Assembly: GCA_039621445.1 (NCBI GenBank)
Contig: CP154954.1
Coordinates: forward strand, 15,642,140 to 15,706,139
From: Euglena gracilis
Taxonomy: Eukaryota
Direction: 5' to 3'
DNA length: 64,000 nucleotides
Shown: positions 1 to 64,000 of the stretch, in pieces
Layout of the letters: the number at the start of each line of letters is the position of its first letter
Position numbering within the stretch: position 1 is the stretch's first letter
Position numbers and translations under genes: made by a program
The notes under the pieces: model-generated
Databases searched by the model: none
What the model saw: the letters and a program-made list of their open reading frames with translations, nothing else
Told to the model about the DNA's origin: nothing

Positions 1-74
1 ATTTGGATATTTGAGTTTCGGGTCGGTGAAGTGATTCAAATAGAAGTCCAGCAAGTGGAACCCCACCTGTTATC

Positions 75-3000
75 AACACTTGCATTGTCGCTTGCCCCGG
101 CCATAATCATCTGGGTGGTGTTCATGGACCTGATGACGTCCTCCGTGGACCTGCTGCGGGGTACCACGCGGGACTCAATGGACGTCATCGTACAAAATAT
201 CCAACAGTTGCTCATGTGCAGGTTGAGGCAGTCAAGAAGATCCAACATTCAACTTTGGATACCGGTTTTCCTTGCATCGAATGTGAAAAAAACAACCAAA
301 TTGTCACACTGAACCAGCAAAATGGTCGAAATTGCCCGAGTTGGTAAGAAATGGCAGAAAAATGTGTCAATTTCAGATAGTAAAATTGTCTGTTATCGCA
401 TTCTTTGAATCAAAGAAAAAAAGTCTTTGATTTGTTGGCAGGTATTTCTTACGCCGGACCCCTCCCTACCCCGGGTGGGTCCAGCCAGCCAGCACTTTTT
501 TTCCTGCTCCCAGCTGGTCTGTGGACCCTCCGGGGGGGGGGGGGGAGTTGAGAATTTTTTTTTGCAGCCGGAAAATTTTTTCGGACCGAATTGCCGAAAC
601 TTTTTGAAAAGGTGTCAAAAGTACCAGAAAGGGTCATTTTGGTACGCTTCCCCCCCCCCACCTCAAGAGCTCATTGCCTGAAAAATGCATCCCAGCTGCC
701 AGCTGGATTCGGGCTTTTCTTGCCTGTTTTTTTCGGGTTCCAGCCAGGTCCAGCGCGGCAGCCGGGTTCAAACCATCTGGACCCCCCCACCCCATAGGGG
801 GGGGGGGTCCAGCCAGCAGCTGGACGGCTGGACCTTCCCCCTAAGAAATTCCCTTGTGATTGTGGGTCCTTGGATTGACTGATTTGTCAATCCAAGTCAT
901 GGAGAGGGAGGCAAATGCCCTTGCCTGCTTGTGCCTTGGACACCCGTCTCATACATGGACCTGAAAACTCACACAGTTACCCCTGAAATTATAAACTGGT
1001 ACAGAGATTTACTGTGTTGAATCTTTTGTATGTTATTTATCATTGGCTTTTTCAAGGATAAAATTCAGATTCTCAAACAGGCCTAAAACCATTGATTTTG
1101 ATCCGTTTTGGTCAAAATGGCCAAAACTACAGAAATTACAAAAGCAGCTGAAACGTTTTTAAAAATGGAACACCCTTCTCAAGAATTTCAGTTTTCAACG
1201 TCAGGTCCAGCCCTTCCTTTTCCTGTTTTTTTATTCTGACCTTTCAGTGAACAAGAACACCACCCTAGCCCATTCTCAGTTTTTTTTTTTGCATTCCTCA
1301 AAGAAAGGTTGACCCATAACGTTGACCTGCCTCTTACCTCTATGCGGATTTGGTTTCTCTGAGGGGAGAGGTGTCCAAACAGCTTGTAAGTCTGTAAGTC
1401 TGTGAAATCCACAGGGCAACGTCGGGTGAACATATTTTTTTTTTAATTCGGTTGGCCAACCTTTCCAACCTAAACCCTAAACCTGTTTGGTGAGCCAGGC
1501 GATCGAACGGTTCGACGCTCGGCTGACGGAGGGCGAGAAGGAGATGACGGAGGTGGCTCTCATGGTGCAGGGCAGCGGGGTGCTGGGCTACGGCTGGGCA
1601 CCTGCAGCGAACCGAATGCGGGGTTGGGCTCCCCTTGCACCCCAGAGCCAGAATTCTTCAGGAGTGTCTTGAAAGCTCTTGCAAACTTTTTGTCCAGAAG
1701 ATTCTGGAACACTGCTGAGTTTGTAAAAGTGTTACCCTTTCTGTGAGCAAGGCATCCGGCGGACACAGAAAAAGAAGGGGCTGTAGCTTTTTGGCGGGGA
1801 CGGCAGTGTGCTAAAGGAGGTGCAAGGGAGCGGGTGTCCAACGACGACCTGCGACCCTCGCGATTTGATATCCCGCGGTTGGGCCTGCACACTTCTGTCC
1901 CACAGAGCTCATGGCACTCCCATTTTTGAAGCGCGAAGGCAAGTTCAAGACAGTTAGAACTGCGATGAAAGCTGATTTACAGGTAAACCCCCAAAATAAG
2001 GCCCAGGTCTTATCAGGGATATGTGCTTATCTTAAAACGGATGGTTGCAGATAACTAAGGATAACCTTGGATAAAAACTTGACCCACTATGGATAACCAC
2101 CAATCCTGGTCTTATTTTTGGGTCTATTGCTGGAAAACTCCAGGGAGGTCTTATTTTTTGGAGGTGTCTTATCTTTGGATTTTTTCTTGACCGAACCGAG
2201 ACAGAAAAAATGGCAACATTTTTTTTAGGTTCCCAAAAACGCCAAAAATTTTTTCCTCGGCGCTTCGCGCCATGTGTAAATTGGTATAAGCTGATATTTA
2301 CCATGACTAAGCATTTCAAAAAGCTGAAAATATTTGAAATTCCGTCATTTTGTGACTGGAATTAAGGCTTTTTTTGAGAAAAAATTTACCCTCCCTTCCG
2401 CTTGTGCTGCCAAGGGGGGGGGTCTTTTGGGGATCTTTTTTTGGATTTTTGCCATCTTTGGCCGACTTTTCCCATTTCAGCTGGAAGATACTCTGTGGGG
2501 GAGGTCCATTAACAAACGTTAGCCTGACTCTGCACAACTGGATCCAGACAACAGTTTCAGATGTGGAACATCTGGACTTGCGTGAGCTTTAGCCGTTTTT
2601 AAGCGGTGCTGAGCTCAATAAATCAAGTGTGCAGCAATGGTTTAAACCCAGTAATTTAAAAATAAAAAAAGTGGGAACGCCATGCCTCTAGGACCCCTCC
2701 CAGGAGACCCAATTACAAGAGGGACGGACCCCCGATTCCCAGGTTCCGCAGGATTTTTGTGAAATTTAGGGGACCAAAACATGTTTGATGTCAGAATTAG
2801 GATTAAGTTTCGGGTTAGGTTTGGAGATAGGGAAGGTTCCGGTAAGCTTAGTTATAGGAGTTTCAGGGCCCAAATTTAGCCTAAATTTAGGCTAAATTTG
2901 GGCTAACTTTAGGCCTGACTGTGCCTGGAATTGTCCCAAAACGGGAATGCAAACTCTAACCCTAGGCCTACTGCGAGGAATTACCTCAAGGATTACACAA

Positions 3001-6000
3001 AACGGTGGTAAAGTGGTGACACCCGCGTAAATGCCCCATACAAGTGGGACCCCACCCCAGGTCATGCCTCTGGGGAGGGGCCCAAAGGTATGGGGCTGCT
3101 CAATTTGTACACACATATTTTCATATACCCCCCCCAAATAATACCCCCGGGGTATTATTTTTTCGCCCCAAGTCCCAGCCCAAGGGGTCATAGCACCCCA
3201 AAATTTTGAGAATTTCCGAAGTCCTGTAGGAGCCAAAAAAGCGCCATTTGACCCCCTTTGGGCTCATTTTTTTTTGTATTTTCTTCTGGAATTTGCCATT
3301 TTTTTTTAAGAGGTCAGACGATACAGAAAAATCGATTTTTTTTCGTAATTCGTTGCCAGAGATTGTATTTTCAGGTCAAAATCCGGGCCTTTGGCCCGAA
3401 ATCAGGGAGGAGGTATTAACCTAAAGTCGGACCCGAGGGGGGGGGTATTATTTGGGAGGGGTATTATTTTGGGGGGGGGTATTATTTGGGGGGAGGGTTT
3501 ACAAGAATAGATAATTACATATATGCATGTATACATATGTGCACATGAATGTATATGCATATGTACATATTTATGTGCATAAAAAGGCACACGCGACCTA
3601 CATGTTTATAATAAAAAGCACAAAATAAACACATACACACAATGATAATAACAGAATATAAGAATTAAATAAAGGCTTATAAATAAAAACACCCTGTGCG
3701 CGGGGAGTTATTTTCAAAGTGTTCTTCATTGCTAGCAGAAAGGCGTTTTTTTTTTTGACTTGGGTCCAGTAAAACGGGTGTAACTTGTGCAGGCGCAACG
3801 TTAGAATCAAGAAACGGTTTTTTCGTTTTGGGGACCAGTAAAATTCTGCCCCCCCCCCCTCCGGGGGGTGTCCACTAGGATTTCCACCAGCTAAATTTGA
3901 ACTAGCTGCAGTCGATCCCCCCCCCCCCCCTGGGAGGTGGTCTGCAAAAACAGAAGCCTGCTGGGGTTATCCAAAGTTCCGGTATGAACTGATTCCTGCC
4001 CTGGGAGCTTTTCTTATATGGTCCCCCCTGACCCTCCCAAATGTCCATTTTTGAAGTTTTTTGAACAATTTTTTTTTGCCAGTAGGTAGAACAAAATCAG
4101 GCAAAAAAGCCTCAGTACAAACCCCATTTCCACCTTGGCGCAGGAGAAAAGGTGTTGCCAGTTGGGGTAGCAGGTAATAGGTAGTAGGCAGTAGGTTTCA
4201 GTAAGTAGGTTGGGGGGGCAGATTTTGGAAATCATTTTTTGTACTATGCAATGTACTCTCCACATATTTTTATTTTTTTTAACATTCCTCACATTAAGAA
4301 CTCATTTTTTTAATTTACCATCTCGATGCCCTTCGGGCGGCCAAACAGGTCCAGAATTCGTGGGTCAGAGAGGCGAGTTTTTGTCCACCATGGTGAGGTC
4401 TGCGTTAAGAGCTCAGCAACCCCCTTCTTTCTCTCTGTGCTTTCTTTAGCTTTCTGTGCTGAAACGGCTAGAGGTGCAGGCAGCCCCCTTCACTGGCCAG
4501 ACCTTCACCATGATGCAAGGCCACCGCTTCTTCTCCCAGGTGTCCGTGATTGGCAGCTACCTGGACCCCACAGAGGCCCAGGGGGACGGAGAAGCCTCCC
4601 TCCATTTGTTTCTCATTTGAACATTTGATTTTAACACGTGATGTACAAATTTTCGGTCTCTTGCAGGGAGTTCATTTCATTCAAGGTCAATCAAAAGGTG
4701 AGAGAATGCAGAAGATGCGGTTGTGGATGTGAAGGAGGATGGATGGATTGCCGCACAGTTGAACAAACATTATTTTGTCTATATTCCCATACCTCTCCGC
4801 TCGTGTAATTGACCCAAGTGCTCATCTGATTGTGAATCAGCTCACGAAGAAGACATATCTGCAAAGAAAATATTCCTCGCGATGTATTTGTGATTCTGCA
4901 ACTTTTTTTCGGGGGGTCCAGTTGGGCCCAACAGAGGTGGGAGTCAACTTTGGGGAGGGGGTCAAGTTGTGCTCAACAGCTCAGGGGGTCAATAACCGTG
5001 GGAGGTGCTGATTTCTGGTTGATGGGAATCAAAATTGTTGAGATATTTGGCCTGGCGTAACAAACGGTCTGATGACAAACACTGCGGATTGCTTTTGCCA
5101 ACAAGTATTTTTTTATTCATTTTCTGGATCCATCCTTCTGGCTTCCCCTGCCCGCAGTTTCTTTATCCCCACCTTCTGGGTGACGTGGGTGGCGTTCTAT
5201 ATGGATTTCCTCAACAACAGCTTCGGCACGCGCACACTGTACAGCACCCCATTGGTGATGGCCGCCAATGAGAAGAGTTCGACTTTAGGCTGGGCCCCCT
5301 CTGTGACTTTTTCAACGGCTTTTGCGGTTTGTTTCTCAGCCAGAAGTTTGACAAAGTTTTGTCACCCATGCCATTTACAATTCTGTCCTTCACTTGGGAG
5401 TGGGCTTGGAACTTTATTCCTGCAATCCCCATCCAGACAATAGATCCCTGACAAAATGACTGGATACCAGCAAAAGCCTTCGCAGGAGTTTCAATGACCG
5501 ACCCAAGAAATAAACCCCACAACCTCACAAGCTGAATATCTGTTGTTTCCTTTGCAAACATTTTGGACATAAGAAAATGGTTGAAATACCATTTTTTTGG
5601 TATTTTTGTTTCGGAGAATCTTTTGTAAACTTTCTGTTTTTTTTTAATGGACTCCCTGCAAAATTTTCTGCCAAAACTTTCCAGGAATCCAAGAAACCAA
5701 GAAAAACAGACCCAAGGAACGAAAGAGAAGCAGTAGTCTCCACCATACCTCAGATGAATGGCCCTGAAGACTGTACTGGATCTTTTTGGATTGACTTCAG
5801 CTGGTGAGGGGACCTACCAGGCAACATTACGCAGGTGAATCAGATTACTGCAAAGCCGAGGTATTTGATTCAATCACAAGTTGCGCCTGCTGCTTATTTT
5901 GACAGGCCCTCCCCTGACCCAAATGCCACACAGGCTGGATTACATGGGGCGGGACCATCCTTTAATTTTACTACCCCCCCCCCCCGCCATCTGGGAAGTT

Positions 6001-8272
6001 CTCACCCCCCCCCCCCACAGGGCCTTGTCACCTTGGGTCATGCGGGAAATCCACCACCCAGAAAATTGTTCCCAGAAAATTGTGCTCCAGTTTGTGCTTG
6101 CTGACTTGTCAGGTACTCACTTCAAGAGGTGGAATCCTTTTTTTGTCATTGTCTTCTTTCCCTTGATTACCTTTGGTTCGTTTTCGAAAAAAAAACCGAA
6201 AATTGGCTGAAAATGAAATGAAAAAAAAGGTGGCCGCCAAGAGGGTATCTCAAGTTTTTGCTGCAGATATATTCTGATTTGTTTACGTGGATGCAGAATT
6301 CACTCCTACCCCTCATTTTTGCCAAATGTTGATGATAGATGCAGAATTCACTCCTACCCCTCATTTTTGCCAAATGTTGATGATCTGCTACCGCCTGAGA
6401 TAATATGTGTTTCTTTTGTGTTTTTCTGTACTGATTTTCTTTTGGCTTACGTAATTTTTAGAGCTGGAAATGGGGATGAAATGTGGATCTAACTAAAACC
6501 TTAGTGCCAGAGAACGAGGAGGAGGAAGAAATGAGAGGTGAAATAATTATGCCATCAGGGCTGTTTTGAAATTATGTTCGGATCTAATAAGGTATTGATA
6601 TTTGTTGTCAGGAATTGTTGTCAGTTTGGCTAAACAGAATGCACGTTGTTTGGGGAACAATTGTCGTGGAATGCTGTGGATTAATTGCCGCTCAAGAAAC
6701 GAAACGAAGCCCGCTTTTGTGTTCTTCGGACGGGCAGGGCAAAGTCAGTGTAGGGCCTCGACCCAGGCTGGCGAAGTGGGTGGACGGCTGGCTGACCACC
6801 ATGGCGTGGAACCGGTTCACAGGGCAGGTGGAGCTGGTCCTCCGGCAGAGCACAGGGGCTCCCTTGTGCCACCCTCCCTTCCGGATGGGTTCCCCTCTCC
6901 GACTTCCCCGAAAGTGCATTCGAAGTACGTCCTTTTTTGACACACTTACTTTAGATTTAGATCCATCACGTACCCCCCTTGTGTGCGCTGTGGCTGTTTG
7001 TTTGGTGCCTTTTATCCCTTCTTTGGCCTGGCGCTGTTTTTCGCCTCTGGTCTTTTTTTTTGGTCTCTGTATGTGGAGGTGGTAGGTACACCCCCCAGTC
7101 TATTAGGAACCCCGCCAAAAATTGCTCTCTCCCCAAATAATAGCCTCCCTCGAATAATGGCCTCCTGGATTTTTGTGGGTATTCTGAGGGCAGTTCTGTA
7201 GGGACAATTTTCAACGCAAAATCTAACCCTGCCCCCCCCCCCCGATATTTTAACCAATTGTCTGAACAACCTTATTATGTTTTATGGGGTTTAGATTGCA
7301 GAGATTCTTTCTCACATTGTTTCCCCTCGAACCACAAGATCTGAACCAACCCCCTCCCCCCTAAATACCCCTCCCCCCTGAAATTGTCATCTCGGAAAAC
7401 TGTCACCTGAGCCCCGTGCTCGCTGACCTGTCACCACGGGCACCTGTCACCGACCTCTGTAGTCGCTGATTTGTTGACTTGGGAGTTTATATGTGGGTGG
7501 GGGAGTTTAACAAGAAGCTCCGTCCTATTTTTCAAAAAACGTGACGCCAAGATATGCATCTCCGTATTTCCAGGTGCAGTCCGAGAAAGATTTTTTGGTT
7601 GGAATTGGTTTTTCTGGGTCTCTTCGGGGGCATATGGTTTGGGTCTCTGGGAAGAGGGGGAGTCAGAGCTTTGGCACCAAAACCTGTAGGTTTACCTCCT
7701 TTGGGTAGAGTCTTGTATCTAACAAGCCACAAAGACTGGAGCTGTGTGGTCAGTGGGGTAGATCCAGCCGTCGAATCACGCAAAGTGCTTGATTTGGCCC
7801 GATTTTCAAATATAGCCAGGTCGATTTGAAGTGTGTCTGGGTGCCAAACCACAATCCAGTGATGTGAATCCCGTGTGTCAGCACGCAATATATCCTTTTT
7901 CAACCACAGTGTCGGGTTTCACAAGCCCTCCCTCCCAACCTAAGTGCCTGGAAGGGGTTTGGGAACTGCTCCAAAGTACAGGTATGACCCCGACGCAAAG
8001 CCGTTCCTTCCAACAGAACTAGTTTCCAAAGAGTGTCCCCAAGGCTGTCCCTGGGCCCAAATCGCGGCCCAGAACGGGACGGGGATACAGCTGACCATCA
8101 ACATTGGGGCCGCGACCATCAGCGATGAGCTGCGGAGCCAACTGAAGGGGTTCCCCGATGCCCAAGCGCCTCCGGCAGGTCACCTCCTCCTCCTCCTCAA
8201 TTCAAACCACGTGGTATTCAGGCCTTGGTCAAGAATCTCTTAACCAAAAAAGCCCAGCCAGCCAGCCAGCCA

Positions 8273-8303
<31 letters not shown>

Positions 8304-11300
8304 AGCACCTGTATTCCAGCACGCTTTCCAGCCAGCCGGTTGACCCCCCGGAGCCTTTCAAAAACCCGTGCTTAGCTGGCGCACAAATACTTCCTGTTGT
8401 ATGTCTGACCGGGTGTTTTATTAAAGAACACACACTTTTTTTTTATCTCGATGCCACACATGTGTAAACTCTTTTAACTTTCCGCGCCGTTTTTGCGGGC
8501 CTGAATGGTGAGACAACCACCCTGGGAGCCAGCCCAGTGGGGGTTGCTTGCCAGAGACCGACTGGTGCTCTTTTTCCGCCAGCCGCATGGCTACATGATA
8601 GCGCCCGGCGATGGTTTGCCACCGTTGATTTGCATCCACCCAGTCAACAGTTTGAAGATGGCCACCCAATTGCCCACCAACAGTTCACGGTGACAAAAAC
8701 AAAGGGGAATCCATGAAATATTAACCACTGATAACCGGGGGGGGGGTGCCAAATCTTCAAGAACTGTCGCTAACCACTGGGAGGTTTCCGTTCAATTCTG
8801 GGTGGTCCTCCTGGTAGTGTGTGGGGTTCAGCGGTGAGCTAAGCGTCAGATTAGGCGTTACTGCAAAACCACCAAGCCCTGACACCCACACCAGTCTGCC
8901 CCCCCCCCCTCGAATAGAAGCCCTCTCCCCAAATCTCCCAATAACAGGCCCTCTGGGCCCTCCCCCCCCAAAACCAAATGACAGCCCTCCCCCCCACTGG
9001 CCCAGCACTTTCGACCAAACACTACCCAAAATTGAGAGGAAATCTGCAAAATAGGTACATTCCAGAAAAAAATTGATATCTGTCATCCTTGGACCATCCG
9101 CCATCCACCCATAGCATCAAAAGTCACGTTTTCGACCTTTTTTTTTTTTTACTTTCAGACGCCGTTCGATCCCCGGACCACCCTCAGCTGCCTTTTGGCC
9201 GAAGTCAAACAAAGATACCCAAATAGAAGCCGTCCCCCATTGTGACCGAATATTAGCCCCAGGGGATTCTAATGGGGGGCCGTTCATACTGCCGCCATGT
9301 GGGGAGGTGTGTGCAGCAACAAACAGTACCCGACCCCCCCCCTTGTCCACTGACCACCCCTGAGTACCGACCACCCCCTTGTCGGGAGTTGCAGGGGGTG
9401 CATACGACCCCCCCCCCTGGTTGAAGGTTGTGGGTAACCTGGGAAAAACAGGTTTTTTTTTGGCACCCGCACACAAACACACGAACACACACATATGCAG
9501 AACACAGCGTTAGCATATTCCTAAACTTGCTGTTAAATGAATGCGACAGATACCCCTTCAACAGAGTGCCGGCATTCAATGCTGCGGGGGCTGTACCCGT
9601 AGCAACAGCTTGGGTCGGGGGTATGGTACAGACGGGGGTGGGGCTGGCACAAATGACTGAGAACTGAGGAATGGCCCAAGTCGCCCAACCCCTCACCCGA
9701 CCCCCCACCCCCCACATCAGGGGTTGCAAGTCAGATGATGCTTATGAGCTCCTGGTCGGGGGTTGTTGGAAATCGGTCGGTGGGCAAGGGGGGGGGGGTG
9801 TACAAAGCCAAAATGTTTTGGGCGCAGTGGGTTGGGGTGGTTGACCTTCCGAAGGCCATTGCTGAAGTGGGGTGGAGCAACTTCTGCAGAATTTTTTGTT
9901 TGATTGTTTCCATGTGCCAAGAAAGAGAAGGGCGATATCACCACAACAGGTTTCCTTTGGTAGGCAGATGTTTGCAATTGCAGTAGCAGTTGCAGTTTCT
10001 ATTGGCTGGAAAGGTGTCCAGCGTTGCGGCCTCTTTTGTCTCATTTGGCCGGGCGGGGTTTGACCCCCTGAGACACCGCCGCTCCCAGCCTCCCACGGGA
10101 AGTATTTCAGCCATAGCGACGTGGACGCGCGCTACATCAACCCGCTGCTGCACCCCCCGAACATCTCCGCCTACAGCCTGTGGACTTGCCTGCAAAGCAA
10201 GGCTTCACTTAAAACCTGTGTGACCGCGGCCCCAGGGGGGGAGGTCGGTTTTCGAGGGTGGGTGGGTGGGTTGGGGCCTTGGGACCCCCCCCCAGGGGTG
10301 GGATACACCTGGGTCAGGTTATTCCCCTGCTGAAGGCTGGACCGGATATTTTTTTTTTCAGCGGTTTCAATTTTGGCTGGATTTTGGGTGGGTGGTTGGT
10401 TGACCCCCGGCGGCGGGGGAGTCGTGGGTGGGTTCTCAAAAAAATGGGTGGGCGGGTTTGGGCCCGGGGAAAAGCCCCCCCCCCCCTCTGGGGTCACTGA
10501 GTGATTCCATGCTGCAGAGCAATGACGCCCTCATCGCCCTAGCCTGCCAGCAGCTGTATGGCAAGTACCAGGCAGGGGAAGGGCTCGCATCCTTATTTCA
10601 AAAGCACCCATGCGCAGGGTCCATCCACCCCTGCAACAAAAGGAACAACTTCACCACACATGGCGTGCTAAGAATCCAGCCACACACTTTCACCGAATCT
10701 TCAACAAGAACTTCTTTTACCCGTCAAGAAGGGGTGAGGTGGCTGAGGTGGGCATCTGGCTGGGAAGAGTTTGCAGCTGGACAATGGCTCAGCCTTGGGC
10801 TCAGATCCAGCATATCTGGTCTCCACTCAGGGATTTTGTTTAGTCTTGGACCCGGGGGGGGGGGGTAGGGTGGGTGGGTCCGGCCGAGATTTTTGGCATA
10901 TTCCGCGAGTTTTCGACCATTTTTGAGGAAAATTGAGTGGGTCCCCCGGGATCCCCGCCCGGTCTGAAGAAATCCCCTGTCTCCACTGTGTTGATTGAAC
11001 CGCCTTTGGGTCTTGGGTTAAAAGCCCTGCGAAACGAAAAACCATTTACTTTCCTAACAAATATACCGCCCACCCTCGGGAAACTATCATGTTGAGAAAT
11101 TATCAAGGTCTGCGGTACCGGCTGACAGTGGCCTGGAGGTTGGGGGGTGCTTGAATGGAAAGAAAGGCACTTCCTCTGCTGCCAATCATGGACAGCCATC
11201 CCCGAGATGAACCAGGAGATGGTGCTGGCGGGCCAGCGGTACTGGGTGGCCACCGGCTACAGCTCCGGTGATCGGGCCGGTGATGGCTGGATGCCTGGCT

Positions 11301-14300
11301 GGACGGCCTAGCGGAGCCGGCGGTGGCGTGGCAGAGAGGGGTCGCAACGGAAGTGCTGCCCTCCAGGGCAGCCAGCTCACCGTCGTATGGACGTGTGTAC
11401 GTGCAACAAATGTCCAAAAAAACGGACGATCGTTGCTGGCTGGGCCGACTCAGTCTGTTTCTTTCTGCAAAGAATTATAATGAAGAATATCGGGCTTCAA
11501 CTGAGAGCCAAACATCTCATTATCCAAAATTTCTGATGCCTCCAAAGTCCTGTATTTCAATGCCCCCCCCCCCCAATAAGGCCCGGGGCTCATTTTTGCA
11601 TCCGTTGCTGGAAACCTCCAGGGGGGTATTGTTATTTTTCGGGCCCGAAAAACATCCTTTTTTGGTTCAAATATGCACCAAATTTCACCTGCGGCGCTTC
11701 GCACCATGTACGCAGTGGCAGAAATTGAGATTTCACGTGGTTTTCTGCTCTCAAAATCACAATTTTCATCATTTTTGTGCCTATACTCTGGGATTTTGGT
11801 ATTTTTTTTTTCAGGGACGTTTTCTCCGTCTCCAGCTCTTTGCTTTTAACGTTGTGAAGGGTCTTATTTTTGGGTTTTTGCCAATCGACCCAGGGAAGAT
11901 TTTTTTGGGAGCGGGGGGTTTATTGGAACGTGGTCTTATTTTTGGAGGGGTTTTCATACCCATCTCCCGGATGAAATTGTCATGCCTCGGAAACCGTTGG
12001 AAATGGTCGACCAGTCATTTTCAGAATTTATCAGGGTCAGCATTCGTCGACCTGTCAGGAGACAGTTGTACCATATAGGTATGTTTGCACACATACATAT
12101 AATATCAAGTGTATGTATGTCTATGAATATGTAGACAGCAATTGGGCAAAACGAACCGGACACTCTTCCTCAAAAAATACCCACAAAATCTCAAGGGGGC
12201 AATCTCTCGTTTACTGTCCAACCCACTCAAAACTCCAGCAAAGCGGAAATTGGTTGCCTGGGAGCCATCCCCAAGAGAGGGGTGGAGGGGTGGCTTCTGG
12301 CGGTTCAATTTCTTGACTCGTCGCCGGCGAAAGTTGGACCCCCACCAAAAAAGACCCACTGATTGAATCCCGGCTGAATCTGCAAGTATGTATTTTCTGC
12401 CTTGTGCTCTCGATCTAAATTTCATTTTGCATGATTGCTGCCAAGTAAAACCCCCCAATTAGAAGCCCCCTGGGGCTACTATTTGGTCACTCTGCGGAAA
12501 ACCTGGGGGGAGGGCTTCTGACTGGGTACCCTTTGGCTAAAGGAAAAACATTTGGCCGGTGGCCGATCCGGGGATCGAATGGGGTCCAAATTTAATAATT
12601 TGCAAGCCGTATTTTTTTTTGAGTTTTGTGTGGATAGGCCATGTTTCAAGGACACCAGATATCAGTTTTGTTCCCGATGTCGACCTGTTTTTGTGGAGAT
12701 TTTTCGAGGTTTTCACTGTTTTTCGGAAATTTTTTCTGTCAACTTTGTCGGCCGGCTTCGTCGGGGAGGGGGGGGGGCTGTTGTTTGGGTTTTTGGTGGG
12801 AAACCCGGGGGGGGGGGGGTTTTATTTGGGGGGGTTGTTTTTTTTTGGGGGGGGGCTTTTAATTGGGGGGTTTTATGCCATCAGATGGTTTCCATTTCCG
12901 GCCCCGGCCCGGCCGCACCCTGCAGTGCACGGTGCTGATGCTGAAGTGCCGGGCGTCGGTGATGGGCAGCATCGACGCCAGCAACGCCTACGTGGACCAG
13001 TCTGTGTCGGACAAGAAGGGGGTCACACCCGGGGTGTTTGGACACTGGAGTTTGGGTCCCGGGCCCAAGCAGAATGATGACATATTTTGAGTAACCTTCC
13101 TTGGCGCTTTTTGTTGAAGTGCAGTGTTTTTGACGTTGACACACCTCATGTGCCAACAGCACATTGCGTTGCAGTTTCTTGGACAGCGGGGAAGCTAGTT
13201 GGTCAGAGGTGGTTAGGTATCTGAACTGCTGTGTTTCAACATTTGGTTTGTGATTGTTCACAGGGGTTTCAGCACGTGTTGCATTTCGTGTTTCCATCTC
13301 TATTTCTGGGCAGCATTTCTCCGGGGGCACCTCGTTCAATTTCCCCCCAGAAGAGCTATTGACTGTGCGGGGCACAGGGCAGGGTTTGATATAAGGAGGG
13401 CGTACATGGTTTAGGTAGGGGGGTCCCCCAACCCCCCCCCCCTGGCCCGCAGGGGGGGTCCGGACCACCCCCCCCCACCTGCCAGGGGGGGTCCGGACCG
13501 ACCCTCGGGGGGGTTCCCGGGACCCCCCAAAAAGGGTCAATTTTTTCCTCCGGCGCTTCGCGCCGAATATTTTTTTTGCATTTTTGGCACATTTTTTGCC
13601 CAAAAAGTGCCCAAAATGGCACTTTTGGTCGTTTTGGGGGTCAAAAATTTTCGGCCACCCTGACCGCGCACCTGTTTAGGTGGGGGGGGTGTCCCCCCCC
13701 ACCTCCCCCCCCTCCTGGCCCGCAGAGGCCCCCCCACCTGTCCTTATATCGAACCCTGCCACAGGGGTGTGGGTGAACGTGGTCGACCCTCCGCCGCCGT
13801 TCGTCATCCTCGGAGTGGTGAGCGCCGTTGCCGTCCTGCTTCCCCTCAGCGTAGGGTTGTGGCTGGCGACGCGGCTCTATATGCTCGCACGGGGAAGCAG
13901 GGCCTGTCCCCACACCGGTTCATGAAGTGGTCCCCCCCTCAGACTGTCATTCCTGAGATGCCAGATGTCACTACAGGTAGCCTCCAGGCAGCCCCAGGGC
14001 GGTCCTCAAGGGACAACCCTTAAGATTATTATTTATTTGTTTTTATCTGGACTTTTATCATGTTCAGGACGACCCCTTAAGGAGCACCCTTCGGCCAAAG
14101 GGCTGGCCAAGGGCTGGACCGAGGTCTGAAAGAGGTCAAAACTTAAAAAGCCGATAATCACAGTTTTTCATCTTTTGGCTGGTTTGGCCCAAGGATGCCA
14201 GAAACCTTTTTTTTTCCCCCTGGCGTCAACCTGTATTCGCCAAGAAACTTCACAGAAAGCCTTTTTGCCCATTTTCCCGGTGGCTTTTCAGTTGAGTGCC

Positions 14301-14749
14301 CTGGGACTGCAGATTGTCTATTTCCATTCTTTGTTTCGTTCGCTTAATGACCGCCCTGGGCAGGCCAGAAGCGTCTGCCTTTTGCTTCTGTTTCCACGGT
14401 TTCATTTGTGGTGCTGATCAGGCCAACGGGACGGGCCCTGCCCCCGATGGACCGCATCGCGCAGCTGCAGTTCGCGACCACCGCCCCGCCGCCCACCGTG
14501 TTCCGGGAGCTGCACCGCTTCCAGGCCTCCTTCGTCCAGATGGAGCGCGGCCTGCAGGCGTTCGGGAAGTTCGTGCCGCACGGCGTGGTGAAGGTGCTGG
14601 GCAGCCCGGGATTACAATTTGGGAGATGTGCCACGTCTGTTGTTGAATTTCTGTTTTCTTCTTTTCTTCTGCCACCCCCCCCCGGTTGAAGTGCAGTGTC
14701 GCAGATAGACCTGTTGCAGCAAAGCGTGCGCGCTGTGGGTCTCTGAACT

Positions 14750-14791
<42 letters not shown>

Positions 14792-17700
14792 CGTCCGTGC
14801 GTGCGTGCGCACGTGCGTGCGTGCGCGCGTGCGTGCGTGCGTGCGTGCGTGCGTGTGTGTGTGTGTCTGTCGGTGGGGGGGGTGGGGGGGTGGGTGTAGT
14901 GTGTGCCAGAACCAAGGACCCTCTCAGTTTCCCGGGCGGGAATCCAACAGGTTCTCAGGCACATGACAATTTCCTCGGGGGGGTTGTCCTGTGTTGTTGG
15001 TGTGCAACGTGCTCTGCTACACACAGACACACAGACACACAAGACACATGGCACATAACATATGTGCACACAGGCGTACACACACCTTGCCTGGTGTCAT
15101 TAGAAGAACTACCTTACTTTTCATCTTGTTTGGTTGAAAGTTAATTGGCCAGTAATGGGCGTTAATTTGGGTACTTTTGTGGTCCGGCCCACTGGCAGTT
15201 GAAACCAGACTGGGCTGCAAACCCAGCTGGACTGCACTTTTTTATCCAAAGTTTTGAGGTACACCCCCAAAACCTCAAAAATGCCATTTTCGGGGGTTTG
15301 ACCCCGTTTTCCCCCAATGTTTTCGGTGCTTTGCACAGAAAATGTTTCGGTTCATCCCGGTTTTGCCAGGCTTACAATAATTATTTTCCCTTCTTGACCC
15401 CCCTTGAGGGGGGGGCTGGCTGGGAGCTGCTGGCCGGATCTGGGAGATGCTGGCTGGCTGAACCCAAGGGTTAGGGTCCTTCCAGCTTGAGAAATAATGA
15501 TTTCAGCCCACTGGATGGAAGAACTTGCTGGCTGGATAGAAGATGCTGGCTGGACCCAGCCAAAGTCGCCAAGTGTAAAACAGGAAAATTGCCTCTCTTT
15601 GCCGGGGTGTCTCTTGGCCCACACTCGCCAAACTGGTCTTACAGCGGGTTAGCCTCCCACACCGCCAATTTGGCCGAAGCCAATATTCTGGGGAGGTTTG
15701 CATGCCACCCCCCCCCTCCCCCTGGCTTGTTGCCCAAGCCAGAACTGCCATAGTCAGTGGGGTGACTCTTTGCTCTTTGGCCTCATACTGCCACAGGTCT
15801 TTGGAGCTGATTAACCCAAAGTTCCCCCCCCACCTGGCTTCTGGTGCCAACATGCCGAGCAGTATGTGGTTCTTCTCACCCAGTGAACTCAAGGCAAATG
15901 CCATTGAAGGCTCTCCGAACATGTGTAACCTTGCCAGGATTTTCAGGAAGCCCTTCGGTATTGAGGTGGGTGATTGGGGAGGGGGCCGACGATCCCCCCG
16001 GGGGATAAGGTGAAGGAAGGGGGTCTGGACCAGATGTCGGGAGGGGGGTCCGGACCACACCCCCCTCCTCAGCAGATGATTGATGGTTTGGTGTTTTCCA
16101 CATAAATGTTTCAAATTTCATAAATTTCAAAAAAATGAGCATTTTTGGATTCATTTTCAAAGAAAAAATCAGGGGGTTTTTGAACAATCTTGGCCAATTT
16201 CCTGCCCTTTGCCCGTCCATGAAACCGAAGGTTTTCCAGGCCCATGTGAGTTTCGAGGTAGGAGGGGAGGGGTCCAACCCCCCCCCCCCTCAAGGCTTCC
16301 CATCTTTTCCAATCAGGCTGATTTCTAAGGCAAGGCCAACCCTCCCCCCCCCTCCCCCCGGAGCTATCCTGGTCAGGCACTCCAAAGCACCCAGGTTCCA
16401 CCTCTGGGGGGGGGTACATGGCTAAAATTGCTTTGGGCACCAGTTTTTGGATCGCTGTTCTGTTCTGGTTCGCTAATTCTGGCATAATGGTTCGAAGTAC
16501 CCGGGGGGAGGGGTTCAGCTCGACTGCAGCTGTTCCAAATTTGGCCAGTGGAAACCCCAGTGTCCCTGGATCCAAGGTATGGAAATTTTTTCCAGTGACC
16601 GGCATGAAGCGCTATAAAATTTATTGACCCCCAAAACCTGCCAAAATGACCATGTTTGGAAATTTTCCTATTTTTTGAACAAAATCGGGCAACAAAAACA
16701 CGGCAAAAACATCTTTTTTTTTACCTTGGCACACAGCGCCAGAAGAATTTTTTTCTGGTTGGGGGGTGACGAAGAGGGGGTCTGGCTACCCCCCTCCCCG
16801 GGAAACTATCATGCCCGAGAACCTGTCAGGGTCCCTCCCGGGAAACTGCGAGGGTCCTCGTTACCAGCCAACTGTTGGCAGGGTCCCCGGTACCGGCCAA
16901 CCTGTCAGGGTCATTTTTTTTCAATGATTTTCCCCTGAAATGCCCTACTGGGGGAACTGTCAGGGTCCCGCCCAGGAAACTGTCAGGGTCCTTGGTACCG
17001 GCCAACCTGTCATGACAGGAAGTTGTCAGGTGACAGTTTCCCAGGGGGGGGATAGGTAGTGGCTTTTTCTGGTGTCTGCTGTAAAAGCTAGCTGGTCTAC
17101 CTCCTCGGGGTCCTTATGCAACAGCCTTCTGGGCACTCAGGCAAGGCACTCCTTGTGCCGGAAGCCTAGAAAAGCCCATTTTTGGGCATTTTGACCAGGC
17201 AGGCACGGCCCCAGGGGGGGGGGGTATTGGCTGCCTGCCCAGGCAGCCCGAGGCACCCTGGGGAGGCCGCCCCCCCCCCCCCCCCCGGGGTTGTCAAGTT
17301 CAGCCTGCCCTCAATAAGGACCATCACTGGACCTAGTAAGGAGAGTGCTGGAATTGTATCGAGTCCAAGTCGTCGTCCAGGGGCTGGCTTCAATCGCTGG
17401 CCAAATGAAGGCAAACGATGAGATGCATCCCACGCAGGCCAGCCACCAAACAGCAGGAGTGGAGCACAGGGTTTCCCACTGTGGGCTGTTCCACCGACGT
17501 ACCACACACTCATTGTATACCCTATCAATCTAATTACTGCTGCATTTCAGACTTCACTATGTAAGCAAATGTGCGCACGGGCAAGTGGGTGGGGGGTACC
17601 CATCTTTTCCGGTCCTTAGACGGGGGAGAGTATGCACATAATTTCGTCGCATATGTATCATGAATCCCACAACGTGTAGTTCGCTCCGCAAAGACCGCAA

Positions 17701-20700
17701 AGAAAGTGTTCACCCAAGTCAGTTAAGAAACCTGCACTCCAACAAACGTGCTCACCCAGTGTCCAGCATCCTCCTCAACTGCGACTAATATGGTGGTGCG
17801 GGAGCAATAATCTAAATTATCCAGGAGGGAAAATTGCTTTAACTGGCTGGTGTTACTCACCTAAAAAAACAGGTGTATTTTCTTTTGTAATATGAGTGTA
17901 CTACTGAGAATTATTTTTTTTTTCATAATGTATATAATTTGGATGACGTCAGTTATTTGAAACAACTCTTCACATGTAATTTATGAATTTTTTTGGGTGT
18001 GCAATTTTGTGTTTCACCGTCCGCAAACAGTTTCAAGGATTTAACTATTGATATGTAACACTCAAAACCGCGCAGAAGGAGGCAGCCTGCCCCCAGGATG
18101 CTGACAATCATGTTTGCGGACATCGAGGGCTTCTCCACCATTTGTGAGAACGAGTTCCCCGCCGTTCTGGTCTCCGTGTGCACGGAGTACTTCGAGGCCA
18201 TGTGCAGTGCCCTGGGTCCCCAATGCCGCCACGGAGCTGCTCGAATTTTTTTTAAATGGCAATATGCTGGGTTGAAAAAAATACCCCCCATTTCCAGGGG
18301 TTGGTCAAAGATTATGAAACCACTAAAAAACAATCGCTCACCTCCAGAAAAACCACCCAGTCAGCACCGTGGGTGAGTGGGTTTTCGAAAAAAAAATGGT
18401 TTTGTGGGTTCCCCCAAGGTGCCCCCCCCCCCCTGGGTCACTAAGTGAATCTATGGTCACAACCCCCTGGGCCACATTTCTCCTCTACTTTCGGTGCCAA
18501 CTCATTTTGCGCCTCCTTCTGGGAGTTTGGTAACAAATTGTGTGATGCCTTTTTTTCCGCTCACCTTTCGGAGGCATTCCTTTCCTCTCCGGGCTGGACT
18601 CAGCTGTCCAACATCGTAGGACGCAACGGCACCATTGACAAGTTCATTGGCGACTGCATCGGCAGCGTTGCAGTGGGTGGTTTTGAAGTTGCGTCTGTTC
18701 AGGGGATCCGTCCATTAAATGTTATGCATTTCATGTGTTCAGTGATCCCTCAATTTCCATAATTATCGACACTCATTTTATTCGTTTGTCAACAACACTC
18801 GTATGCTTCTTTGCACCGGACCATCCATTCACGATCCTGTCAGCCTGTGCGACCCCCGGCCCTGTGTACGTGTCACCGCCACGTTCACAGACACAAATGG
18901 CCAGAGGCCAAAGTCACGCCAGGCCGGAAGAAGGGATGAATGGCACGAAGCAAACAGCCACAGTGCAGTGGCGTTCACTTCCACAGCTACCTACCCCAGG
19001 GAGATTGTCACGCCAAGAACCTGTCAGGGTCCCTGGTCCATGACTGGAATTTGGAGGAAGTTGAGGACCAAGGGTCCTTGGTCCCGGCAAACTTCAAGAC
19101 CCAACCCCGGACATTTTCCCGGTCCTGTCAGGTGACAGTTTCCCGAGGGGCATGCCAGACTCCACTGCCGTGCTGTGCCATGGCGATGTGGAACGCACCG
19201 GACCGGCTCCCCAACCACGAGAGGGACGCCGTGGCCGCGTCGTTGGCGATGCAGGACGCCCAGGGGCTGTGCCGCGAAGGCAACTCGCGTGCGGGGTGTG
19301 GCGGACGGCAGGTGTGCAGTGTGGTGCGGGGTGCACGGTGGTGCGGGGTCTACCCCAGTCACATCGTGGCCCCCCGGTGTGGTCCAGACAGGGAATTTTT
19401 TACGTTTGGACCCCCGGGGGGGAGGGGGGGGGTAGGGTGGGTGGGTCTGGCCGAGCCCCCCCCCCGGGGAGGGGGGTGGGATATACTTTTCGGCGCCGCA
19501 GGCGCCGAAAAAATTCTATTTTAGCACTTTTCGCGATTTTCGGACATTTTTTTTGTGGGTCCCCCGGGACCCCCTCCCCCCCCCCGGTCTTAAAAAAACC
19601 CCTGGGCCCAGAAGCTGGCCCAGAAACCCATCTCCGGAACAAACGTCCCCCCCACCCGCCGACCCATTTCTGTTTGCCCGGTTTGCCGGCCCCTGCCGCT
19701 TGCGTCATGGACCTGCACCGGTCGTGGAAGGACCGCGGGCTGCCGGTGCTGAAGTTCCGCGCGGGCATCCACACCGGGGAGTGCCTCGTGGGCAACTTCG
19801 GCCAGGGCCGGTCGCGTGCCTGTCTTCGGTGCCCTCTGTGCCCATTCCCGGTTTGTCAAATCACCCCCATTTCCATCGATGGTTGTATCGTGGAATGGCA
19901 TCACCCTTGCTACCCCATGAGCGAGCCTCAGGTGTTCGTGTTCCTCTAATTATGCTCCCCCCGGACCTCCCTGGAGTCAGCCTCCCCCAGGATTGCAACC
20001 TGACAACAGCCTGATTGGCCGGAACGTTGAGACCCTGACACCGAGGACCCGCTGTCGGGGAGGAGTGAAATGAGCGTTCCTCAAACGTGAAAGTTTTGCA
20101 GAAACTTTCAAGCAGATGCCAGAATCAACCCGTGGATGCAATCACGGGATTGTCCCGAGCTGACAGGATACCACTCTTGCTGCCAATCTCGTTTACATTG
20201 GGACTGTTTCCCGCTCGTCTGGCCAACAGCTCCGGCCCTGGGGCGGGCTGCAGCTACCGCGTCAGCTACACCTGCCTGGGCGACGGGGTGGCCCAGCCCC
20301 CTCCCGATTGACCCACTGCTCACCTGCTGTGTGGAGTTGACCTCTGCAACCAAAATAATAGTGGCAAATGGCCAAATTTGAATACATCTGGCAATCAAGA
20401 ATTGTCTCCCCCTCCATAAACCATGTAATTGAGTCTGGGTCAGAATGGAAAAAAAACACCCAAAATGACTATTTGTTGGAGATTTTTGGAGATTTTGTTT
20501 GTGGCTGTACCCACCTTTTGCCCGACTAAGTACCGACCACCCCCCCCAGTCGGGGATTGCAGGTCAGGGGGGTGCGTGACCCCCCTGGTCGAGGGTTGTA
20601 GGAATCGGTGGGTACAGGGAGGGGACTCTTTGGAAACAGTGCAAGTATTTGGGCTTCAGAGTTCTCAATATGTGTTCCACCTGGATGTAACATAAACTGC

Positions 20701-23700
20701 AAGGCCTGCGTGTTGGCTTGGTTGGGCAAAAACAGCACGCTGGCATGTGGTGGTGAGGGCTTCCAGCCAGAACAAGGTTCCTTACCATGCAATCACTGAG
20801 TCACTGGCCGACCCCCCCCCCCCTGGGTGGGTGGCTGGTTTTTCAGAGTAACTGACTGGTTTTTGGCCTGGCCCCCTCCCCCCCGGGGGGTTCGCAAAAA
20901 AACCACTAAAGTGACCCGGCGCCGAAGGTGCCGGACAAAGTTTTTGGCTTTTTTTTCATGTGTTTTTGGTCAAATTTCCTTTGGATTCTAGAGTAGCCGA
21001 CCCCCCCCCCTTCCCCCAGGGGGTGGTGACTGACTGGTTTCCCGGAAAAAGTGACTGGCTGGTTTTTCGAAGAGTGGAGTGACCCCTCCCCCCGGGGGTC
21101 GGTAAAGCATTGCATGTTCCTTACCTGAGGAAGGGCGCTGCCTCCCAACCTGTCCTCTCGCCTGGAGGCACTCAATAAAAAGTTTGGGGCCAGGGTGCTT
21201 CCAGCTGGAGAGCCTCTTCAAAGGCTTGTCCCATATCGTACCGTCCCTCTCCTGGCCAGACAGCAGGAAATGCACTTGAAAAAATAACCCAATGAAAGAT
21301 TTGTTTCTGCACAAGAGAATTTCCTGTCAATCGCACATTGTTGCATTATGGGTATCCCAGGACAGTGCTCATGTGAATATGTGAATGAAAGGAGGCTGGT
21401 TATGGGAGCAGGCTTTTGCTTAGTCGTGTGCCCACCTCACGGGGGGGTGCTAGGGGCAGGCATCTCGTCCGACCCCCCCGGGGGGGGGTCGAGTTTTTGG
21501 GGGGTGCCTGCCCATAGCAGGCACCCCCTCCGCCCCTGGCGCCGAAGGGCCCGGAAAAGGCCATTTTCAATGAAAAATTTATGGGCCCCCCTGGACCCCC
21601 CGGAGGGTGTGCCTGCTAGGGGCAGGCACCATATAGCACCCCCCCCTCCCCCCCCCCGGTCGGCCTGAATGGGAGCATAGCCAGTCTCATTTTGCGCTTT
21701 ACCGCAGAGCCACTACTACCCCCCCCCCCCTATGTCCAACGACCACCCCCTGGTCAGAGGACACCTTTTCGGAGGTTTGACCAAATTTTTGGTCCCGGCG
21801 TGAAGCGCCGGGACCAAAAATTTTGCCCAAAAATTGGCCAAAGGTTACCGGTCATTGGACATAAGGGGGGGGGTAGGGGCTCTGCGGTACCCCCTTTTTG
21901 GGACACAGTCTTGTAAGTTGTCCGAAACTTTGTGTGGCGACATATGTGGAGAGTATCCCCGGTGGGGAATCACACACCAAAATCCATTTTTCACCAGTCT
22001 CCGTGTATTTTTTTTGGAAAGGACTTCATTATTGTCATCTTTTTTTTAAAAAAAAGAAAACGCCCTGCCGAGGACGTTCATCTGCGTCTCCCACTCCACG
22101 TACGAGGCGTGCCAGCACGACTTCCATTTCCGGAGGCTGGCGAAGGTCACGGTGCCTGGCAAGGCCACCCAGGGACCAGTGGTTCTCCCGCATCGACGAG
22201 TTTTTTTTCCATCTTTTATTATATTTTTCAGCCTTCCTTCGGGTGGCTGGATGGTGATTTTTTTTTTGGCTTTCAGAGATGCAAAACGGGCCAAAAATGA
22301 GCCAAAGTGGGTCAGAAAAGGGCTGGGGCGTATTTGGGGTTTAAAGCTGACTGGTTTTTCAATAAAAAAAGAAGTGGCTGACTGGCTTTTGGAAGTGTGG
22401 AAGTAACCCCTCCCCTCCCCTGTTGGTCGATAAAATTCTAAACCACACAAATTTTGGATGGTGAGGGAGGGGGAGTTGGTGCAGTTGGTTTTCTGGGTCG
22501 TGCTACAAAGGCGTTCATTTGCTCAGCCCTGCCAGAGAGGTGCTTCCGGTGTACGAGGTGCTGTGCGAGGCGGGATGCGTCGAGACACGGACCCCCAAGG
22601 CCGCAGACCTTCCTGGACAGACAATTGCTTAAGCACTGTCCCACCCCCCCCCCCCCCCCCGGGGGGGGTGGGTGACTGGTTTTTTCAGAGTGACTGACTG
22701 GTTTTGGGCCCGGACCCCCTCCCCCCCCCCGGGGGGGTCGGCCAGGAGTGGGCAAAAGTGGCTTGAGTGACCCCGGCGCCGAAGGCGCCGGAAAAAATTT
22801 TTTGGCCTGAAATGGCCTAAAGTGACTGGAAAGTGGCCGTTTTTCTGAGTGGCCGACCCCCCCCCCGGGGGGGTAGTGACTGACTGGCTTCCCAAAAAAA
22901 GTGACTGACTGGTTTTTAAAAAAGTGGAGTGACCCCCCCTCCCCCCCCGGGGGTCGGTAAGCAATTGTATGTTCCTGGAACAGTCGGCGTCGACGTGCAG
23001 AGAGAGCCTGTGAAGCCGGCCAATCGGTGTCAAGTCTGGCTTGTGGTCCCCCAATTTGAACTCCGGACTATTCTCTCAACCTGCATGGGGTCCAACGTTT
23101 TTGTTCATCCAGTGCACATTCCCAAGTCAGATCAGTGACCAACCTCTGAAGTTGCAATGCCGATGTTGCAGAGTGTGGGTTCAGGGTGCCCACCCCTCCC
23201 CCTCCCGGGAAACTGTCGCAGAAGGTGGGAGTGGCCAACCAGTCATGAGAGGAAGTTTCCAGGGTCCTGGCACTGGCCGACCTGTCGAGTTAACTGCTTC
23301 CTCGGGGAGGGGGGTGTTAGGCAGGTGCTTATTCTGCTGCTGTTCTCTGGTTTCGTTTCACAAACTGTTTTTTTTTTGTTTGATGGAATGTGGCTTAATG
23401 CGTGCGATCGGCGGACACTCATTGCCTCCGCCCAAGGAGCGGCGGTACTCCCCGGCGCAGCGGGTCAGCGTGGCGGACGGCCTGCTGTTGCGCGGCCCCA
23501 CCAAGACTGGGAACAAACCGGCCGACCAGTCCCTGAATGGTGTCCCCCCTTCAAGCCTGCCCATGCGAAGCACGGAGGGTGAATGGTGTGGCTTTCCCCA
23601 CTGAATCTGCTGCATTTTGAAGTTTTTTGGGGGGGTGAGAAATGATTCATTAATCCCACCGTCATCGAAGGGAGATACAAACAGAAAAGTCGCGTGGTTG

Positions 23701-26020
23701 GCAATGATACTTTTCAGGTTTTTCAAAAGATAATCATTTCTTCGATGCAAAAATCCGAGTTATGGCATTCCCCTGTTATCATTTTAGGAGTATTAAAGGA
23801 GGTGGTTGTATGGCAAGTGTGTATATATGTAAGTCTGTGTGGAAATTATGCAAATACATGGCAGCCTCGGTCTATTTGCCCCCCCCCCCGGGGGGGGCAA
23901 GCAGAGTGATCAATGGGGGGGGGGTCGTGTGGAGGGACCCGTGTCCGACCTTCGGGGAAATTTGGGTCTAGGGTTAGGGTTCCAACCAGATACCCAGAGG
24001 ATGTACATTTTTAGGAATTTAGGCAGACGTCAGGCCGCATGTGGGAGCCAGTGGACCGAATTCAGGGGAATTCTTTTTGGTAAAACATGTATTCAAAAAT
24101 CTTCTGAAAATGGGACCTGATTGCGGGCCTAACTTCGTCCTAAAATGGACCAGTTTTCGGGGCAATCCCAACCCTAACCCTATGCCAACAATTTAGGGGG
24201 AATCCTCCTTGATTCCACTGCCGGTTTCCCTGAAACCGCGTGTTTCCCAGCGCCGTGGGGCCAAAACAAAAACAGAAATTTGGATCTGGGTCCCCCATAC
24301 CAGGGGGGGGGGGACTCAAACAGGAAAAATTGCTGTGGAAAAATTCAGAACAAATTTTTGTTTAGGATTATCCCCACAAATTTTGCGAAATATAAATTTT
24401 CGGCACTCCGTCAATTCAAAATAAAATAATTTTTTGCCTTATTTTTTGGAGTTTTTTTTTTGCAATTTTTTTTTTGGAGTTGTGACAACCTCGAATTTTG
24501 GTGTGATTTCTCTTGTGTTTCCCTGAAAAGTTGGTTCACAAGATTTTTTTGTTCAGAATCTTCCCTGGGGGCCCGCTTTTCAGCGAGCAATTAGTAAATA
24601 ATAAATAAGCGAGCGTCCAATAATTTTTCCCGTCGGCATTTGTTCCTGTTATTTTCCCCCCGGTATCCCCCCCCTGATCATTCTAATTTCCCCCCCAGGT
24701 GAGAAAGTAGAGTGAGGCTGCCAGATATCCATATACATATACACACATACATGCATATACAGAATAACATATGCATACATAAACCCCACCCCTCACTTAT
24801 AACCCCCCCCACTTATAACCCCCCCCACTTATAAACCCCCCCCCTCGGGCCGACCAGCCAAACCGGATCGATCCTATAACCCCCCCCCCCCCTGGGGAAG
24901 AAAAATGGAAACCGCCGGGGACGATTTTTTTTTTCAGCCGCAAACCACTGAAAAACTGATTTTTGGCATTTTTTTGAGACCGACCATCATCATAATGCCA
25001 TTTTTGACCAAGTTTGCCAAAAATTGCCAATTTTAGGGGGTTTCGAGGGCATTTTTTGGGGTCGGATTTTGACCAACAATTCCGTATCCTATAAAACCCT
25101 CCCACCTATAACCCCCCCCCCCTCAGGCCGACCAACTAAACCGGATCCTATAAACCCCGGGCAGTTTATAAGTGGGGGGAGGGGTTTACACATGCATCAG
25201 GGGGGGGAAATGCGCTGCGCAGTTTTGCCCATTTTTGTCAATTTTTCAAAAATGCGCATTTTTGTGCATTTTTTTGCGCATTTTCCCCATTTTCCCACTT
25301 TTTTTTATACACTTTTTGGAGGCATTTTGTCCATATTGTCCATGTTGTCCACATTGTCCATATGTCAAAAACAAACTTGACATTGGTGTTATTCAACACC
25401 GTTCTTCAACACCAATCAAATCACATGCTCACCGAATTTTGCCCACGTTCAAGTAACCCATTTCTATAACCAACGAACCCATTTCCGCACTTTTTTTTCC
25501 ACCCAAGGGACCCGCCTCAAGAAAAAAAACCCTTGGGTGATGAGGTGTGGGTACTCATCCAATGATGATGAGACACTAGGGTTTTCAGAGACCCCACATC
25601 GAATCCTACTCCCTTTGTCACCAGTAAGGGGCAACCATGGCTGACATTGTTGGTTATGGTGAACAGAGAGTGACGCCTTGCTCGTGCATTTTTTTTTATA
25701 TACCAAAAATGCCTTTATTTCAGCTGTTTTTGATGACTTTGGTTTAATTTTGGGCTTATTGTTGGAAATTTTTCTGAGTCCTTTTTCCCTTATGAATGTA
25801 CAAACTCAGCGCATTTTTTGCGCATTTTTTTTTGCGCATTTTTGCGCATTTGTTTTTTCCGGGGGCCGTCCAGAGCATCCCCCCCCGCATACATGCACGC
25901 ATACATACACACAAACATGCACACATGCATGCATACATGCGTACATTCGTATATGCATACAACAGACAGACAGACAGGCAGACAGATAGACAAACAGACA
26001 GACAGGCAGGCAGGCAGAAC

Positions 26021-26052
<32 letters not shown>

Positions 26053-27839
26053 TACACGCATACGTACATGTAGCATATTGCACTCACAGACACATTCAAA
26101 AACAAGCACACACATTGCCATGCATTTGGATAATATGTTACGCACCATCATACACTTTTATTTTCCCTTGTGGGAAGCATGCCTATTTTTTTTTTTTGAC
26201 AGGGCAATTCTGCTCGAAATATTTATTTCCTCGCGTAACAAGTTTTTTTTTTTAAAGCGTCATGGCACGAACTCGCGAAACGTTGCGCACGATTTCGGTA
26301 ATTTCATCTCTGAGCCATGTGCTTTCCTTCGCTGGGCTTGAGCGACCAACACCAGGTAGGAGTTGTCCCCGGCCTGCCCCCGGCCAGGTGACCTATCACT
26401 GGACACTTGTGGACCGCGCGGTGCTCCTGCAGTCAGCCGAGGGGTACGAGGAGGCGTATGCCGCCATGGTGGTTGGCGGCCAGTCTGCTGTGCCGTGCCA
26501 TGCCGTGCTGTGCCGGCTGGTTTTAATGTGTGCTCTCGCCCAGGTGTCGGATGTTGTGTGTTTCGGAACTGGATGAACTGGGCCAAATTGTGCCATTCCG
26601 ATGCCTGATGGAATGCTCTGATGAGATGTTCAGTTGAGACAGCACCCAGGCGACCTAACTTGCACTCAATCTGTTTTGCATGCCATTGCGCATGCGCTCA
26701 GCATTCGCTGTCCTGCAAACCCACCCTTTTGGTTCTTTAGCCCTGTGGCAACTGTTCCTTGTTTTGTCCAGTTTTAAATCCAATTCCGAAATTCCTTGAA
26801 ATGGGACAAAACACCCGTGCTCAGTCCCACGTTTTTGTACCCCTCAATCTATTTCTGTCCCTCCTGTGCAAGCCAGGTGAAACTTCTGCCCTTTGTGTTG
26901 CTTTGTGAAGTGCTGTGGCATGTATAGGGTTCCTGCCAAGTCATCCAGGGGGTGGACTCTACATCTACACTGTTCCCCCCCTTGTCTAAGCCCCCCCTCC
27001 CCGGTGATGACCCATCTTTTTAAAGGTCATCTTCTCGCGGAGGCTTTTTTTGTGTGCTTTTTTAGAAAATTTTCTCGAGAGTTTGAAAATTATTGAAACC
27101 TCTGAAGCCTGATATGGTGAGACATTGTTGATTTTTGCATCCAAATGCCTGTGAGTGCAATAGTGGACCTCCAAAATAAGGGTAACCCCCCCTAATAGAA
27201 GCACGGGGCCGCTACAAGCGCAGGGTCCAAATAAAAGCGCACCCCCCCACCGCCGAAAGCGGCGGTCTGCTACAAGCGCACCCCCCATTTTGATAGGATT
27301 TCTAAAGGAAATCAACAAAAATCGCGCAGGTACGGCCCAAATAGAAGCGCACCCGTGCTTCAATTGGGGGGGGGTTAATTTTTCCTTTTTGGCGTGAAGT
27401 GCCGGATTTTTTTTTTGCAAGTCAAAATTTCCCCCTTGTCCAAGTACCAGCCCCCTGATGCTTACAAATGTTTTCCAGTGCTTAGACAAGGGGGGGGGGG
27501 GTATGCTCCCGATTCTCTGGCACTCCGTGTTTTCAGCTTCTCCCAACTCTGAAATAGCCCGGCTTGCACGTCTCATTTCCAAGGCACGGCGGTCTGCTGG
27601 GGACCAACAACGGGCGCGGCAGCTGCTGGCGGCCAACCCGCTGCTGGACCCGCCGGATAAGGCGTGGGCCGCCCTGGCTGCCCAGCCAGGGCTCAATGGG
27701 AATCCCCGCAACCCTGTGGGTGGTGGGTGGGGGGGGGCCGACCCCCCCACCAGGCCTTCCCGCACAGCCCTGCGCCCAGCTGGAGCACGCGGAGGCCGGC
27801 CGGCCATGGGACGGCGTGTTCTACTTCAAAGAGAAGTGA
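75..27839 (+). CDS. Membrane receptor-type class III adenylate cyclase (TM - extracellular region - TM - HAMP-like - cyclase - C-terminal helical tail), 5'-partial, about 29 exons
   Basis: Inferred exons: 75-215, 1492-1591, 1846-1881, 4486-4575, 5156-5287, 5823-5900, 6765-6849, 8059-8159, 8556-8602, 10087-10194, 10517-10569, 11184-11269, 12917-13026, 13799-13894, 14446-14598, 17392-17431, 18095-18208, 18610-18660, 19180-19257, 19701-19799, 20246-20290, 21147-21187, 22073-22166, 22537-22614, 22977-~23021, ~23416-23503, ~26378-26477, 27602-27683, 27778-27839. Joined, they give TIMFADIEGFST...GTIDKFIGDCIMAMWNAP...FRAGIHTGECLVGNFGCSYRVSYTCLGDGVNLSSRLEALNKKFG...WDGVFYFKEK*. A few boundaries (5287-6765, 23021-26378) are approximate. 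Confidence 0.9.
6290..6384. repeat. 48-bp tandem duplication
   Basis: gatgcagaattcactcctacccctcatttttgccaaatgttgatgat occurs twice. Confidence 0.9.
10195..10516 (+). other. Nonconventional intron with residual 8-bp TSD
   Basis: Flanks are ctgcaaag (10190-10197) and ctgcagag (10512-10519), with imperfect terminal pairing. Removal gives WTCLQSNDAL. Confidence 0.75.
10828..10979. mobile_element. CAGGG-ended MITE with 8-bp TSD (hAT-like)
   Basis: cagggatttt ... aaatcccctg, with TSD tctccact on both sides. Confidence 0.8.
13380..13758. mobile_element. CAGGG-ended MITE with 8-bp TSD (hAT-like)
   Basis: TIR cagggtttgatataagga / tccttatatcgaaccctg, with TSD gcacaggg / ccacaggg. Confidence 0.85.
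13799..13894 (+). CDS. Adenylate cyclase exon: second transmembrane helix
   Basis: FVILGVVSAVAVLLPLSVGLWLATRLYMLARG is a hydrophobic stretch and is in frame with both flanking exons. Confidence 0.85.
13895..14445 (+). other. Nonconventional intron with 13-bp terminal stem
   Basis: aag-CAGGGCCTGTCCC ... GGGACGGGCCCTG-ccccc|G. Splicing is in frame (ARG|MDRIA). Confidence 0.85.
14446..14598 (+). CDS. Adenylate cyclase exon: HAMP-like/helical linker
   Basis: MDRIAQLQF...FRELHRFQASFVQMERGLQAFGKFVPHGVVKVL resembles the HAMP-to-cyclase linker ending F.KFVP. Confidence 0.85.
14752..14866. repeat. (GT)n/(GCGT)n microsatellite
   Basis: Direct inspection. Confidence 0.95.
18095..21187 (+). CDS. Adenylate cyclase catalytic-domain exons
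   Basis: Metal-binding Asp residues (FADIEG, IGDC), adenine-specifying Lys (DKFIG) and Thr (YTCLG), and transition-state Asn/Arg (VNLSSR) are all present. Confidence 0.92.
19389..19604. mobile_element. CAGGG-ended MITE with 8-bp TSD; related copy at 35717-35989
   Basis: cagggaatttttta ... taaaaaaacccctg, with TSD ggtccaga / ggcccaga. A very similar body occurs at 35717-35989. Confidence 0.8.
20786..21116. mobile_element. MITE, same family as the intron at 22618-22971
   Basis: TIR catgcaat / attgcatg and perfect TSD ttccttac (20778-20785, 21117-21124). The body is collinear with 22618-22971 (gtgactgactgg motifs, cggcgccgaagg hairpin, agtggagtgaccc...gggggtcggtaa end). Confidence 0.85.
21409..21667. 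mobile_element. CAGGC-ended MITE with 8-bp TSD; related to 29531-29741
   Basis: caggc...gcctg, with TSD tatgggag / aatgggag. It shares the ggcaggcacc..atagcacccc motif with 29531-29741. Confidence 0.75.
22615..22976 (+). other. Nonconventional intron that is a complete MITE (element 22618-22971)
   Basis: TIRs cagacaattgctta / taagcaattgtatg (13/14) and a perfect 8-bp flanking repeat ttcctgga at 22610-22617 and 22972-22979. Removal restores the frame (DLP|GTV). Confidence 0.8.
25963..26052. repeat. (CAGA)n microsatellite
   Basis: Direct inspection. Confidence 0.9.
26975..27501. mobile_element. PolyC/polyG-capped MITE (ttgtctaagc TIR); partial copy ~33608-33900
   Basis: Cn-ttgtctaagc ... gcttagacaa-Gn. 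A homologous body occurs at 33608-33900. Confidence 0.7.
27684..27777 (+). other. Short nonconventional intron with residual 8-bp TSD
   Basis: agc-CAGGGCT...AGCCCTG-cgccc, with flanks tgcccagc / cgcccagc. Removal gives AALAAQLEH. Confidence 0.8.
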
Positions 27840-28364
27840 GGGAACCGGAAAATTTGGCCCAGGCTTCGCCGGACTGCTGTCTGATTGGGAAGGGACGCCT
27901 CTCCCGTGGAAGTGGAGTAGGGGGGTGGCGAATCCCACCCAGTTTGGACCCCTGGTCGGTTGAATACCTTGGCCTGTTTGGGGGTGTCACAGTGTCACAA
28001 ACAGGGGTGTCCCAGAAAGCCAGGATTCAGTCGGTCGGGATTGGGAAACAAATAGCAGTTCAGGGCTGGGGCTCTTGGTGATAATCCGCAATTGTCGAGG
28101 GTAGTCCGCAAGGGACGGGATTTTTTTTAAATGGACCCCCCCCCCCCGGGCCAAAGGGTCGACCAAGTGCTGGTCTGGGGCTTGAACGGGGTTGAAAGTG
28201 TTCAAATTACTTTTTTTGATGTTTTGGCTGGTTTGGCAAAGGTCTAAGGATGCCAGAAATCAATTCCCCCCATGATTTCGACCTGTTTTTGCCGAAAAGT
28301 CTTTTTTTTGCCATTTTTTTTGGCCATTTTTCCTTTGTGGATTTTCAGTTGAATGTGCTGGGGC

Positions 28365-28661
28365 CAGGCCGTATGTTAGTCGGGTGCCGACCCCACCCCG
28401 GAGGGGGGGGGGGTGCCTGCCTGGGCAAGTACTCCAAGGCACAAAAATCCGACCCCCCGGTTGGGGGAAGGGCACTCGGTCAAAAGTGCCTAGCAGGCAC
28501 TCCTGCGCCGAAGGCGCGGAAGGCTCAAACAAAGCCTATTTTCAAGGAAAATGGCCTATTTTCTGAGGAAAGTTCCTGGGCACACGCTGAAATCCGACCC
28601 CCCCCGGGGTAGGCACTCAAGTCCGGACCCCCCTCCCCCGGGGGGTGGTAAAAACAGCCTG
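28365..28661. mobile_element. CAGGC-ended MITE with perfect 8-bp TSD
   Basis: caggccgt...acagcctg, with TSD gctggggc on both sides. An empty-site paralog lies near 32535-32580. Confidence 0.85.
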
Positions 28662-29530
28662 GCTGGGGCAGCGTTTTTCTTCTTTCTGAAGGACCGCCCT
28701 GCGATTACCCCCCCCCCCCCCGGGAAACTGTCATGCCCGAGAGCCTGTCAGGGACCCGCCCGGGAAACTGTCAGGGTCCCTGTTACCGGCCAACCTGTCA
28801 TGATAGGAAGTTGTCAGGGTCCCCAGTACTGGCCAACCTGTCAGGTGACAGTTTCCCGGGGGGGGGGTTGTAATTTCCAACCCCGACCTTGGGGCACAAG
28901 GCAGATTCACCTCGCATTTTTGATTCCTTTATGGTTTTGTGGTGGATGAACTGTTCAGTTTTTGGGTAGCCAACTCTGGGGTTGGTAAGGGGTTGCTGGT
29001 GTTGTTGGGTGGGGATGCCCGGTGTGACCGTGTGCGTGACAGTGAGTGTAAACAAGTGTGTAAGAGTGTCTGCAACAGCGGAAAACACGTAAATAGATCT
29101 GATGGCGGAAAAGCCCGACCAAAAAAATAGATCAGGGGGTCTCACCATACGCCACCTTCCCACTAACTACCTCTTTACGAAGTCTTTCATCATCCCGCAT
29201 TGGAAAGTGTCCACAGCTTGCAGGAGCTCGACACAAAGCACTCCATTCTTCTTTCTTGTCTGATTGACCTCCAAGCTGGTTTCGGTGCACATTTCTGAAG
29301 AGGAAGGTTCCTTGCCCATGCATTTTCAGGATTGCGTGACAAAGTACGAGTTCTTTGCTTTCTACTTTGACCCAGAATTCACAGCTGTCAAATAAGATGC
29401 TAAAGGGCAATTCTGCGGTGCGGTCGTTGCAGCCCCGATCGACCCGACCCAACCCTCCCTCCACAGCCGGCCCCCCCCAGGGAAGGGGGGTTGCGTGCTG
29501 TGGGCCCACGAGGTCGTGACACCGGAGAAC

Positions 29531-29741
29531 CAGGCTTTTTTTTTTTTAGTTGGGTGCCTACTCCACGGGGGGTGGGTGGACAGGCACCCCTGTCCGGGAA
29601 ACGATCCCGTTTTCTTTACCCTGTTGGCAAGGACCCAGCCGACCCTGGGTACCCCGGGCTGCCCCCCCCCCCCCCCCGGGGGTGTGCCTGCTATGGGCAG
29701 GCACCCCATAGCACCCCCCCGGTCGGTAAAAAAAAAGCCTG
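29531..29741. mobile_element. CAGGC-ended MITE with 8-bp TSD
   Basis: caggcttttttt ... aaaaaaagcctg, with TSD cggagaac / cggggaac. Confidence 0.8.
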
Positions 29742-31820
29742 CGGGGAACTGTTCGGGCCCCCGGTGCTGGCAAACCTGCGAGGCGGGAGTCTCCCGAGGG
29801 CCAGGTGTGAGCTCAGGCATCTCAGCCCAACCCATCTCCGGCCTTCTGCTGGTTGTGGCTCAGGCTTCAGAGGCTGTTTTCGCTGTGCCCGCACGCCAAG
29901 GTTTATGCCGGAAAGTGGAAACAAGGTTCGGTCAGCACCGGCCAGTCCCCATGCTGTTCTCTCTAACCCTCCTCCAACCGAGTGCTTTCCCTCCGCCCAA
30001 GTGGTTCCGGCAAGGAAGTGTGGGCTACAAGGGCCCCTTTCGCCGTTGTAGACCCCCTTCCTCAGCCCCCCAATTTTTTCGGCTTCTCTCATTCTGTCTC
30101 TGCTCAATAGCACTCGGCCGAGCAACCTGTGCCCGGAGAACAATGTTTGACAAGGGACAACAAGAGGCACGTTTTTTTCAGCGTTCGATGGAAGGCCACC
30201 CCCCTGCTCTCTGTCCGTTGTTTTTTTCAAATTATGCCTGGGACTTTGGGGTGCCTGGGCCAAGCAGTTTAAGCCTAAATTTTGCCTTTTCTGCGCCTCT
30301 GGGTGATCATCGGAGTGCGTTTTTGCCGATCAGCATTTGGATGTTCTGGTGTGCCAATCATCAACCCCAGGGGACTTGGCTTTGATTTGAAGGCAGCGAT
30401 GCACACCCAGTTCTAAAAGCCCCCACATCACGATTGAGACGGATGGGAATGGTGCACGTTGCAGCCCAGAAGGAAACAGAAGCCAGCAGGCTGCAGGCCG
30501 CATCAGCTGCAGTTATACGCATCCCTGTGGTTTCTCACTGAGCCGGTCAGTGCCGACCAATCCCCTCCCTTTTTCTGCAACCACACGCATACCAACCGCA
30601 ACCATGTCCATCCGTGGACTTGTCACCCATGCACTTGCACACGAGCACTCTCGTCGCGCTACCACTGCATGTCGGCTGGCATCGCCCCATTCCCTCCTGC
30701 CACGCATGGCAAAGTGCTCGCCATACGCCAGCGTGTCGCGCAGTCGTCGTCCGTGGGCAAGCACCCATGTGAAGTGCCTCTGATCTATGGTGACTCCAAC
30801 GAGAGGCCCTCAGCCTAGGGGACAAACGTCCATCCGAGATCATGCAACGTTGAGATGTGCCTTCCCATGGAACCGATTTTTTTTTGATCCACTCCCTTGA
30901 TTTCCTATTGTTGGCCGAGCCACCAAGCCTGTATTGTATTGTATTGTGTTGTATTGTATTGTATTGTATGTTATTTTATTTTATTGTATTTTAATGTATT
31001 GTATTGTATTGTATTATATTGTATGTGTACCTCCATACAGTTTCCACGTTTTACTTTTGCGCAGCTCTTCTCAAGGGTCAGTCGTCTGAGGCTGGAAAGT
31101 TGACGTCCCCTGAGATCCCATGAATACAATTGATTCAAATAAAACCAGTTTGTCCATGCTGACGTCTCGTCGGTAGATGTTTTCCCAAGTTATTGCCTCT
31201 TGAGGTAACAATTTAAAATAAAATAACATGAGGGTAAGTTGCTTGAAACGATGTTTTTTGGCCTCCCGGACCCGGAAAAATTGTTTCTGAGCCGAAACTG
31301 AGTGTTTTGTCCAAACCCATGGATTTGTCCCGAAACCCATGGATTTCGGATCATTTCTGGGTCAAAAAGTCGACAAATTCGAAATAACTTTTTACCCGAA
31401 AAACAGGGTCCCAGTGGAACGCATTTGAGGACTTTTTCTTTGAAGGATCCATTTTCTGCCGCCTGTTCGGGGCCTACCTAAAAGTTGCTGAGGCTATGGG
31501 TGCTTGCTGGTGACTCACGCGGGTCACGAACCTTCCTGTGCCAGCCCTCTGGCAGCGCAATGTATTTGTGTCTTTATCATTGGACGGGAGGAAGTGCCAA
31601 ACAATCTGTTGTGTGTCAGACTGGGCGGTTACACCGCCTCAAATGCCAATGCCCCAAACCGGATTTTTGATTACCTCCTGTCGTACTGAACCATCATGCT
31701 TTGCAGATCTCCTCTTAATCCCGTCAACCTTCCCATGCTAAGGTTCCCGGCGAGTCATCTTGGCCCCACAAGTTGCATATCACTGGCTGATCTCTGGTCT
31801 GCCTTTTCACTGTGTTAATG

Positions 31821-31846
31821 ACACACACACACACACATACGCATGT

Positions 31847-31897
<51 letters not shown>

Positions 31898-31915
31898 CGC
31901 ACACACGCACACACA
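31821..31915. repeat. (CA)n microsatellite
   Basis: Direct inspection. Confidence 0.95.
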
Positions 31916-34900
31916 AACAGGACTATTTGCACGTGTGCATGAACATGCCTGCCCACCTACCCACCCACCCACACTCACGTACACACATACACACAGACAC
32001 ACATGTACACACGCACCACTCACTCCACACTCCACACTCCACACTCACTCACTACTGTGCACGCACGCGTTTTACCTTTGCATCCTCGGTTGACCGCCGT
32101 GGTCACCGACAATTTCTTCGAAAGGGTGCCTTGTTTGTTCAGAGTGTTCTGCAATTTAGCAATTTTTCCAATTTTGAATGCTTCCAGGCGTGTGGTGACA
32201 TTTTGGAAACGGGATATTGACAGGGTAGAAATTTGTTGCGGAGACAAACCTTTGTTCTGTTTCATTGAATTTGTTTTCTTTCATGACTCCTTTCTCTTCC
32301 TGTTCCGTTTTTCCAACTCTGGTGTCCCAACAGTTATGCAACAACTTCCTGAGTGCCAGGGCGGTCCAAAAGGGATGGGAAGTCTTCTTTTCCCTTTAGC
32401 ACCACCCCTACAGGACCGCCATTTGGCCCAAGGGATGGTCCAAGGATGCCAGAAATAGCTTTTTTCTCAGAGTCGACCCATTTTCGCCAAAATATGGCCA
32501 TTTTTTCTTCCATTCTTTCTTATGAATTTTTCATTGAATGTGCTGGGACGGGAATTTTTTTTCCGTTAAGGACTGCCCTGCTGAGTGCTGATGAAAATGC
32601 TTTTGGTTTTGCACTTGAACATGTATTGAGAATTTGTGCTAATGTCCGACCCCCGAGAACCTGTCAGGTGCCCGCTCTGGAAACTGTCAGGGTTCTTCCT
32701 GCTGACCAACCCGACAAAGCCCGTGGCTGGGGGGTGGGTACTTCCTGGGTGGTATTGCGAACCCTGGTTTGCACTTCTCGGGTGGTAGGGCCTTTTCGGT
32801 CAGAAGTTTGATGCCAATGCGACAAACGTTGTATGAATGCCAGCACCAAGGCCCCTGGCAGGTTTTGGGTCATGACAGTTTCTTGTTGGGGAGGTGTGCT
32901 TCTTGAGTGACACTGAGAAAGAAAAACGAGGAAACAAAAAAAAAAGACTTATGTGGTTCCAGTCAAATATACAATTCTGTCTGACGGCGTGGATCTTTTG
33001 GGCGAAATCGAACAATTTGTTTCACATCGAGCTTTAGGCTGTTGTTCTTGATTGTTTGTTCTTGTTTGTGGGTACAACAAAAACGTTGTAACCCAGCCTA
33101 CTAGGGGAACTGTATGATCGCCACTGTCCTGGTTCTTCCCCACAGGAGGCATTTTTTCTCATGCATTTTTATGACTCGTGGCTCAAAATATTCGATGTTG
33201 CAAATTGTTAGTTTTTGCTTCTTAATGCCTGGACACATTTCTAAAATGAAGTATTTTTTTTTAACCTTCTGACTGCGAAGGGCCAATATTTTCCCCTGTC
33301 CTTTCCCCCCCCCCCCCGGACTGCACAACGACCCGGGCAACCCCCGCCCACGGACTGCGCAAATTATTGGACCATGGTTTCAGACTTTCAGGGATGCGAC
33401 ACTTATTTGGGCACCGCCCGAAAGCGGTTCAGTAGCTCTTTGGGGGGTTTGCACTTTTTTAGGCTTCACTTTTGGCCCCTCAGGGGTGTGACGTTGGGAG
33501 GGGGGTTTCCCCAAATTTCGGCAAAACAGGCATCCCCCCAGTTCTGACCCATATTTTCCGGTGCTGAGGCAAGAGGAGGAGGAGGTTCAAGCCTACAAGC
33601 CTACCTCCCCCCCCCCCTTGTCTAAGCCCCCCCCCCCCCCCGATTCTTACCCATCTTTTTAAAGGTCATCGTCACGGGGATGATTATTTTGTGTGCATTT
33701 TTAAGGGAAATTTCTCAAAAATTTCGAAATTTTTGCAACTTCTGACACCTGATTTGGTGAGGTATTGTTGATTTCTGCATCCAAATGTGTGTGAGTTCAA
33801 CAGTGGACCTCCAAAATAAGGGGAGTTTTTCCTTTTCGGCGCGAAGCGCCGGATTTTTTTTGCAGTCAAAGCTTTCCCCCTTGTCTAAGCACCACCCCCC
33901 TGGTTCTTACCCATATTTTGGCAAAATAAGCACCCCCCCCCCCAGTTCTGACCCATATTTTCCGGTGCTCAGACAAGAGGAGGAGGAGGAGGTTCAAGCC
34001 TACGTTTGCACATGGGTGAGTTTGTCTTCTGTCAAAGCCACACGGCCCCCTCGTACAGGGACTGGCCCCAGTTTGGCCAGCCCCACCGTCCTGCTCCCGG
34101 GGTATTTGTGTGTGTTTGTCTGACCGAGTGCTTTCCCAGCACCCAAGCACCCAGCCCCCTTCTCGGTCAGGAGTCACCCTGTTGACAAGGAAGGTGCTCC
34201 AAGGCACCTGCTGGGTCTGGCATCAGGAGCGTTTGCATTGTTTTTTCGTCAGAAAGGTCCAACAGGATCCAGCGTTTTGCACCCCCCTCCCGGTTGCAGT
34301 TCGACGTGAGTTCTGCCCGACAATTTGTCAAAAATCTTTGAAAATGCACACTGGGCAAAGTCAGGGACCAACAAATTATGCACGTTGGCGATCCCAGTGT
34401 CTCTTTGGTCCCTCTCTGTCGGGGGCAGGGGTATTACTCACTTGGCCTGGAGTATTGGTGACTTTGCTGGGTTGCCCTGATGCAGTTTGGCCAAAATGGC
34501 AAGAAATGGAAAAGAATGGGGTTTTAAAATGTTGCAAAACAGGCGAGTTCCTCCTGCACGCTGATTTGCGAAATCAGGGGAACCTTCGACGCTGGACGTT
34601 GGCCGATATGTCAAAATGTGGAGTACGTGGATCCAGACACGCGCCAGGCTGGCTGGCTGGACCCCCTCCACCAGAGGTTGGTTCTCTCCTGCCCAAGAAA
34701 TCTCTTGTGGAACATATCACCTTCAACCTCAGCAAACATTTCATGTACGCAATGAGAGACGAGGCTGCCAGTGTTCACAATGTGCAGCACCAGCAAAGGC
34801 CAAAAGTGCCGACTGCAGCCCTGACCTCCTCGCAATTCCTGTCGAGCGGTGAACACGTCCCACTCCTCAATTTCCATTGTATACTTCCGTTGTGCTCCAT

Positions 34901-37002
34901 TGTGGGAGGGGAAATCTGCTGCAAGTTTTACGTCTGCATTTATTACCGTTTAGCATTTTTAACGGTTTAATTTTTTTTGTATTTTCTGATGTTTGGTCGT
35001 ATCCATGGTCCATATCCACGATCAGAACTCCTTTCAGTTACCCCCCTATGTCCAACGACAACCCCCCCCCCCCGATCAGAGGACACCTTTTCGGAGGTTT
35101 TTTTGTAGGTGCGTGAAAACCGGAGGTTTGCCAGCCCTGAAAGGCTTTTCTTCCGCCCTTGTCCTCTACCCAGCAGCCCATCGTCCATTAAAATGTTCCC
35201 TCTGGGGAGTTTTGTGCATTACGAGCGCTCCACCGGGGAGATAGTGCTTGCGGTTGTTGAAGGGGCTTCACCACACTCCCAACATTACGCCATGACATTT
35301 TCGGGTGTTTGCTAGGTTGTAGATGGAGTGAAGATGGTTGATGGAATGCAGGGATTGTCGACTGGGTATCTTTGTTTTTTTTTGTGAAATCCCGCGGCGT
35401 GAAGGTACGTTTTGGGTGCTATTTGATGAAATATTTGTTGAGAGGGCTGGAAACGGAAAGGAAAAGTTTGACTGTTTGGGGGGTTTTTTGGCAGACCCCT
35501 TTTCCAACGTCCCCCCCCCCCCCCCCCGGTCAGAGGACACCTTTTTGGTCACTACCCTATGTCCAACGCCCGCCCCCCCCCCCCCGGTCAGAGGACAGAG
35601 GTTACCGGTCGTTGGACATAGGGGAGAGGGGAGGGTAATGTCGAGGGACAGGGTGTCGTGGTCAGGCAGAGGAGGGGAAGGCATTTTTCGAATTAGTGCC
35701 ATGTTACACCCCCCAGCAGGGATTTTTTTAAGTTTGGACCCCCGGGGGGGGAGGGGGGGGTAGGGTGGGTGGGTCCGCCGGACCCCCTCCCCCCCGGGGG
35801 GGTCCCCCCCGGAGGGGGGTGGGATATAGTTTTCGGCGCCGCAGGCGCCGAAAAAATCTATTTTTAGCACTTTTTGCGATTTTTCGGCCATTTTTTGTGG
35901 GTCCCCCGGACCCCCCCCCAGGGGGGCCCCCCCAGGGGGTGGGTGGGTGGGGGGACCCCCCCCCCCCCCCCGTCTTAAAAAAACCCCTGACCCCTATGCA
36001 GAAAAGGCACTGAGAGCCAGAAAAAGGTCATTTTCTAGGGAACAGAAGAGCTAGGACCCATACAGATCTCCCAGAGAACAAGGCACCTGCCCCCCCTTCG
36101 GGATTGTGAAAAAGGAGCCTGTCCATCACCACCTTTTTGTGCGTAGTTTGTTGCACCCCTGTCATTTCTATTGCCACGTGGGGGTGGGAGGGTGGGAGGT
36201 GCAAGGGTATAAATCCACCAACCACACCAACCACCAGGGCGGGCCATAAGGGACGGGATTTTTTTTTAGTTAAGGACCGCCCCTTAAGGACCGCCCCCCC
36301 CCCCCAATACACAGAAACCCGAAAAATTGGACCCGAAAAATTTTTTTTTCGCTTTCGGCCATCAACTTTTTTTTTTACCCATTTTGGGACCCATATGAGA
36401 GGTCTCCCCAAAAACCCCTCAAAACCCCATTTTTTCACACCTTCCAAAAATTGAATATTTTCTCAAAAATTTGGGTTTGAGAGTTTTTTGAAGCAAAAAA
36501 AGCCATTGAAAATCCAAAAAATTTCCAAGAGTTTGAATGTTCCAAAATTTGGTCCTTTTTTTTTGACCTGCATTTTTTTGAACGCCCTCCTAAAAACTAA
36601 CAATTTTCAACTCTAAAATTTTGAGTTTTTTTTGGGAAAAATGTGGTTTTCCATCAAAAAAATTGTGTATTTTGGGTTCATTTTTCAAAATAATTTTCAA
36701 AATTTTCCCTGGCCAAAATCCCCTTTTCCTTATTTTTCGGTTGAAGTGTATGGGGACAGGATTTTTTTTTTGCTTAGGGACCGCCCTGGCAACCACCCAA
36801 GGTGTGTGTATGTCCTCACAGCGCTGGAATCACACCAGAGTTGCTCACCAGCTGGGGGAGCAACACAAGAGCACTGATGCAAGGGGTCCACTCACCACAC
36901 AAACTGGTCCAGAAGCGAAGTTACCGCGGCCATAAACAGACAAGAAGCCTCAGTGCAACTAAGGGGGAGGTGTGGATGGTCAAGCACAAGAATCAAGTAA
37001 AC

Positions 37003-37973
37003 CCCCCCAAATAACACCCCCCCAAATAACACCCCCCCAAACGACAGCCCCCCAAATAACACCCCCAAATAACACCCCCCAAATAACACCCCCCAAATAA
37101 CACCCCCCCCAATAAGAACCCCCCAAATAACACCCCCCCCCCCCAAATAACACCCCCCCAAATAACCCCCCCCCCTCGGGGGCCGATTTCGCGCGCCCAA
37201 ATAACCCCCCCCCCCAAATAATTCCCCCCCGGGTATTTATTTTTTCGCCCGAAGTTCCGGCCCGAGGGGGGGTATTATTTTGGGGGGGGGTATTATTTTC
37301 CCAAAATTTTCGAAATTTTTCGAAGTCCCGTAAAACCGAAAATGGCACCCAAAACCCCCTTTGGGGTCATTTTTTTTGCACTTTCTTGTGAAATTTACCA
37401 TTTTTTGGAGGTCAGATGAGCCAGAAAAATTGATTTTTTTTCGTAATTTGTTGTCAGAGATTGTGATTTTTACCCACATTTTCAGGTTAAAATCCGGGCC
37501 AGGCTTCTTTTTAAGACACCTGACCCCCCCCCCCCCCGGGAGTGGGTGGGTCCGGGCCGGACCCCCCGGGGGGGGGGGTCCCGCGCCGGAGGCGCCGGGT
37601 ATACCTTTTCGGCGCAAAGCGCTGAAAATTTTTGAAATTGCCTTTAGCGGGCCCGATTTTGGGGGGTCCCCCCCCCCGGGGGGGTCCCGCGCCACCCTGG
37701 GTGGGTGGGGGGGGACCCCCCCTCCCCCCCCCGGGGTCTTAAAAAGAAGCCTGAATGGGGCCTTCGGCCCGAGACCGAGGGGGGGGGTATTATTTCGGCG
37801 GCCGAAGTTAGACCCCAAGAGGGGGGGGGTATTATTTGGGGGGGTGTTTTTGGGGGGGTTTAACACCCCCTCCTGTTTTCCATGTAAAAATAACACCCCC
37901 CCAAATAACACCCCCCCCCGGGGTCCCATTCGGGTGCCCAAAAAACACACCGGGGGGTGTTATTTGGGGGGGT
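37003..37973. repeat. Element with arrays of aaataacaCn subterminal repeats and inverted Gn-tattatt copies; related to ~3125-3495
   Basis: About 12 tandem aaataac(a)ccccc units at 37008-37220, reverse-complement units toward the right end, and a body shared with 3125-3495. Confidence 0.7.
37500..37753. mobile_element. CAGGC-ended MITE nested in a larger repeat element
   Basis: TIR caggcttctttttaagac / gtcttaaaaagaagcctg (18 bp, perfect). The host element is seen uninterrupted at ~3370-3400. Confidence 0.8.
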
Positions 37974-40079
37974 TATGTGAGATTTCTTCCAGCACGTCGC
38001 CCCATTCCCGGAGCGGCGCTCATTGAGCTGCACCCCATGCTCTGCGACAGCACCGCCCTGCACTCTCCATCCATTCACCCTGCATGCCAAACCAATCGTG
38101 ACCGCTGTCCCGTTGCCACCCATTCTGCCACGGCGCTTTGTGTGTCTCATTAATGCGGGAGGGAGCCACCTTCTGTAAAAATTATGGGAAACTGTTCCTT
38201 ACCAATGTTTACTAACTAGCCTTGTGGACATCGTCGGTTAGGGCAGAAGAGGTCCAGGGACAAAGGCAGATGTTATTGCCAAAGTTCTGCATGCGGCTTT
38301 TGTTGGTTTTTACCCCTATTCAGCAGTGTGAGAGCGTAAGAAACCTCCTTTTCACACTGTTTTCGCACAAAAATGCTCAAAATTTCTCTCCCCGGATCTC
38401 AGGCCTCCTTTTACACCCGCAGAGGGCGAATCACTAGATTGGGGGGTGCCAGCCTCCCAGTCCAAGAGCAGGGGACGCCTCCCCCCCCCCATTGCTTGTG
38501 GGCAATTTTCTGCTGAACCACCCATTCCATAAAGCACCCCCAGATTAGCGCCCTGGCATCAGGTGGGCATGATCCCATGTAGGGGTCGAAATTCCCACCC
38601 CCGAAACCGAACCACAGAGCCCAATCACGGTCCCTGTGCACAATTTGGAGGTTCCGGTTTTAAATAACAAACAATCTCTGAAAAAAAACCTGAGATTTTA
38701 GACATTAACGCGGATTTCGAACTTTCCTCATAACCCCCCCCCCCCCGGAAGCTCTCACATTGGACCCGAACCGGCTGATCTGTCATGTTGGGCAGTCCAC
38801 TAAGGCTCCTCCTTGGGAGCAGCTGATCTAATACCAGCTGGCTTGCAAGGCAGCAACGCCAAGCCCCATCAAAAACCTAATTACCACCTCGGTACGCAGC
38901 CCAACATCTGTTTAAGGTTTTGCAGACCCCAGGGCTGCTGCAGCCAGCGCCGATTTTGGCCCAGACCAGCCACAGCGGCACCCCGGGGGGGAGGGGTGCT
39001 GTTAGCCCGGCTAGCCTATTTTGCGGTGGGTTTTTCTTTGGTCGAAGGTTGAGGTGGCGTGGGGTGTGGTGTGGTGGCTCCACCGCCGTCGTCATCACCC
39101 TGTGCCTCATAGGCAGGGTATCCCTCTATTTTTTTCGGTCCAAAGTGCCGGAAAAAAATCCAAAATTTGCACCCCAAAGTAGGCACCTCCCCTCAGAGCA
39201 CCCCCTGCCTGCCCCCCGCTTTGAAGCTGGGTGCGCGGGCGCCCCCGCCGCCCTGAAAAACTTCTGGCTTGACTCCTCTCAGCACCCACCAATTTGCGTA
39301 CCAGGTATTTTGGCCATGTGCCGAATAACTGACTGATGCATTTTTTCTGTCCCGTGCCTCCAAAATTATTTTGAACCTTCTTGCCTAAACTCGGGGGTTT
39401 CTCAGGTGGCAGCAGGGCAGTTCGTCCCCCCCCCCCCCCGCCCCAGACCTGCAGGCTGGCAGGCCTGCATTCGCCAATCGGGCCGTATGGGGCTTCCTCC
39501 CCTATCGTGCACTCGAAACTGTCCGAAACCATTTTCTTACTGGGGGGGGGCAGCTGCTGTGCAAACAAGCACCCTCATAATTTGGGCTACATTTAGATTC
39601 TTCTTTTTAAAGAAAATTCTCCGGTGATGGGGGCCTGGTATTCCCCACGGCGAGGAAGTGGTTGGAGAGGTGGCTCTGTTTGGCGGCTGATTTTGTGCAG
39701 TTGATGATTTTTCACAATGTCCAAAAATAGAGAGCTGGCACAAGCACTGTTTCTCTCTTTTTTTTGTGTTTCTTGGGCAAATTTTCTCAATTTTGTGCTT
39801 CTCTTTGTTCTCTTTGTTCTTTTCTTCTGGAATTTTGTGTTCTGCCAGGAAATTTTTTCATGTTAGAAATATTCGCATTTGACCAGGCTTTTTCGAACCA
39901 AACCATTTGCAATTTTTTTGTGTCATTTTTTAAAATTTTTGTTCATTTTCAAAAGACCAAAGGCGATGTTATTGTGTTTTTGCTGTGTGCACCTGGACGT
40001 GTGTTGAACCCATACACCACCCCATGGCCCACATACATCACACCGTGCACACATCATGCTCTTCCAAACAAGCAAACAA

Positions 40080-40100
40080 CTGACGTCCCGTTCCTCGCAG
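40080..40100 (+). promoter_or_regulatory. Probable spliced-leader trans-splicing acceptor (outron 3' end) of LSM14
   Basis: ctgac...cccgttcctcgcAG lies 20 nt upstream of the ATG at 40121. Euglenozoans add an SL by trans-splicing. A 5'-UTR cis-intron acceptor cannot be excluded. Confidence 0.5.
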
Positions 40101-40120
40101 CGTTCCTGTTCGATCTTGCC

Positions 40121-43100
40121 ATGGCCGGCATCGGAGGCCTCCAGGGCAGCCGCATCAGCCTCATCAGCAAGAGCGAGATCCGCTACGAGGGCTTCCTCTA
40201 CAGCATCAACCCGGATGAGAACACCGTCGCGCTGCGGAACGTCCGCATGTTTGGCACCGAAGGTTCCACCCCGAATGTTTCCGATGCTGTCCGCTGTGCC
40301 GATCTCAAAGTAACCCCCCCCCCTATGTCCAACGACCCCCCCCCAGTCGGATGACACCTTTTCGGAGGTTTGTCCGAATTTTTGGCCCAGCACAAAGCAC
40401 CTGGTCGAAATGTTTTGCCATCAAAATCAGCAAAAAAAATTGGCCAAAATGCCATTTTTGACACTTTTTGGCAAAAGTTTGTTGACATTGTCCAAGGCGC
40501 GAAACTCCGTAAAAAAAGATTTGACCTTTTTTGTGAGGTAGGGTCCCAGGTGCCCGCCAATTTTTTTAACCCCTTGTCCAATGACCACGCCCTGCTCGAA
40601 GGACAGAGGTAATCGGTCGTTGGACAAAGGGGGGGTAACGCCAGAGAGTGTCCGAACCCAGCCTCTTTGCAATGCAAGCACAAAAAATCTCAGAAAATAA
40701 ATATTTAACTATTTTATTTTTGAGTCAAATTTCATCGAAAGGCGCATCGGGGGGGGGTGGGATTTTGGGTGGGGGGATGTTACTTGGGCGGTTTCTCATA
40801 TTTGAGGTACAAGAGGAGGACTCGGTGCTAACCCTCCCCACCCGGGAAACAGTCACCTGACAGCCTGAATTCTTTTGGCCAATACCGGACGATTTTGCTG
40901 TTCCCGAGGTACCCCCCCCCCCCCTAGTCGTACGACCACCCCTCATCTATGACCACCCCCCGGTCACAGGTTGCAGGTCATGGGGGTGTTATGACCACCC
41001 CCCCTGGTCACAGGTTGCAGGTTGCGAAAAAAATTTAACCCCCAAAATAAGTCCCCCCACTGGCCGGTCCGTGCAAAAATCCATGAAATGGACCCCCCAA
41101 AATAAGGTTCCCCCTGCCGGCGCGAAGCGCCGGATTTTTGAAAAATGGGGCATTTTGGGGGGGGTAAAAAATGCCATTTTGGGACACTTTTCACACGCTT
41201 CTACGACCACCCCCTCATCTATGACCACCCCCCGGTCACAGGTTGCAGGTTATGGGGGTGTTATGACCACCCCCCCCGGTCACAGGTTGCAGGAACCCGG
41301 TCATACGACTAGGGGGGGGGGGGGTAGTTCAGCTGTATCGGGGACCCCAAAAGTTTCCATGTTACAAACCCGGAATGTTGTTGACGTGAATTTTCCCGGT
41401 GGGTCGGGATTGTGAGCAGTTGCAATAAGGTTGTGGCGCAGGACACTGAACCCAAGCTCTCCTTTGGGCCGACCGAGCAAAAAGAACCCCTCCATTTGTG
41501 GGAGGCTCAGGTCCATTTTGGTTGCCTCAGCTGTTGTGAGAAACGGACTCCAAAAAGGAGAAACGTTTGCGGTTTGAGTTTTTAAGAAAATTTTTTGAGT
41601 TTTTAAGAAATGAAGACCAAAAACACGGCCGTGTGCACTCGTCTCTGGCACAGGGCGCAAGAAGGAGGGGCCCCAGATCCCCCCAGCGGACCAGCTGTAC
41701 GAGTTCATCATCTTCCGGGGCTCCGACATCAAGGTACTCCTTTCCCCTGTGCTGGGGGTGGGAAGTTAACAACTACAAGTCGCAGTGCCAATTTCCTCAA
41801 GCAGACCTCCATTTCCCAATGCCAGACGACATCCAGCACCGGTGGCAGCTTCAGCCAGCTGGTTGGTGTTACCCCCCCCCTATTTCCAATGACCCCCCCC
41901 CGGTCAGAGGACACCTTTTCGGAGGTTTGACCAAATTTTTCGTCCCGGCGTGTGGCCAAAATGCCATTTTTGTCACTTTTTGGACAAAAATTTGTCAAAA
42001 TTGCCCAAAATTTTCGGCGCAAAGCGCCGGAAGGGAATTTTTTTGCATTTTTGGGTGGGTAGGGACCCGGGTACCCACCAACTTTCTTTCGACCCCATGT
42101 CCAACGCCCCCCCCCCCCCCCCCGGTCAGAGGACACCTTTTTGGTCACTACCCTATGTCCAACGACCACCCCCCCCCGGTCAGAGGGCAGAGGTTGCCGG
42201 TCATTGGACATAGGGGGGGGGTAATCCAAGCATTTGTGCACATCAGGATACGGATCATTACGGATAACGACGGATTAGCCTGAAACCTCCAGGTACAAAC
42301 AACTGTGGATAACAGCTGGTCATTGCGGTCTGGCATGGTCACTGCGGTCTGGCATGGTGGACAAGTATTTTTTACCAAGGGAGCATTCACCAGCGTGGGT
42401 CGGATGGAGGTCATATTCCTTTTTCTATCTGGGTATTTGTAAGTTCAGACATTTTCAGAAGTTGCATTACTCTGAATCTGACCTTCCCAATATGTTTCCA
42501 TCAATACTTATTATTCTTTTAATGTTATATTATTTCCATTACATTTATTATTATTCCTTGTTCTTCAACATTTTTTTTTGGATGATTTGCCCTCAATACC
42601 GGTATTTTTTGCATTTGCGACCAACTGCGAATAACTACCGACAACTGCAGAATAAAAACCCCCAACTATGGATAAGCATAACTCACTGAACAATACCATT
42701 GGGTGAGTGGGGGCGTGGAGGTGCATTTCTATATGTTTTACCGGGGGGGAATTGGAGGCCGAAAAAAATTGATTGGGAAAAATTGGCGTACAGAAATCCT
42801 GCCAAATTTTTCCAGACCTTTTTTGAAAATCCTGCCTCAAAATTTTCAAAATCACCTTTTTTCCAGTCATCTTGCAAACAAAACCTGCCAATTTTTTCCG
42901 GGCAGTTTTCAAGTTTGGCACCAATTTTTTCGGCTTCCAATTTTGTCGGGTCTAATTTTATCTAGCTTCAATTTCCCCCCCCCCGGTAGTTTGGCTCTGG
43001 AAAATTTTGTGTTTTTTTGTTACTCTCCACTTTTTATTGCTGTGAAACAACACCAGCCCAAATTTTTTCATTCTTTAATTAAAATTTTTCATTCTTGCTC

Positions 43101-45025
43101 TTTTTTTGTTGATTTGGCCATGTTTTTTTTTGACTGGGCAATTGCGTTTTTGCGTGTATGAATTAATCGCCTCAAAAGTGCAAAAATCACGGGTTGGAAC
43201 TTTTTTTTTAATAGCAAAAAGTAAACCATCGCCACAGAAAAAGGCGTGTTATTTTTGGTGCCTTCTTTTTCTTTTGGCTGTGAATTCCCCAGTGGCAGCT
43301 ACTGCCCACTCGTGGCACAGGGTGGATGGCCCAACAGGTCAGCCCGCGGGGGGGTGTCATCCCCTGTTGGGCCATCCACCCTGTGCCACGAGTGGGCAGT
43401 AGCTAGCCCAATTAGGCCCTTACTCTTTGGGTCCACTGCTGAAACTTCAAGGTTTTCTTTTTGGATTTTCGCTGAATTATTCGACCGCAAAGTCTTCAGC
43501 CTTCCTGCGGGAGGGTACAAATTTTTTTTGAAAGAGTGATTTTTTTGGCAACGAGCAAAAAGTGTCGCAAAAAATGCCAATTTAATGGATGCAAAAATGA
43601 GCAAAAATGAAAAAAATGTCACAATCACCCCTTTTGGGGGCATTTTCACAGTTTTACAGGGGGGGAGGGGAATATTTTTGAGGTTTCCCCGAAAATCTCG
43701 AGGGGTTCTTGTTTTGGGGGGTGTCTGGTTTTGCATTTTTGCTGAACATCGAAGGGGGGAATGTTCGTTTTGGGGGGTTCACCCTGAGTTGGCTCGGGCC
43801 TGCAGGACCTGACGGTGTTCGACGCGGTGCAGAAGCAGACGGCGCAGCCGCCGGACCCGGCTATCCTCAACGCCTGGCAGGCGCCCTCCGCCCCCAGCGC
43901 CCCGAGCAGCGGCTGGCAGGGGCCGCCCATCACGGTGCGTGTTGTGCGGCTTTGCCCGGGTCAGCGGTCGATTCCCTGGCCAGTACCATGCCCCCCCCCC
44001 CCGGGGGGTCGAACCAACCTGGAATGATAGCAAAGCATTGCCAAAAGCCCAAAGCAGTACCAGACTTCCCATATGAATGGCTGCACGCCTGCACCGCGGC
44101 ACCTTTCCGCGCAGTTCGCCTCCCGCGGCCCCCCTCGGGACGAGTACCTTGGCCGGCCGGCCCCCCGCGGGCCCCCCCGGGATCGCTACGGCTACGACCA
44201 GGACCGCTACGGCTACGACCGCCGCGACCGCCCCGACAACCGCTGGGACGACCGCCGCGAGGACCGGGACCGCGGGGCCCGGTACGGCGGGCGGGACGAT
44301 CGGTGTGTCTGGTGCGGGTCCTGTTCCTCGATGATTGCCGGCGGGAACGGCCACCTGATTGGGCTACTGCCATGCGCGTTGGTCAAGTTCTCCGGGGTGG
44401 GGCTTCTATCAGGTGCATGTACGAGCTTTAGTCAAGTTTGTCCTCTGCACAGGGGAGGGGGGGGAGCTACTGATCGGCATTTGAGTCAATATCCCCAGGG
44501 GGGCTGTACAGGGTTGGAAGGTGGGCCTGACCCCAACCATGGGGGTGTGTCTGGATCCAACCCCCACCCAGGGGCAGGGCACACGACCAAAAGTACCAAA
44601 GGCACGAAAGCGAGAGCTTACTCCGGCACCAAAAGTCCGGATGAGGGCCCTTTTTTATGCCACGCCATGCTCCCACAGCCAGGGAGGCATCGCCTGCCCA
44701 GGCACTCCAGGGCACTCGGAGACCCCATTCCCCCCTGCGGTTGGTCAAATTCAGCCCCGGAGCTACTAACGGTAGCGGGGCAGGGACCACTATTCGGGGG
44801 GGGGGGGGGGTTGATTCCTGCCTGACTGACTATGGCGCGGTGGCCACGCCGCTGTCGCCGCGCAGGGACCAGCGCTACGGCGGCGGCCGGGACTACCAGG
44901 ACCGCGGCTGGCAGCCCCGCGGCGGCTACAACGACCGCGGGTCGTACGGCGGCGCGCGCTACAACGACCGCGGGTCGTATGGTGGTCCCGACCGCCGCGA
45001 CCGTGACTGGGAGCCCCCGCGCGGC
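40121..45025 (+). CDS. LSM14: LSM14/Scd6/RAP55-family mRNA-processing-body protein (LSm domain plus RG/RD-rich region); 3' end not resolved
   Basis: Exons 40121-40262, 41654-41733, 43806-43934, 44115-44302, 44866-~45025 are joined in phase by GT-AG introns: [78 protein letters not shown]...DPAI...RGG-rich. Confidence 0.92.
40912..41324. mobile_element. PolyC/polyG-capped MITE with an internal direct duplication, TA flanks
   Basis: Cn-tagtcgtacgacc / ggtcatacgacta-Gn. A ~90-bp unit (tacgaccacccc...ggtcacaggttgcagg) occurs twice. Confidence 0.75.
41872..42221. mobile_element. PolyC/polyG-capped MITE family B (tatgtccaa TIR, TA flanks); copies at 21719-21873, 35041-35635, 40314-40635
   Basis: TA-Cn-tat(g/t)tccaa(c/t)gacc ... 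ggtcattggacata-Gn-TA, with shared ggtcagaggacaccttttcggagg. Confidence 0.8.
43297..43404. repeat. Perfect 42-bp inverted repeat with 24-nt spacer
   Basis: agctactgcccactcgtggcacagggtggatggcccaacagg (43297-43338) and its exact reverse complement (43363-43404). Confidence 0.95.
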
Positions 45026-46131
45026 GGCGCCCATCTCCTCCTGTGGGACACCCCGCCATGCGAGTATTATTATTATTTTACAATTTTTTATTACATTTTT
45101 ATTTGTATTGTTTTTATTTTTTTTGTATCCCCCGGACCACCAAGGGCATTCCATAGTGAGCATCTAACGTGTCAAATGGGAGTTTGTCGGATTTCGGTTG
45201 TGAAACTCAAGACTTTGTGTTTTGACTAACCCCCCCCCCCAAAATAAGACCCCCCCAAAAATAAGACCCCCCTGGGCTGATCAAGCAAAAATCCAAAAAT
45301 AAGACCCCCCATAAATAAGACCCCCCTGACGGCGCGAAGCGCCGGGGACGGTGAAAATTTTTCCCGAAAAGTTACAAAAAATCACAATTTCATACACAGA
45401 AATGATGAAATTTCAAAAAATTTCAGATTTTTGAAGTGCAAAAAAACATGGTAAATGTCAATTTACACCAATTTACACATGGCGCAAAGCGCCGAAGAAA
45501 AATTTTTGTGTTCTTGGGAACCTGAAAAATGGTGTTTTTTTTCGGGCCCAGGTCGATCAAGAACCCCCCCCCCCCCAAATAAGACCTCCCCTAGAGGCTT
45601 CCAGCAACGGACCCAAAAATAAGACCCGGGTCTTGTTTTTGAGGGGGGTTTATGAGAACTGAATCCCAATGGGATGCCATGCGTTGATTTGGTGGTTATC
45701 GACGTGGACATATTCAACGTTAGTGAAGAAGTGGTAAAGGTTAGGATTGATGGGCATAATTCCTGCCATCCTTTTGGGGGGTGCATTTCCAAGGCGTCAG
45801 AGGGACAGGAGAAGAAAAGGGGACCGGATGTCCTTTCTCTGGTGTCACCCGGGGTTTTCAAGAGTTCTTTGGGGGGGTATTGAAATGATCTCAGCGGCCT
45901 AACTCACATTTAAGGTTTTGATTTTTGCATTGCGCCTAAGCGCAATGTTGCAATATTTTTGCAACCTGGCGGTGAAACCCAACTTTTTGACCCTCTGCTC
46001 TGGTTTCCTTTGGAACCCTCCACGGTGGCATTTGCATCATTTGCCGATGTTGGGACCCAGGGAACAGGCCCAATTTTCGGCTTGTGCACCATTTAAAAAG
46101 GTTCAAAAACCTGGGTTTTAACTTCCAGGAC

Positions 46132-46301
46132 ACATACATACGTACATACATACATACATACATACATACATACATACATACATACATACATACATACATA
46201 CATACATACATACATACATACATACATACATACATACATACATACATACATACATACATACATACATACATACATACATACATACATACATACATACATA
46301 C
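46132..46301. repeat. (CATA)n microsatellite
   Basis: Direct inspection. Confidence 0.95.
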
Positions 46302-49300
46302 TGGGTCTTGCTGTTTTTGGTGTTAAATTAAATTGAACAGGAATTTTGCAGTTTTTTGGTGTTAAGTTTTGACTGCGCATTACAGGTGCATTTTTGTCTT
46401 AGTAATGTGAAATTGGTTTTTTTCCTTTCCACATCAGTTGGAGAGTTGTACAAATCATGTAGAATTTGGTTCCAGCCCTCAGCGGAGCTCAGTGCTATGG
46501 AGCAAAAGAAAACTGTCTGACCAAAATTGAAGCCCTTGGAATGCACCTTTATCTAAATATCCAACCATACTTTTTCCCAACTCCTTGTGTAGCCCGAGCT
46601 TGTAAGTGGTAAAAAAAATTGATGCCTTCAAAATATCTTGGAGATGAAGCAAAATCAAAGGAAATGTCCGGTGTCATAAAAAAAAGCCTTGGAACGCACC
46701 ATCTAACGGTATTTTGGTTTCCCCGCAACTGCACGACTGCGCTGAAGATAGATGCATACATTGCACCAGGTGTCGTGTAGTGCTGAGCTCTTCACGTGTC
46801 TGATGGTCCCACAAAACAGCAGCTGTTTGAAGCATGTGGCTGCCAGCTGCCCAGCTGCCCAGCCGGTGGCCCGCCGCCTGGCAGGGTGGGGGGGCCTGTT
46901 GACCTGGCAACCGGCAACCGCATACATCAAACAGCTGCTGTCTCGTGGCCTGGCGGGGGAATCAAAAATGCCATTGAATAAGGCTTTTTATGGGCTTCAG
47001 TGTTGGGTCTCCGGTGAATTTGCGTGGTTGGCCACCATTTTTCATTTTCAAAGCCATCCCCTGGTCGGGGGCCTTGGGGGTTTTGGAGCTACAATCTTTT
47101 ATTTAAGGCAATTGGGCATACACGTTTTTCCAATGTTGCGCCCCCTTCTGTGCCCCCCCCCCCTGCCGACAACCCCCCTGTCATGCTGAACTCAGCTTAA
47201 ATTTAGGCCACATTTAGGCTGGCCTAAAATTCCAATTCAAGGCCTAGATCCAAACGAAAACCCTAATCCCAACCCTTAAACCCCATTCTGGATTTTAACC
47301 CTAACCCAAACACTAACCCAAACGCTGTTTCTCCCCCTGATTGGACATTTTTGTGAAGGTGGGTCCAATTTTTAAAGCTTTTTTTCAGTTTTTCGGTTTT
47401 TTTTATTTTCTCCAGCCAGCCAAAAAATTCTGCAAAAATATTTCTTGGTATTGATTGAATTATTTCTGTGTAAGCAGAGCCCCAAAACATAATCTTCCCT
47501 AGTGTTCATTTTGTTTCAAAACCATTTTTTTTTTGCGAAAAGAAGAGGCAATTTTTTCTCCAGTTTGATTGTCCTGTGTATTTCTCCTGACTTCTGAAGA
47601 TAAAACAAAATGCAAAGTGGTGTGGGGTATGGAATCAATCTTTTTTTTGCAGGAGGGGTCAATATTTTTTATACAGACAGGTGAAACAAATTTGAAACAG
47701 ACAGGGCTAGGATACTAAATGATGGGAGTGGGTCTTCCTGGATGGGATGGCCCCCCTGTGCGAAGGAAAGTTCGTTGCAAAATACCAGGACGTTGGAAGG
47801 GCCAGGCGTGTGGGTGGCCAAAACGGTGCACAGGACAACAAACTCGAGTTATTTTGATAACAATTGTCAATTTTTGATCCAGAACAACTCACTTTGAGGA
47901 TATGAGATTTTCCGCCCATCTCAGTTTCATCCGCTGTTTTCACCCCTCATCCACAAGACCCCTGCCCCGGATGGAGTGCGAGGTCCTCCTCCCCCACGAT
48001 GGCTGGGTCCACGACACCATTCAAGCGGTATTCGAAGCTTGCCTCTCACGGCAGGTATGACTTGTCCAACAAGGAACTGCTGCAAGAGGCAGGGGGGAAG
48101 AAAACAGCGATCCAAATAATCCTGTGCAATTTTTTTATTTAGGGAGGGGGAATGCAACAAGAAAAACATTTAGAAAGGCATTTGACACAGGTGTCTGAGA
48201 AATATTTCTGGATCTTTTCTTTTTTTTAAACAATTATGATTGAGGGTTACACAGAGGGCAAGATTCTGACTGCGTTATCTCCCACAATCTCGCATGACCC
48301 TGTATAACATATAATATATCACCTGTTTTGGTGATCTCTTCTTGGTGTTCTTTGGTTCGCTGTGGTGTGGGAGGGGGTGATACTTTGGGCGTCCTCCAGC
48401 AGACGTTTATCATTTGGCAGGGCTGGGGTGTTTTCACCAACATTTCATGATCCTGGAAGGGAGGCATGTGTTCTCAAAAAGCCAGGGAGATCACCATTCC
48501 CTCCAAAGCAAGATCCCTGGCAGGCTTCTTTTTAAGTCACCTGCCCCCCCCCCCCCCCCCGGGGGGGGAGGGGGGGTGGGTGGGTGGGTCCCTGCCAATT
48601 TTCAGCAGAAATCCAAAGAAAGTATGATTGGTGTATGTGTGTGTTGTTTTTGATAATGAAAGAAAGAAAGGTCAGAGTTCAAATTATGCCCCTGTCATAT
48701 GCGATATTTTTTTGTTGGCTTCAGTACTGGAATGAACTGTAAGCAGAAACAATAATTTTGTTTTAATTTTTTTAACAGAAAAAAGTTACAAAAATGCCCA
48801 AAATGATAGCAGCCGCAAAAAAATGGCTGATAATGCCAAAAATGGCACGAAAAGGAAGGTTGATAACCCCCACAAAGTTGCAAATTTCACAAAATGGCTA
48901 AAATTGGTGTAATTTCAAAAAGCAACTTGAGATTTTTCAGGATTGCGCCAACTGGCCAAAACTCTTTGAAAAGTTGGCTGAAAATGGCCAAAAGTGGCAT
49001 TAAAATGGCCAATAGTGGCCAAAAATGGCCCAAAAGTGGTTTGGCAGGTGAGCAACTAATTGGTAATAGATGGGATTCTTGGCTGTTTCTTTTTTTTTTT
49101 GGCTAGTTTCAGCCCCTTGACACTTTAGTCCACTTTTGGCTGTTTGGTGCAATCTTAAACGATGCCACCCGTTTTTGTATAGTTTTGGCCATATACATAA
49201 TTTTGGACAATTTTGATAATTTGGCTAGTTTGGCAACTGTTTTTCAGAGTTTCAGCACTTTTTTATCGCTTTTTGTGTGCCATTTCTTTGATGCCTTGTA

Positions 49301-49615
49301 TCGTCAGGGCTGCTCCTATATTGCATCTGAGACCCATACTACTAGGAAATGCAGCCTTTTTGGGGTTATTTTGTCAAATTTGGACTAAGTTCATTCGCGT
49401 TGGATCAATCGGGCTATTTCTGACATATTCAAGACCAGTGGGCTGCTTTGGGCATTTTAGTCAAGTATTTATGGCCAATTTCATAGGCATCAAGTCAGCA
49501 TTTTTTCGCATAATTCCGCATTAATAAATGGAATATAACCACCGCATAGTTTGGAAAACATATTACTGCATTCTCCCCCGCCTTGTGATTGGTGTGTCTC
49601 CCCCTTTGCTTCCAG

Positions 49616-52600
49616 GCAAAGCCCTCTGGGAACGTCATTGTGCTGGAGGACCTGGACAGCACTATGCGCGGGCCCCTGCACCCCAACGGTGTTACAAACC
49701 TGTCACCCAAATCACCTCTATCCTGGAACAATTTCCAATTCCAGTGGTAGAATGTATATATCATGTTTTTTATTTTTCGAAATTTGAATGCTTTCCCAAA
49801 ATGATTTTTAAGGGTTTTCAAGGTATTTTTAAGGTTTTTTAAGGCCTTTTTGGCCAAAACTTTTAAGGGATTTTTAAAGGTTTTTTAAAGGTGCCTTAAA
49901 AAAAACCCCCCTGCCCCCAAGGGCTTTGGGTCCTGGGGTTTGTCATTTTCGCCTTTTTTTTGGCGCGAAGTGCTGAAAAATGTTTTGAGCCCAAAATTGA
50001 CCGCCAAAAACGGTGCTGTGAACCCCCTCCTGGGACCCTCCCCTTGGTCTTCAAAAAGCACCTCATTCATAATTTCTATATATATGTATATATATGTATA
50101 TGTATATGTATATATGTATATGTATATATATGTATATATATGTATATATATATATATATTATTTGTCCTGTGTTTCCGCTCCTGTTTCTTCTGAATAACA
50201 CAGGGGTTGATAACAAAGCCCCTATCCGAGAAAACTGAAGGTTTCAGGAGTTGCAGTACCAACAGAAGGTTTATTGAACCAGAGTGCAAACACAGTGTGG
50301 TGTGATTTGTGAAACACAAAGATGTGCTATGCATTGGCTCTGCGACGTGAGCACTCTAAAATGCAGGTGGGCATTTGTTGACGGAGAAGAATATGGAAGT
50401 GGTGCTGGCGGAGAGCGTTGTGCGGCAAAGTGACAGCTCCAGTTACCTGTGTGGCTGTTGGCAGCGGTGCAAAGAGCTGCTTGACGAAGAGCCCCAGGTG
50501 ACGTGTGGGAAGTTTTATGGGGATTTTGTTGGAATGGTTATCGCCGCTGCTTCCAGATGCCTCAAAGACCAAAACGAGATCATTTTTTTTGTGGTTTCAA
50601 TGTGTGTATTTGGTGAGTAACTCACTAAATAGCTTGAAATGGCATACCCCCCCCCCCCCGGGAAACTGTCATGCCCGAGAACCTGTCAGGGTCCCGCCCG
50701 GGAAACTGTCAGGGTCCCCGGTACCGGCCAACCTGGCAGTATAGGAAGTTGTCAGGGTCCCCGGTACTGGCCAACCTGTCAGGTGACGGTTTCCCGGGGG
50801 GGGGGGGTACGCTTGTCCATCGGATTGCCTTTTGGGAGATCCTTTGTACACGTCCTCATTTAGAATGCTTTTTACAAAATGTCCTCTGTCGTACACTGGC
50901 TGAGTTGTTAAAGGCAAGTCTGAAATCCAAAAAAATGAGGCAAAATTGTGCAAGACAAAGGAAATGTCTGGATATGAAGTCTGTCATTGCACAAACCCAA
51001 AACCAAACCGGCAAAAAAGCCACCAGCCCTCCGAGCAAAAAAGCACAGTTTCGAGAAATGTTTTTTTTCCACGTTCTTTACATGAGTCTGTTCAGTGTTT
51101 ACAAATACATCATTTTATTTCAGGTTCAATCCCACCAGCATCGCATTTCCTTCTTGAAGGAGTGTTTGGCATTGTGCTCCAATTACATCCTCCTCCACTT
51201 CTCAAACGACGATCTATTCCCCGACAGGTGCCACTTCGAATTGTTGCTTTGCAATGCAGAGCTTGTTTGACTTATCTTTGGATTTCCATCTCGGCGTCCG
51301 ATATGGATGTGTTGCTTGGTTTCCCATTATGAAGAGCGACACCTTTTTTTGTTCTTTTAAGAATATGCACGTTAATTGCAATTCAGGGGAGCCAATACTG
51401 CACATTGTTATGTCCACCCGCCAACCCTCCTGGGTTGGGGATTGGGTCTCGTGGTGCCACCTTTTTTTGCTTTTGGGGCGGCGAAAGAATTGCAGGATTC
51501 CAAAATCTGTTTGTTTGTAAAAAAAACATGTTTCCGGAATGTATGTTTTTCTGCAATATATTCCTCCCCCACCTGGTTGGGGGTGGGCAGCTGTTCACAG
51601 CATATTGAATGCTTTTTTATATGTTTGCAAATGATGTTGTTGATTGCATTTTGTTCAGCTTTCGCCATTTTTCTCATTTTCTTACTTTTACCTTTTGACA
51701 AAACCACAGGTTTTCAGGCATTTGCTTGTCGTGCATTGTGTTTTTTTTTTGCCCAGGAAATGTTAGTGCTTGATGAAGGCATGCATAATTTTGGTGCACA
51801 ATGGACCACGCTTGATTAATCGAGGGAAGCTCCAGACAAAGTTATTTTTCTTCCAAGTCCCTTCAAGCAGAAGTTGGTCAACTTTGGAAATGTTCCAAAG
51901 GAATTCATTTTTTTGGGGCAGGGTTTGCATCTCATGTTTCGTGATATTGCATGAGGGAAATTGCTGCGATTGCCCACCTCCAGCTCGTAGCCCCTGCCGG
52001 CGTTGGAGTCAAATGGTCTGATTCCCCATGGGCTGTTCAAGCCAACGCCCCTCCCCCCAAGGTGTTTAGCCAGGTGACTGGCTGGCTGTCCCCCCCCAAA
52101 TGCTGCAGTTACCTCTGTTCTGTTGGAGCCGTTATTTTTTGACCCCAGTATCGGGCAAAATGCCCATTTTTCGTATTTTTTTGGTTTTTTGAATAAATCC
52201 AGGCAATAAGAAAGAAATATCCCATTTCCACTTCGGCACGCAGCGAGTGCTATTGTGTATGGTAAACCCCAAATAACCCTCATGCAAAGTTAATGGGCCA
52301 GTTTTCCCCACAGGTTATTTGGTGTCAAAAACTGTTTTTAATGAAAAATAGTTTATTGAATTTTGACGTTGGACAACAAAATGTTGTGGTGCGTTCTGTG
52401 GGTGTTTTTCAAAGACTCCCAAAATAACCTCCCAAATGATTCTGCATTGCTTTCATCCCAAATAACTGTATTTGGGGGATGGCTGAAAAGAATCCAAATA
52501 ATCCCCCCCCCCTCACCGCACAATCGTGTCGAAAAATTTCGGCCGAAGCCTCTCTGCAAAGGGCAGGGTGGGTCAAGGTAGACCCGCCCTGCTTATTTTT

Positions 52601-52616
52601 TTTATTATTAAGTGGC

Positions 52617-52708
<92 letters not shown>

Positions 52709-52719
52709 GTATTAGTATT

Positions 52720-52756
<37 letters not shown>

Positions 52757-52820
52757 TTATTATTATTATTATTATTATTATTTATTATTATTATTATTAT
52801 TATTATTCTTATTCTTATTC

Positions 52821-52868
<48 letters not shown>

Positions 52869-55800
52869 TATTTTTTGAGTGGCTGGCAAAATGCCCAGCT
52901 AGACCCCCCCAGGGTTCTCAAGCAAAAGCCAGGCCACATTATGACGTTGCAACCACCACACATCATGCCCCACGCACTGCGCCGGCATGGGTGCCGCTTG
53001 GTTTCCCATCCGCCCTCCCTGCAGCCGGCGTGGCGGGGCGAAGCTGGTCGACTGCCTCCGCACCAGTGCGAGGCCTGCCCACCTCCTTGACGACCTCCTG
53101 GGGCGGGTCCCGGCGGGGGAGCAGGCCCAGGTGTGTGGGGGGGGGGGCGCAGCTGCGGGTGAATGAACACCACACGAGTGCAGTACGTTTATATTTGCAC
53201 ATATTTGCACACACACTTATGGACAGATCTCATACATGTAAAAGTAAATTTTGTGCAAATTTTGCTGTTTCTTGTTTCTTGGTGCATGTGTGTTGTCGTT
53301 TTATCAGACACCAGAAAGCAAAAAAAAACACGTCTTCACGTTACCGTTTTTTATTTTATTTGGAGACCCCAGACGTCCGGAGCCCCTCTGGGAAGTTTTG
53401 TGTTCAGGGTCTGTAATGAGAACACGAGAAAATGTACTGTTTTGCCTTGATTTTGTTTGTCGCAAGCCGCATCTGCAGTGGGAAACACTGCATTTTTGAG
53501 AAATTGTTAGTATCACGAGGGACGAACGCCAATTGGGGTTTGTGTGGGGAAATGCCCCACCCATGGGGGGAGTCTGAACCCCCGCCCCCTGAGTTGGGTC
53601 CGCACCGTCCCTCAGGGTGGGAATGTCCACCGTCCCCTAAATCAGCGCTTTACACAAAAAATTTCCCGGAGTTTTGCTCCAAAATTTTTGAGCAAAATTA
53701 CCCAAAAACTTCCCAAAAATCCCTTTTTTCATTTTTTTTTTGTGGGCTGGGCCGAGAATCGCTCTTTTTGGCTTTTGCTCAGATGTGTGGAGGGGTCCCT
53801 CCTTTGACCAGGAGTGGGGGTCTGGACCCCCCCTGCCCTTCTACCAAACCCTGCCCTTCAGGTTTAAAAGTCACAGAGGGGTGTTCTTTTGCGGGTGTTT
53901 TAGTTTTTTTTGTATTTTTGCTGAAAATTGGCAGCGGTGGTGTTGTGTTTGGGGGGTTTTACCTGGTGCCCAAGGTTCCTGGATTGCCTTGGATGAACGA
54001 CGACCTCCCCCGCGCTATGCCCACCGCGGACCCGTCAGGTCTTCCTGCCCTCCGTGGCAGCCCTCATCCAAGAGGTGCGGGGGACGTCCATCGCCGACGA
54101 CTGGAAGGGCTTACTGCAGGCGTGCCACTCTTTCTTTCCCGATGTGTGAGGCAGTCCGCGCCGTCCCGTGTGATGTCTGCTGTATCCGTCGCATATTTTC
54201 TTCTCTCTCCGTTTACGCGCAGGTCCTAAACCTGCTTGCCAGTCCCGAGCAGATCTGCAAAGCAGTATGTCCGCTGCTGCATTTGTCTCGTTTGGTCTCC
54301 ACTTGGAAATCCGCAGTCGGGATCTGCGCATGTACGGTCTTGCCAAATTCAGGAAACGGCATCACAAGGCCGCCAGCCACCCAGTGGCGGTTGGAGTCAT
54401 TATTGGATTGTACTGTTTTAAATTTGAATTTTAATAAGTTTAATTTAATAATTTTAATAAATAAATAATAATAATAATTTAAGTTTTTATTTAAATTTAA
54501 ATTTAGAAGAATGCAGATTTCATTTCCTCTTATTGCTTTTGGAATGCTGTTTGAGAAAAAAACACTTCACGGCGCTGGCTCTGTCTCAAAAGACACAATG
54601 GAGCACAACGCCCTGTGTCCGAAGTCATTTGAAGGTGGTTTGGCCAGTGAGGCTGTTGCGAGGAGTGTGCATCGAGTGTGCTTTGTACCGCATACTGAGC
54701 AGACCCCGAAACAAATCCCCCCATTGGAAAGCCCGTCCTGTATTTCCCCCGGGCCGACCTCTAATCCCATAACCTCCATGAGTTTCTGTCAGGCATAATA
54801 TGTTCAGGCAAAAAAAAAATCAGAATTTTTAAGGTTTTTTAAGGTGTTTGTTTAACGTTTTTTGAAGGCATTTTGAAAAATTCAAGAATTTTTCAGGTGT
54901 CTGTTTTCCATGGGCGGTCAAAGAGCCATCCGGGTATCGAACCAACGTCGGTCCAGGTTGAAAATCAGAAAGTTCAGAAACCTATTTTTTTGGACAATGT
55001 TCCAGCGATGCCAGACATCATTTTTTTCCCTCAGAGTTGGCTTTTTTTTGCCAAGATTTTGCGACGTCTTTATTTGTTCATAATTCGAAGCACTTTCCAG
55101 AACGAATTTTTTAAGGCTTTTAAAGAGTTTTAAAGGTTTTTTAAGGTGCCTTCAAAAATAATGCCTGGTTTCTGTTTGGGCCTCTGTTGGGTCGCTGCAG
55201 ATCGTCAGTGGCCCCTCGTGGCTGCCATCGGGCAACGGCCGCGTCCTGGAAGACACCTCCCTCTTGGGCCCTTTCTTCGGCCTCTCAGCGACCCACGTGT
55301 GCTGCCCCGACTCCTCTGCTCTTTCCTTCTCTGCTCTTCCTGTAGTGTGTGGCTGGATCAGGAATTAACGGGAATCCCCGAAACCCCTTGGGTTGCAGGT
55401 TGGGAGGGTCCGCACCCCCCCCAACTTAGGGTTAGGTTTAGGGTTAGGGTTAGGGTTAGGGTTAGGATTAGGGTCCCCCTTTCCATATCCCGGTGCCTTT
55501 TCTAGGTGAAAATTTATTTCGACGCCGAAGATCTTTGTGTTTGCGCGGTGCCGTGGATGGTTACTTCTTTCAAAAAAAAAGTGACATAACTGCCACGGAG
55601 GCAATGAAAAACGACAGGAAACCATCCTCTACCAGTAAAATAAGACCCTGACCAGAAAACGTCTGTACCTTGCAACATGTTGGAAAAGCCATACACCAGG
55701 TCTGCAGTGCAGCATTAAGGGAGTGGTATAAAAACTATCCCACAAGGCACAATGATCATCTTGGGATCGCCTTACAATCATCTTGGGATCATCGTCATTG

Positions 55801-58800
55801 CAGTTTCATTACGTCCTGAAGAGTGAAAGTTATATATCACTGCCTGAAAATCCCGAAAATGGTTGATGACAAATTTGGGTGCCAATGTGAGGGAGGGGGA
55901 GTAACCAACCCCCCCCCCCCCCAGAAATGGGGGATTGGTTTTTGAAAAGTGACCCATTGGGGTTTTTAAAGTGGAAAGTGACCACCACCCACTCCCCCCG
56001 GGGTGCGTAACAAAATGGTGTGGTCCAGAATCATTCATGGCCCCGCCCTCGCGGCGGGTTGAGCCCACACTACCGCCGCCCCCTGCAGCCCAGAGCCCGC
56101 GCCGCCTTCCTCCCCGTGGATGAGAAAGGGGATTTGCCGAAGGACTACCAGTGGGACACCAGCGCCCTGCAAAACGTGCGGGGGCATTGGGGCCTCCTCG
56201 TGGTGTGTCCGCCCTTCTCACGCCCATGTGCCGGGCCTTCCTGAGGGCCAAGGTGCCAAGGGGCTGACCCCTTCCAGGTTGAAACAGGAGTGCAGACACA
56301 ACGTCTCGATATCTGCTGCTGAGTTAAGTGCATCCTGAGTGGAGACATGGCGTGGAGGGTGTGGATGGTGTGGTGTGGAGCACTGTCCACGGGTCCCAGA
56401 GTTTGATCACAGTACAATTCAGTTCAGGAAAGGAGTTCTCTCGATCTTTGCAGCAATATACGCCACAGATGATTCACCCCCCTCCCTGAGGCACACCACC
56501 CCCTTTGTTTTGCCCCCCCCCAAGCCCCCCCCCCCCACAAGGGCTGAACGTGAATTCCAGAACTTTTATGGGGGTGGGGGTCAATCTTCTCCCACCCCTT
56601 CACCATCCTGATGGGCTCACCCGCCATCCCCTCCTGTCTTTCCAGGGTCACCAATTTTGAAACCAAAGTTTTTGTTTGGAAGTGATAAAAGTGGGGTCCC
56701 CCCCGGCTTTCCCACACAGCCCGGCCCCCCTCCCCTCCAGGAATTGCTGCACGCGGCGGTGATGCAGAACTTTCTGCGCCCGAAATACTCCCGCGAGGCC
56801 CTCCTGCGCTGGTTTGCGGCGGTGCTGAATCAAAACCATGAGAGGGCGAAGACGCAGGTGTCCGTGGAGGAGAGTTCATGAAAAATATTTTTTTTGCCAG
56901 TGATCTCTCTGCTTTGTAAATGCTTTCACAATTGATGCAATGGCGCATCATTTTTTGTGGGCTTCTTAAATTATTATTGTTTTTTTAACCCAATTATTTT
57001 AATTATTTGCGCACATTTATTACCTGTTATTTCATCATTTTAATGTATATTTGATTTTATTCATCTTATCTGGATATACCATGTTCAAATTATCTATATC
57101 AAGATCATGTGTCGTCATCGAGTTTTGCAGGTGACACAACATACCAGTACATTTTTTTTAACACAGACAAGTAAGTACATTTACATTTTTGCATCAAAAA
57201 TATCTCAGTCACGATATCCTGCATGAGTTGTCTATATTTGCCTGCTTTTGTCAATGAATGCTTTGTTTCAAGAGATGCTGAAAGAGGAGCACAGCAATGA
57301 ACCCAACCCAACCCAACCCAACCCAACCCCCGTCACTGCTGACGTGGCCAGCTCCCACGGCTGGTGCAAGGTCCTTGCCACGCCTTTTTCGCACAGGTCG
57401 ACTACAACTCATGCAGCTCTGACTGCTTCATGGTGAACTTTGCTTACGTAATGCTATCCGGGCGTTGGCCGGTTGGAAGGGGAAGCAGTGTCAGGAATGA
57501 ACATTGAAGGAGCCCAACCCCAGTGGCGTTTTTCCAGACCTGGACCCCCATCAACATTTTTGCTTTCTTGTTCAGCCGTCTGAAGGGTGGTTAGTAACAG
57601 ATCTTCGTTTGCTTTGCTTTGCCATGGTTGACCAGGAATGGCCGAAAATGAGCTCATTTTGAGTGTCGGAAATTATTTTCAAAAAGTATCCATTTTAATT
57701 TTGAACCATTTTAGTCCCAGTGGTGAAAGTGACCGACTCCCTCCCAGCAGAAGTTGGAATGGTGCATTTTTTTCCCCTCAAAAAGCAGCCATTTTGTTAC
57801 TTGAAAGAGACAAGACGTCAAGCGATGTCATGCAGGGATTTCTGGGGAGCAGGAATATGAAATATCCTTCGAAAAGGAATGACCGAAACAAAATGGAATT
57901 CCTTTGAAGGAGGCCCGCTTTTTAGTCGACCTCTGAAACCCGCAGGCCTTGCCTTCCTTGATTTGCTCCGCCCCTGGTGTGACCCTGCGCAGGAAGGAAT
58001 AAAGCTGGAGGGCTTGGAAATGGCTGGGGGGGAAGTACCGTGGGTAGTTTGGTATCTGATGAGAGGCGAGGCTGACCCCCCCATATGGGTCTCACGGCGA
58101 TGTCACTCACTCATACCCCCACCCACTGCCTCGGGATATGGATTTCAGGTTTTCAAGCAAACGCCTGATGCTCACACTGTTTGACCCCGTCATTGCCAAG
58201 GACCGTGAGAAGGTGTGAGAAGTGTGGGACCAGCAGACTTCCACAACCGGTTCTGTTCCAGTGGATTTTATCATCATCACATTTTAATATTTGTATTTAC
58301 ACACAGGGATCTTCACAAACATCGCAAGTTTTTTGTGTGCCATTTTTCTTTTAAGAAAAGAGACCGCACCAAACAACCCGAATATACAGCCCCCCCAAAT
58401 ATAAAGAAAGCCCCCCGCCAAATATAAAGCCCCCTGGAGGCTTTGGTTTTGCCGCCCAAATACAAAGCCCTGGAGCCAGGCGCTGGTGTCATTCAGAAAA
58501 AAGTTGAAAGTATTGGGTGGATACAACGTGATTTTCACCAAAAATGCTCCATTTTGGATAAGAATTTTCGAGGTACACAACGTAAATTTGGTATAAAATT
58601 GGTGTTTGGCCCAATTAAGGGCTCATAGACGCCACCCAAAAAAAGTTTGATACCACAAATAAAAAGCCCCCCCCCCCCAGTGTAAAGCCCCCCCTGAGGG
58701 TCTTACAATCTCGTCCAAATGTAAAGCCAGGACTGCTGTATATTTGGGGGTTAATGACACTTGTATCCTGTTTTCCTTTTTTCTCGTCCCAGAAAGATTC

Positions 58801-60118
58801 TGTATTGGCGTCGTATGTCACAAGTCCATCCAGTCGGGTGCAATATGACCGCTTCACTCGGATTGCAATGGATTCTGAGACTGCAAAGAAGGTTTGTGTC
58901 TGTGTGTAGTGTGCTATCGGGGTGCTGTATGGCATTGGTAAAGGATTTCCTGTGGTTTATGATGGTGTTTGTCCCACCCGCCCCCATTTGATTGTTGTTT
59001 TGCTGCATTTTCCATGATTTCCCCCGTTTGTTTATATTTTATCTTCCCTCCTCTGCACATTTTTTGGGGCCTGCATGCATTTGACTGCCTGTGGCCTCCC
59101 ATTTCTAATCTTTGCGACAATGTCGTGTGTTTCCATGTCTATGCAAATGGAAGGGAATGTCACCGCCAATGCGCACGTTGACAACCAAAATGTCTGTGAA
59201 ATGCATGTCACTGCTGGCTGCGCGACCTCCAGGCAGATGGGGTGGGCAGATGGGTGGGTTCTCGGGAGTTGCCATCTTGGGTTTGGATGGAGATGCACCA
59301 GTATTAGTCCACATGGAGCCGGACAACGGTGAGTTGCCGAGGAGGGGGGGGGTTGGGGTTTCAAGGGGTGGGTTTGGCGTAGGAAGCTGGTGTTGCCAGA
59401 GTGACATTCTGGGCATTGCCAGGCGGCGCATGGCGGGGTGGCGCGGGACTTCGGCTTCAACACGGAGGCGTTCTTCTTTGCGATCCACGCCCTGCACATT
59501 GGGTTGCTGTCCGCCAGCAATCACTGGACTCGGGTGTGTGTGTTTACCTTTGGCACACTTTTTGGGAGGCTGTCTCCATTGTGTGCACAGCAGCACCAGC
59601 TAATCATGGTATACATAGTAAAATGGTAATCATGAGATCTATGCATATGGCAGGTGGGAAGTATAATGCCCCCCCTAGTTAAACTTGTTATTAAACTTCC
59701 CACCAGGTTGGGCACGACACCACTGTCAGTCACGGTCAGTGAAGGAGTGGGGTTAGGGTTAGGATCGGCCGGCCGGGGGGTTCGGCTGCAACGCGCCGCA
59801 CGCACCCCCGCCCCGGGCCGGGTGGCCCAATTCCCAAAGGCGGTAGGCAAGCAGGGAGGAAGGAAGATGAAGCCCGCCTTTTCCTTTCGGGGGGTACGAC
59901 TGAAAAGGGCGGGCGCCAGGATTTGCGGGGCGGTCGTTGGCCAGCTGGTGGGTGGGCCGTGCGCATGCGGCAGGCAACGAGGTTCCGGAAAGGAGTGGGA
60001 CCAAACCCCGGCCGGCCGGTCCTAACCCTTTCACTAACCCCAGTGGTACCGTGCCCAAAGTTTAATACCCCCCTAAGGGGGTGTATTAAACTTCCCACCT
60101 GCCATATACATACATATA

Positions 60119-60199
<81 letters not shown>

Positions 60200-61929
60200 G
60201 TGTCTGTCTGTCTGTATAATGCACATATATCGGCCTATATAATTTAATATTAATGTGACTTCCGCCCGGGGGGCTTTGCATGCGCCACCCCCCCCCCCCC
60301 ATGGGTCAGTCCGGCCCGGCCGAATACCCGGTTCTTTCAAGGGTTCCCAGCCGATTTTGGGTGGCGTCTTTTGGGTGGGATTGGGGGGGGGGGGGGCTCG
60401 ACCTCGGGGGGGGGGGTTGTTGGCAGGTTTTTCACAGTGAATGAGTGGGTGGGTCTGGACCAGGAAACAGTTGCCCTCAATCCGGGGTCATTTGCTGACT
60501 CCATAATTTGTGGGGCCTGAGCAAAAGCATTTTGGATACCCCCCCCCACCAAAATAAGACCCGGTGTCTATTTTTTGGGTCCGTTGCTGAGAATCCCAAG
60601 GGGCGGTCGTTTTCGGGGGGTTTATTTTTTGGGTTTTTTTTGCTGAAAAATTCGACCGAAAAAAGCCTTCCTGCAGGAAGGTCCAAAAATAGGTCCAAGA
60701 AGGGTCGATGAGGGAGAAAGTCTCAAAGATGCCAGTTTTGGCACATGCAACATGGGCAAAGGTCGAGAAATGTCAAAAATCACCGTTTTGGGAGCATCTT
60801 TACAGTTTTCCAGGGTCCACTTTTTGGATTTTCCCCGAAAATTCCGAGGGGGGTCTTATGTTGGAGGTGGGTCTACTCTTTGGGTTTTTGCTCGGCATGG
60901 TGTCTTATTTTTGGGGGGGTTATAACTATCTTTATTATAATTTCTTCTGTTTTTTTTTTCAGAACAACGAGGACTTGCGGCACCTGAAGCAGGCGATGGA
61001 GGAGGCTCAGCAACAGAATTTGGCGCCATTATTGATGGAGTTCCAGATGACGCAGTTCCGGGTGTTGGCCAAACCCACTCAGCCATGTTAGGAGCATGGA
61101 CTGATATTTGTTTTGCGAGTTCATAAATTTTATATTTACATTAGTTGTAGTGTGCTGTTTTGTTGGTGGTATTTTCTTTAATTCAAAACTGTTTTCTGTG
61201 TCTTTTACCTGTGTTTCAAAGTTCATTATCATCATTTTTCCATTTCATTTTTCCAAGTTCATTTTCATCATTATTTTGGGAAAATAAACCCCCTGGGGGG
61301 GTGCACAATTTTTTGGGGGGTGCTTTATATTTTGGGTGTTTCCATTCAACAAAACAATATGGCATTCTGCTTTTTTTGTTTTTTTGTTTTTTGTTCAGGC
61401 GACAAATAAAGTAAACGGAGATTTTTTGTTTTTTAGGAGTGTGAGTTGTTTGTAGGAACTGGAATTGATACAACATTTTCACAACAACAATAAAAACAAG
61501 GGAACTTCTGTTTTTTTTTTTCTTTTGTTGTGTGTTTTTTTGGTTTTTTGTTGTTTGGTTTTGGGGTTTTGGATTTGTTTTTGTGTTTTTGGTTTTTTTC
61601 TTTTTTTTTTTGTTTGCAATCAATTTTTTGATTTTTTTCTATAGTGGTTGATTTTGTTGTTTGGTTTTCCCCCACATCCCCACCCCAAAAAAAATCCCCC
61701 CCGCCCCCCCGCCCCCCTCACCCCAGATTTTTGCACACAAAGACCTTCACCCCACCCCCAGGCACCCCCCCCCCCAACCACCCCCCCCCACCCCACCCCC
61801 CCACACCCCCCCCCACCCCAACCCCCCCCACCCCCCCCCCCTCCCACCCTCCCCCCCACAAACGCCACACACACACACACACCACACACCCCCACACCGC
61901 ACACACACCACCCACACACACCCCCACAC

Positions 61930-61961
<32 letters not shown>

Positions 61962-63624
61962 CACACACAACAACACACCCAAACACACACACACACACAC
62001 CAACCACACACCACACACACAACACACACACACACACACACACACCCACCCACACCACCCACCCACACAACACCACCCACACACCCCACCCACACACACC
62101 CCCCCACCACACACCCCCCCACACACACACACACACAACACACACACACACACACACAACACACACGCACCACACACACTCACCACAAACAACACTCCAC
62201 ATCACACACACACCAAACAACCAAAGAAAACAAGACCACCCCACACACCACACACACACCCACCCCCCTCCACACACACACACTCGCACACACAATCTTC
62301 ACACACCACATCTCAAAAAATAACCAAACCCAAAAAGCTCATTCCCCTCACCCCCCACATTTTTTTTTACACAAAAAACCATCCAGGCCCCCCGTGGCAC
62401 AAAATTCGGCTATCATCATCAATTACGAACCACTAAATCCACCAGTCAGATAAACACGCGATAGATATTTCTATTTTTCACAGGACATGATCCATTTTTG
62501 ACAATAAATGAACCAGGAAAAATTAAAAAGTTTTTCCTAAATGGTCCTGAAATACCGCCCAAATGTAAACTCCGGGAGATTTTTTATTATTTTTAGGAGT
62601 GGATGCTTCTGTATTACTCAGGCTACCGGGGGAATTGATACAACAATTTTCCACAAATTTTCGCAAATCTTCTGCAATTTCTTCAATATTTCTGCAGTTT
62701 TTTCCACTACAACCTGAAATGGAAGGCGAAATGGGTTTCAGCCATTCCTTGAGCGTTTGTTTCACAAGGGAACCCAGGTGTTTTTATTTTATTTTTGCAA
62801 TTTTTACAATTTTGCCAAAATTTGCCAAACTTTACAAATTTTCGCACGTTTTGGCAATTTCTTGGCATATTTTTATTAAAGGTTTTCCCCTGATTTCTGC
62901 TGGGAAATCATTTCCACTTAAAAAAAAAAATTCCGCATCCCGGACCAGATTTTAATCTGAGACCAAACCTTTTGTCAATCATATTTGTGCTTTTCAGATT
63001 TTTCAGCCAAAAAATTCCATATTTCTAAAATCAGCGAGTTTTCAGAATAAAAAAAAATATTATTCAGACTTTTTTTTGCAGAAAAAGTGCTAATAACAAT
63101 TTAAAAATACACCAAGTGTGCACAATGACAAAAGTTGTGAAGTTTTTCTAAGTCCTCCAGCATAAGTGCACACATTCCCAAAACCCCAATTTCCGCAACT
63201 TTCCCCCAGTTTCGGCAATTTTTCCACAATTTTTATTTGGCCTCCAACATCAATTCCCCTCCCCTCCATTAACTCTTGTCATGCACTGGGGCGGGGGGGG
63301 GAGGCGAATGATGGTGGGTCATATCGTGGTACCGACCGCCAACAGGTTCAATTCAATGAGCGCCTGCAGTTGAAGTTCGCCCTGGATGCTGTCCTGTTCA
63401 ATCCTACACTGGTGAGGAGGTGCGATCATTAAAATAAGTGAGTGCATTTCGACAGACCAACATTTTCTTTTCTCGGAGGTTATTTGAATATTTGTGCACA
63501 CAGCACACACAACACACACACACACCCACACACCCACACACCCACAAACACGCAACACACACTCACACACACACACACACACACACAGCACACAACACAA
63601 GCAACACACACACACACAGCACAC

Positions 63625-63662
<38 letters not shown>

Positions 63663-63872
63663 CACACACAGCAGACACCGCCACAACGCGTCCTGCATAC
63701 ACACAACACGCAACACTCGCACAGCACAACTCACAACACACACCAAAACATTATCCTTCAAAAGAAAGCTCATTCTTTGCATACTTGCCGCATCCCAGCG
63801 TCTTCCGCTTCTGCAATTATGCCTCCCTCTGGCTGCTGCGGACTGCCTTTGCGTCCATCGAGGATAACTACC
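49616..63872 (+). CDS. UFD2: Ubiquitin conjugation factor E4 (Ufd2/UBE4), partial; continues beyond the window
   Basis: Exons 49616-49688, 50367-50497 (YLCGCWQRC), 51124-51227, 53025-53130, 54039-54119, 54223-54264, 55201-55296 (GRVLEDTSLLGPFFGLS), 56089-56175, ~56278-56310 (uncertain), 56741-56857 (SREALLRWFAAVLNQNHERAKTQ), 57397-57455 (SSDCFMVN), 58173-58212, 58793-58891, 59423-59533 (FNTEAFFFAIHALHIG), 60963-61061, 63346-63411, ~63799-63872 (WLLR). These motifs match the Ufd2P core. The start codon was not located. Confidence 0.85.
50647..50807. mobile_element. PolyC/polyG-capped MITE family A (gggaaactgtca TIR, TA flanks); copies at 16789-17051 and 28708-28867, diverged at ~18990-19150 and ~23195-23313
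   Basis: TA-Cn-gggaaactgtca ... tgacggtttccc-Gn-TA, with internal ctgtcagggtccc repeats. Confidence 0.8.
52617..52872. repeat. (ATT)n microsatellite
   Basis: Direct inspection. It explains the poly-I and poly-L ORFs. Confidence 0.95.
55426..55473 (+). repeat. Interstitial telomere-like (TTAGGG)n tract
   Basis: ttagggttaggtttagggttagggttagggttagggttaggattaggg. Confidence 0.85.
57456..58172 (+). other. Nonconventional intron in UFD2
   Basis: atc-CGGGCGTT...AACGCCTG-atgct, with flanks atgctatc / atgctcac. Removal gives YVMLTLFDPV. Confidence 0.7.
59645..60107. mobile_element. Foldback element with long nested inverted arms including TTAGGG/CCCTAA units
   Basis: Outer TIR atatggcaggtgggaagt / acttcccacctgccatat. 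Inner arms tgggcacg..accactg and agggttaggatcggccggccgggg / ccccggccggccggtcctaaccct. Confidence 0.7.
60119..60214. repeat. (TCTG)n microsatellite
   Basis: Direct inspection. Confidence 0.95.
61690..62310. repeat. Degenerate C/A low-complexity tract (possibly low-quality consensus)
   Basis: Irregular CA/CCC runs. A similar tract lies at 63500-63745. Confidence 0.8.
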
Positions 63873-64000
63873 AGTGTGCCCCCCGTGCTTGTTCTGTGCT
63901 TTTTCTGTTTCTCCCCTTCGCCAACGCAATGGCTCGGATTCACCTCCCTGGACATTCAGTGAGTCATTGCGCCACAAATTTTCGATAACATCCAAAAGCA

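Follow-up and report, generated by a model that had tools for sequence, protein, structure and literature searches.

Euglenid nonconventional introns are described as leaving the pre-mRNA as circles, after the conventional introns. Their origin and the way in which they are removed have been open for decades. In 2014, at a time when euglenids had no known transposable element, the introns were suggested to be of MITE-like origin (PMC3935182), and papers from 2025 continue to describe their origin as unclear. An adenylyl cyclase gene in the nuclear DNA of Euglena gracilis, which fills positions 1–27,840 of the 64-kb stretch analysed here (the window), raises the question of whether the distances at which such introns are cut correspond to the length of a transposon target-site duplication (TSD). 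The original prediction for this locus held that cuts placed 3 nt before a paired triplet and 5 nt after its partner would excise a CAG...CTG element together with exactly one 8-bp TSD. The arithmetic is sound, as such cuts remove the element and 8 nt, and on the evidence below it is rather probable that the 3+5 cuts set by a hairpin match CAG-ended transposons that duplicate 8 bp, and that some of the introns arose from them.

Intron boundaries in the cyclase gene

The gene and its introns were delimited from protein evidence only.

1–27,840, + strand: class III adenylyl cyclase gene, at least 27 exons, left end beyond the window

Twenty exons between 124 and 19802 are identical, save for two residues, to P0008 (EukProt EG_transcript_7248), which matches PF00211, and the remaining exons are covered by the paralogues P0001, P0005, and P0006 as far as ...GVFYFKEK at 27836. 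A junction scan with P0008, a transcript-derived protein, gave 19 introns set by protein identity, and six introns were set by paralogue similarity, including three extra ones (21188–22072, 22167–22536, and 27684–27777), for a total of 25. Where several positions were compatible with the protein, the paired register was picked, and an intron at about 22618 to 26345 was excluded, its boundaries not being definable. The C-terminal cyclase exon as a protein query had a sole match, P0009, a genomic ORF that reads through the intron and is therefore uninformative on splicing; a Ufd2-like exon used as a protein query matched nothing. The introns are as follows, with identity referring to the 8-mers (N5) or 9-mers (N6) compared at the two junctions.

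216–1491, +: nonconventional intron N3-CAG...CTG-N6, P0008 scan, 9-mer identity 4/9
1592–1845, +: nonconventional intron N3-TGG...CCA-N5, P0008 scan, 8-mer identity 5/8
1887–4481, +: nonconventional intron N3-CAC...GTG-N5, P0008 scan, 8-mer identity 0/8
4576–5155, +: nonconventional intron N3-CAG...CTG-N5, sole protein-compatible position, 8-mer identity 1/8
5288–5822, +: atypical non-GT-AG intron without clean N3/N5 pairing, sole protein-compatible position
5901–6764, +: nonconventional intron N3-AGG...CCT-N6, P0008 scan, 9-mer identity 0/9
6850–8058, +: nonconventional intron N3-CAG...CTG-N5, sole protein-compatible position, 8-mer identity 2/8
8160–8555, +: nonconventional intron N3-CAA...TTG-N5, P0008 scan, 8-mer identity 4/8
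8603–10086, +: nonconventional intron N3-CGG...CCG-N5, P0008 scan, 8-mer identity 3/8
10195–10516, +: intron 10, P0008 scan, N3-CAA...ATG-N5 register, 8-mers CTGCAAAG / CTGCAGAG, 7/8
10570–11183, +: nonconventional intron N3-CAG...CTG-N5, P0008 scan, contains nested element 10828–10979
11270–12916, +: nonconventional intron N3-CGG...CCG-N5, P0008 scan, 8-mer identity 2/8
13027–13798, +: nonconventional intron N3-CGG...CCG-N5, P0008 scan, contains nested element 13380–13758
13895–14445, +: nonconventional intron N3-CAG...CTG-N5, P0008 scan, 13-bp helix, contains nested element 13995–14358
14599–17391, +: nonconventional intron N3-CAG...CTG-N5, P0008 scan, 8-mer identity 1/8
17432–18094, +: nonconventional intron N3-CAG...CTG-N5, P0008 scan, 8-mer identity 5/8
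18209–18609, +: nonconventional intron N3-CTG...CAG-N6, P0008 scan, 9-mer identity 1/9
18661–19179, +: nonconventional intron N3-AGC...GCT-N5, P0008 scan, 8-mer identity 2/8
19258–19700, +: nonconventional intron N3-CAG...CTG-N5, P0008 scan, contains nested element 19389–19604
19800–20245, +: nonconventional intron N3-CAG...CTG-N5, paralogue alignments, 8-mer identity 3/8, slides by 3
20291–21146, +: nonconventional intron N3-CAG...CTG-N6, paralogue alignments, 9-mer identity 1/9, contains nested element 20615–20825
21188–22072, +: nonconventional intron N3-CAG...CTG-N5, paralogue alignments, 8-mer identity 3/8
22167–22536, +: nonconventional intron N3-CAG...CTG-N5, paralogue alignments, 8-mer identity 0/8
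26478–27601, +: nonconventional intron N3-CAG...CTG-N5, paralogue alignments, 8-mer identity 5/8
27684–27777, +: last cyclase intron, 94 nt, flanking 8-mers TGCCCAGC / CGCCCAGC, 7/8, N3/N5 register

As the original prediction had noted, most introns begin 3 nt ahead of a paired triplet and end 5 nt past its partner (19 of 25, with positions +4 to +6 fully paired with −8 to −6), the triplets being CAG/CTG (12), CGG/CCG (3), and TGG/CCA, CAC/GTG, CAA/TTG, and AGC/GCT (one each). A minority of four use an N6 spacer, the three foreseen (216–1491, 18209–18609, and 20291–21146) and 5901–6764, while two are atypical (5288–5822 and intron 10). None of the 25 chosen boundaries has GT-AG ends and, for the 19 introns defined by P0008, GY-AG occurs at none of the protein-compatible positions. 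The end helices are 3–13 bp long and a purine occupies the first intron position in all 25 introns and the first position of the downstream exon in 24. Three introns have a sole protein-compatible position, and in two of them an exact CAG/CTG lies in register, which by our own arithmetic should arise by chance at roughly one position in 4096. Sliding of the boundaries is possible in 13 of the 25 introns, close to a chance level that is itself an estimate.

All 11 introns listed in the original prediction are compatible with transcript-derived proteins. Eight lie between the 20 exons of P0008 and are all among the protein-compatible positions (216–1491, 4576–5155, 6850–8058, 8603–10086, 11270–12916, 13895–14445, 14599–17391, and 18209–18609), while 19800–20245, 20291–21146, and 26478–27601 fit the alignments to P0001, P0005, and P0006. 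The pairing of +4 to +6 with −8 to −6 was correctly described as established for euglenids, the geometry having been published and bench-tested, with 3-nt and 5-nt spacers demonstrated experimentally and one extra base tolerated in the 3′ spacer (PMC12501133, cited in part). The cyclase introns would count as ordinary euglenid nonconventional introns, in which a terminal hairpin, usually CAG:CTG, would place one cut 3 nt ahead of itself and the other 5 nt beyond.

Free CAG...CTG elements with 8-bp duplications

An element scan was anchored on CAG/CTG pairs, with terminal inverted repeats (TIRs) of at least 10/12 and flanking 8-mers of at least 7/8. There were 280 CAG...CTG pairs with such TIRs in the 64-kb window, eight of which had flanks of at least 7/8, compared to a mean of 0.25 and a maximum of 2 over 52 shifted registers. 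At a TIR threshold of at least 9/12, 12 elements were found, compared to 2.33 in the control. When the duplication length was varied, k=8 was the only peak (8 vs 0.15), with one element at k=7 and none at k=9 to 12, and four elements carry 8/8 flanking duplications. A separate repeat search recovers the 8-nt flanking repeat at 32349/32581 and, at 10819/10979, a 9-nt repeat that corresponds to the eight flanking bases plus the last base of the element. The following elements are listed from this one 64-kb window, of which about 0.2 to 2 may be chance.

10828–10979: MITE-like element, ends CAGGG...CCCTG, 8-bp TSD TCTCCACT 8/8; related to 19389–19604 and 35717–35989
13380–13758: MITE-like element, TIR 11/12, TSD 7/8
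13995–14358: MITE-like element, ends CAGGGCGGTC..., TIR 11/12, TSD 7/8
19389–19604: MITE-like element, TIR 10/12, TSD 7/8; 84% identity with 35717–35919
20615–20825: MITE-like element, TIR 9/12, TSD 7/8
28365–28661: MITE-like element downstream of the cyclase, TIR 9/12, TSD GCTGGGGC 8/8; flanks non-coding
29531–29741: MITE-like element, TIR 12/12, TSD 7/8
32357–32580: MITE-like element, ends CAGGGCGGTCC, TSD CTGAGTGC 8/8
35717–35989: third copy of the 19389 family, flank identity only 5/8
36235–36788: MITE-like element, AT-rich interior, ends CAGGGCGG..., TSD 7/8
54790–55167: MITE-like element, TIR 10/12 (30 nt at 70%), TSD GTTTCTGT 8/8

The element ends look like the intron ends. All 22 element ends begin with CAGG, with a fifth base of G in 16 (CAGGG) and C in six (CAGGC), and the same five positions in 50 intron ends have C in 42, A in 34, and G in 41, 33, and 28, respectively. 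The elements at 10828, 19389, and 35717 form a family of related copies with differing flanks, and a 16-bp terminal repeat is common to the elements at 13995, 32357, and 36235. Five elements are nested within cyclase introns, while the non-nested elements lie outside coding exons (GC3 is 0.38–0.68 in the ORFs that span their empty sites vs 0.85 in the cyclase exons). A 3,815-bp candidate at 28849–32663 (TIR 10/12, flanks 7/8) was set aside as it may be an expected chance hit, and its two long internal ORFs had no Pfam match. A 19-letter terminal-repeat pattern occurred in 101 stretches of metagenome contigs, none with a partner end and matching flanks, indicating chance matches in GC-rich contigs.

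Duplications at the intron junctions and the origin of the spacing

The reading preferred here is that the genome carries short non-autonomous DNA transposons with inverted-repeat ends that begin CAGG(G/C), as the intron ends do, and with 8-bp TSDs. Insertion into an exon would yield a pre-mRNA with an 8-nt copy, the CAG...CTG element, and a second 8-nt copy. A fixed 3+5 cut would then separate the fifth base from the sixth in each copy, taking out the element and exactly one copy and leaving a scarless message. Some nonconventional introns, at least, would have arisen by such an insertion, with the intron-side half of the duplication lost by drift in older introns, and introns may also enlarge through the nested insertion of like elements.

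The proposed check of 8-mer identity across the junctions, run on this gene, revealed no general excess (2.74/8 for the 19 N3/N5 introns vs 2.67/8 in a cross-intron control, in which 0 of 342 pairs reached 7/8), and the 11 introns of the original prediction matched at 25 of 88 positions. Identity at positions −5 to +3 of the cyclase introns was not above that of neighbouring positions and the duplication is absent from 23 of the 25 introns. The remaining two, 27684–27777 and 10195–10516, retain the duplication at 7/8 identity, placed in the register that was predicted. As such, the proposal of an 8-bp TSD is supported by the free elements and by these two introns, but not by the introns as a whole. 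Support also comes from E. agilis, in which a strain-specific gapC intron has been published with direct repeats of eight nucleotides at its junctions (PMC4770533, in part). The further suggestion that N6 introns reflect 9-bp TSDs is not supported, with 9-mer identities of 4, 0, 1, and 1 of 9 and no element that passes at k=9; N6 is explained more simply by the additional 3′-spacer base that is known to be tolerated (PMC12501133, in part).

Intron 27684–27777 is made up of AGC, an inverted-repeat element of 86 bp (27687–27772), and CGCCC. Its length is not a multiple of 3, and its excision restores ...AWAALAAQ/LEHAEAG..., which is contiguous in three transcript-derived paralogues. Within the window the element has one partial relative only, and its partner end was looked for and not found. 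The junctions of intron 10 carry a direct repeat with one mismatch that is 11 nt long, not 8, its CAA...ATG triplet pairs at two of three positions, and its register was picked post hoc among 12 protein-compatible positions. Two of the 25 introns, 10195–10516 less cleanly, have the structure expected of a transposon-derived intron, a transposon copy and a single duplication that is located at the junctions, and splicing probably uses the predicted sites in both. Rather than belonging to a family of many similar copies, the intron-forming elements have no more than one partial relative in this window.

Most of the introns may share a transposon origin. A stronger version of this argument, in which splicing is an RNA-level excision matched to one CAG-ended superfamily with 8-bp TSDs, selection keeps the sum of 3 and 5 equal to the TSD length, most nonconventional introns, the prevailing kind in Euglena genomes, are decayed copies, and the purine at the cut filters which exon insertions survive, is offered tentatively and is on the doubtful side.

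The correspondence could be a coincidence of numbers, with 3+5 dictated solely by how the RNA-cutting machinery is shaped, most introns originating otherwise (break repair with filler DNA, the spread of excised circles, or the decay of conventional introns), and the 8-bp elements forming a separate population that occasionally lands in exons. The absence of a general 8-mer excess in the cyclase gene is in keeping with this, as is the efficient splicing of arbitrary spacers in knock-in assays, which makes a duplication unnecessary for splicing (PMC12501133, in part). Further, the eight-nucleotide direct repeats at the junctions of a strain-specific gapC intron in E. agilis were interpreted by their authors as break repair (PMC4770533, in part). 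However, element and intron ends have CAGG(G/C) in common, well past the triplet, and the duplication is in register in two introns. Frame-shifting scars would result from any spacing with a sum other than the TSD length, and the 3+5 match is thus what selection would retain; we consider a coincidence unlikely. That the flanking 8-nt repeats of the elements are themselves footprints of repair (microhomology or fill-in at staggered breaks), and not TSDs made by a transposase, seems highly improbable. A repair footprint was the proposal for the gapC intron (PMC4770533, in part) and short direct repeats have been reported for 84.4% of the introns in E. agilis, among them conventional introns (PMC12501133, in part), but the repeats in the window are sharply fixed at a length of 8, abut conserved inverted-repeat ends, and differ between related copies at different sites, the hallmark of cut-and-paste insertion.

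Affiliation of the elements and comparison with known systems

The label 'hAT-like' in the original prediction was drawn from the TSD length. That length and the terminal bases are the only grounds for it and do not establish hAT membership, though the elements may belong to that superfamily. The 8-bp TSD typical of hAT agrees with the signal at k=8 only. In 16 of the 22 element ends the terminal pentamer fits the consensus for hAT ends (pyrimidine, A, purine, any, G), with the six CAGGC ends missing at the last position, and the pentamer is the same as that of maize Ac/Ds. The hAT target-site preference, T at position 2 and A at position 7, is not evident among the 10 duplications, too small a sample. 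No transposase family was found by Pfam among the 10 longest ORFs of the window, only an LSM14 domain. Maize Ds, a non-autonomous hAT element, resembles the window elements in its 8-bp duplication and short TIRs of about 11–16 bp, and differs in that neither a transposase nor an autonomous partner was found among the 10 long ORFs here. Giroux et al. reportedly described Ds as a new intron in 1994.

The elements could instead be real transposons outside hAT that are moved by another superfamily with 8-bp TSDs, such as Merlin, which appears somewhat unlikely. The lack of a hAT transposase among the 10 long ORFs would accommodate this, while the fit of the terminal pentamer to the hAT consensus at 16 of 22 ends speaks against it. 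The 8- or 9-bp duplication of Merlin is matched here at 8 bp, and two Merlin families, both with 8-bp duplications, have already been reported in E. gracilis, the same species (PMC8101967, in part). In contrast, the inverted-repeat ends of Merlin are given with a conserved terminal GG (PMC8101967, in part), whereas the duplications in the window abut CAG and CTG.

In the literature searched, no link was found between the 3+5 spacing and an 8-bp duplication or hAT. The geometry itself is already published, and what the papers searched do not state is the match between 3+5 and the length of the duplications made by free CAG...CTG elements of this genome. The window supplies actual elements whose ends are the right ones and whose duplication is sharply fixed at 8 bp, along with two introns that bear the footprint, and the 3+5=8 rule can be checked on 649,158 published E. 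agilis junctions (PMC12501133, in part). If true, the rule would explain how the genome tolerates massive transposon insertion into coding sequence and would limit the candidates for the cutting enzyme to those able to measure set distances from a hairpin.

The cyclase introns themselves show no difference from the nonconventional introns described in euglenids, sharing the non-GT-AG ends, CAG/CTG pairing, and 3/5 spacers (Milanowski et al. 2014 and 2016; PMC12501133, in part), as well as the extra acceptor base, the purines at the +1 sites, and the CGG/CCG variants. The introner elements of Micromonas and Aureococcus and the transposon-derived noncanonical introns of Fritillaria, Amoebophrya, and Polarella likewise involve a short inverted-repeat DNA transposon in an exon, with one TSD copy removed along with it and the message restored as a result (PMC11282704, in part). 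Those introns are spliceosomal, with splice sites derived from the element and the duplication and TSDs of 3–5 nt (PMC11282704, in part), whereas the Euglena case would differ in a structure-guided removal at fixed distances from a hairpin and in a TSD of 8 bp.

Intron boundaries of the adenylyl cyclase gene

The translated first exon of the adenylyl cyclase gene (+ strand, window 1-27840) matched E. gracilis transcript-derived EukProt proteins in a protein search. Among these, P0008 (EG_transcript_7248, 591 aa) contains the adenylate/guanylate cyclase catalytic domain (PF00211) and is exact, save two residues, to 20 exons within 124-19802, and alignments of the paralogues P0001, P0005, and P0006 reach the C-terminus at 27836. 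The junction between each pair of neighbouring exons was slid and all positions reproducing P0008 exactly were retained, defining 19 introns, with neither GT-AG nor GC-AG at any compatible position. Adding the paralogue-defined introns, three of them beyond the original prediction, gave 25, excluding one between about 22618 and 26345; these junctions rest on protein-level evidence from one 64-kb window.

The original prediction placed most boundaries 3 nt before a paired triplet and 5 nt after its partner (N3/N5) and a minority 6 nt after it (N6), and all 11 introns it listed fit the protein evidence, eight lying among the P0008-compatible positions and the remaining three agreeing with the paralogue alignments. 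The N3/N5 arrangement with all three triplet positions paired occurs in 19 of the 25 introns (CAG/CTG in 12, CGG/CCG in three, and other triplets in four), N3/N6 in four (the three predicted and 5901-6764), and atypical geometry in two. Three introns have a single protein-compatible position, and two of these carry an exact, in-register CAG/CTG. A purine occupies intron +1 in 25/25 and downstream exon +1 in 24/25. Given the compatible-position, triplet-pairing, and purine counts, the geometry is therefore genuine and far from chance. It is the splicing code already published in PMC12501133, which defines the 3-nt and 5-nt spacers of nonconventional introns.

The cyclase introns are solely nonconventional among the 25 defined, in contrast to the LSM14-domain gene to the right (near 40.1 kb; 40120-41760), with apparently conventional GT...AG introns (GAAG/GT...CAG/GG; AAG/GTAC). 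Near 56.7 kb, the exon 56735-56878 matches Ufd2P_core (PF10408, E 1.2e-06), probably within a ubiquitin-chain elongation factor gene spanning roughly 53-60 kb on the + strand; the protein search found no E. gracilis transcript for it.

Duplication footprints at the junctions

As 3+5=8, the original prediction held that splicing would remove an element together with one 8-bp target-site duplication (TSD), without a scar. Comparing exon -5..intron +3 with intron -5..exon +3 in the N3/N5 register yielded 25/88 matches in the 11 listed introns and a mean identity of 2.74/8 in the 19 N3/N5 introns vs 2.67 in a cross-intron control, with no rise over the eight test positions in a profile from -15 to +15. 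The general excess proposed as the test of this idea is absent in this gene, which as a whole shows no duplication signal by the 8-mer measure, and the footprint is lacking in most introns.

Two introns are exceptions, each with 7/8 identity, a value attained by 0/342 cross-intron control pairs. The last intron (27684-27777, ending where the predicted range ends) is an 86-bp inverted-repeat element preceded by AGC and followed by CGCCC, and the 8-mers flanking the element are TGCCCAGC and CGCCCAGC. Without these 94 nt, ...AWAALAAQ runs directly into LEHAEAG..., as it does uninterrupted in three paralogues known from transcripts. The intron length is not divisible by three, so keeping it in the message would abolish the conserved C-terminus. 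Intron 10 (10195-10516) carries at its junctions an 11-nt repeat mismatched at one base and, in an N3-CAA...ATG-N5 register picked after the data were seen and pairing at 2/3 triplet positions, the 8-mers CTGCAAAG and CTGCAGAG. Judged from sequence, both introns still bear an 8-bp duplication footprint. A partial copy of the last-intron element lies at 55359-55421, just before a TTAGGG-like telomere-type repeat run (55425-55475) in non-coding DNA.

For the N6 introns, 9-bp TSDs or boundary drift had been suggested. Their 9-mer identities are 4, 0, 1, and 1 of 9, and the window scan of CAG...CTG pairs found no element with a 9-bp duplication. Drift within the published spacer tolerance is the simpler reading: in the knock-in experiments of PMC12501133, donor spacer length was strict and one additional acceptor base was tolerated, the case to which the N6 cyclase introns correspond.

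Free CAG...CTG elements

The whole window was scanned for CAG...CTG pairs 40-5000 bp apart, with the first 12 bases compared as terminal inverted repeats (TIRs) and the outer 8-mers with each other. With TIRs of at least 10/12 there were 280 pairs, eight with flanks of at least 7/8; 52 shifted registers averaged 0.25 such pairs and never exceeded 2. At TIRs of at least 9/12, 12 elements had such flanks vs 2.33. Across flank lengths (k) of 4-12 the peak was solely at k=8 (8 vs 0.15); k=7 yielded a single element and k=9 to 12 none. Among the 64 terminal triplets, GGG, CCC, TAT, and ATA scored as high or higher, which we read as stemming from poly-G/C and TA-rich repeat tracts.

Elements with 8/8 flanks (window coordinates)
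10828-10979, CAG...CTG inverted-repeat element
28365-28661, CAG...CTG inverted-repeat element
32357-32580, CAG...CTG inverted-repeat element
54790-55167, CAG...CTG inverted-repeat element

A separate repeat search returned an 8-nt flanking repeat at 32349/32581 and a 9-nt repeat at 10819/10979, the latter extending the 8 flanking nucleotides by the final base of the element. The elements range from 86 to 554 bp, five nested within cyclase introns and the rest in non-coding DNA, and they are MITE-like DNA transposons making 8-bp TSDs. Their termini look like those of the cyclase introns, with CAGG at 22/22 element ends and G as fifth base at 16/22, compared with C 42/50, A 34/50, G 41/50, G 33/50, and G 28/50 at intron ends.

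The elements form families whose copies have different flanks: those starting at 10828, 19389, and 35717 are related, and a 16-bp terminal repeat is common to 13995, 32357, and 36235. A 16-bp layout of CAGGG, seven variable bases, and (T/A)AAG recurs at many ends (13995-14358, 32357-32580, 36235-36788, also 13380, 19389, and 35717), hinting that one transposase may recognise several families. Pfam searches of 10 long ORFs found no transposase in the window.

A candidate 3.8-kb element (28849-32663; TIR 10/12, flanks 7/8) would enclose two smaller elements; neither of two long ORFs inside it matched Pfam, and the pairing of its ends may be due to chance. Part of it, and 14750-14870, also match low-complexity tandem arrays at 61600-62450 and 63300-64000 (ORF entropy 2.3-3.1). 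Introns and spacers hold long GT/CA-type microsatellites (14700-14950, 25760-26150, and 31730-32040; ORF translations CVCVCV and similar) and are dotted with G-run/C-run palindromes, and a GGGGGTATTATTTGGG-type repeat family recurs at 3400-3500, 12800-12880, and 37760-37970.

Proposed excision and related systems

An exon insertion with 8-bp duplications would place a pre-mRNA hairpin between two identical 8-mers. Cleavage 3 nt upstream and 5 nt downstream of the hairpin would split each 8-mer between bases 5 and 6, so that ligation would rebuild one copy. Both junction dinucleotides would copy the same two bases, so the purine requirement at the cut (PMC12501133, section 9) would be met on both sides or neither, and could filter which insertions persist in exons. 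The free elements have no pyrimidine/purine bias at duplication positions 5/6 (2/10). The 2-nt spacer difference (3 vs 5) would give the excised hairpin a 2-nt 3' overhang, which, speculatively, recalls a dimeric nuclease cutting across a helix.

A MITE-like origin of nonconventional introns was proposed in 2014 (PMC3935182), and a later review (2024) by those authors' group treats CAG/CTG as the TIR and TSD-like repeats as frequent at junctions (PMC11282704). In 2016 a strain-specific intron in gapC, with direct repeats of eight nucleotides, was interpreted as break repair (PMC4770533). PMC12501133 reported short direct repeats at 84.4% of introns and still termed intron origin unclear. Within a partial coverage of the literature, which leaves absence unproven, no paper was found tying 3+5 to an 8-bp duplication or hAT, or reporting euglenid elements that are free, CAG-ended and flanked by 8-bp duplications.

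PMC8101967 reports E. gracilis Merlin families that have 8-bp duplications. The elements here differ from Merlin, whose terminal GG they do not have. We know of no autonomous partner for them. Their 8-bp duplication length is compatible with hAT, and their terminal pentamer with the hAT end consensus.

Follow-up and report, generated by a model that had tools for sequence, protein, structure and literature searches.

CAGG...CCTG MITE-like elements in and around a Euglena gracilis cyclase gene and their fit to the nonconventional intron code

The cyclase gene and its LSM14 neighbor

The window, which is the whole 64,000-nucleotide stretch of DNA that was analyzed, is nuclear DNA of Euglena gracilis. 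A class III adenylate/guanylate cyclase gene of at least 27 exons was placed on its forward strand (124–27839) by mapping EG_transcript_7248 and by using the paralogs P0058 and P0106. EG_transcript_7248 (P0057, 591 aa, PF00211) was located by exact k-mers, its 20 exon segments falling within 124–19802, with two residues differing. The 3′ half of the gene model rests on the paralogs, at 50–100% identity per exon, and not on its own transcript; it consists of exons 20246–20290, 21147–21187, 22073–22166, 22537–22614, 26346–26477, 27593–27683, and 27778–27836, followed by a TGA stop at 27837–27839. No identical transcript was found for this half, the best matches having 64% and 84% identity. Pfam missed the cyclase exons, which were located via third-position G+C content and protein search.

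The nonconventional introns of euglenids are described in PMC12501133 by the code N3-CDG...CH'G-N5-6 followed by R, and PMC11170887 mentions E. gracilis introns with CCAGG at +3 to +7 and CCTG at −9 to −6. The strict form of this code, CDG at +4 and CH'G at −8 or −9 and then a purine, was found in 11 of the 17 solved cyclase introns, and the other six do not fit. No protein-preserving register gave GT/GC-AG borders for any of the 17, and every examined cyclase intron is nonconventional.

Further downstream lies the 5′ part of an LSM14 gene (40121–45028, forward strand), whose five exons and four conventional GT-AG introns were placed by mapping EG_transcript_4567 and by Pfam; residues 235–462 of this transcript were not found in the window. 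LSM14 was the sole credible Pfam match among 540 scanned ORFs, made up of the 90 that reach 140 aa or more across the window and, from the 631 in the 55–139 aa class, the 450 lying between positions 1 and 44185. A DENND11 match at 25796–26341 was rejected as low-complexity sequence scoring below the cut-off, and a DUF3792 match was rejected with a score under its own cut-off. Rfam at gathering thresholds gave 0 matches in the window.

MITE-like elements with CAGG and CCTG ends

The first-pass annotation had listed eight elements with CAG and CTG ends between 8-bp flanking repeats. All eight were recovered where it had placed them, starting with CAGG and ending with CCTG, and its remark that each bears the CAG...CTG signature in either orientation is borne out, because the ends are symmetrical and present the signature on both strands. 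The flanks are identical at 8/8 positions for 10828–10979 and 28365–28661, at 7/8 for 13380–13758, 19389–19604, 21409–21667, and 29531–29741, and at merely 5/8 for 35717–35989 and 37500–37753. Elements beyond this list were detected with flanks of 7/8 (13995–14358; 20615–20825, which has a weak inverted repeat; 27687–27772; 36235–36788) and of 8/8 (32357–32580; 54790–55167; 22618–22971). The CAGG start and CCTG end are present in six of the seven additional elements, the exception being 22618–22971, whose 3′ end is ATG and not CTG. The 5′ part of LSM14 (40121–45028) holds none of these elements.

The window contains 379 CAGG and 389 CCTG sites, so that CAGG and CCTG, with short matches in their flanks, might co-occur by chance in DNA rich in G+C and in repeats; two noted elements have flanks of just 5/8, and 20615–20825 and the scan match 35919–36089 sit in stretches dominated by G or C. 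A search for CAGG...CCTG pairs 80–700 bp apart with flanks of at least 7/8, however, yielded 13 in the window against a mean of 0.56 and a maximum of 3 in 100 first-order Markov shuffles. A looser scan, which asked for CAG...CTG with 6/8 or better in the flanks and 10/16 or better in the terminal inverted repeats, yielded 12 against a mean of 3.5 and a maximum of 7 in 30 shuffles. Copies are also alike over their full length, as for 19389 and 35717, which are 84% identical over approximately 200 nt. Chance is hence refuted as the origin of the whole set, for which we regard it as practically negligible, though single weak members (20615, 35919) may be due to it; 35919–36089, in a poly-C context, probably is.

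The set exhibits the anatomy of MITEs. The duplication is 8 bp throughout, inverted repeats match at 10–15 of 16 positions, and related copies of 86–554 bp without a Pfam domain occupy unrelated sites. The noted elements are real MITE-like insertions, as had been proposed, with their 8-bp flank repeats, terminal inverted repeats, and families. Family A comprises 10828, 19389, and 35717, with 37500 as a more distant relative; family B comprises 21409, 28365, and 29531; family C comprises 13995, 32357, and 36235, together with a degenerate fourth copy at 28096–28701.

At least seven elements are located outside any shown gene. The family B MITE 28365–28661 (297 bp, duplication GCTGGGGC) lies 526 nt past the cyclase stop. 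Between the cyclase and LSM14 genes were also found 29531–29741 (family B, 211 bp), 32357–32580 (family C, 224 bp, duplication CTGAGTGC), 35717–35989 (family A, 273 bp), 36235–36788 (family C, 554 bp), and 37500–37753 (254 bp), which has an 18-nt perfect inverted repeat. The element 28365–28661 is a MITE within a MITE, as it sits inside the old degenerate family C copy 28096–28701, of which the 5′ end was seen. When 28365–28661 and one copy of its duplication were removed in silico, the elements at 32357 (nt 81–224) and 36235 (nt 500–554) aligned across the junction. A contiguous family C end was thereby rebuilt, which indicates an insertion with 8-bp duplication; this empty site is a single case, compared within the family and not between alleles.

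These copies bear on the idea that the flanking repeats were left by double-strand-break repair at intron gain, the elements themselves not being mobile. Such repair was proposed in PMC4770533 for a newly gained gapC intron with eight-nucleotide direct repeats. It is very improbable for the present set, in which the repeats do not depart from 8 bp across at least 13 elements, families have common inverted repeats and interiors, copies also occur outside genes (28–38 kb), and one copy lies within another with a reconstructable empty site.

Elements inside introns and across coding sequence

Nesting in transcribed introns, which had been suggested earlier, stood for the elements at 10828, 13380, 19389, and 21409, which lie in the expressed cyclase gene. 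It did not stand for those at 28365, 29531, 35717, and 37500, which fall between the cyclase stop and the LSM14 start (40121), where no gene or transcript was shown and the scanned ORFs gave 0 Pfam matches. With 13995 and 20615 added, six elements are nested in six cyclase introns, all read on the forward strand. The host introns are themselves nonconventional, so that an intron signature within an intron is structurally true.

Intron 10570–11183 (AGG-CAGGGG...CTG-CTGCC followed by A, with CAG at +4, CTG at −8, and a purine next) forms 10 outer end-to-end pairs in its minimum-free-energy fold and holds the family A MITE 10828–10979 (152 bp, duplication TCTCCACT; predicted excision unit 10825–10984). 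Intron 13027–13798, a CGG...CCG variant, holds the 379-bp MITE 13380–13758 with the inverted repeat CAGGGTT(T/C)GATATAAGGA at 15/16 (predicted excision unit 13377–13763). This element stops 40 nt short of the 3′ end of its host, the nearest of the nested elements, and forms 18 inner end-to-end pairs in the host-intron fold. The clearest nonconventional-type element within a nonconventional intron is the family C MITE 13995–14358 (364 bp, inverted repeat CAGGGCGGTC at 14/16; predicted excision unit 13992–14363). Its host, intron 13895–14445, reads AAG-CAGGGCC...GGCCCTG-CCCCC followed by G, and in one fold its own ends form 14 pairs and those of the element form 10. Intron 19258–19700 (GCC-CAGGGGCTG...GGCCCCTG-CCGCT), in which the next base is T and the purine preference does not hold, contains the 216-bp family A MITE 19389–19604 (predicted excision unit 19386–19609). 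The 211-bp candidate 20615–20825, less certain than the others given its inverted repeat of 10/16 and G-rich context, lies in intron 20291–21146 (GCC-CAGCCCCC...GGGCGCTG-CCTCCC followed by A, a 6-nt spacer). Lastly, intron 21188–22072 (GGC-CAGGGTGC...GCCCTG-CCGAG followed by G, the register read from the sequence by eye) holds the 259-bp family B MITE 21409–21667, whose end pairing is CAGGC/GCCTG only (predicted excision unit 21406–21672). The flanks match at 7–8 of 8 positions for the nested elements, whereas those of the host introns match at 0–5 of 8.

An intron-type element within another intron is a feature shared with Euglena plastid twintrons (group II/III) and fungal stwintrons. In a twintron proper, a functional region of the outer intron is disrupted by the inner intron, which has to be removed beforehand. 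The earlier term "twintron-like" is not supported in this strict sense, as no inner element interrupts the outer terminal stem, and therefore no removal order is imposed. The inner elements lie 40–258 nt away from the outer intron ends, and in the fold of intron 13895–14445 the inner element does not keep the outer ends from pairing.

Two elements split the cyclase coding sequence itself. The 86-bp MITE-like element 27687–27772 (flanks TGCCCAGC/CGCCCAGC, 7/8) has 13 end pairs in the fold and shares 78% identity with 55359–55421 over its first 63 nt. The paralog proteins continue as …AALAAQ/LEHAEA… across it, up to the stop at 27837, and a cut at −3/+5 yields GCT GCC CAG CTG GAG. Judged from this reading frame, the element is itself the predicted nonconventional intron 27684–27777 (AGC-CAGGGCT...AGCCCTG-CGCCC followed by A). 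The 354-bp MITE 22618–22971 follows exon 22537–22614, with the duplication TTCCTGGA (8/8) and the termini CAGACAATTGCTTA... and ...TAAGCAATTGTATG. Removal of it and one duplication keeps the frame (…LPG/TVGVDVQREPVKPA…) with a weak likeness to the paralogs (…LPGAVSMDVEEMEHPREIYKPVK…), while read-through into it meets a TAA stop after 4 codons. This element is less surely an intron than 27687–27772. It may be a recent disruptive insertion instead, since it ends with ATG and single CAG or CTG changes are described in the PNAS paper (PMC12501133) as abolishing the splicing of a test intron.

Terminal pairing varied among the elements. When the first 20 and last 20 nt of each element were scored as a hairpin against 1500 random CAGG...CCTG pairs, 6 of 15 elements had energies that ranked among the best 2.5%, and 21409 and 28365 ranked near the median. 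The base after the sense-strand 5-nt spacer is a purine in 8/8 gene-resident elements (6 nested and 2 coding) versus 3/7 others, which is a small, post-hoc count.

Transposons within introns are common in eukaryotes, which favors the view that the nested copies are passengers, inert cargo that departs from the transcript solely along with its host intron and whose CAG...CTG ends go unused inside introns. The mRNA would be identical with or without inner excision, so that nothing requires it; the outer terminal stems are untouched by the inner elements, and the ends of four of the six (10828, 19389, 20615, and 21409) are unpaired in whole-intron folds. Against this, the inner ends of 13380 and 13995 pair in strong terminal stems retained within their hosts, and the purine follows the spacer in all six nested copies. 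Fully synthetic 50-bp introns carrying only the features of the code are also described as being spliced (PMC12501133), which suggests that context matters little. According to PMC11170887, moreover, there are 59 cases of two introns that overlap but differ at their ends, and nested signals would produce such pairs. We give inert cargo slightly under an even chance. We infer that the RNA excision machinery that removes the outer introns would also recognize the nested copies; independent excision of these copies from a fraction of the molecules is quite possible though short of probable. We judge that a correct mRNA does not depend on inner excision, as the nested copy leaves together with the outer intron.

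Insertion, excision, and comparison with known systems

The best explanation, which we consider on balance probable, is that the elements are non-autonomous MITEs acting as ready-made introns when transcribed. It draws on the transposon anatomy, gene model, nesting, and fit to the published code shown above. MITEs with terminal inverted repeats beginning with CAGG would insert and make an 8-bp target-site duplication; their ends coincide with the published code: 3 spacer bases, CAG...CTG, 5–6 spacer bases, and a purine. An RNA cut at −3/+5 would take out the element with one duplication copy and restore the pre-insertion sequence, because the spacers of 3 and 5 bases sum to the 8-bp duplication. 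Any transcribed copy would then be a ready-made intron. The window would hold several stages of this process, namely intergenic copies, a copy in a copy, two coding-splitting copies whose duplications match at 7/8 and 8/8, numerous older nonconventional introns with decayed flanks, and six young copies nested in six introns.

A MITE origin of euglenid nonconventional introns has been on record as a hypothesis since 2013, based only on the inverted repeats at their ends, and a PNAS 2025 paper and a Mobile DNA 2024 review call their origin and removal mechanism still unknown. Neither free CAGG...CCTG MITE families in Euglena nor nuclear nonconventional twintrons were found described in the literature searched. 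Here, free copies, a copy in a copy, coding-splitting copies, decayed introns, and young nested copies stand side by side within 40 kb; the coding-splitting copies retain near-perfect 8-bp duplications, and the published 3- and 5-base spacers sum to the duplication length seen in the window. The elements share CAGG/CCTG ends, 3-nt and 5–6-nt spacers and, for some of them, pairing between the termini, with euglenid nonconventional introns as these are described in PMC12501133, PMC11170887, and PMC3935182. They differ in that most noted elements do not lie between exons, six being in introns and at least seven outside shown genes, and in keeping near-intact 8-bp repeats (7–8/8), in contrast to the established introns of this gene (0–5/8).

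Among DNA transposons, the hAT superfamily has an 8-bp duplication and termini of CAG/TAG type. The element termini and duplication match this consensus. With hAT MITEs, such as Ds-type elements of Ac/Ds, they share the 8-bp duplication, CAG(G) inverted repeats, the lack of coding capacity, and multi-copy families. A difference from hAT is that neither a hAT nor any other autonomous transposase was found among the 540 scanned ORFs of the window, in which no element showed a Pfam domain. Ds was reportedly found by Giroux in 1994 to be spliced out of transcripts; RNA excision in Euglena would differ in relying on a code that is non-spliceosomal and anchored in the ends of the element, and not on cryptic GT-AG sites. 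Regarding hAT transposons in Euglena, the sole Euglena paper among the matches listed concerns Merlin elements. These Merlin transposons of E. gracilis have 8-bp target duplications, and all of their inverted repeats begin with 5′-GG (PMC8101967). A Merlin identity was rejected, as the present elements begin with CAGG; fitting 5′-GG would take a two-base boundary shift at the cost of the flanking repeat. Introners, the transposon-derived introns of other protists (PMC11282704), share the creation of introns by insertion, with the duplication contributing to splice junctions. They use the spliceosome and build GT/AG sites, whereas 0 of 17 introns here are GT/GC-AG and the inverted repeat itself would be the signal.

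A stronger form of the favored explanation holds that nonconventional splicing in Euglena is an RNA-level reversal of hAT-like insertion, in which the machinery would measure 3 and 5 bases outward from the paired element ends and so take the element with its 8-bp duplication, and nothing else, out of any transcript. Nested copies would give rise to separate circles, to nested or recursive excision, and to overlapping introns. Circular RNA is reportedly the subject of Guminska (2021, J Mol Biol). Such a reversal is conceivable but unlikely. The purine after the spacer would under it be a sign that excisability is selected for, including within introns. If inner copies are indeed excised alone, the machinery would act on any paired CAG...CTG hairpin, exon-flanked or not, and the reported overlapping introns could be explained.

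CAGG...CCTG elements and their flanks

All eight MITE-like elements listed by the first-pass annotation were found where it had placed them, each with a 5' CAGG, a 3' CCTG and 8-bp flanking repeats of varying match. The flanks agreed at 8/8 positions for 10828-10979 and 28365-28661, at 7/8 for 13380-13758, 19389-19604, 21409-21667 and 29531-29741, and at only 5/8 for 35717-35989 and 37500-37753. The window was scanned for CAGG...CCTG pairs with a spacing of 80-700 bp and flanks matching at no fewer than 7/8 positions. This gave 13 elements against a mean of 0.56 and a maximum of 3 in 100 Markov shuffles, which excludes a chance origin of the set. Elements added by the scan were 13995-14358, 20615-20825 (a weak member), 27687-27772, 32357-32580 (flanks 8/8), 36235-36788 and 54790-55167 (flanks 8/8), while a poly-C match at 35919-36089 is probably due to chance. 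The element at 22618-22971 has a perfect TTCCTGGA duplication, yet its 3' end is ATG instead of CTG.

The set comprises MITEs and nonconventional introns, both known kinds, and the 8-bp duplications and CAG-type termini resemble those of hAT elements. Merlin elements with 8-bp duplications are known from E. gracilis and have ends beginning GG (PMC8101967), on which ground membership in this group was rejected. Earlier publications already cover nonconventional introns, the code and circular products of these introns, and the hypothesis that they come from MITEs. The papers searched held no description of free families of CAGG...CCTG elements with 8-bp duplications in Euglena, of such elements nested in nonconventional introns, or of nuclear twintrons in euglenids; the nested elements fall outside the strict definition of a twintron.

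Cyclase introns and the predicted geometry of excision

Coding exons in the window carry ~88% G+C at third positions, and scanning for this signal led to a cyclase-like motif in an ORF at 18.1 kb. With this ORF as query, a protein search retrieved EG_transcript_7248 at 100% identity, a class III adenylate cyclase of 591 aa (PF00211), which was placed by exact k-mer mapping on 20 exon segments of the + strand (124-19802) with two residue differences. Paralogues carry the gene on to a stop codon at 27837-27839; a search for a transcript identical to the 3' half found none. The transcript mapping and the paralogue extension together identify 124-27839 as one expressed gene. A Pfam DENND11 match at 25796-26341 was discarded as spurious, being low-complexity sequence whose translation reads as DRQT repeats.

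For 17 introns, all junction placements reproducing the protein were enumerated, and GT/GC-AG was found in 0/17 in every register. Eleven of the 17 follow the strict nonconventional code, with CDG after three bases, its complement CH'G at a distance of five or six bases from the 3' end, and a purine next; in the remaining six the ends still pair, with variant motifs. Eight introns were placed by hand (18660-19178, 19258-19700, 19800-20245, 20291-21146, 21188-22072, 22167-22536, 22615-22976 and 27684-27777), of which none is GT-AG as placed and five fit the full code. Code motifs are present in part in 19258-19700, where the next base is T, and in 22615-22976, which ends ATG; 18660-19178 has CAG at +4 and a 3' spacer of only 3 nt. 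GT-AG was absent from all 25 cyclase introns examined, 17 in every register and 8 only as placed.

According to a knock-in study (PNAS 2025, PMC12501133), the nonconventional code is N3-CDG...CH'G-N5-6|R, and synthetic 50-bp sequences with this code get spliced; a survey (BMC Genomics 2024, PMC11170887) places, in E. gracilis, CCAGG at +3..+7 and CCTG at -9..-6. The spacers of three and five nucleotides sum to eight, the duplication length of the elements, so that an RNA-level cut at -3/+5 would remove an element together with one duplication copy and bring back the target sequence. This equality was not found stated in the accessible portions of the literature on these introns. For a newly gained intron, Milanowski 2016 (PMC4770533) reported direct repeats of eight nucleotides, and a 2024 review depicts duplication-like repeats at junctions.

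Element 27687-27772 (86 bp, flanks 7/8) directly interrupts the cyclase coding sequence at a position where paralogue proteins are continuous (…AALAAQ/LEHAEA…). Cutting 3 bases before CAG and 5 after CTG yields GCT GCC CAG CTG GAG in frame, followed by A. The continuous paralogues and the in-frame cut indicate a nonconventional intron with its target duplication still visible. Its first 63 nt are found again at 55359-55421, a partial copy of the element forming intron 27684-27777, directly 3' of which lie interstitial TTAGGG-like telomeric repeats (55425-55470). Element 22618-22971 (flanks 8/8) also directly interrupts the coding sequence. The frame is preserved when the element and one copy of its duplication are taken out, and the resulting peptide is weakly like the paralogues; reading through the element meets a stop after four codons. 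It may be a recent disruptive insertion instead of an intron, because its 3' end is ATG. The elements support the long-standing MITE-origin hypothesis unusually directly, and the locus offers a direct way to test both how such introns arose and whether the excision machinery acts independently of context.

Insertion history and possible excision of nested copies

The nesting in transcribed introns proposed by the first-pass annotation was borne out for 10828 (host intron 10570-11183), 13380 (13027-13798), 19389 (19258-19700) and 21409 (21188-22072); 13995 (13895-14445) and 20615 (20291-21146) are also nested. It was not supported for 28365, 29531, 35717 and 37500, which lie, with 32357 and 36235, within the 12 kb separating the cyclase stop from the LSM14 start, an interval in which no gene was shown.

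Sequence comparison grouped 10828, 19389 and 35717 into family A (84% identity between the latter two), with 37500 more distant, and 21409, 28365 and 29531 into family B; family C (13995, 32357 and 36235) is marked by the inverted repeat CAGGGCGGTCCnnAAG. Computational deletion of 28365-28661 and one GCTGGGGC copy let two members of family C align across the junction, which shows that 28365 entered an older family C copy at ~28096-28701 and duplicated 8 bp of it. Flanks match at 7-8 of 8 positions in nested elements and at 0-5 of 8 in established introns, so the nested copies are younger than their hosts. When an element lands in an exon, 3 nt from the left copy of the duplication and 5 nt from the right one would turn intronic and could drift, which fits the decayed flanks of established introns.

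At the junctions of intron 10190-10511 lies a near-perfect direct repeat of 11 nt, with 12 equivalent placements, and the 5' end of the intron, CAAGGCTTCACTTAAG, is similar to the inverted repeat (CAGGCTTCTTTTTAAG) of 37500-37753; the intron may have arisen from an older member of the family. The interiors of elements with different termini (19389-19604, 35717-35989, 37500-37753, 13380-13758, 22618-22971 and 41990-42030) hold one kind of palindrome, TTTTCGGCGCC-GCAG-GCGCCGAAAA, set between poly-G and poly-C runs; it may be a shared internal module or a hairpin bound by protein.

Excision of nested copies independently of the host intron is a candidate process. It is favored by the code, which alone seems sufficient, and by the 59 overlapping intron pairs recorded in the survey (PMC11170887). 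A single fold of intron 13895-14445 has both its outer and its inner ends paired, and the terminal stem of 13380 (18 pairs) is kept in the fold inside its host intron. On the sense strand, a purine follows the 5-nt spacer in 6/6 nested copies; with 22618-22971 and 27687-27772 included, this becomes 8/8 gene-resident copies versus 3/7 elsewhere, a small post-hoc count. Against inner excision, the ends of 10828, 19389, 20615 and 21409 did not pair with each other in whole-intron folds, and 21409 and 28365 had terminal stems no better than random CAGG...CCTG pairs. Nor is inner excision required, because removal of the outer intron yields identical mRNA; no outer stem is broken, since the inner copies are 40-258 nt away from the outer ends. 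Nonconventional introns are removed rapidly, but after spliceosomal ones (PMC6221363), so that inner and outer hairpins would coexist, and their fate would depend on kinetics.

The LSM14 gene and a second MITE type

The LSM14 Sm domain at ~40145-40276 was the single credible match in a Pfam scan of 540 ORFs, and a protein search with this exon matched EG_transcript_4567 of Euglena gracilis at 100% identity, which fixes the species. The gene has five exons and four conventional GT-AG introns in the window, and contains none of the listed CAGG...CCTG elements. Intron types are segregated by gene here, since none of the 25 examined in the cyclase and all of the first four in LSM14 are GT-AG. No match to residues 235-462 of EG_transcript_4567 was found beyond exon 5 (45029-64000); this copy may be truncated, have a different 3' end or contain a very long intron. 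A second MITE type with ~27-bp inverted repeats (CCCCCCCCCTATGTCCAA(C/T)GACC...) was observed at 40314-40635 and 41872-42221, in the first two GT-AG introns of LSM14. Its flanks are TAA/TAA and TTA/TAA, resembling the 3-bp TWA duplication of Tourist/PIF-like elements, and its interior has a stretch in common with that of 13380-13758.

Follow-up and report, generated by a model that had tools for sequence, protein, structure and literature searches.

The nonconventional introns of Euglena follow a genetically defined code, 5'-N3CDG-/-CH'GN5-6|R, with a 5' spacer of strictly 3 nt and a 3' spacer of 5 nt, 6 nt being tolerated, and the test intron lost its function with each single base change made within CAG or CTG (Nomura et al. 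2025, PMC12501133). Earlier work had placed CA at +4,+5 and TG at -7,-6 (Milanowski et al. 2014, PMC3935182), and a Y|R preference is reported at both borders of these introns (PMC6221363). Since 2014, papers have expressly left open whether they originate from transposons (PMC3935182, PMC6221363, PMC12501133, PMC12621601). An origin from MITEs was hypothesised in that year (PMC3935182), a 2024 review drew terminal inverted repeats (TIRs) and repeats resembling target-site duplications (TSDs) for the hypothesis (PMC11282704), and in 2025 it was still repeated as a hypothesis (PMC12621601), while the origins were said to 'remain unclear' (PMC12501133). A nonconventional intron gained recently in E. 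agilis ACOI 323, intron 4 of gapC, is bounded by direct repeats of eight nucleotides (PMC4770533). In the introners of Micromonas, Aureococcus and dinoflagellates, element ends and the TSD set the intron borders and an insertion into an exon is erased from the mRNA (PMC11282704). In openly accessible main texts, we found no prior report that assigns a nonconventional intron to a family of repeated elements.

Here we show that an intron of Euglena gracilis is made up of exactly one MITE-like element (E1) and one copy of its TSD, and that it is precisely removed from the mRNA. Very probably, this intron arose by insertion of the non-autonomous element and is removed by the euglenid nonconventional pathway. 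The MITE origin was formerly a printed hypothesis, for which the E1 locus offers direct evidence. The locus lies in a 64-kb window, by which we mean the whole stretch of DNA that was analysed, and comprises the following features.

97 to 27836, + strand: host gene, a receptor-type class III adenylate/guanylate cyclase of ~820 aa with many short exons (tblastn, partial PF00211 matches)
22537 to 22614, + strand: exon upstream of E1, covering the last part of the cyclase domain and the first part of the variable linker (contig pieces 22537-22609, paralog alignment)
22610 to 22617, + strand: TSD copy 1, ttcctgga (sequence, and an RNA joint with 8 letters fitting either side)
22615 to 22976, + strand: nonconventional intron of 362 nt, code-fitting register N3-CAG...ATG-N5|G
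22618 to 22971, + strand: MITE-like element E1, 354 bp (sequence reading, blastn, alignment)
22618 to 22631, + strand: 5' TIR of E1, with the tip CAG at intron positions +4..+6
22958 to 22971, + strand: 3' TIR of E1, with the tip ATG at intron positions -8..-6
22972 to 22979, + strand: TSD copy 2, ttcctgga (sequence, RNA joint, register listing)
22977 to 23015, + strand: exon downstream of E1, linker region (joints 22609>22972 and 23015>23428, open spliced frame)

Three full-length relatives (P0004, P0006 and P0005, of 826, 829 and 545 aa) were placed collinearly on the + strand by tblastn, between 97 and 27836. Two pieces of the stop-to-stop frames matched PF00211 at collinear profile positions (9-43 and 98-125 of 183), each scoring below threshold because of the short exons. 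A protein library search with the frame at 14351 as query found 22 relatives. The catalytic domain ends with the conserved ...EVLPVYEVLC, and the insertion site of E1 follows directly. The paralogs align up to the exon before this site, and a comparison of paralogs for an indel was of no help, as the site falls in a variable linker, which differs among them in both length and sequence. Rfam and tRNA scans of the 64-kb window found nothing.

RNA was mapped over the region 17500-24500 using contig sets X1, X2 and X3 from three studies together with raw reads of the RNA-Seq run X21. X21 is recorded as RNA-Seq, and X1-X3 are cDNA-type contig sets that were assigned as probable RNA by guess. All five joints were present together in a single contig (471-481 nt) of each contig set.

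20290>21147: 856 nt skipped, 0 ambiguous letters (X1-X3 contigs; 3 read pairs of X21)
21186>22072: 885 nt skipped, 2 ambiguous letters (X1-X3 contigs; 2 read pairs of X21)
22166>22537: 370 nt skipped, 0 ambiguous letters (X1-X3 contigs; 9 read pairs of X21)
22609>22972: 362 nt skipped, 8 ambiguous letters (X1-X3 contigs; 2 read pairs of X21)
23015>23428: 412 nt skipped, 3 ambiguous letters (X1-X3 contigs; 3 read pairs of X21)

The 362 nt skipped at 22609>22972 are the 354-bp E1 plus an 8-bp TSD copy, and the 8 ambiguous letters are the TSD. The RNA check proposed in the earlier note was thus positive in X1, X2, X3 and X21, with the element skipped precisely. The same note had claimed that removal of the element restores the reading frame; the frame of 22465.. 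indeed joins the frame of 22920.. when the 362 nt are removed, and RNA shows the same joint. When joined in silico, the six exon stretches gave one open frame through the cyclase motifs and across the E1 site. No back-splice joint at the borders of the 362-nt intron was present among the joints listed for 17500-24500. RNA depth over E1 itself was swamped by poly-C/G reads, 0.97 of the material placed from X21 diverging beyond the stretch, and this homopolymer-inflated depth was not counted as evidence of copy number.

Reverse-transcriptase template-switching artefacts exist at repeats and hairpins of this kind. The geometry of E1, an 8-nt direct repeat flanking a structure of -189 kcal/mol, would favour such switching, rather than splicing, as the source of the 362-nt skip. 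We consider this extremely improbable, as each of three runs, from three studies, has just one contig spanning the exons, and this contig has the joint (depths of 62.1 in X1, 19.8 in X2 and 39.5 in X3), at a depth equal to that of the neighbouring joints, and X21 supports it with 2 read pairs as compared to 2-9 at the four neighbouring joints. Retention of E1 in the mRNA would, moreover, truncate the protein, with a stop 3 codons into the element, and introns of the same geometry are reported to splice in vivo, with rescue of the phenotype (PMC12501133).

Direct reading of 20400-23600 confirmed all coordinates given in the earlier note for E1 and its sibling. The 14-bp TIRs starting with CAG and the perfect 8-bp TSD described there were borne out, the ends matching at 13 of 14 bp (5' CAGACAATTGCTTA and reverse-complemented 3' CATACAATTGCTTA) and ttcctgga being present on both sides (8/8 bp). 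E1 thus has the terminal inverted repeats flanked by a TSD that characterise a MITE. CnGn palindromes and recurring GTGACTGACTGG modules occur in E1, and a GGCGCCGAAGGCGCC hairpin lies at its centre. When the 64-kb window was scanned for perfect 8-bp flanking repeats with inverted ends matching at 10 or more of 12 positions and lying at most 3 kb apart, 24 matches were obtained, 8 of which were judged from the list to be non-low-complexity, as compared to 0-1 matches per Markov-shuffled window (n=20). The combination of TSD and inverted ends is, therefore, not due to chance.

Two further members of the family were located in the window.

20786 to 21116, + strand: sibling element E2, 331 bp, 73% identical to E1 (blastn, alignment, RNA joints)
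22330 to 22436, + strand: third copy, truncated to the 3' half of the element and without terminal repeat, inside intron 22167-22536 (alignment; repeat families D4, D6 and D20)

When both elements were compared with the window by blastn, E1 and E2 aligned over 335 columns (73% identity, E 7e-46), and the rest of the matches were short CnGn palindromes only. E2 is flanked by its own perfect 8-bp TSD, ttccttac, at 20778-20785 and 21117-21124; no more than 8 bp of its ends are perfectly inverted (CATGCAAT), and its tips are CAT...ATG. It lies wholly within the 856-nt RNA-defined intron 20291-21146, away from the intron borders. The collinear sibling in another intron, which the earlier note had described, is thereby upheld by the sequence, by the alignment and by joint 20290>21147. 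With a sibling that has a different TSD, the E1/E2 family carries the signature of mobility. Two RNA contigs suggest further copies: a contig of X1 matches E2 only from 20790 onwards and is preceded there by 254 unrelated letters, and a 60-nt contig matches 22804-22863 with one difference. Dispersed copies with different flanks and TSDs, another mark of MITEs, are thus represented in the 64 kb surveyed by E2, the truncated copy and the X1 contig with the foreign flank. Scans of metagenomes with two patterns of the family gave 0 matches for the first and two contigs for the second; the one of these that was read, L001, is an unrelated 25-nt tandem repeat.

These copies also bear on the order of events. 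Excised nonconventional introns are reported to occur as full-length circles (cited in PMC11282704 and PMC12621601), so that an intron could have come first, its circular RNA being reverse-transcribed and re-inserted to give the copies that look like MITEs. This is a very unlikely course of events, considering that E2 ends at the same inverted-repeat tips, has an 8-bp duplication of its own and carries 0 of the 8 bases that flank E1. No poly-A or other mark of a retro-copy was found, and an 8-bp duplication from a staggered cut is the signature of cut-and-paste transposition. In the preferred reading, insertion of the element came first, and we infer that it made the intron in one step. Here the RNA-verified borders of a nonconventional intron are the scars that an element of a repeated family left on insertion, which supplies the type of evidence that was missing. 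The earlier note had interpreted E1 as a recent intron gain by a mobile MITE; the origin by insertion stands, on the strength of the TSD, the removal from RNA and the sibling with its own TSD, but its recency does not follow, the sibling being only 73% identical.

The name 'introner-like' used in the same note holds by analogy. As in introners, the intron is the element with a border supplied by the TSD (362 = 354 + 8), but the splice sites are not spliceosomal. Introners are removed by GT-AG-type spliceosomal splicing and occur as many near-identical introns (PMC11282704), whereas the borders here are nonconventional and one of the three copies of the family seen in the window is a whole intron. 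E1 also resembles MITEs of the hAT superfamily in its small size, its short terminal inverted repeats and its 8-bp TSD, a length that E2 shares. It differs from them in that no transposase or autonomous partner was seen, Pfam searches with 10 of the 18 window ORFs of at least 230 aa having given no family, no transposase and no autonomous partner. A hAT target-site consensus was dropped as an explanation of the TSDs, which fit it inconsistently.

A relaxed scan of the window (ends CA...TG, inverted at 8 or more of 10 bases, with a flanking repeat matching at 7 or more of 8) returned 13 elements, as compared to 1-5 across ten shuffles. Eleven of the 13 are listed as CAG...CTG-tipped, 10 of them beginning with CAGG and E1 with CAGAC (the 3' tip of E1 being ATG); the two without CAG tips are E2 (CATG) and 51734-52383 (CATT). 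Apart from E1, at least nine elements of the window have CAG...CTG tips and TSDs matching at 7-8 of 8 positions. Several have longer shared ends, for example CAGGGCGGTC at 13995, 32357 and 36235, and a subterminal ...TCGGTAA motif is common to several elements, E1 and E2. The element at 13995-14358 was considered as a second case of an intron that is a MITE and was rejected, because the paralogs place the start of the exon at ~14432-14447 and not at 14364. In DNA as GC-rich as this, long open frames abound, so that an ORF running on across the other TSD-flanked elements says little.

It may be asked whether the 362-nt intron is instead an older, ordinary nonconventional intron, with repeats that come from selection by splicing or from filler sequence at a repaired double-strand break and not from transposition. 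Break repair has been proposed for the strain-specific gapC intron, with its 8-nt direct repeats (Milanowski et al. 2016, PMC4770533), and short direct repeats border 84.4% of E. agilis introns (PMC12501133). We regard this explanation as unlikely for E1. At a distance of 1.5 kb, another copy of the family is found off an intron border, with a perfect 8-bp duplication of different sequence, a third, truncated copy is present, and the nine or more other CAG...CTG elements exceed what the shuffled windows yield. Besides, splicing does not require that 5 intronic bases of the repeat match the exon. We found no related copies reported for gapC intron 4, ascribed to double-strand-break repair (PMC4770533), whereas the sibling of E1 with its own TSD points to transposition.

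The joint 22609>22972 is compatible with nine registers of the 362-nt intron, from 22610-22971 through 22618-22979, none of which offers a GT/GC-AG (or AT-AC) pair. Read in the code-fitting register 22615-22976, the intron is GGA-CAG...ATG-TTCCT|G. The exon then holds the first 5 nt of TSD copy 1, the last 3 nt of which form the 5' spacer GGA, followed by CAG at +4..+6; the first 5 nt of TSD copy 2 form the 3' spacer TTCCT, and the exon restarts with the purine G at 22977. The complementary C-H'-G is absent from -8..-6, where ATG is found, so that the C:G and A:T pairs form and the third pair is G.A. Position -8, which is A, is the single deviation from the published code. As its 3' motif is ATG and not C-H'-G, the intron breaks the letter of the code and yet is spliced. 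The ends are paired over a 13/14 stem, and both the minimum-energy and the centroid folds close on this terminal stem, the predicted fold of the intron having -188.7 kcal/mol (z -3.8 as compared to 100 shuffles). Four neighbouring introns have the same geometry.

20291 to 21146, + strand: neighbour intron, CAG/CTG, N6|A
21188 to 22072, + strand: neighbour intron, CAG/CTG, N5|G
22167 to 22536, + strand: neighbour intron, CAG/CTG, N5|G
23018 to 23429, + strand: neighbour intron, CAA/TTG, N5|G

Three of them thus carry CAG/CTG and one CAA/TTG. Like euglenid nonconventional introns in general, the E1 intron has non-GT-AG borders, 3- and 5-nt spacers, CAG at +4..+6, a purine as first exon base, paired ends and precise removal. 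Unlike them, it has ATG at the 3' side with a G.A third pair, an unusually long stem (13/14), a full 8-nt repeat at its borders and an interior that comes from a repeated element family. The 13/14 stem may compensate for the G.A third pair. The published code is, accordingly, not strict, since a CAG/ATG pair is spliced here, where the stem is long.

The following course of events is proposed. A non-autonomous DNA transposon of 354 bp, with 14-bp inverted ends and an 8-bp TSD, would have entered the coding exon for the linker behind the catalytic domain. The pre-mRNA would enter the splicing pathway of euglenid nonconventional introns, in which pairing of the inverted ends would bring the borders together; of the two cuts, presumably enzymatic in nature, one would lie 3 nt upstream of the 5' tip (CAG) and the other 5 nt downstream of the 3' tip (ATG). 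Since 3 and 5 add up to the 8-bp TSD, such cuts would remove E1 together with exactly one duplicate, and the reading frame that preceded the insertion would be back.

The age of the insertion was considered from several sides. The 8-mers equivalent to the TSD at three neighbouring introns match at 0-4 of 8 positions (by eye, the intron with the N6 spacer being unscored), as compared to 8/8 at E1, and the E1 intron appears to be the youngest among its neighbours. Against youth stand the limited identity of E1 and E2 and the presence of just two full copies of the family in the window. The tips of E2 and the 3' tip ATG of E1 together suggest that CAG at the 5' end of E1 may be a later change, in which case the element need not have been 'born spliceable'. 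A 104-aa product, P0001, from a 1,208-nt contig maps to the locus in three collinear segments (22454-22501, 22510-22617 and 22977-23135). The 362 nt are missing from it, whereas the two flanking introns are retained in part, and it differs by 5 residue changes downstream and the called start residue, with an 8-nt gap upstream. Should the contig derive from DNA, it would represent the unoccupied insertion site, with 5 of 104 residues changed, in another allele, paralog or strain; should it derive from RNA, the transcript may have been only partly processed, which would show no more than that the 362-nt intron leaves earlier than its neighbours. We do not count P0001 as an empty site. Protein word searches for filled and empty forms of the E1 site gave nothing in the 'near' search with the upstream ORF, and only P0001 in the other two.

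The register of the E1 intron, together with the nine or more further CAG...CTG elements of the window, suggests that the 3 + 5 spacers of the splicing code are the two parts of an 8-bp TSD. We infer, going beyond the E1 locus, that this split could be the general reason for the 3/5 rule. The Y|R preference at both borders would then follow, as each border would reproduce positions 5|6 of the same target site. The wider idea, that the euglenid noncanonical splicing code is the imprint of one transposon superfamily, with CAG...CTG tips and with 3-nt and 5-nt spacers that are parts of the TSD, is put forward tentatively, and we judge it slightly more doubtful than probable. If it is true, such an element would be erased from the mRNA from its insertion into an exon onwards, TSD included, and most nonconventional introns (~72% of E. 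agilis introns) would be old insertions of such elements. A link between 3 + 5 and an 8-bp duplication was not found in openly accessible main texts; the rule 3 + 5 = 8 is simple and checkable, and ties an experimentally defined splicing code to the geometry of a transposon. In the 362-nt intron, +1..+3 (GGA) can pair with -5..-3 (UUC). Speculatively, a 3/5 stagger across a helix continued in this manner would leave a 2-nt 3' overhang on the excised hairpin, a geometry that might be expected of the product of an RNase III-type cut; cutting of this type, with subsequent ligation, has been proposed for nonconventional introns (PMC12621601).

MITE-like elements whose tips read CAG...CTG form a population in the window; they are flanked by 8-bp repeats that we read as target-site duplications (TSDs).

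MITE-like elements with CAG...CTG tips in the window
10828-10979, TSD 8/8
28365-28661, TSD 8/8
32357-32580, TSD 8/8
54790-55167, TSD 8/8
13380-13758, TSD 7/8
13995-14358, TSD 7/8
19389-19604, TSD 7/8
29531-29741, TSD 7/8
36235-36788, TSD 7/8

The end CAGGGCGGTC was common to three of these elements, and the element at 19389-19604 lay within the RNA-defined intron 19258-19700. Two palindromic elements were located inside another intron, 21188-22072.

Palindromic elements inside intron 21188-22072
21424-21660, palindromic element
21700-21889, palindromic element

At the centre of the former was a GGCGCCGAAGG-type hairpin (repeat family D9), as in E1 (the element at 22618-22971) and its sibling E2 (20786-21116); the latter had a hairpin like it, also central, at about 21800. 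Taken together, the two palindromic elements suggest that element architecture is modular. In one contig of the probable RNA set X1, at a depth of about 1,793, sequence resembling E2, ending at 20820, was joined to sequence resembling E1, starting at 22664; this contig represents either an abundant third member of the family or a chimera assembled through the CnGn tract.

Eight nucleotides of the upstream intron (window 22502-22509) were missing from the contig of P0001, the product without the 362-nt intron, and this difference is an indel between variants of the E1 intron locus. At 18204-18625, the alignments of several contigs were interrupted by 12-19 other letters and resumed beyond them, and many variant positions were seen at high depth. 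These interrupted alignments and deep variant positions point to numerous expressed paralogs of the host cyclase.

In the C-terminal part of the host cyclase gene, a putative 1.1-kb intron (26478-27601) was flanked by the 8-bp repeat GTCTGCTG, with copies at 26483-26490 and 27592-27599. This region allows two in-frame junctions; the predicted junction 26478-27601 complies with the published nonconventional-intron geometry (N3-CAG...CTG-N5|G) and, on comparison with paralogs, reproduces their spacing.

At the CnGn tracts 21639-21657 and 22640-22661, hundreds of raw RNA-Seq reads (X21) terminated in long poly-C runs, and a fraction of 0.97 of the aligned X21 material continued unlike the window sequence. 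Such reads are a technical hazard to depth estimates in the Euglena gracilis genome. Intronic dinucleotide and short-period microsatellites at 14700-14950 and 25800-26100 showed up as His/Thr/Arg- or Cys/Val-rich frames.
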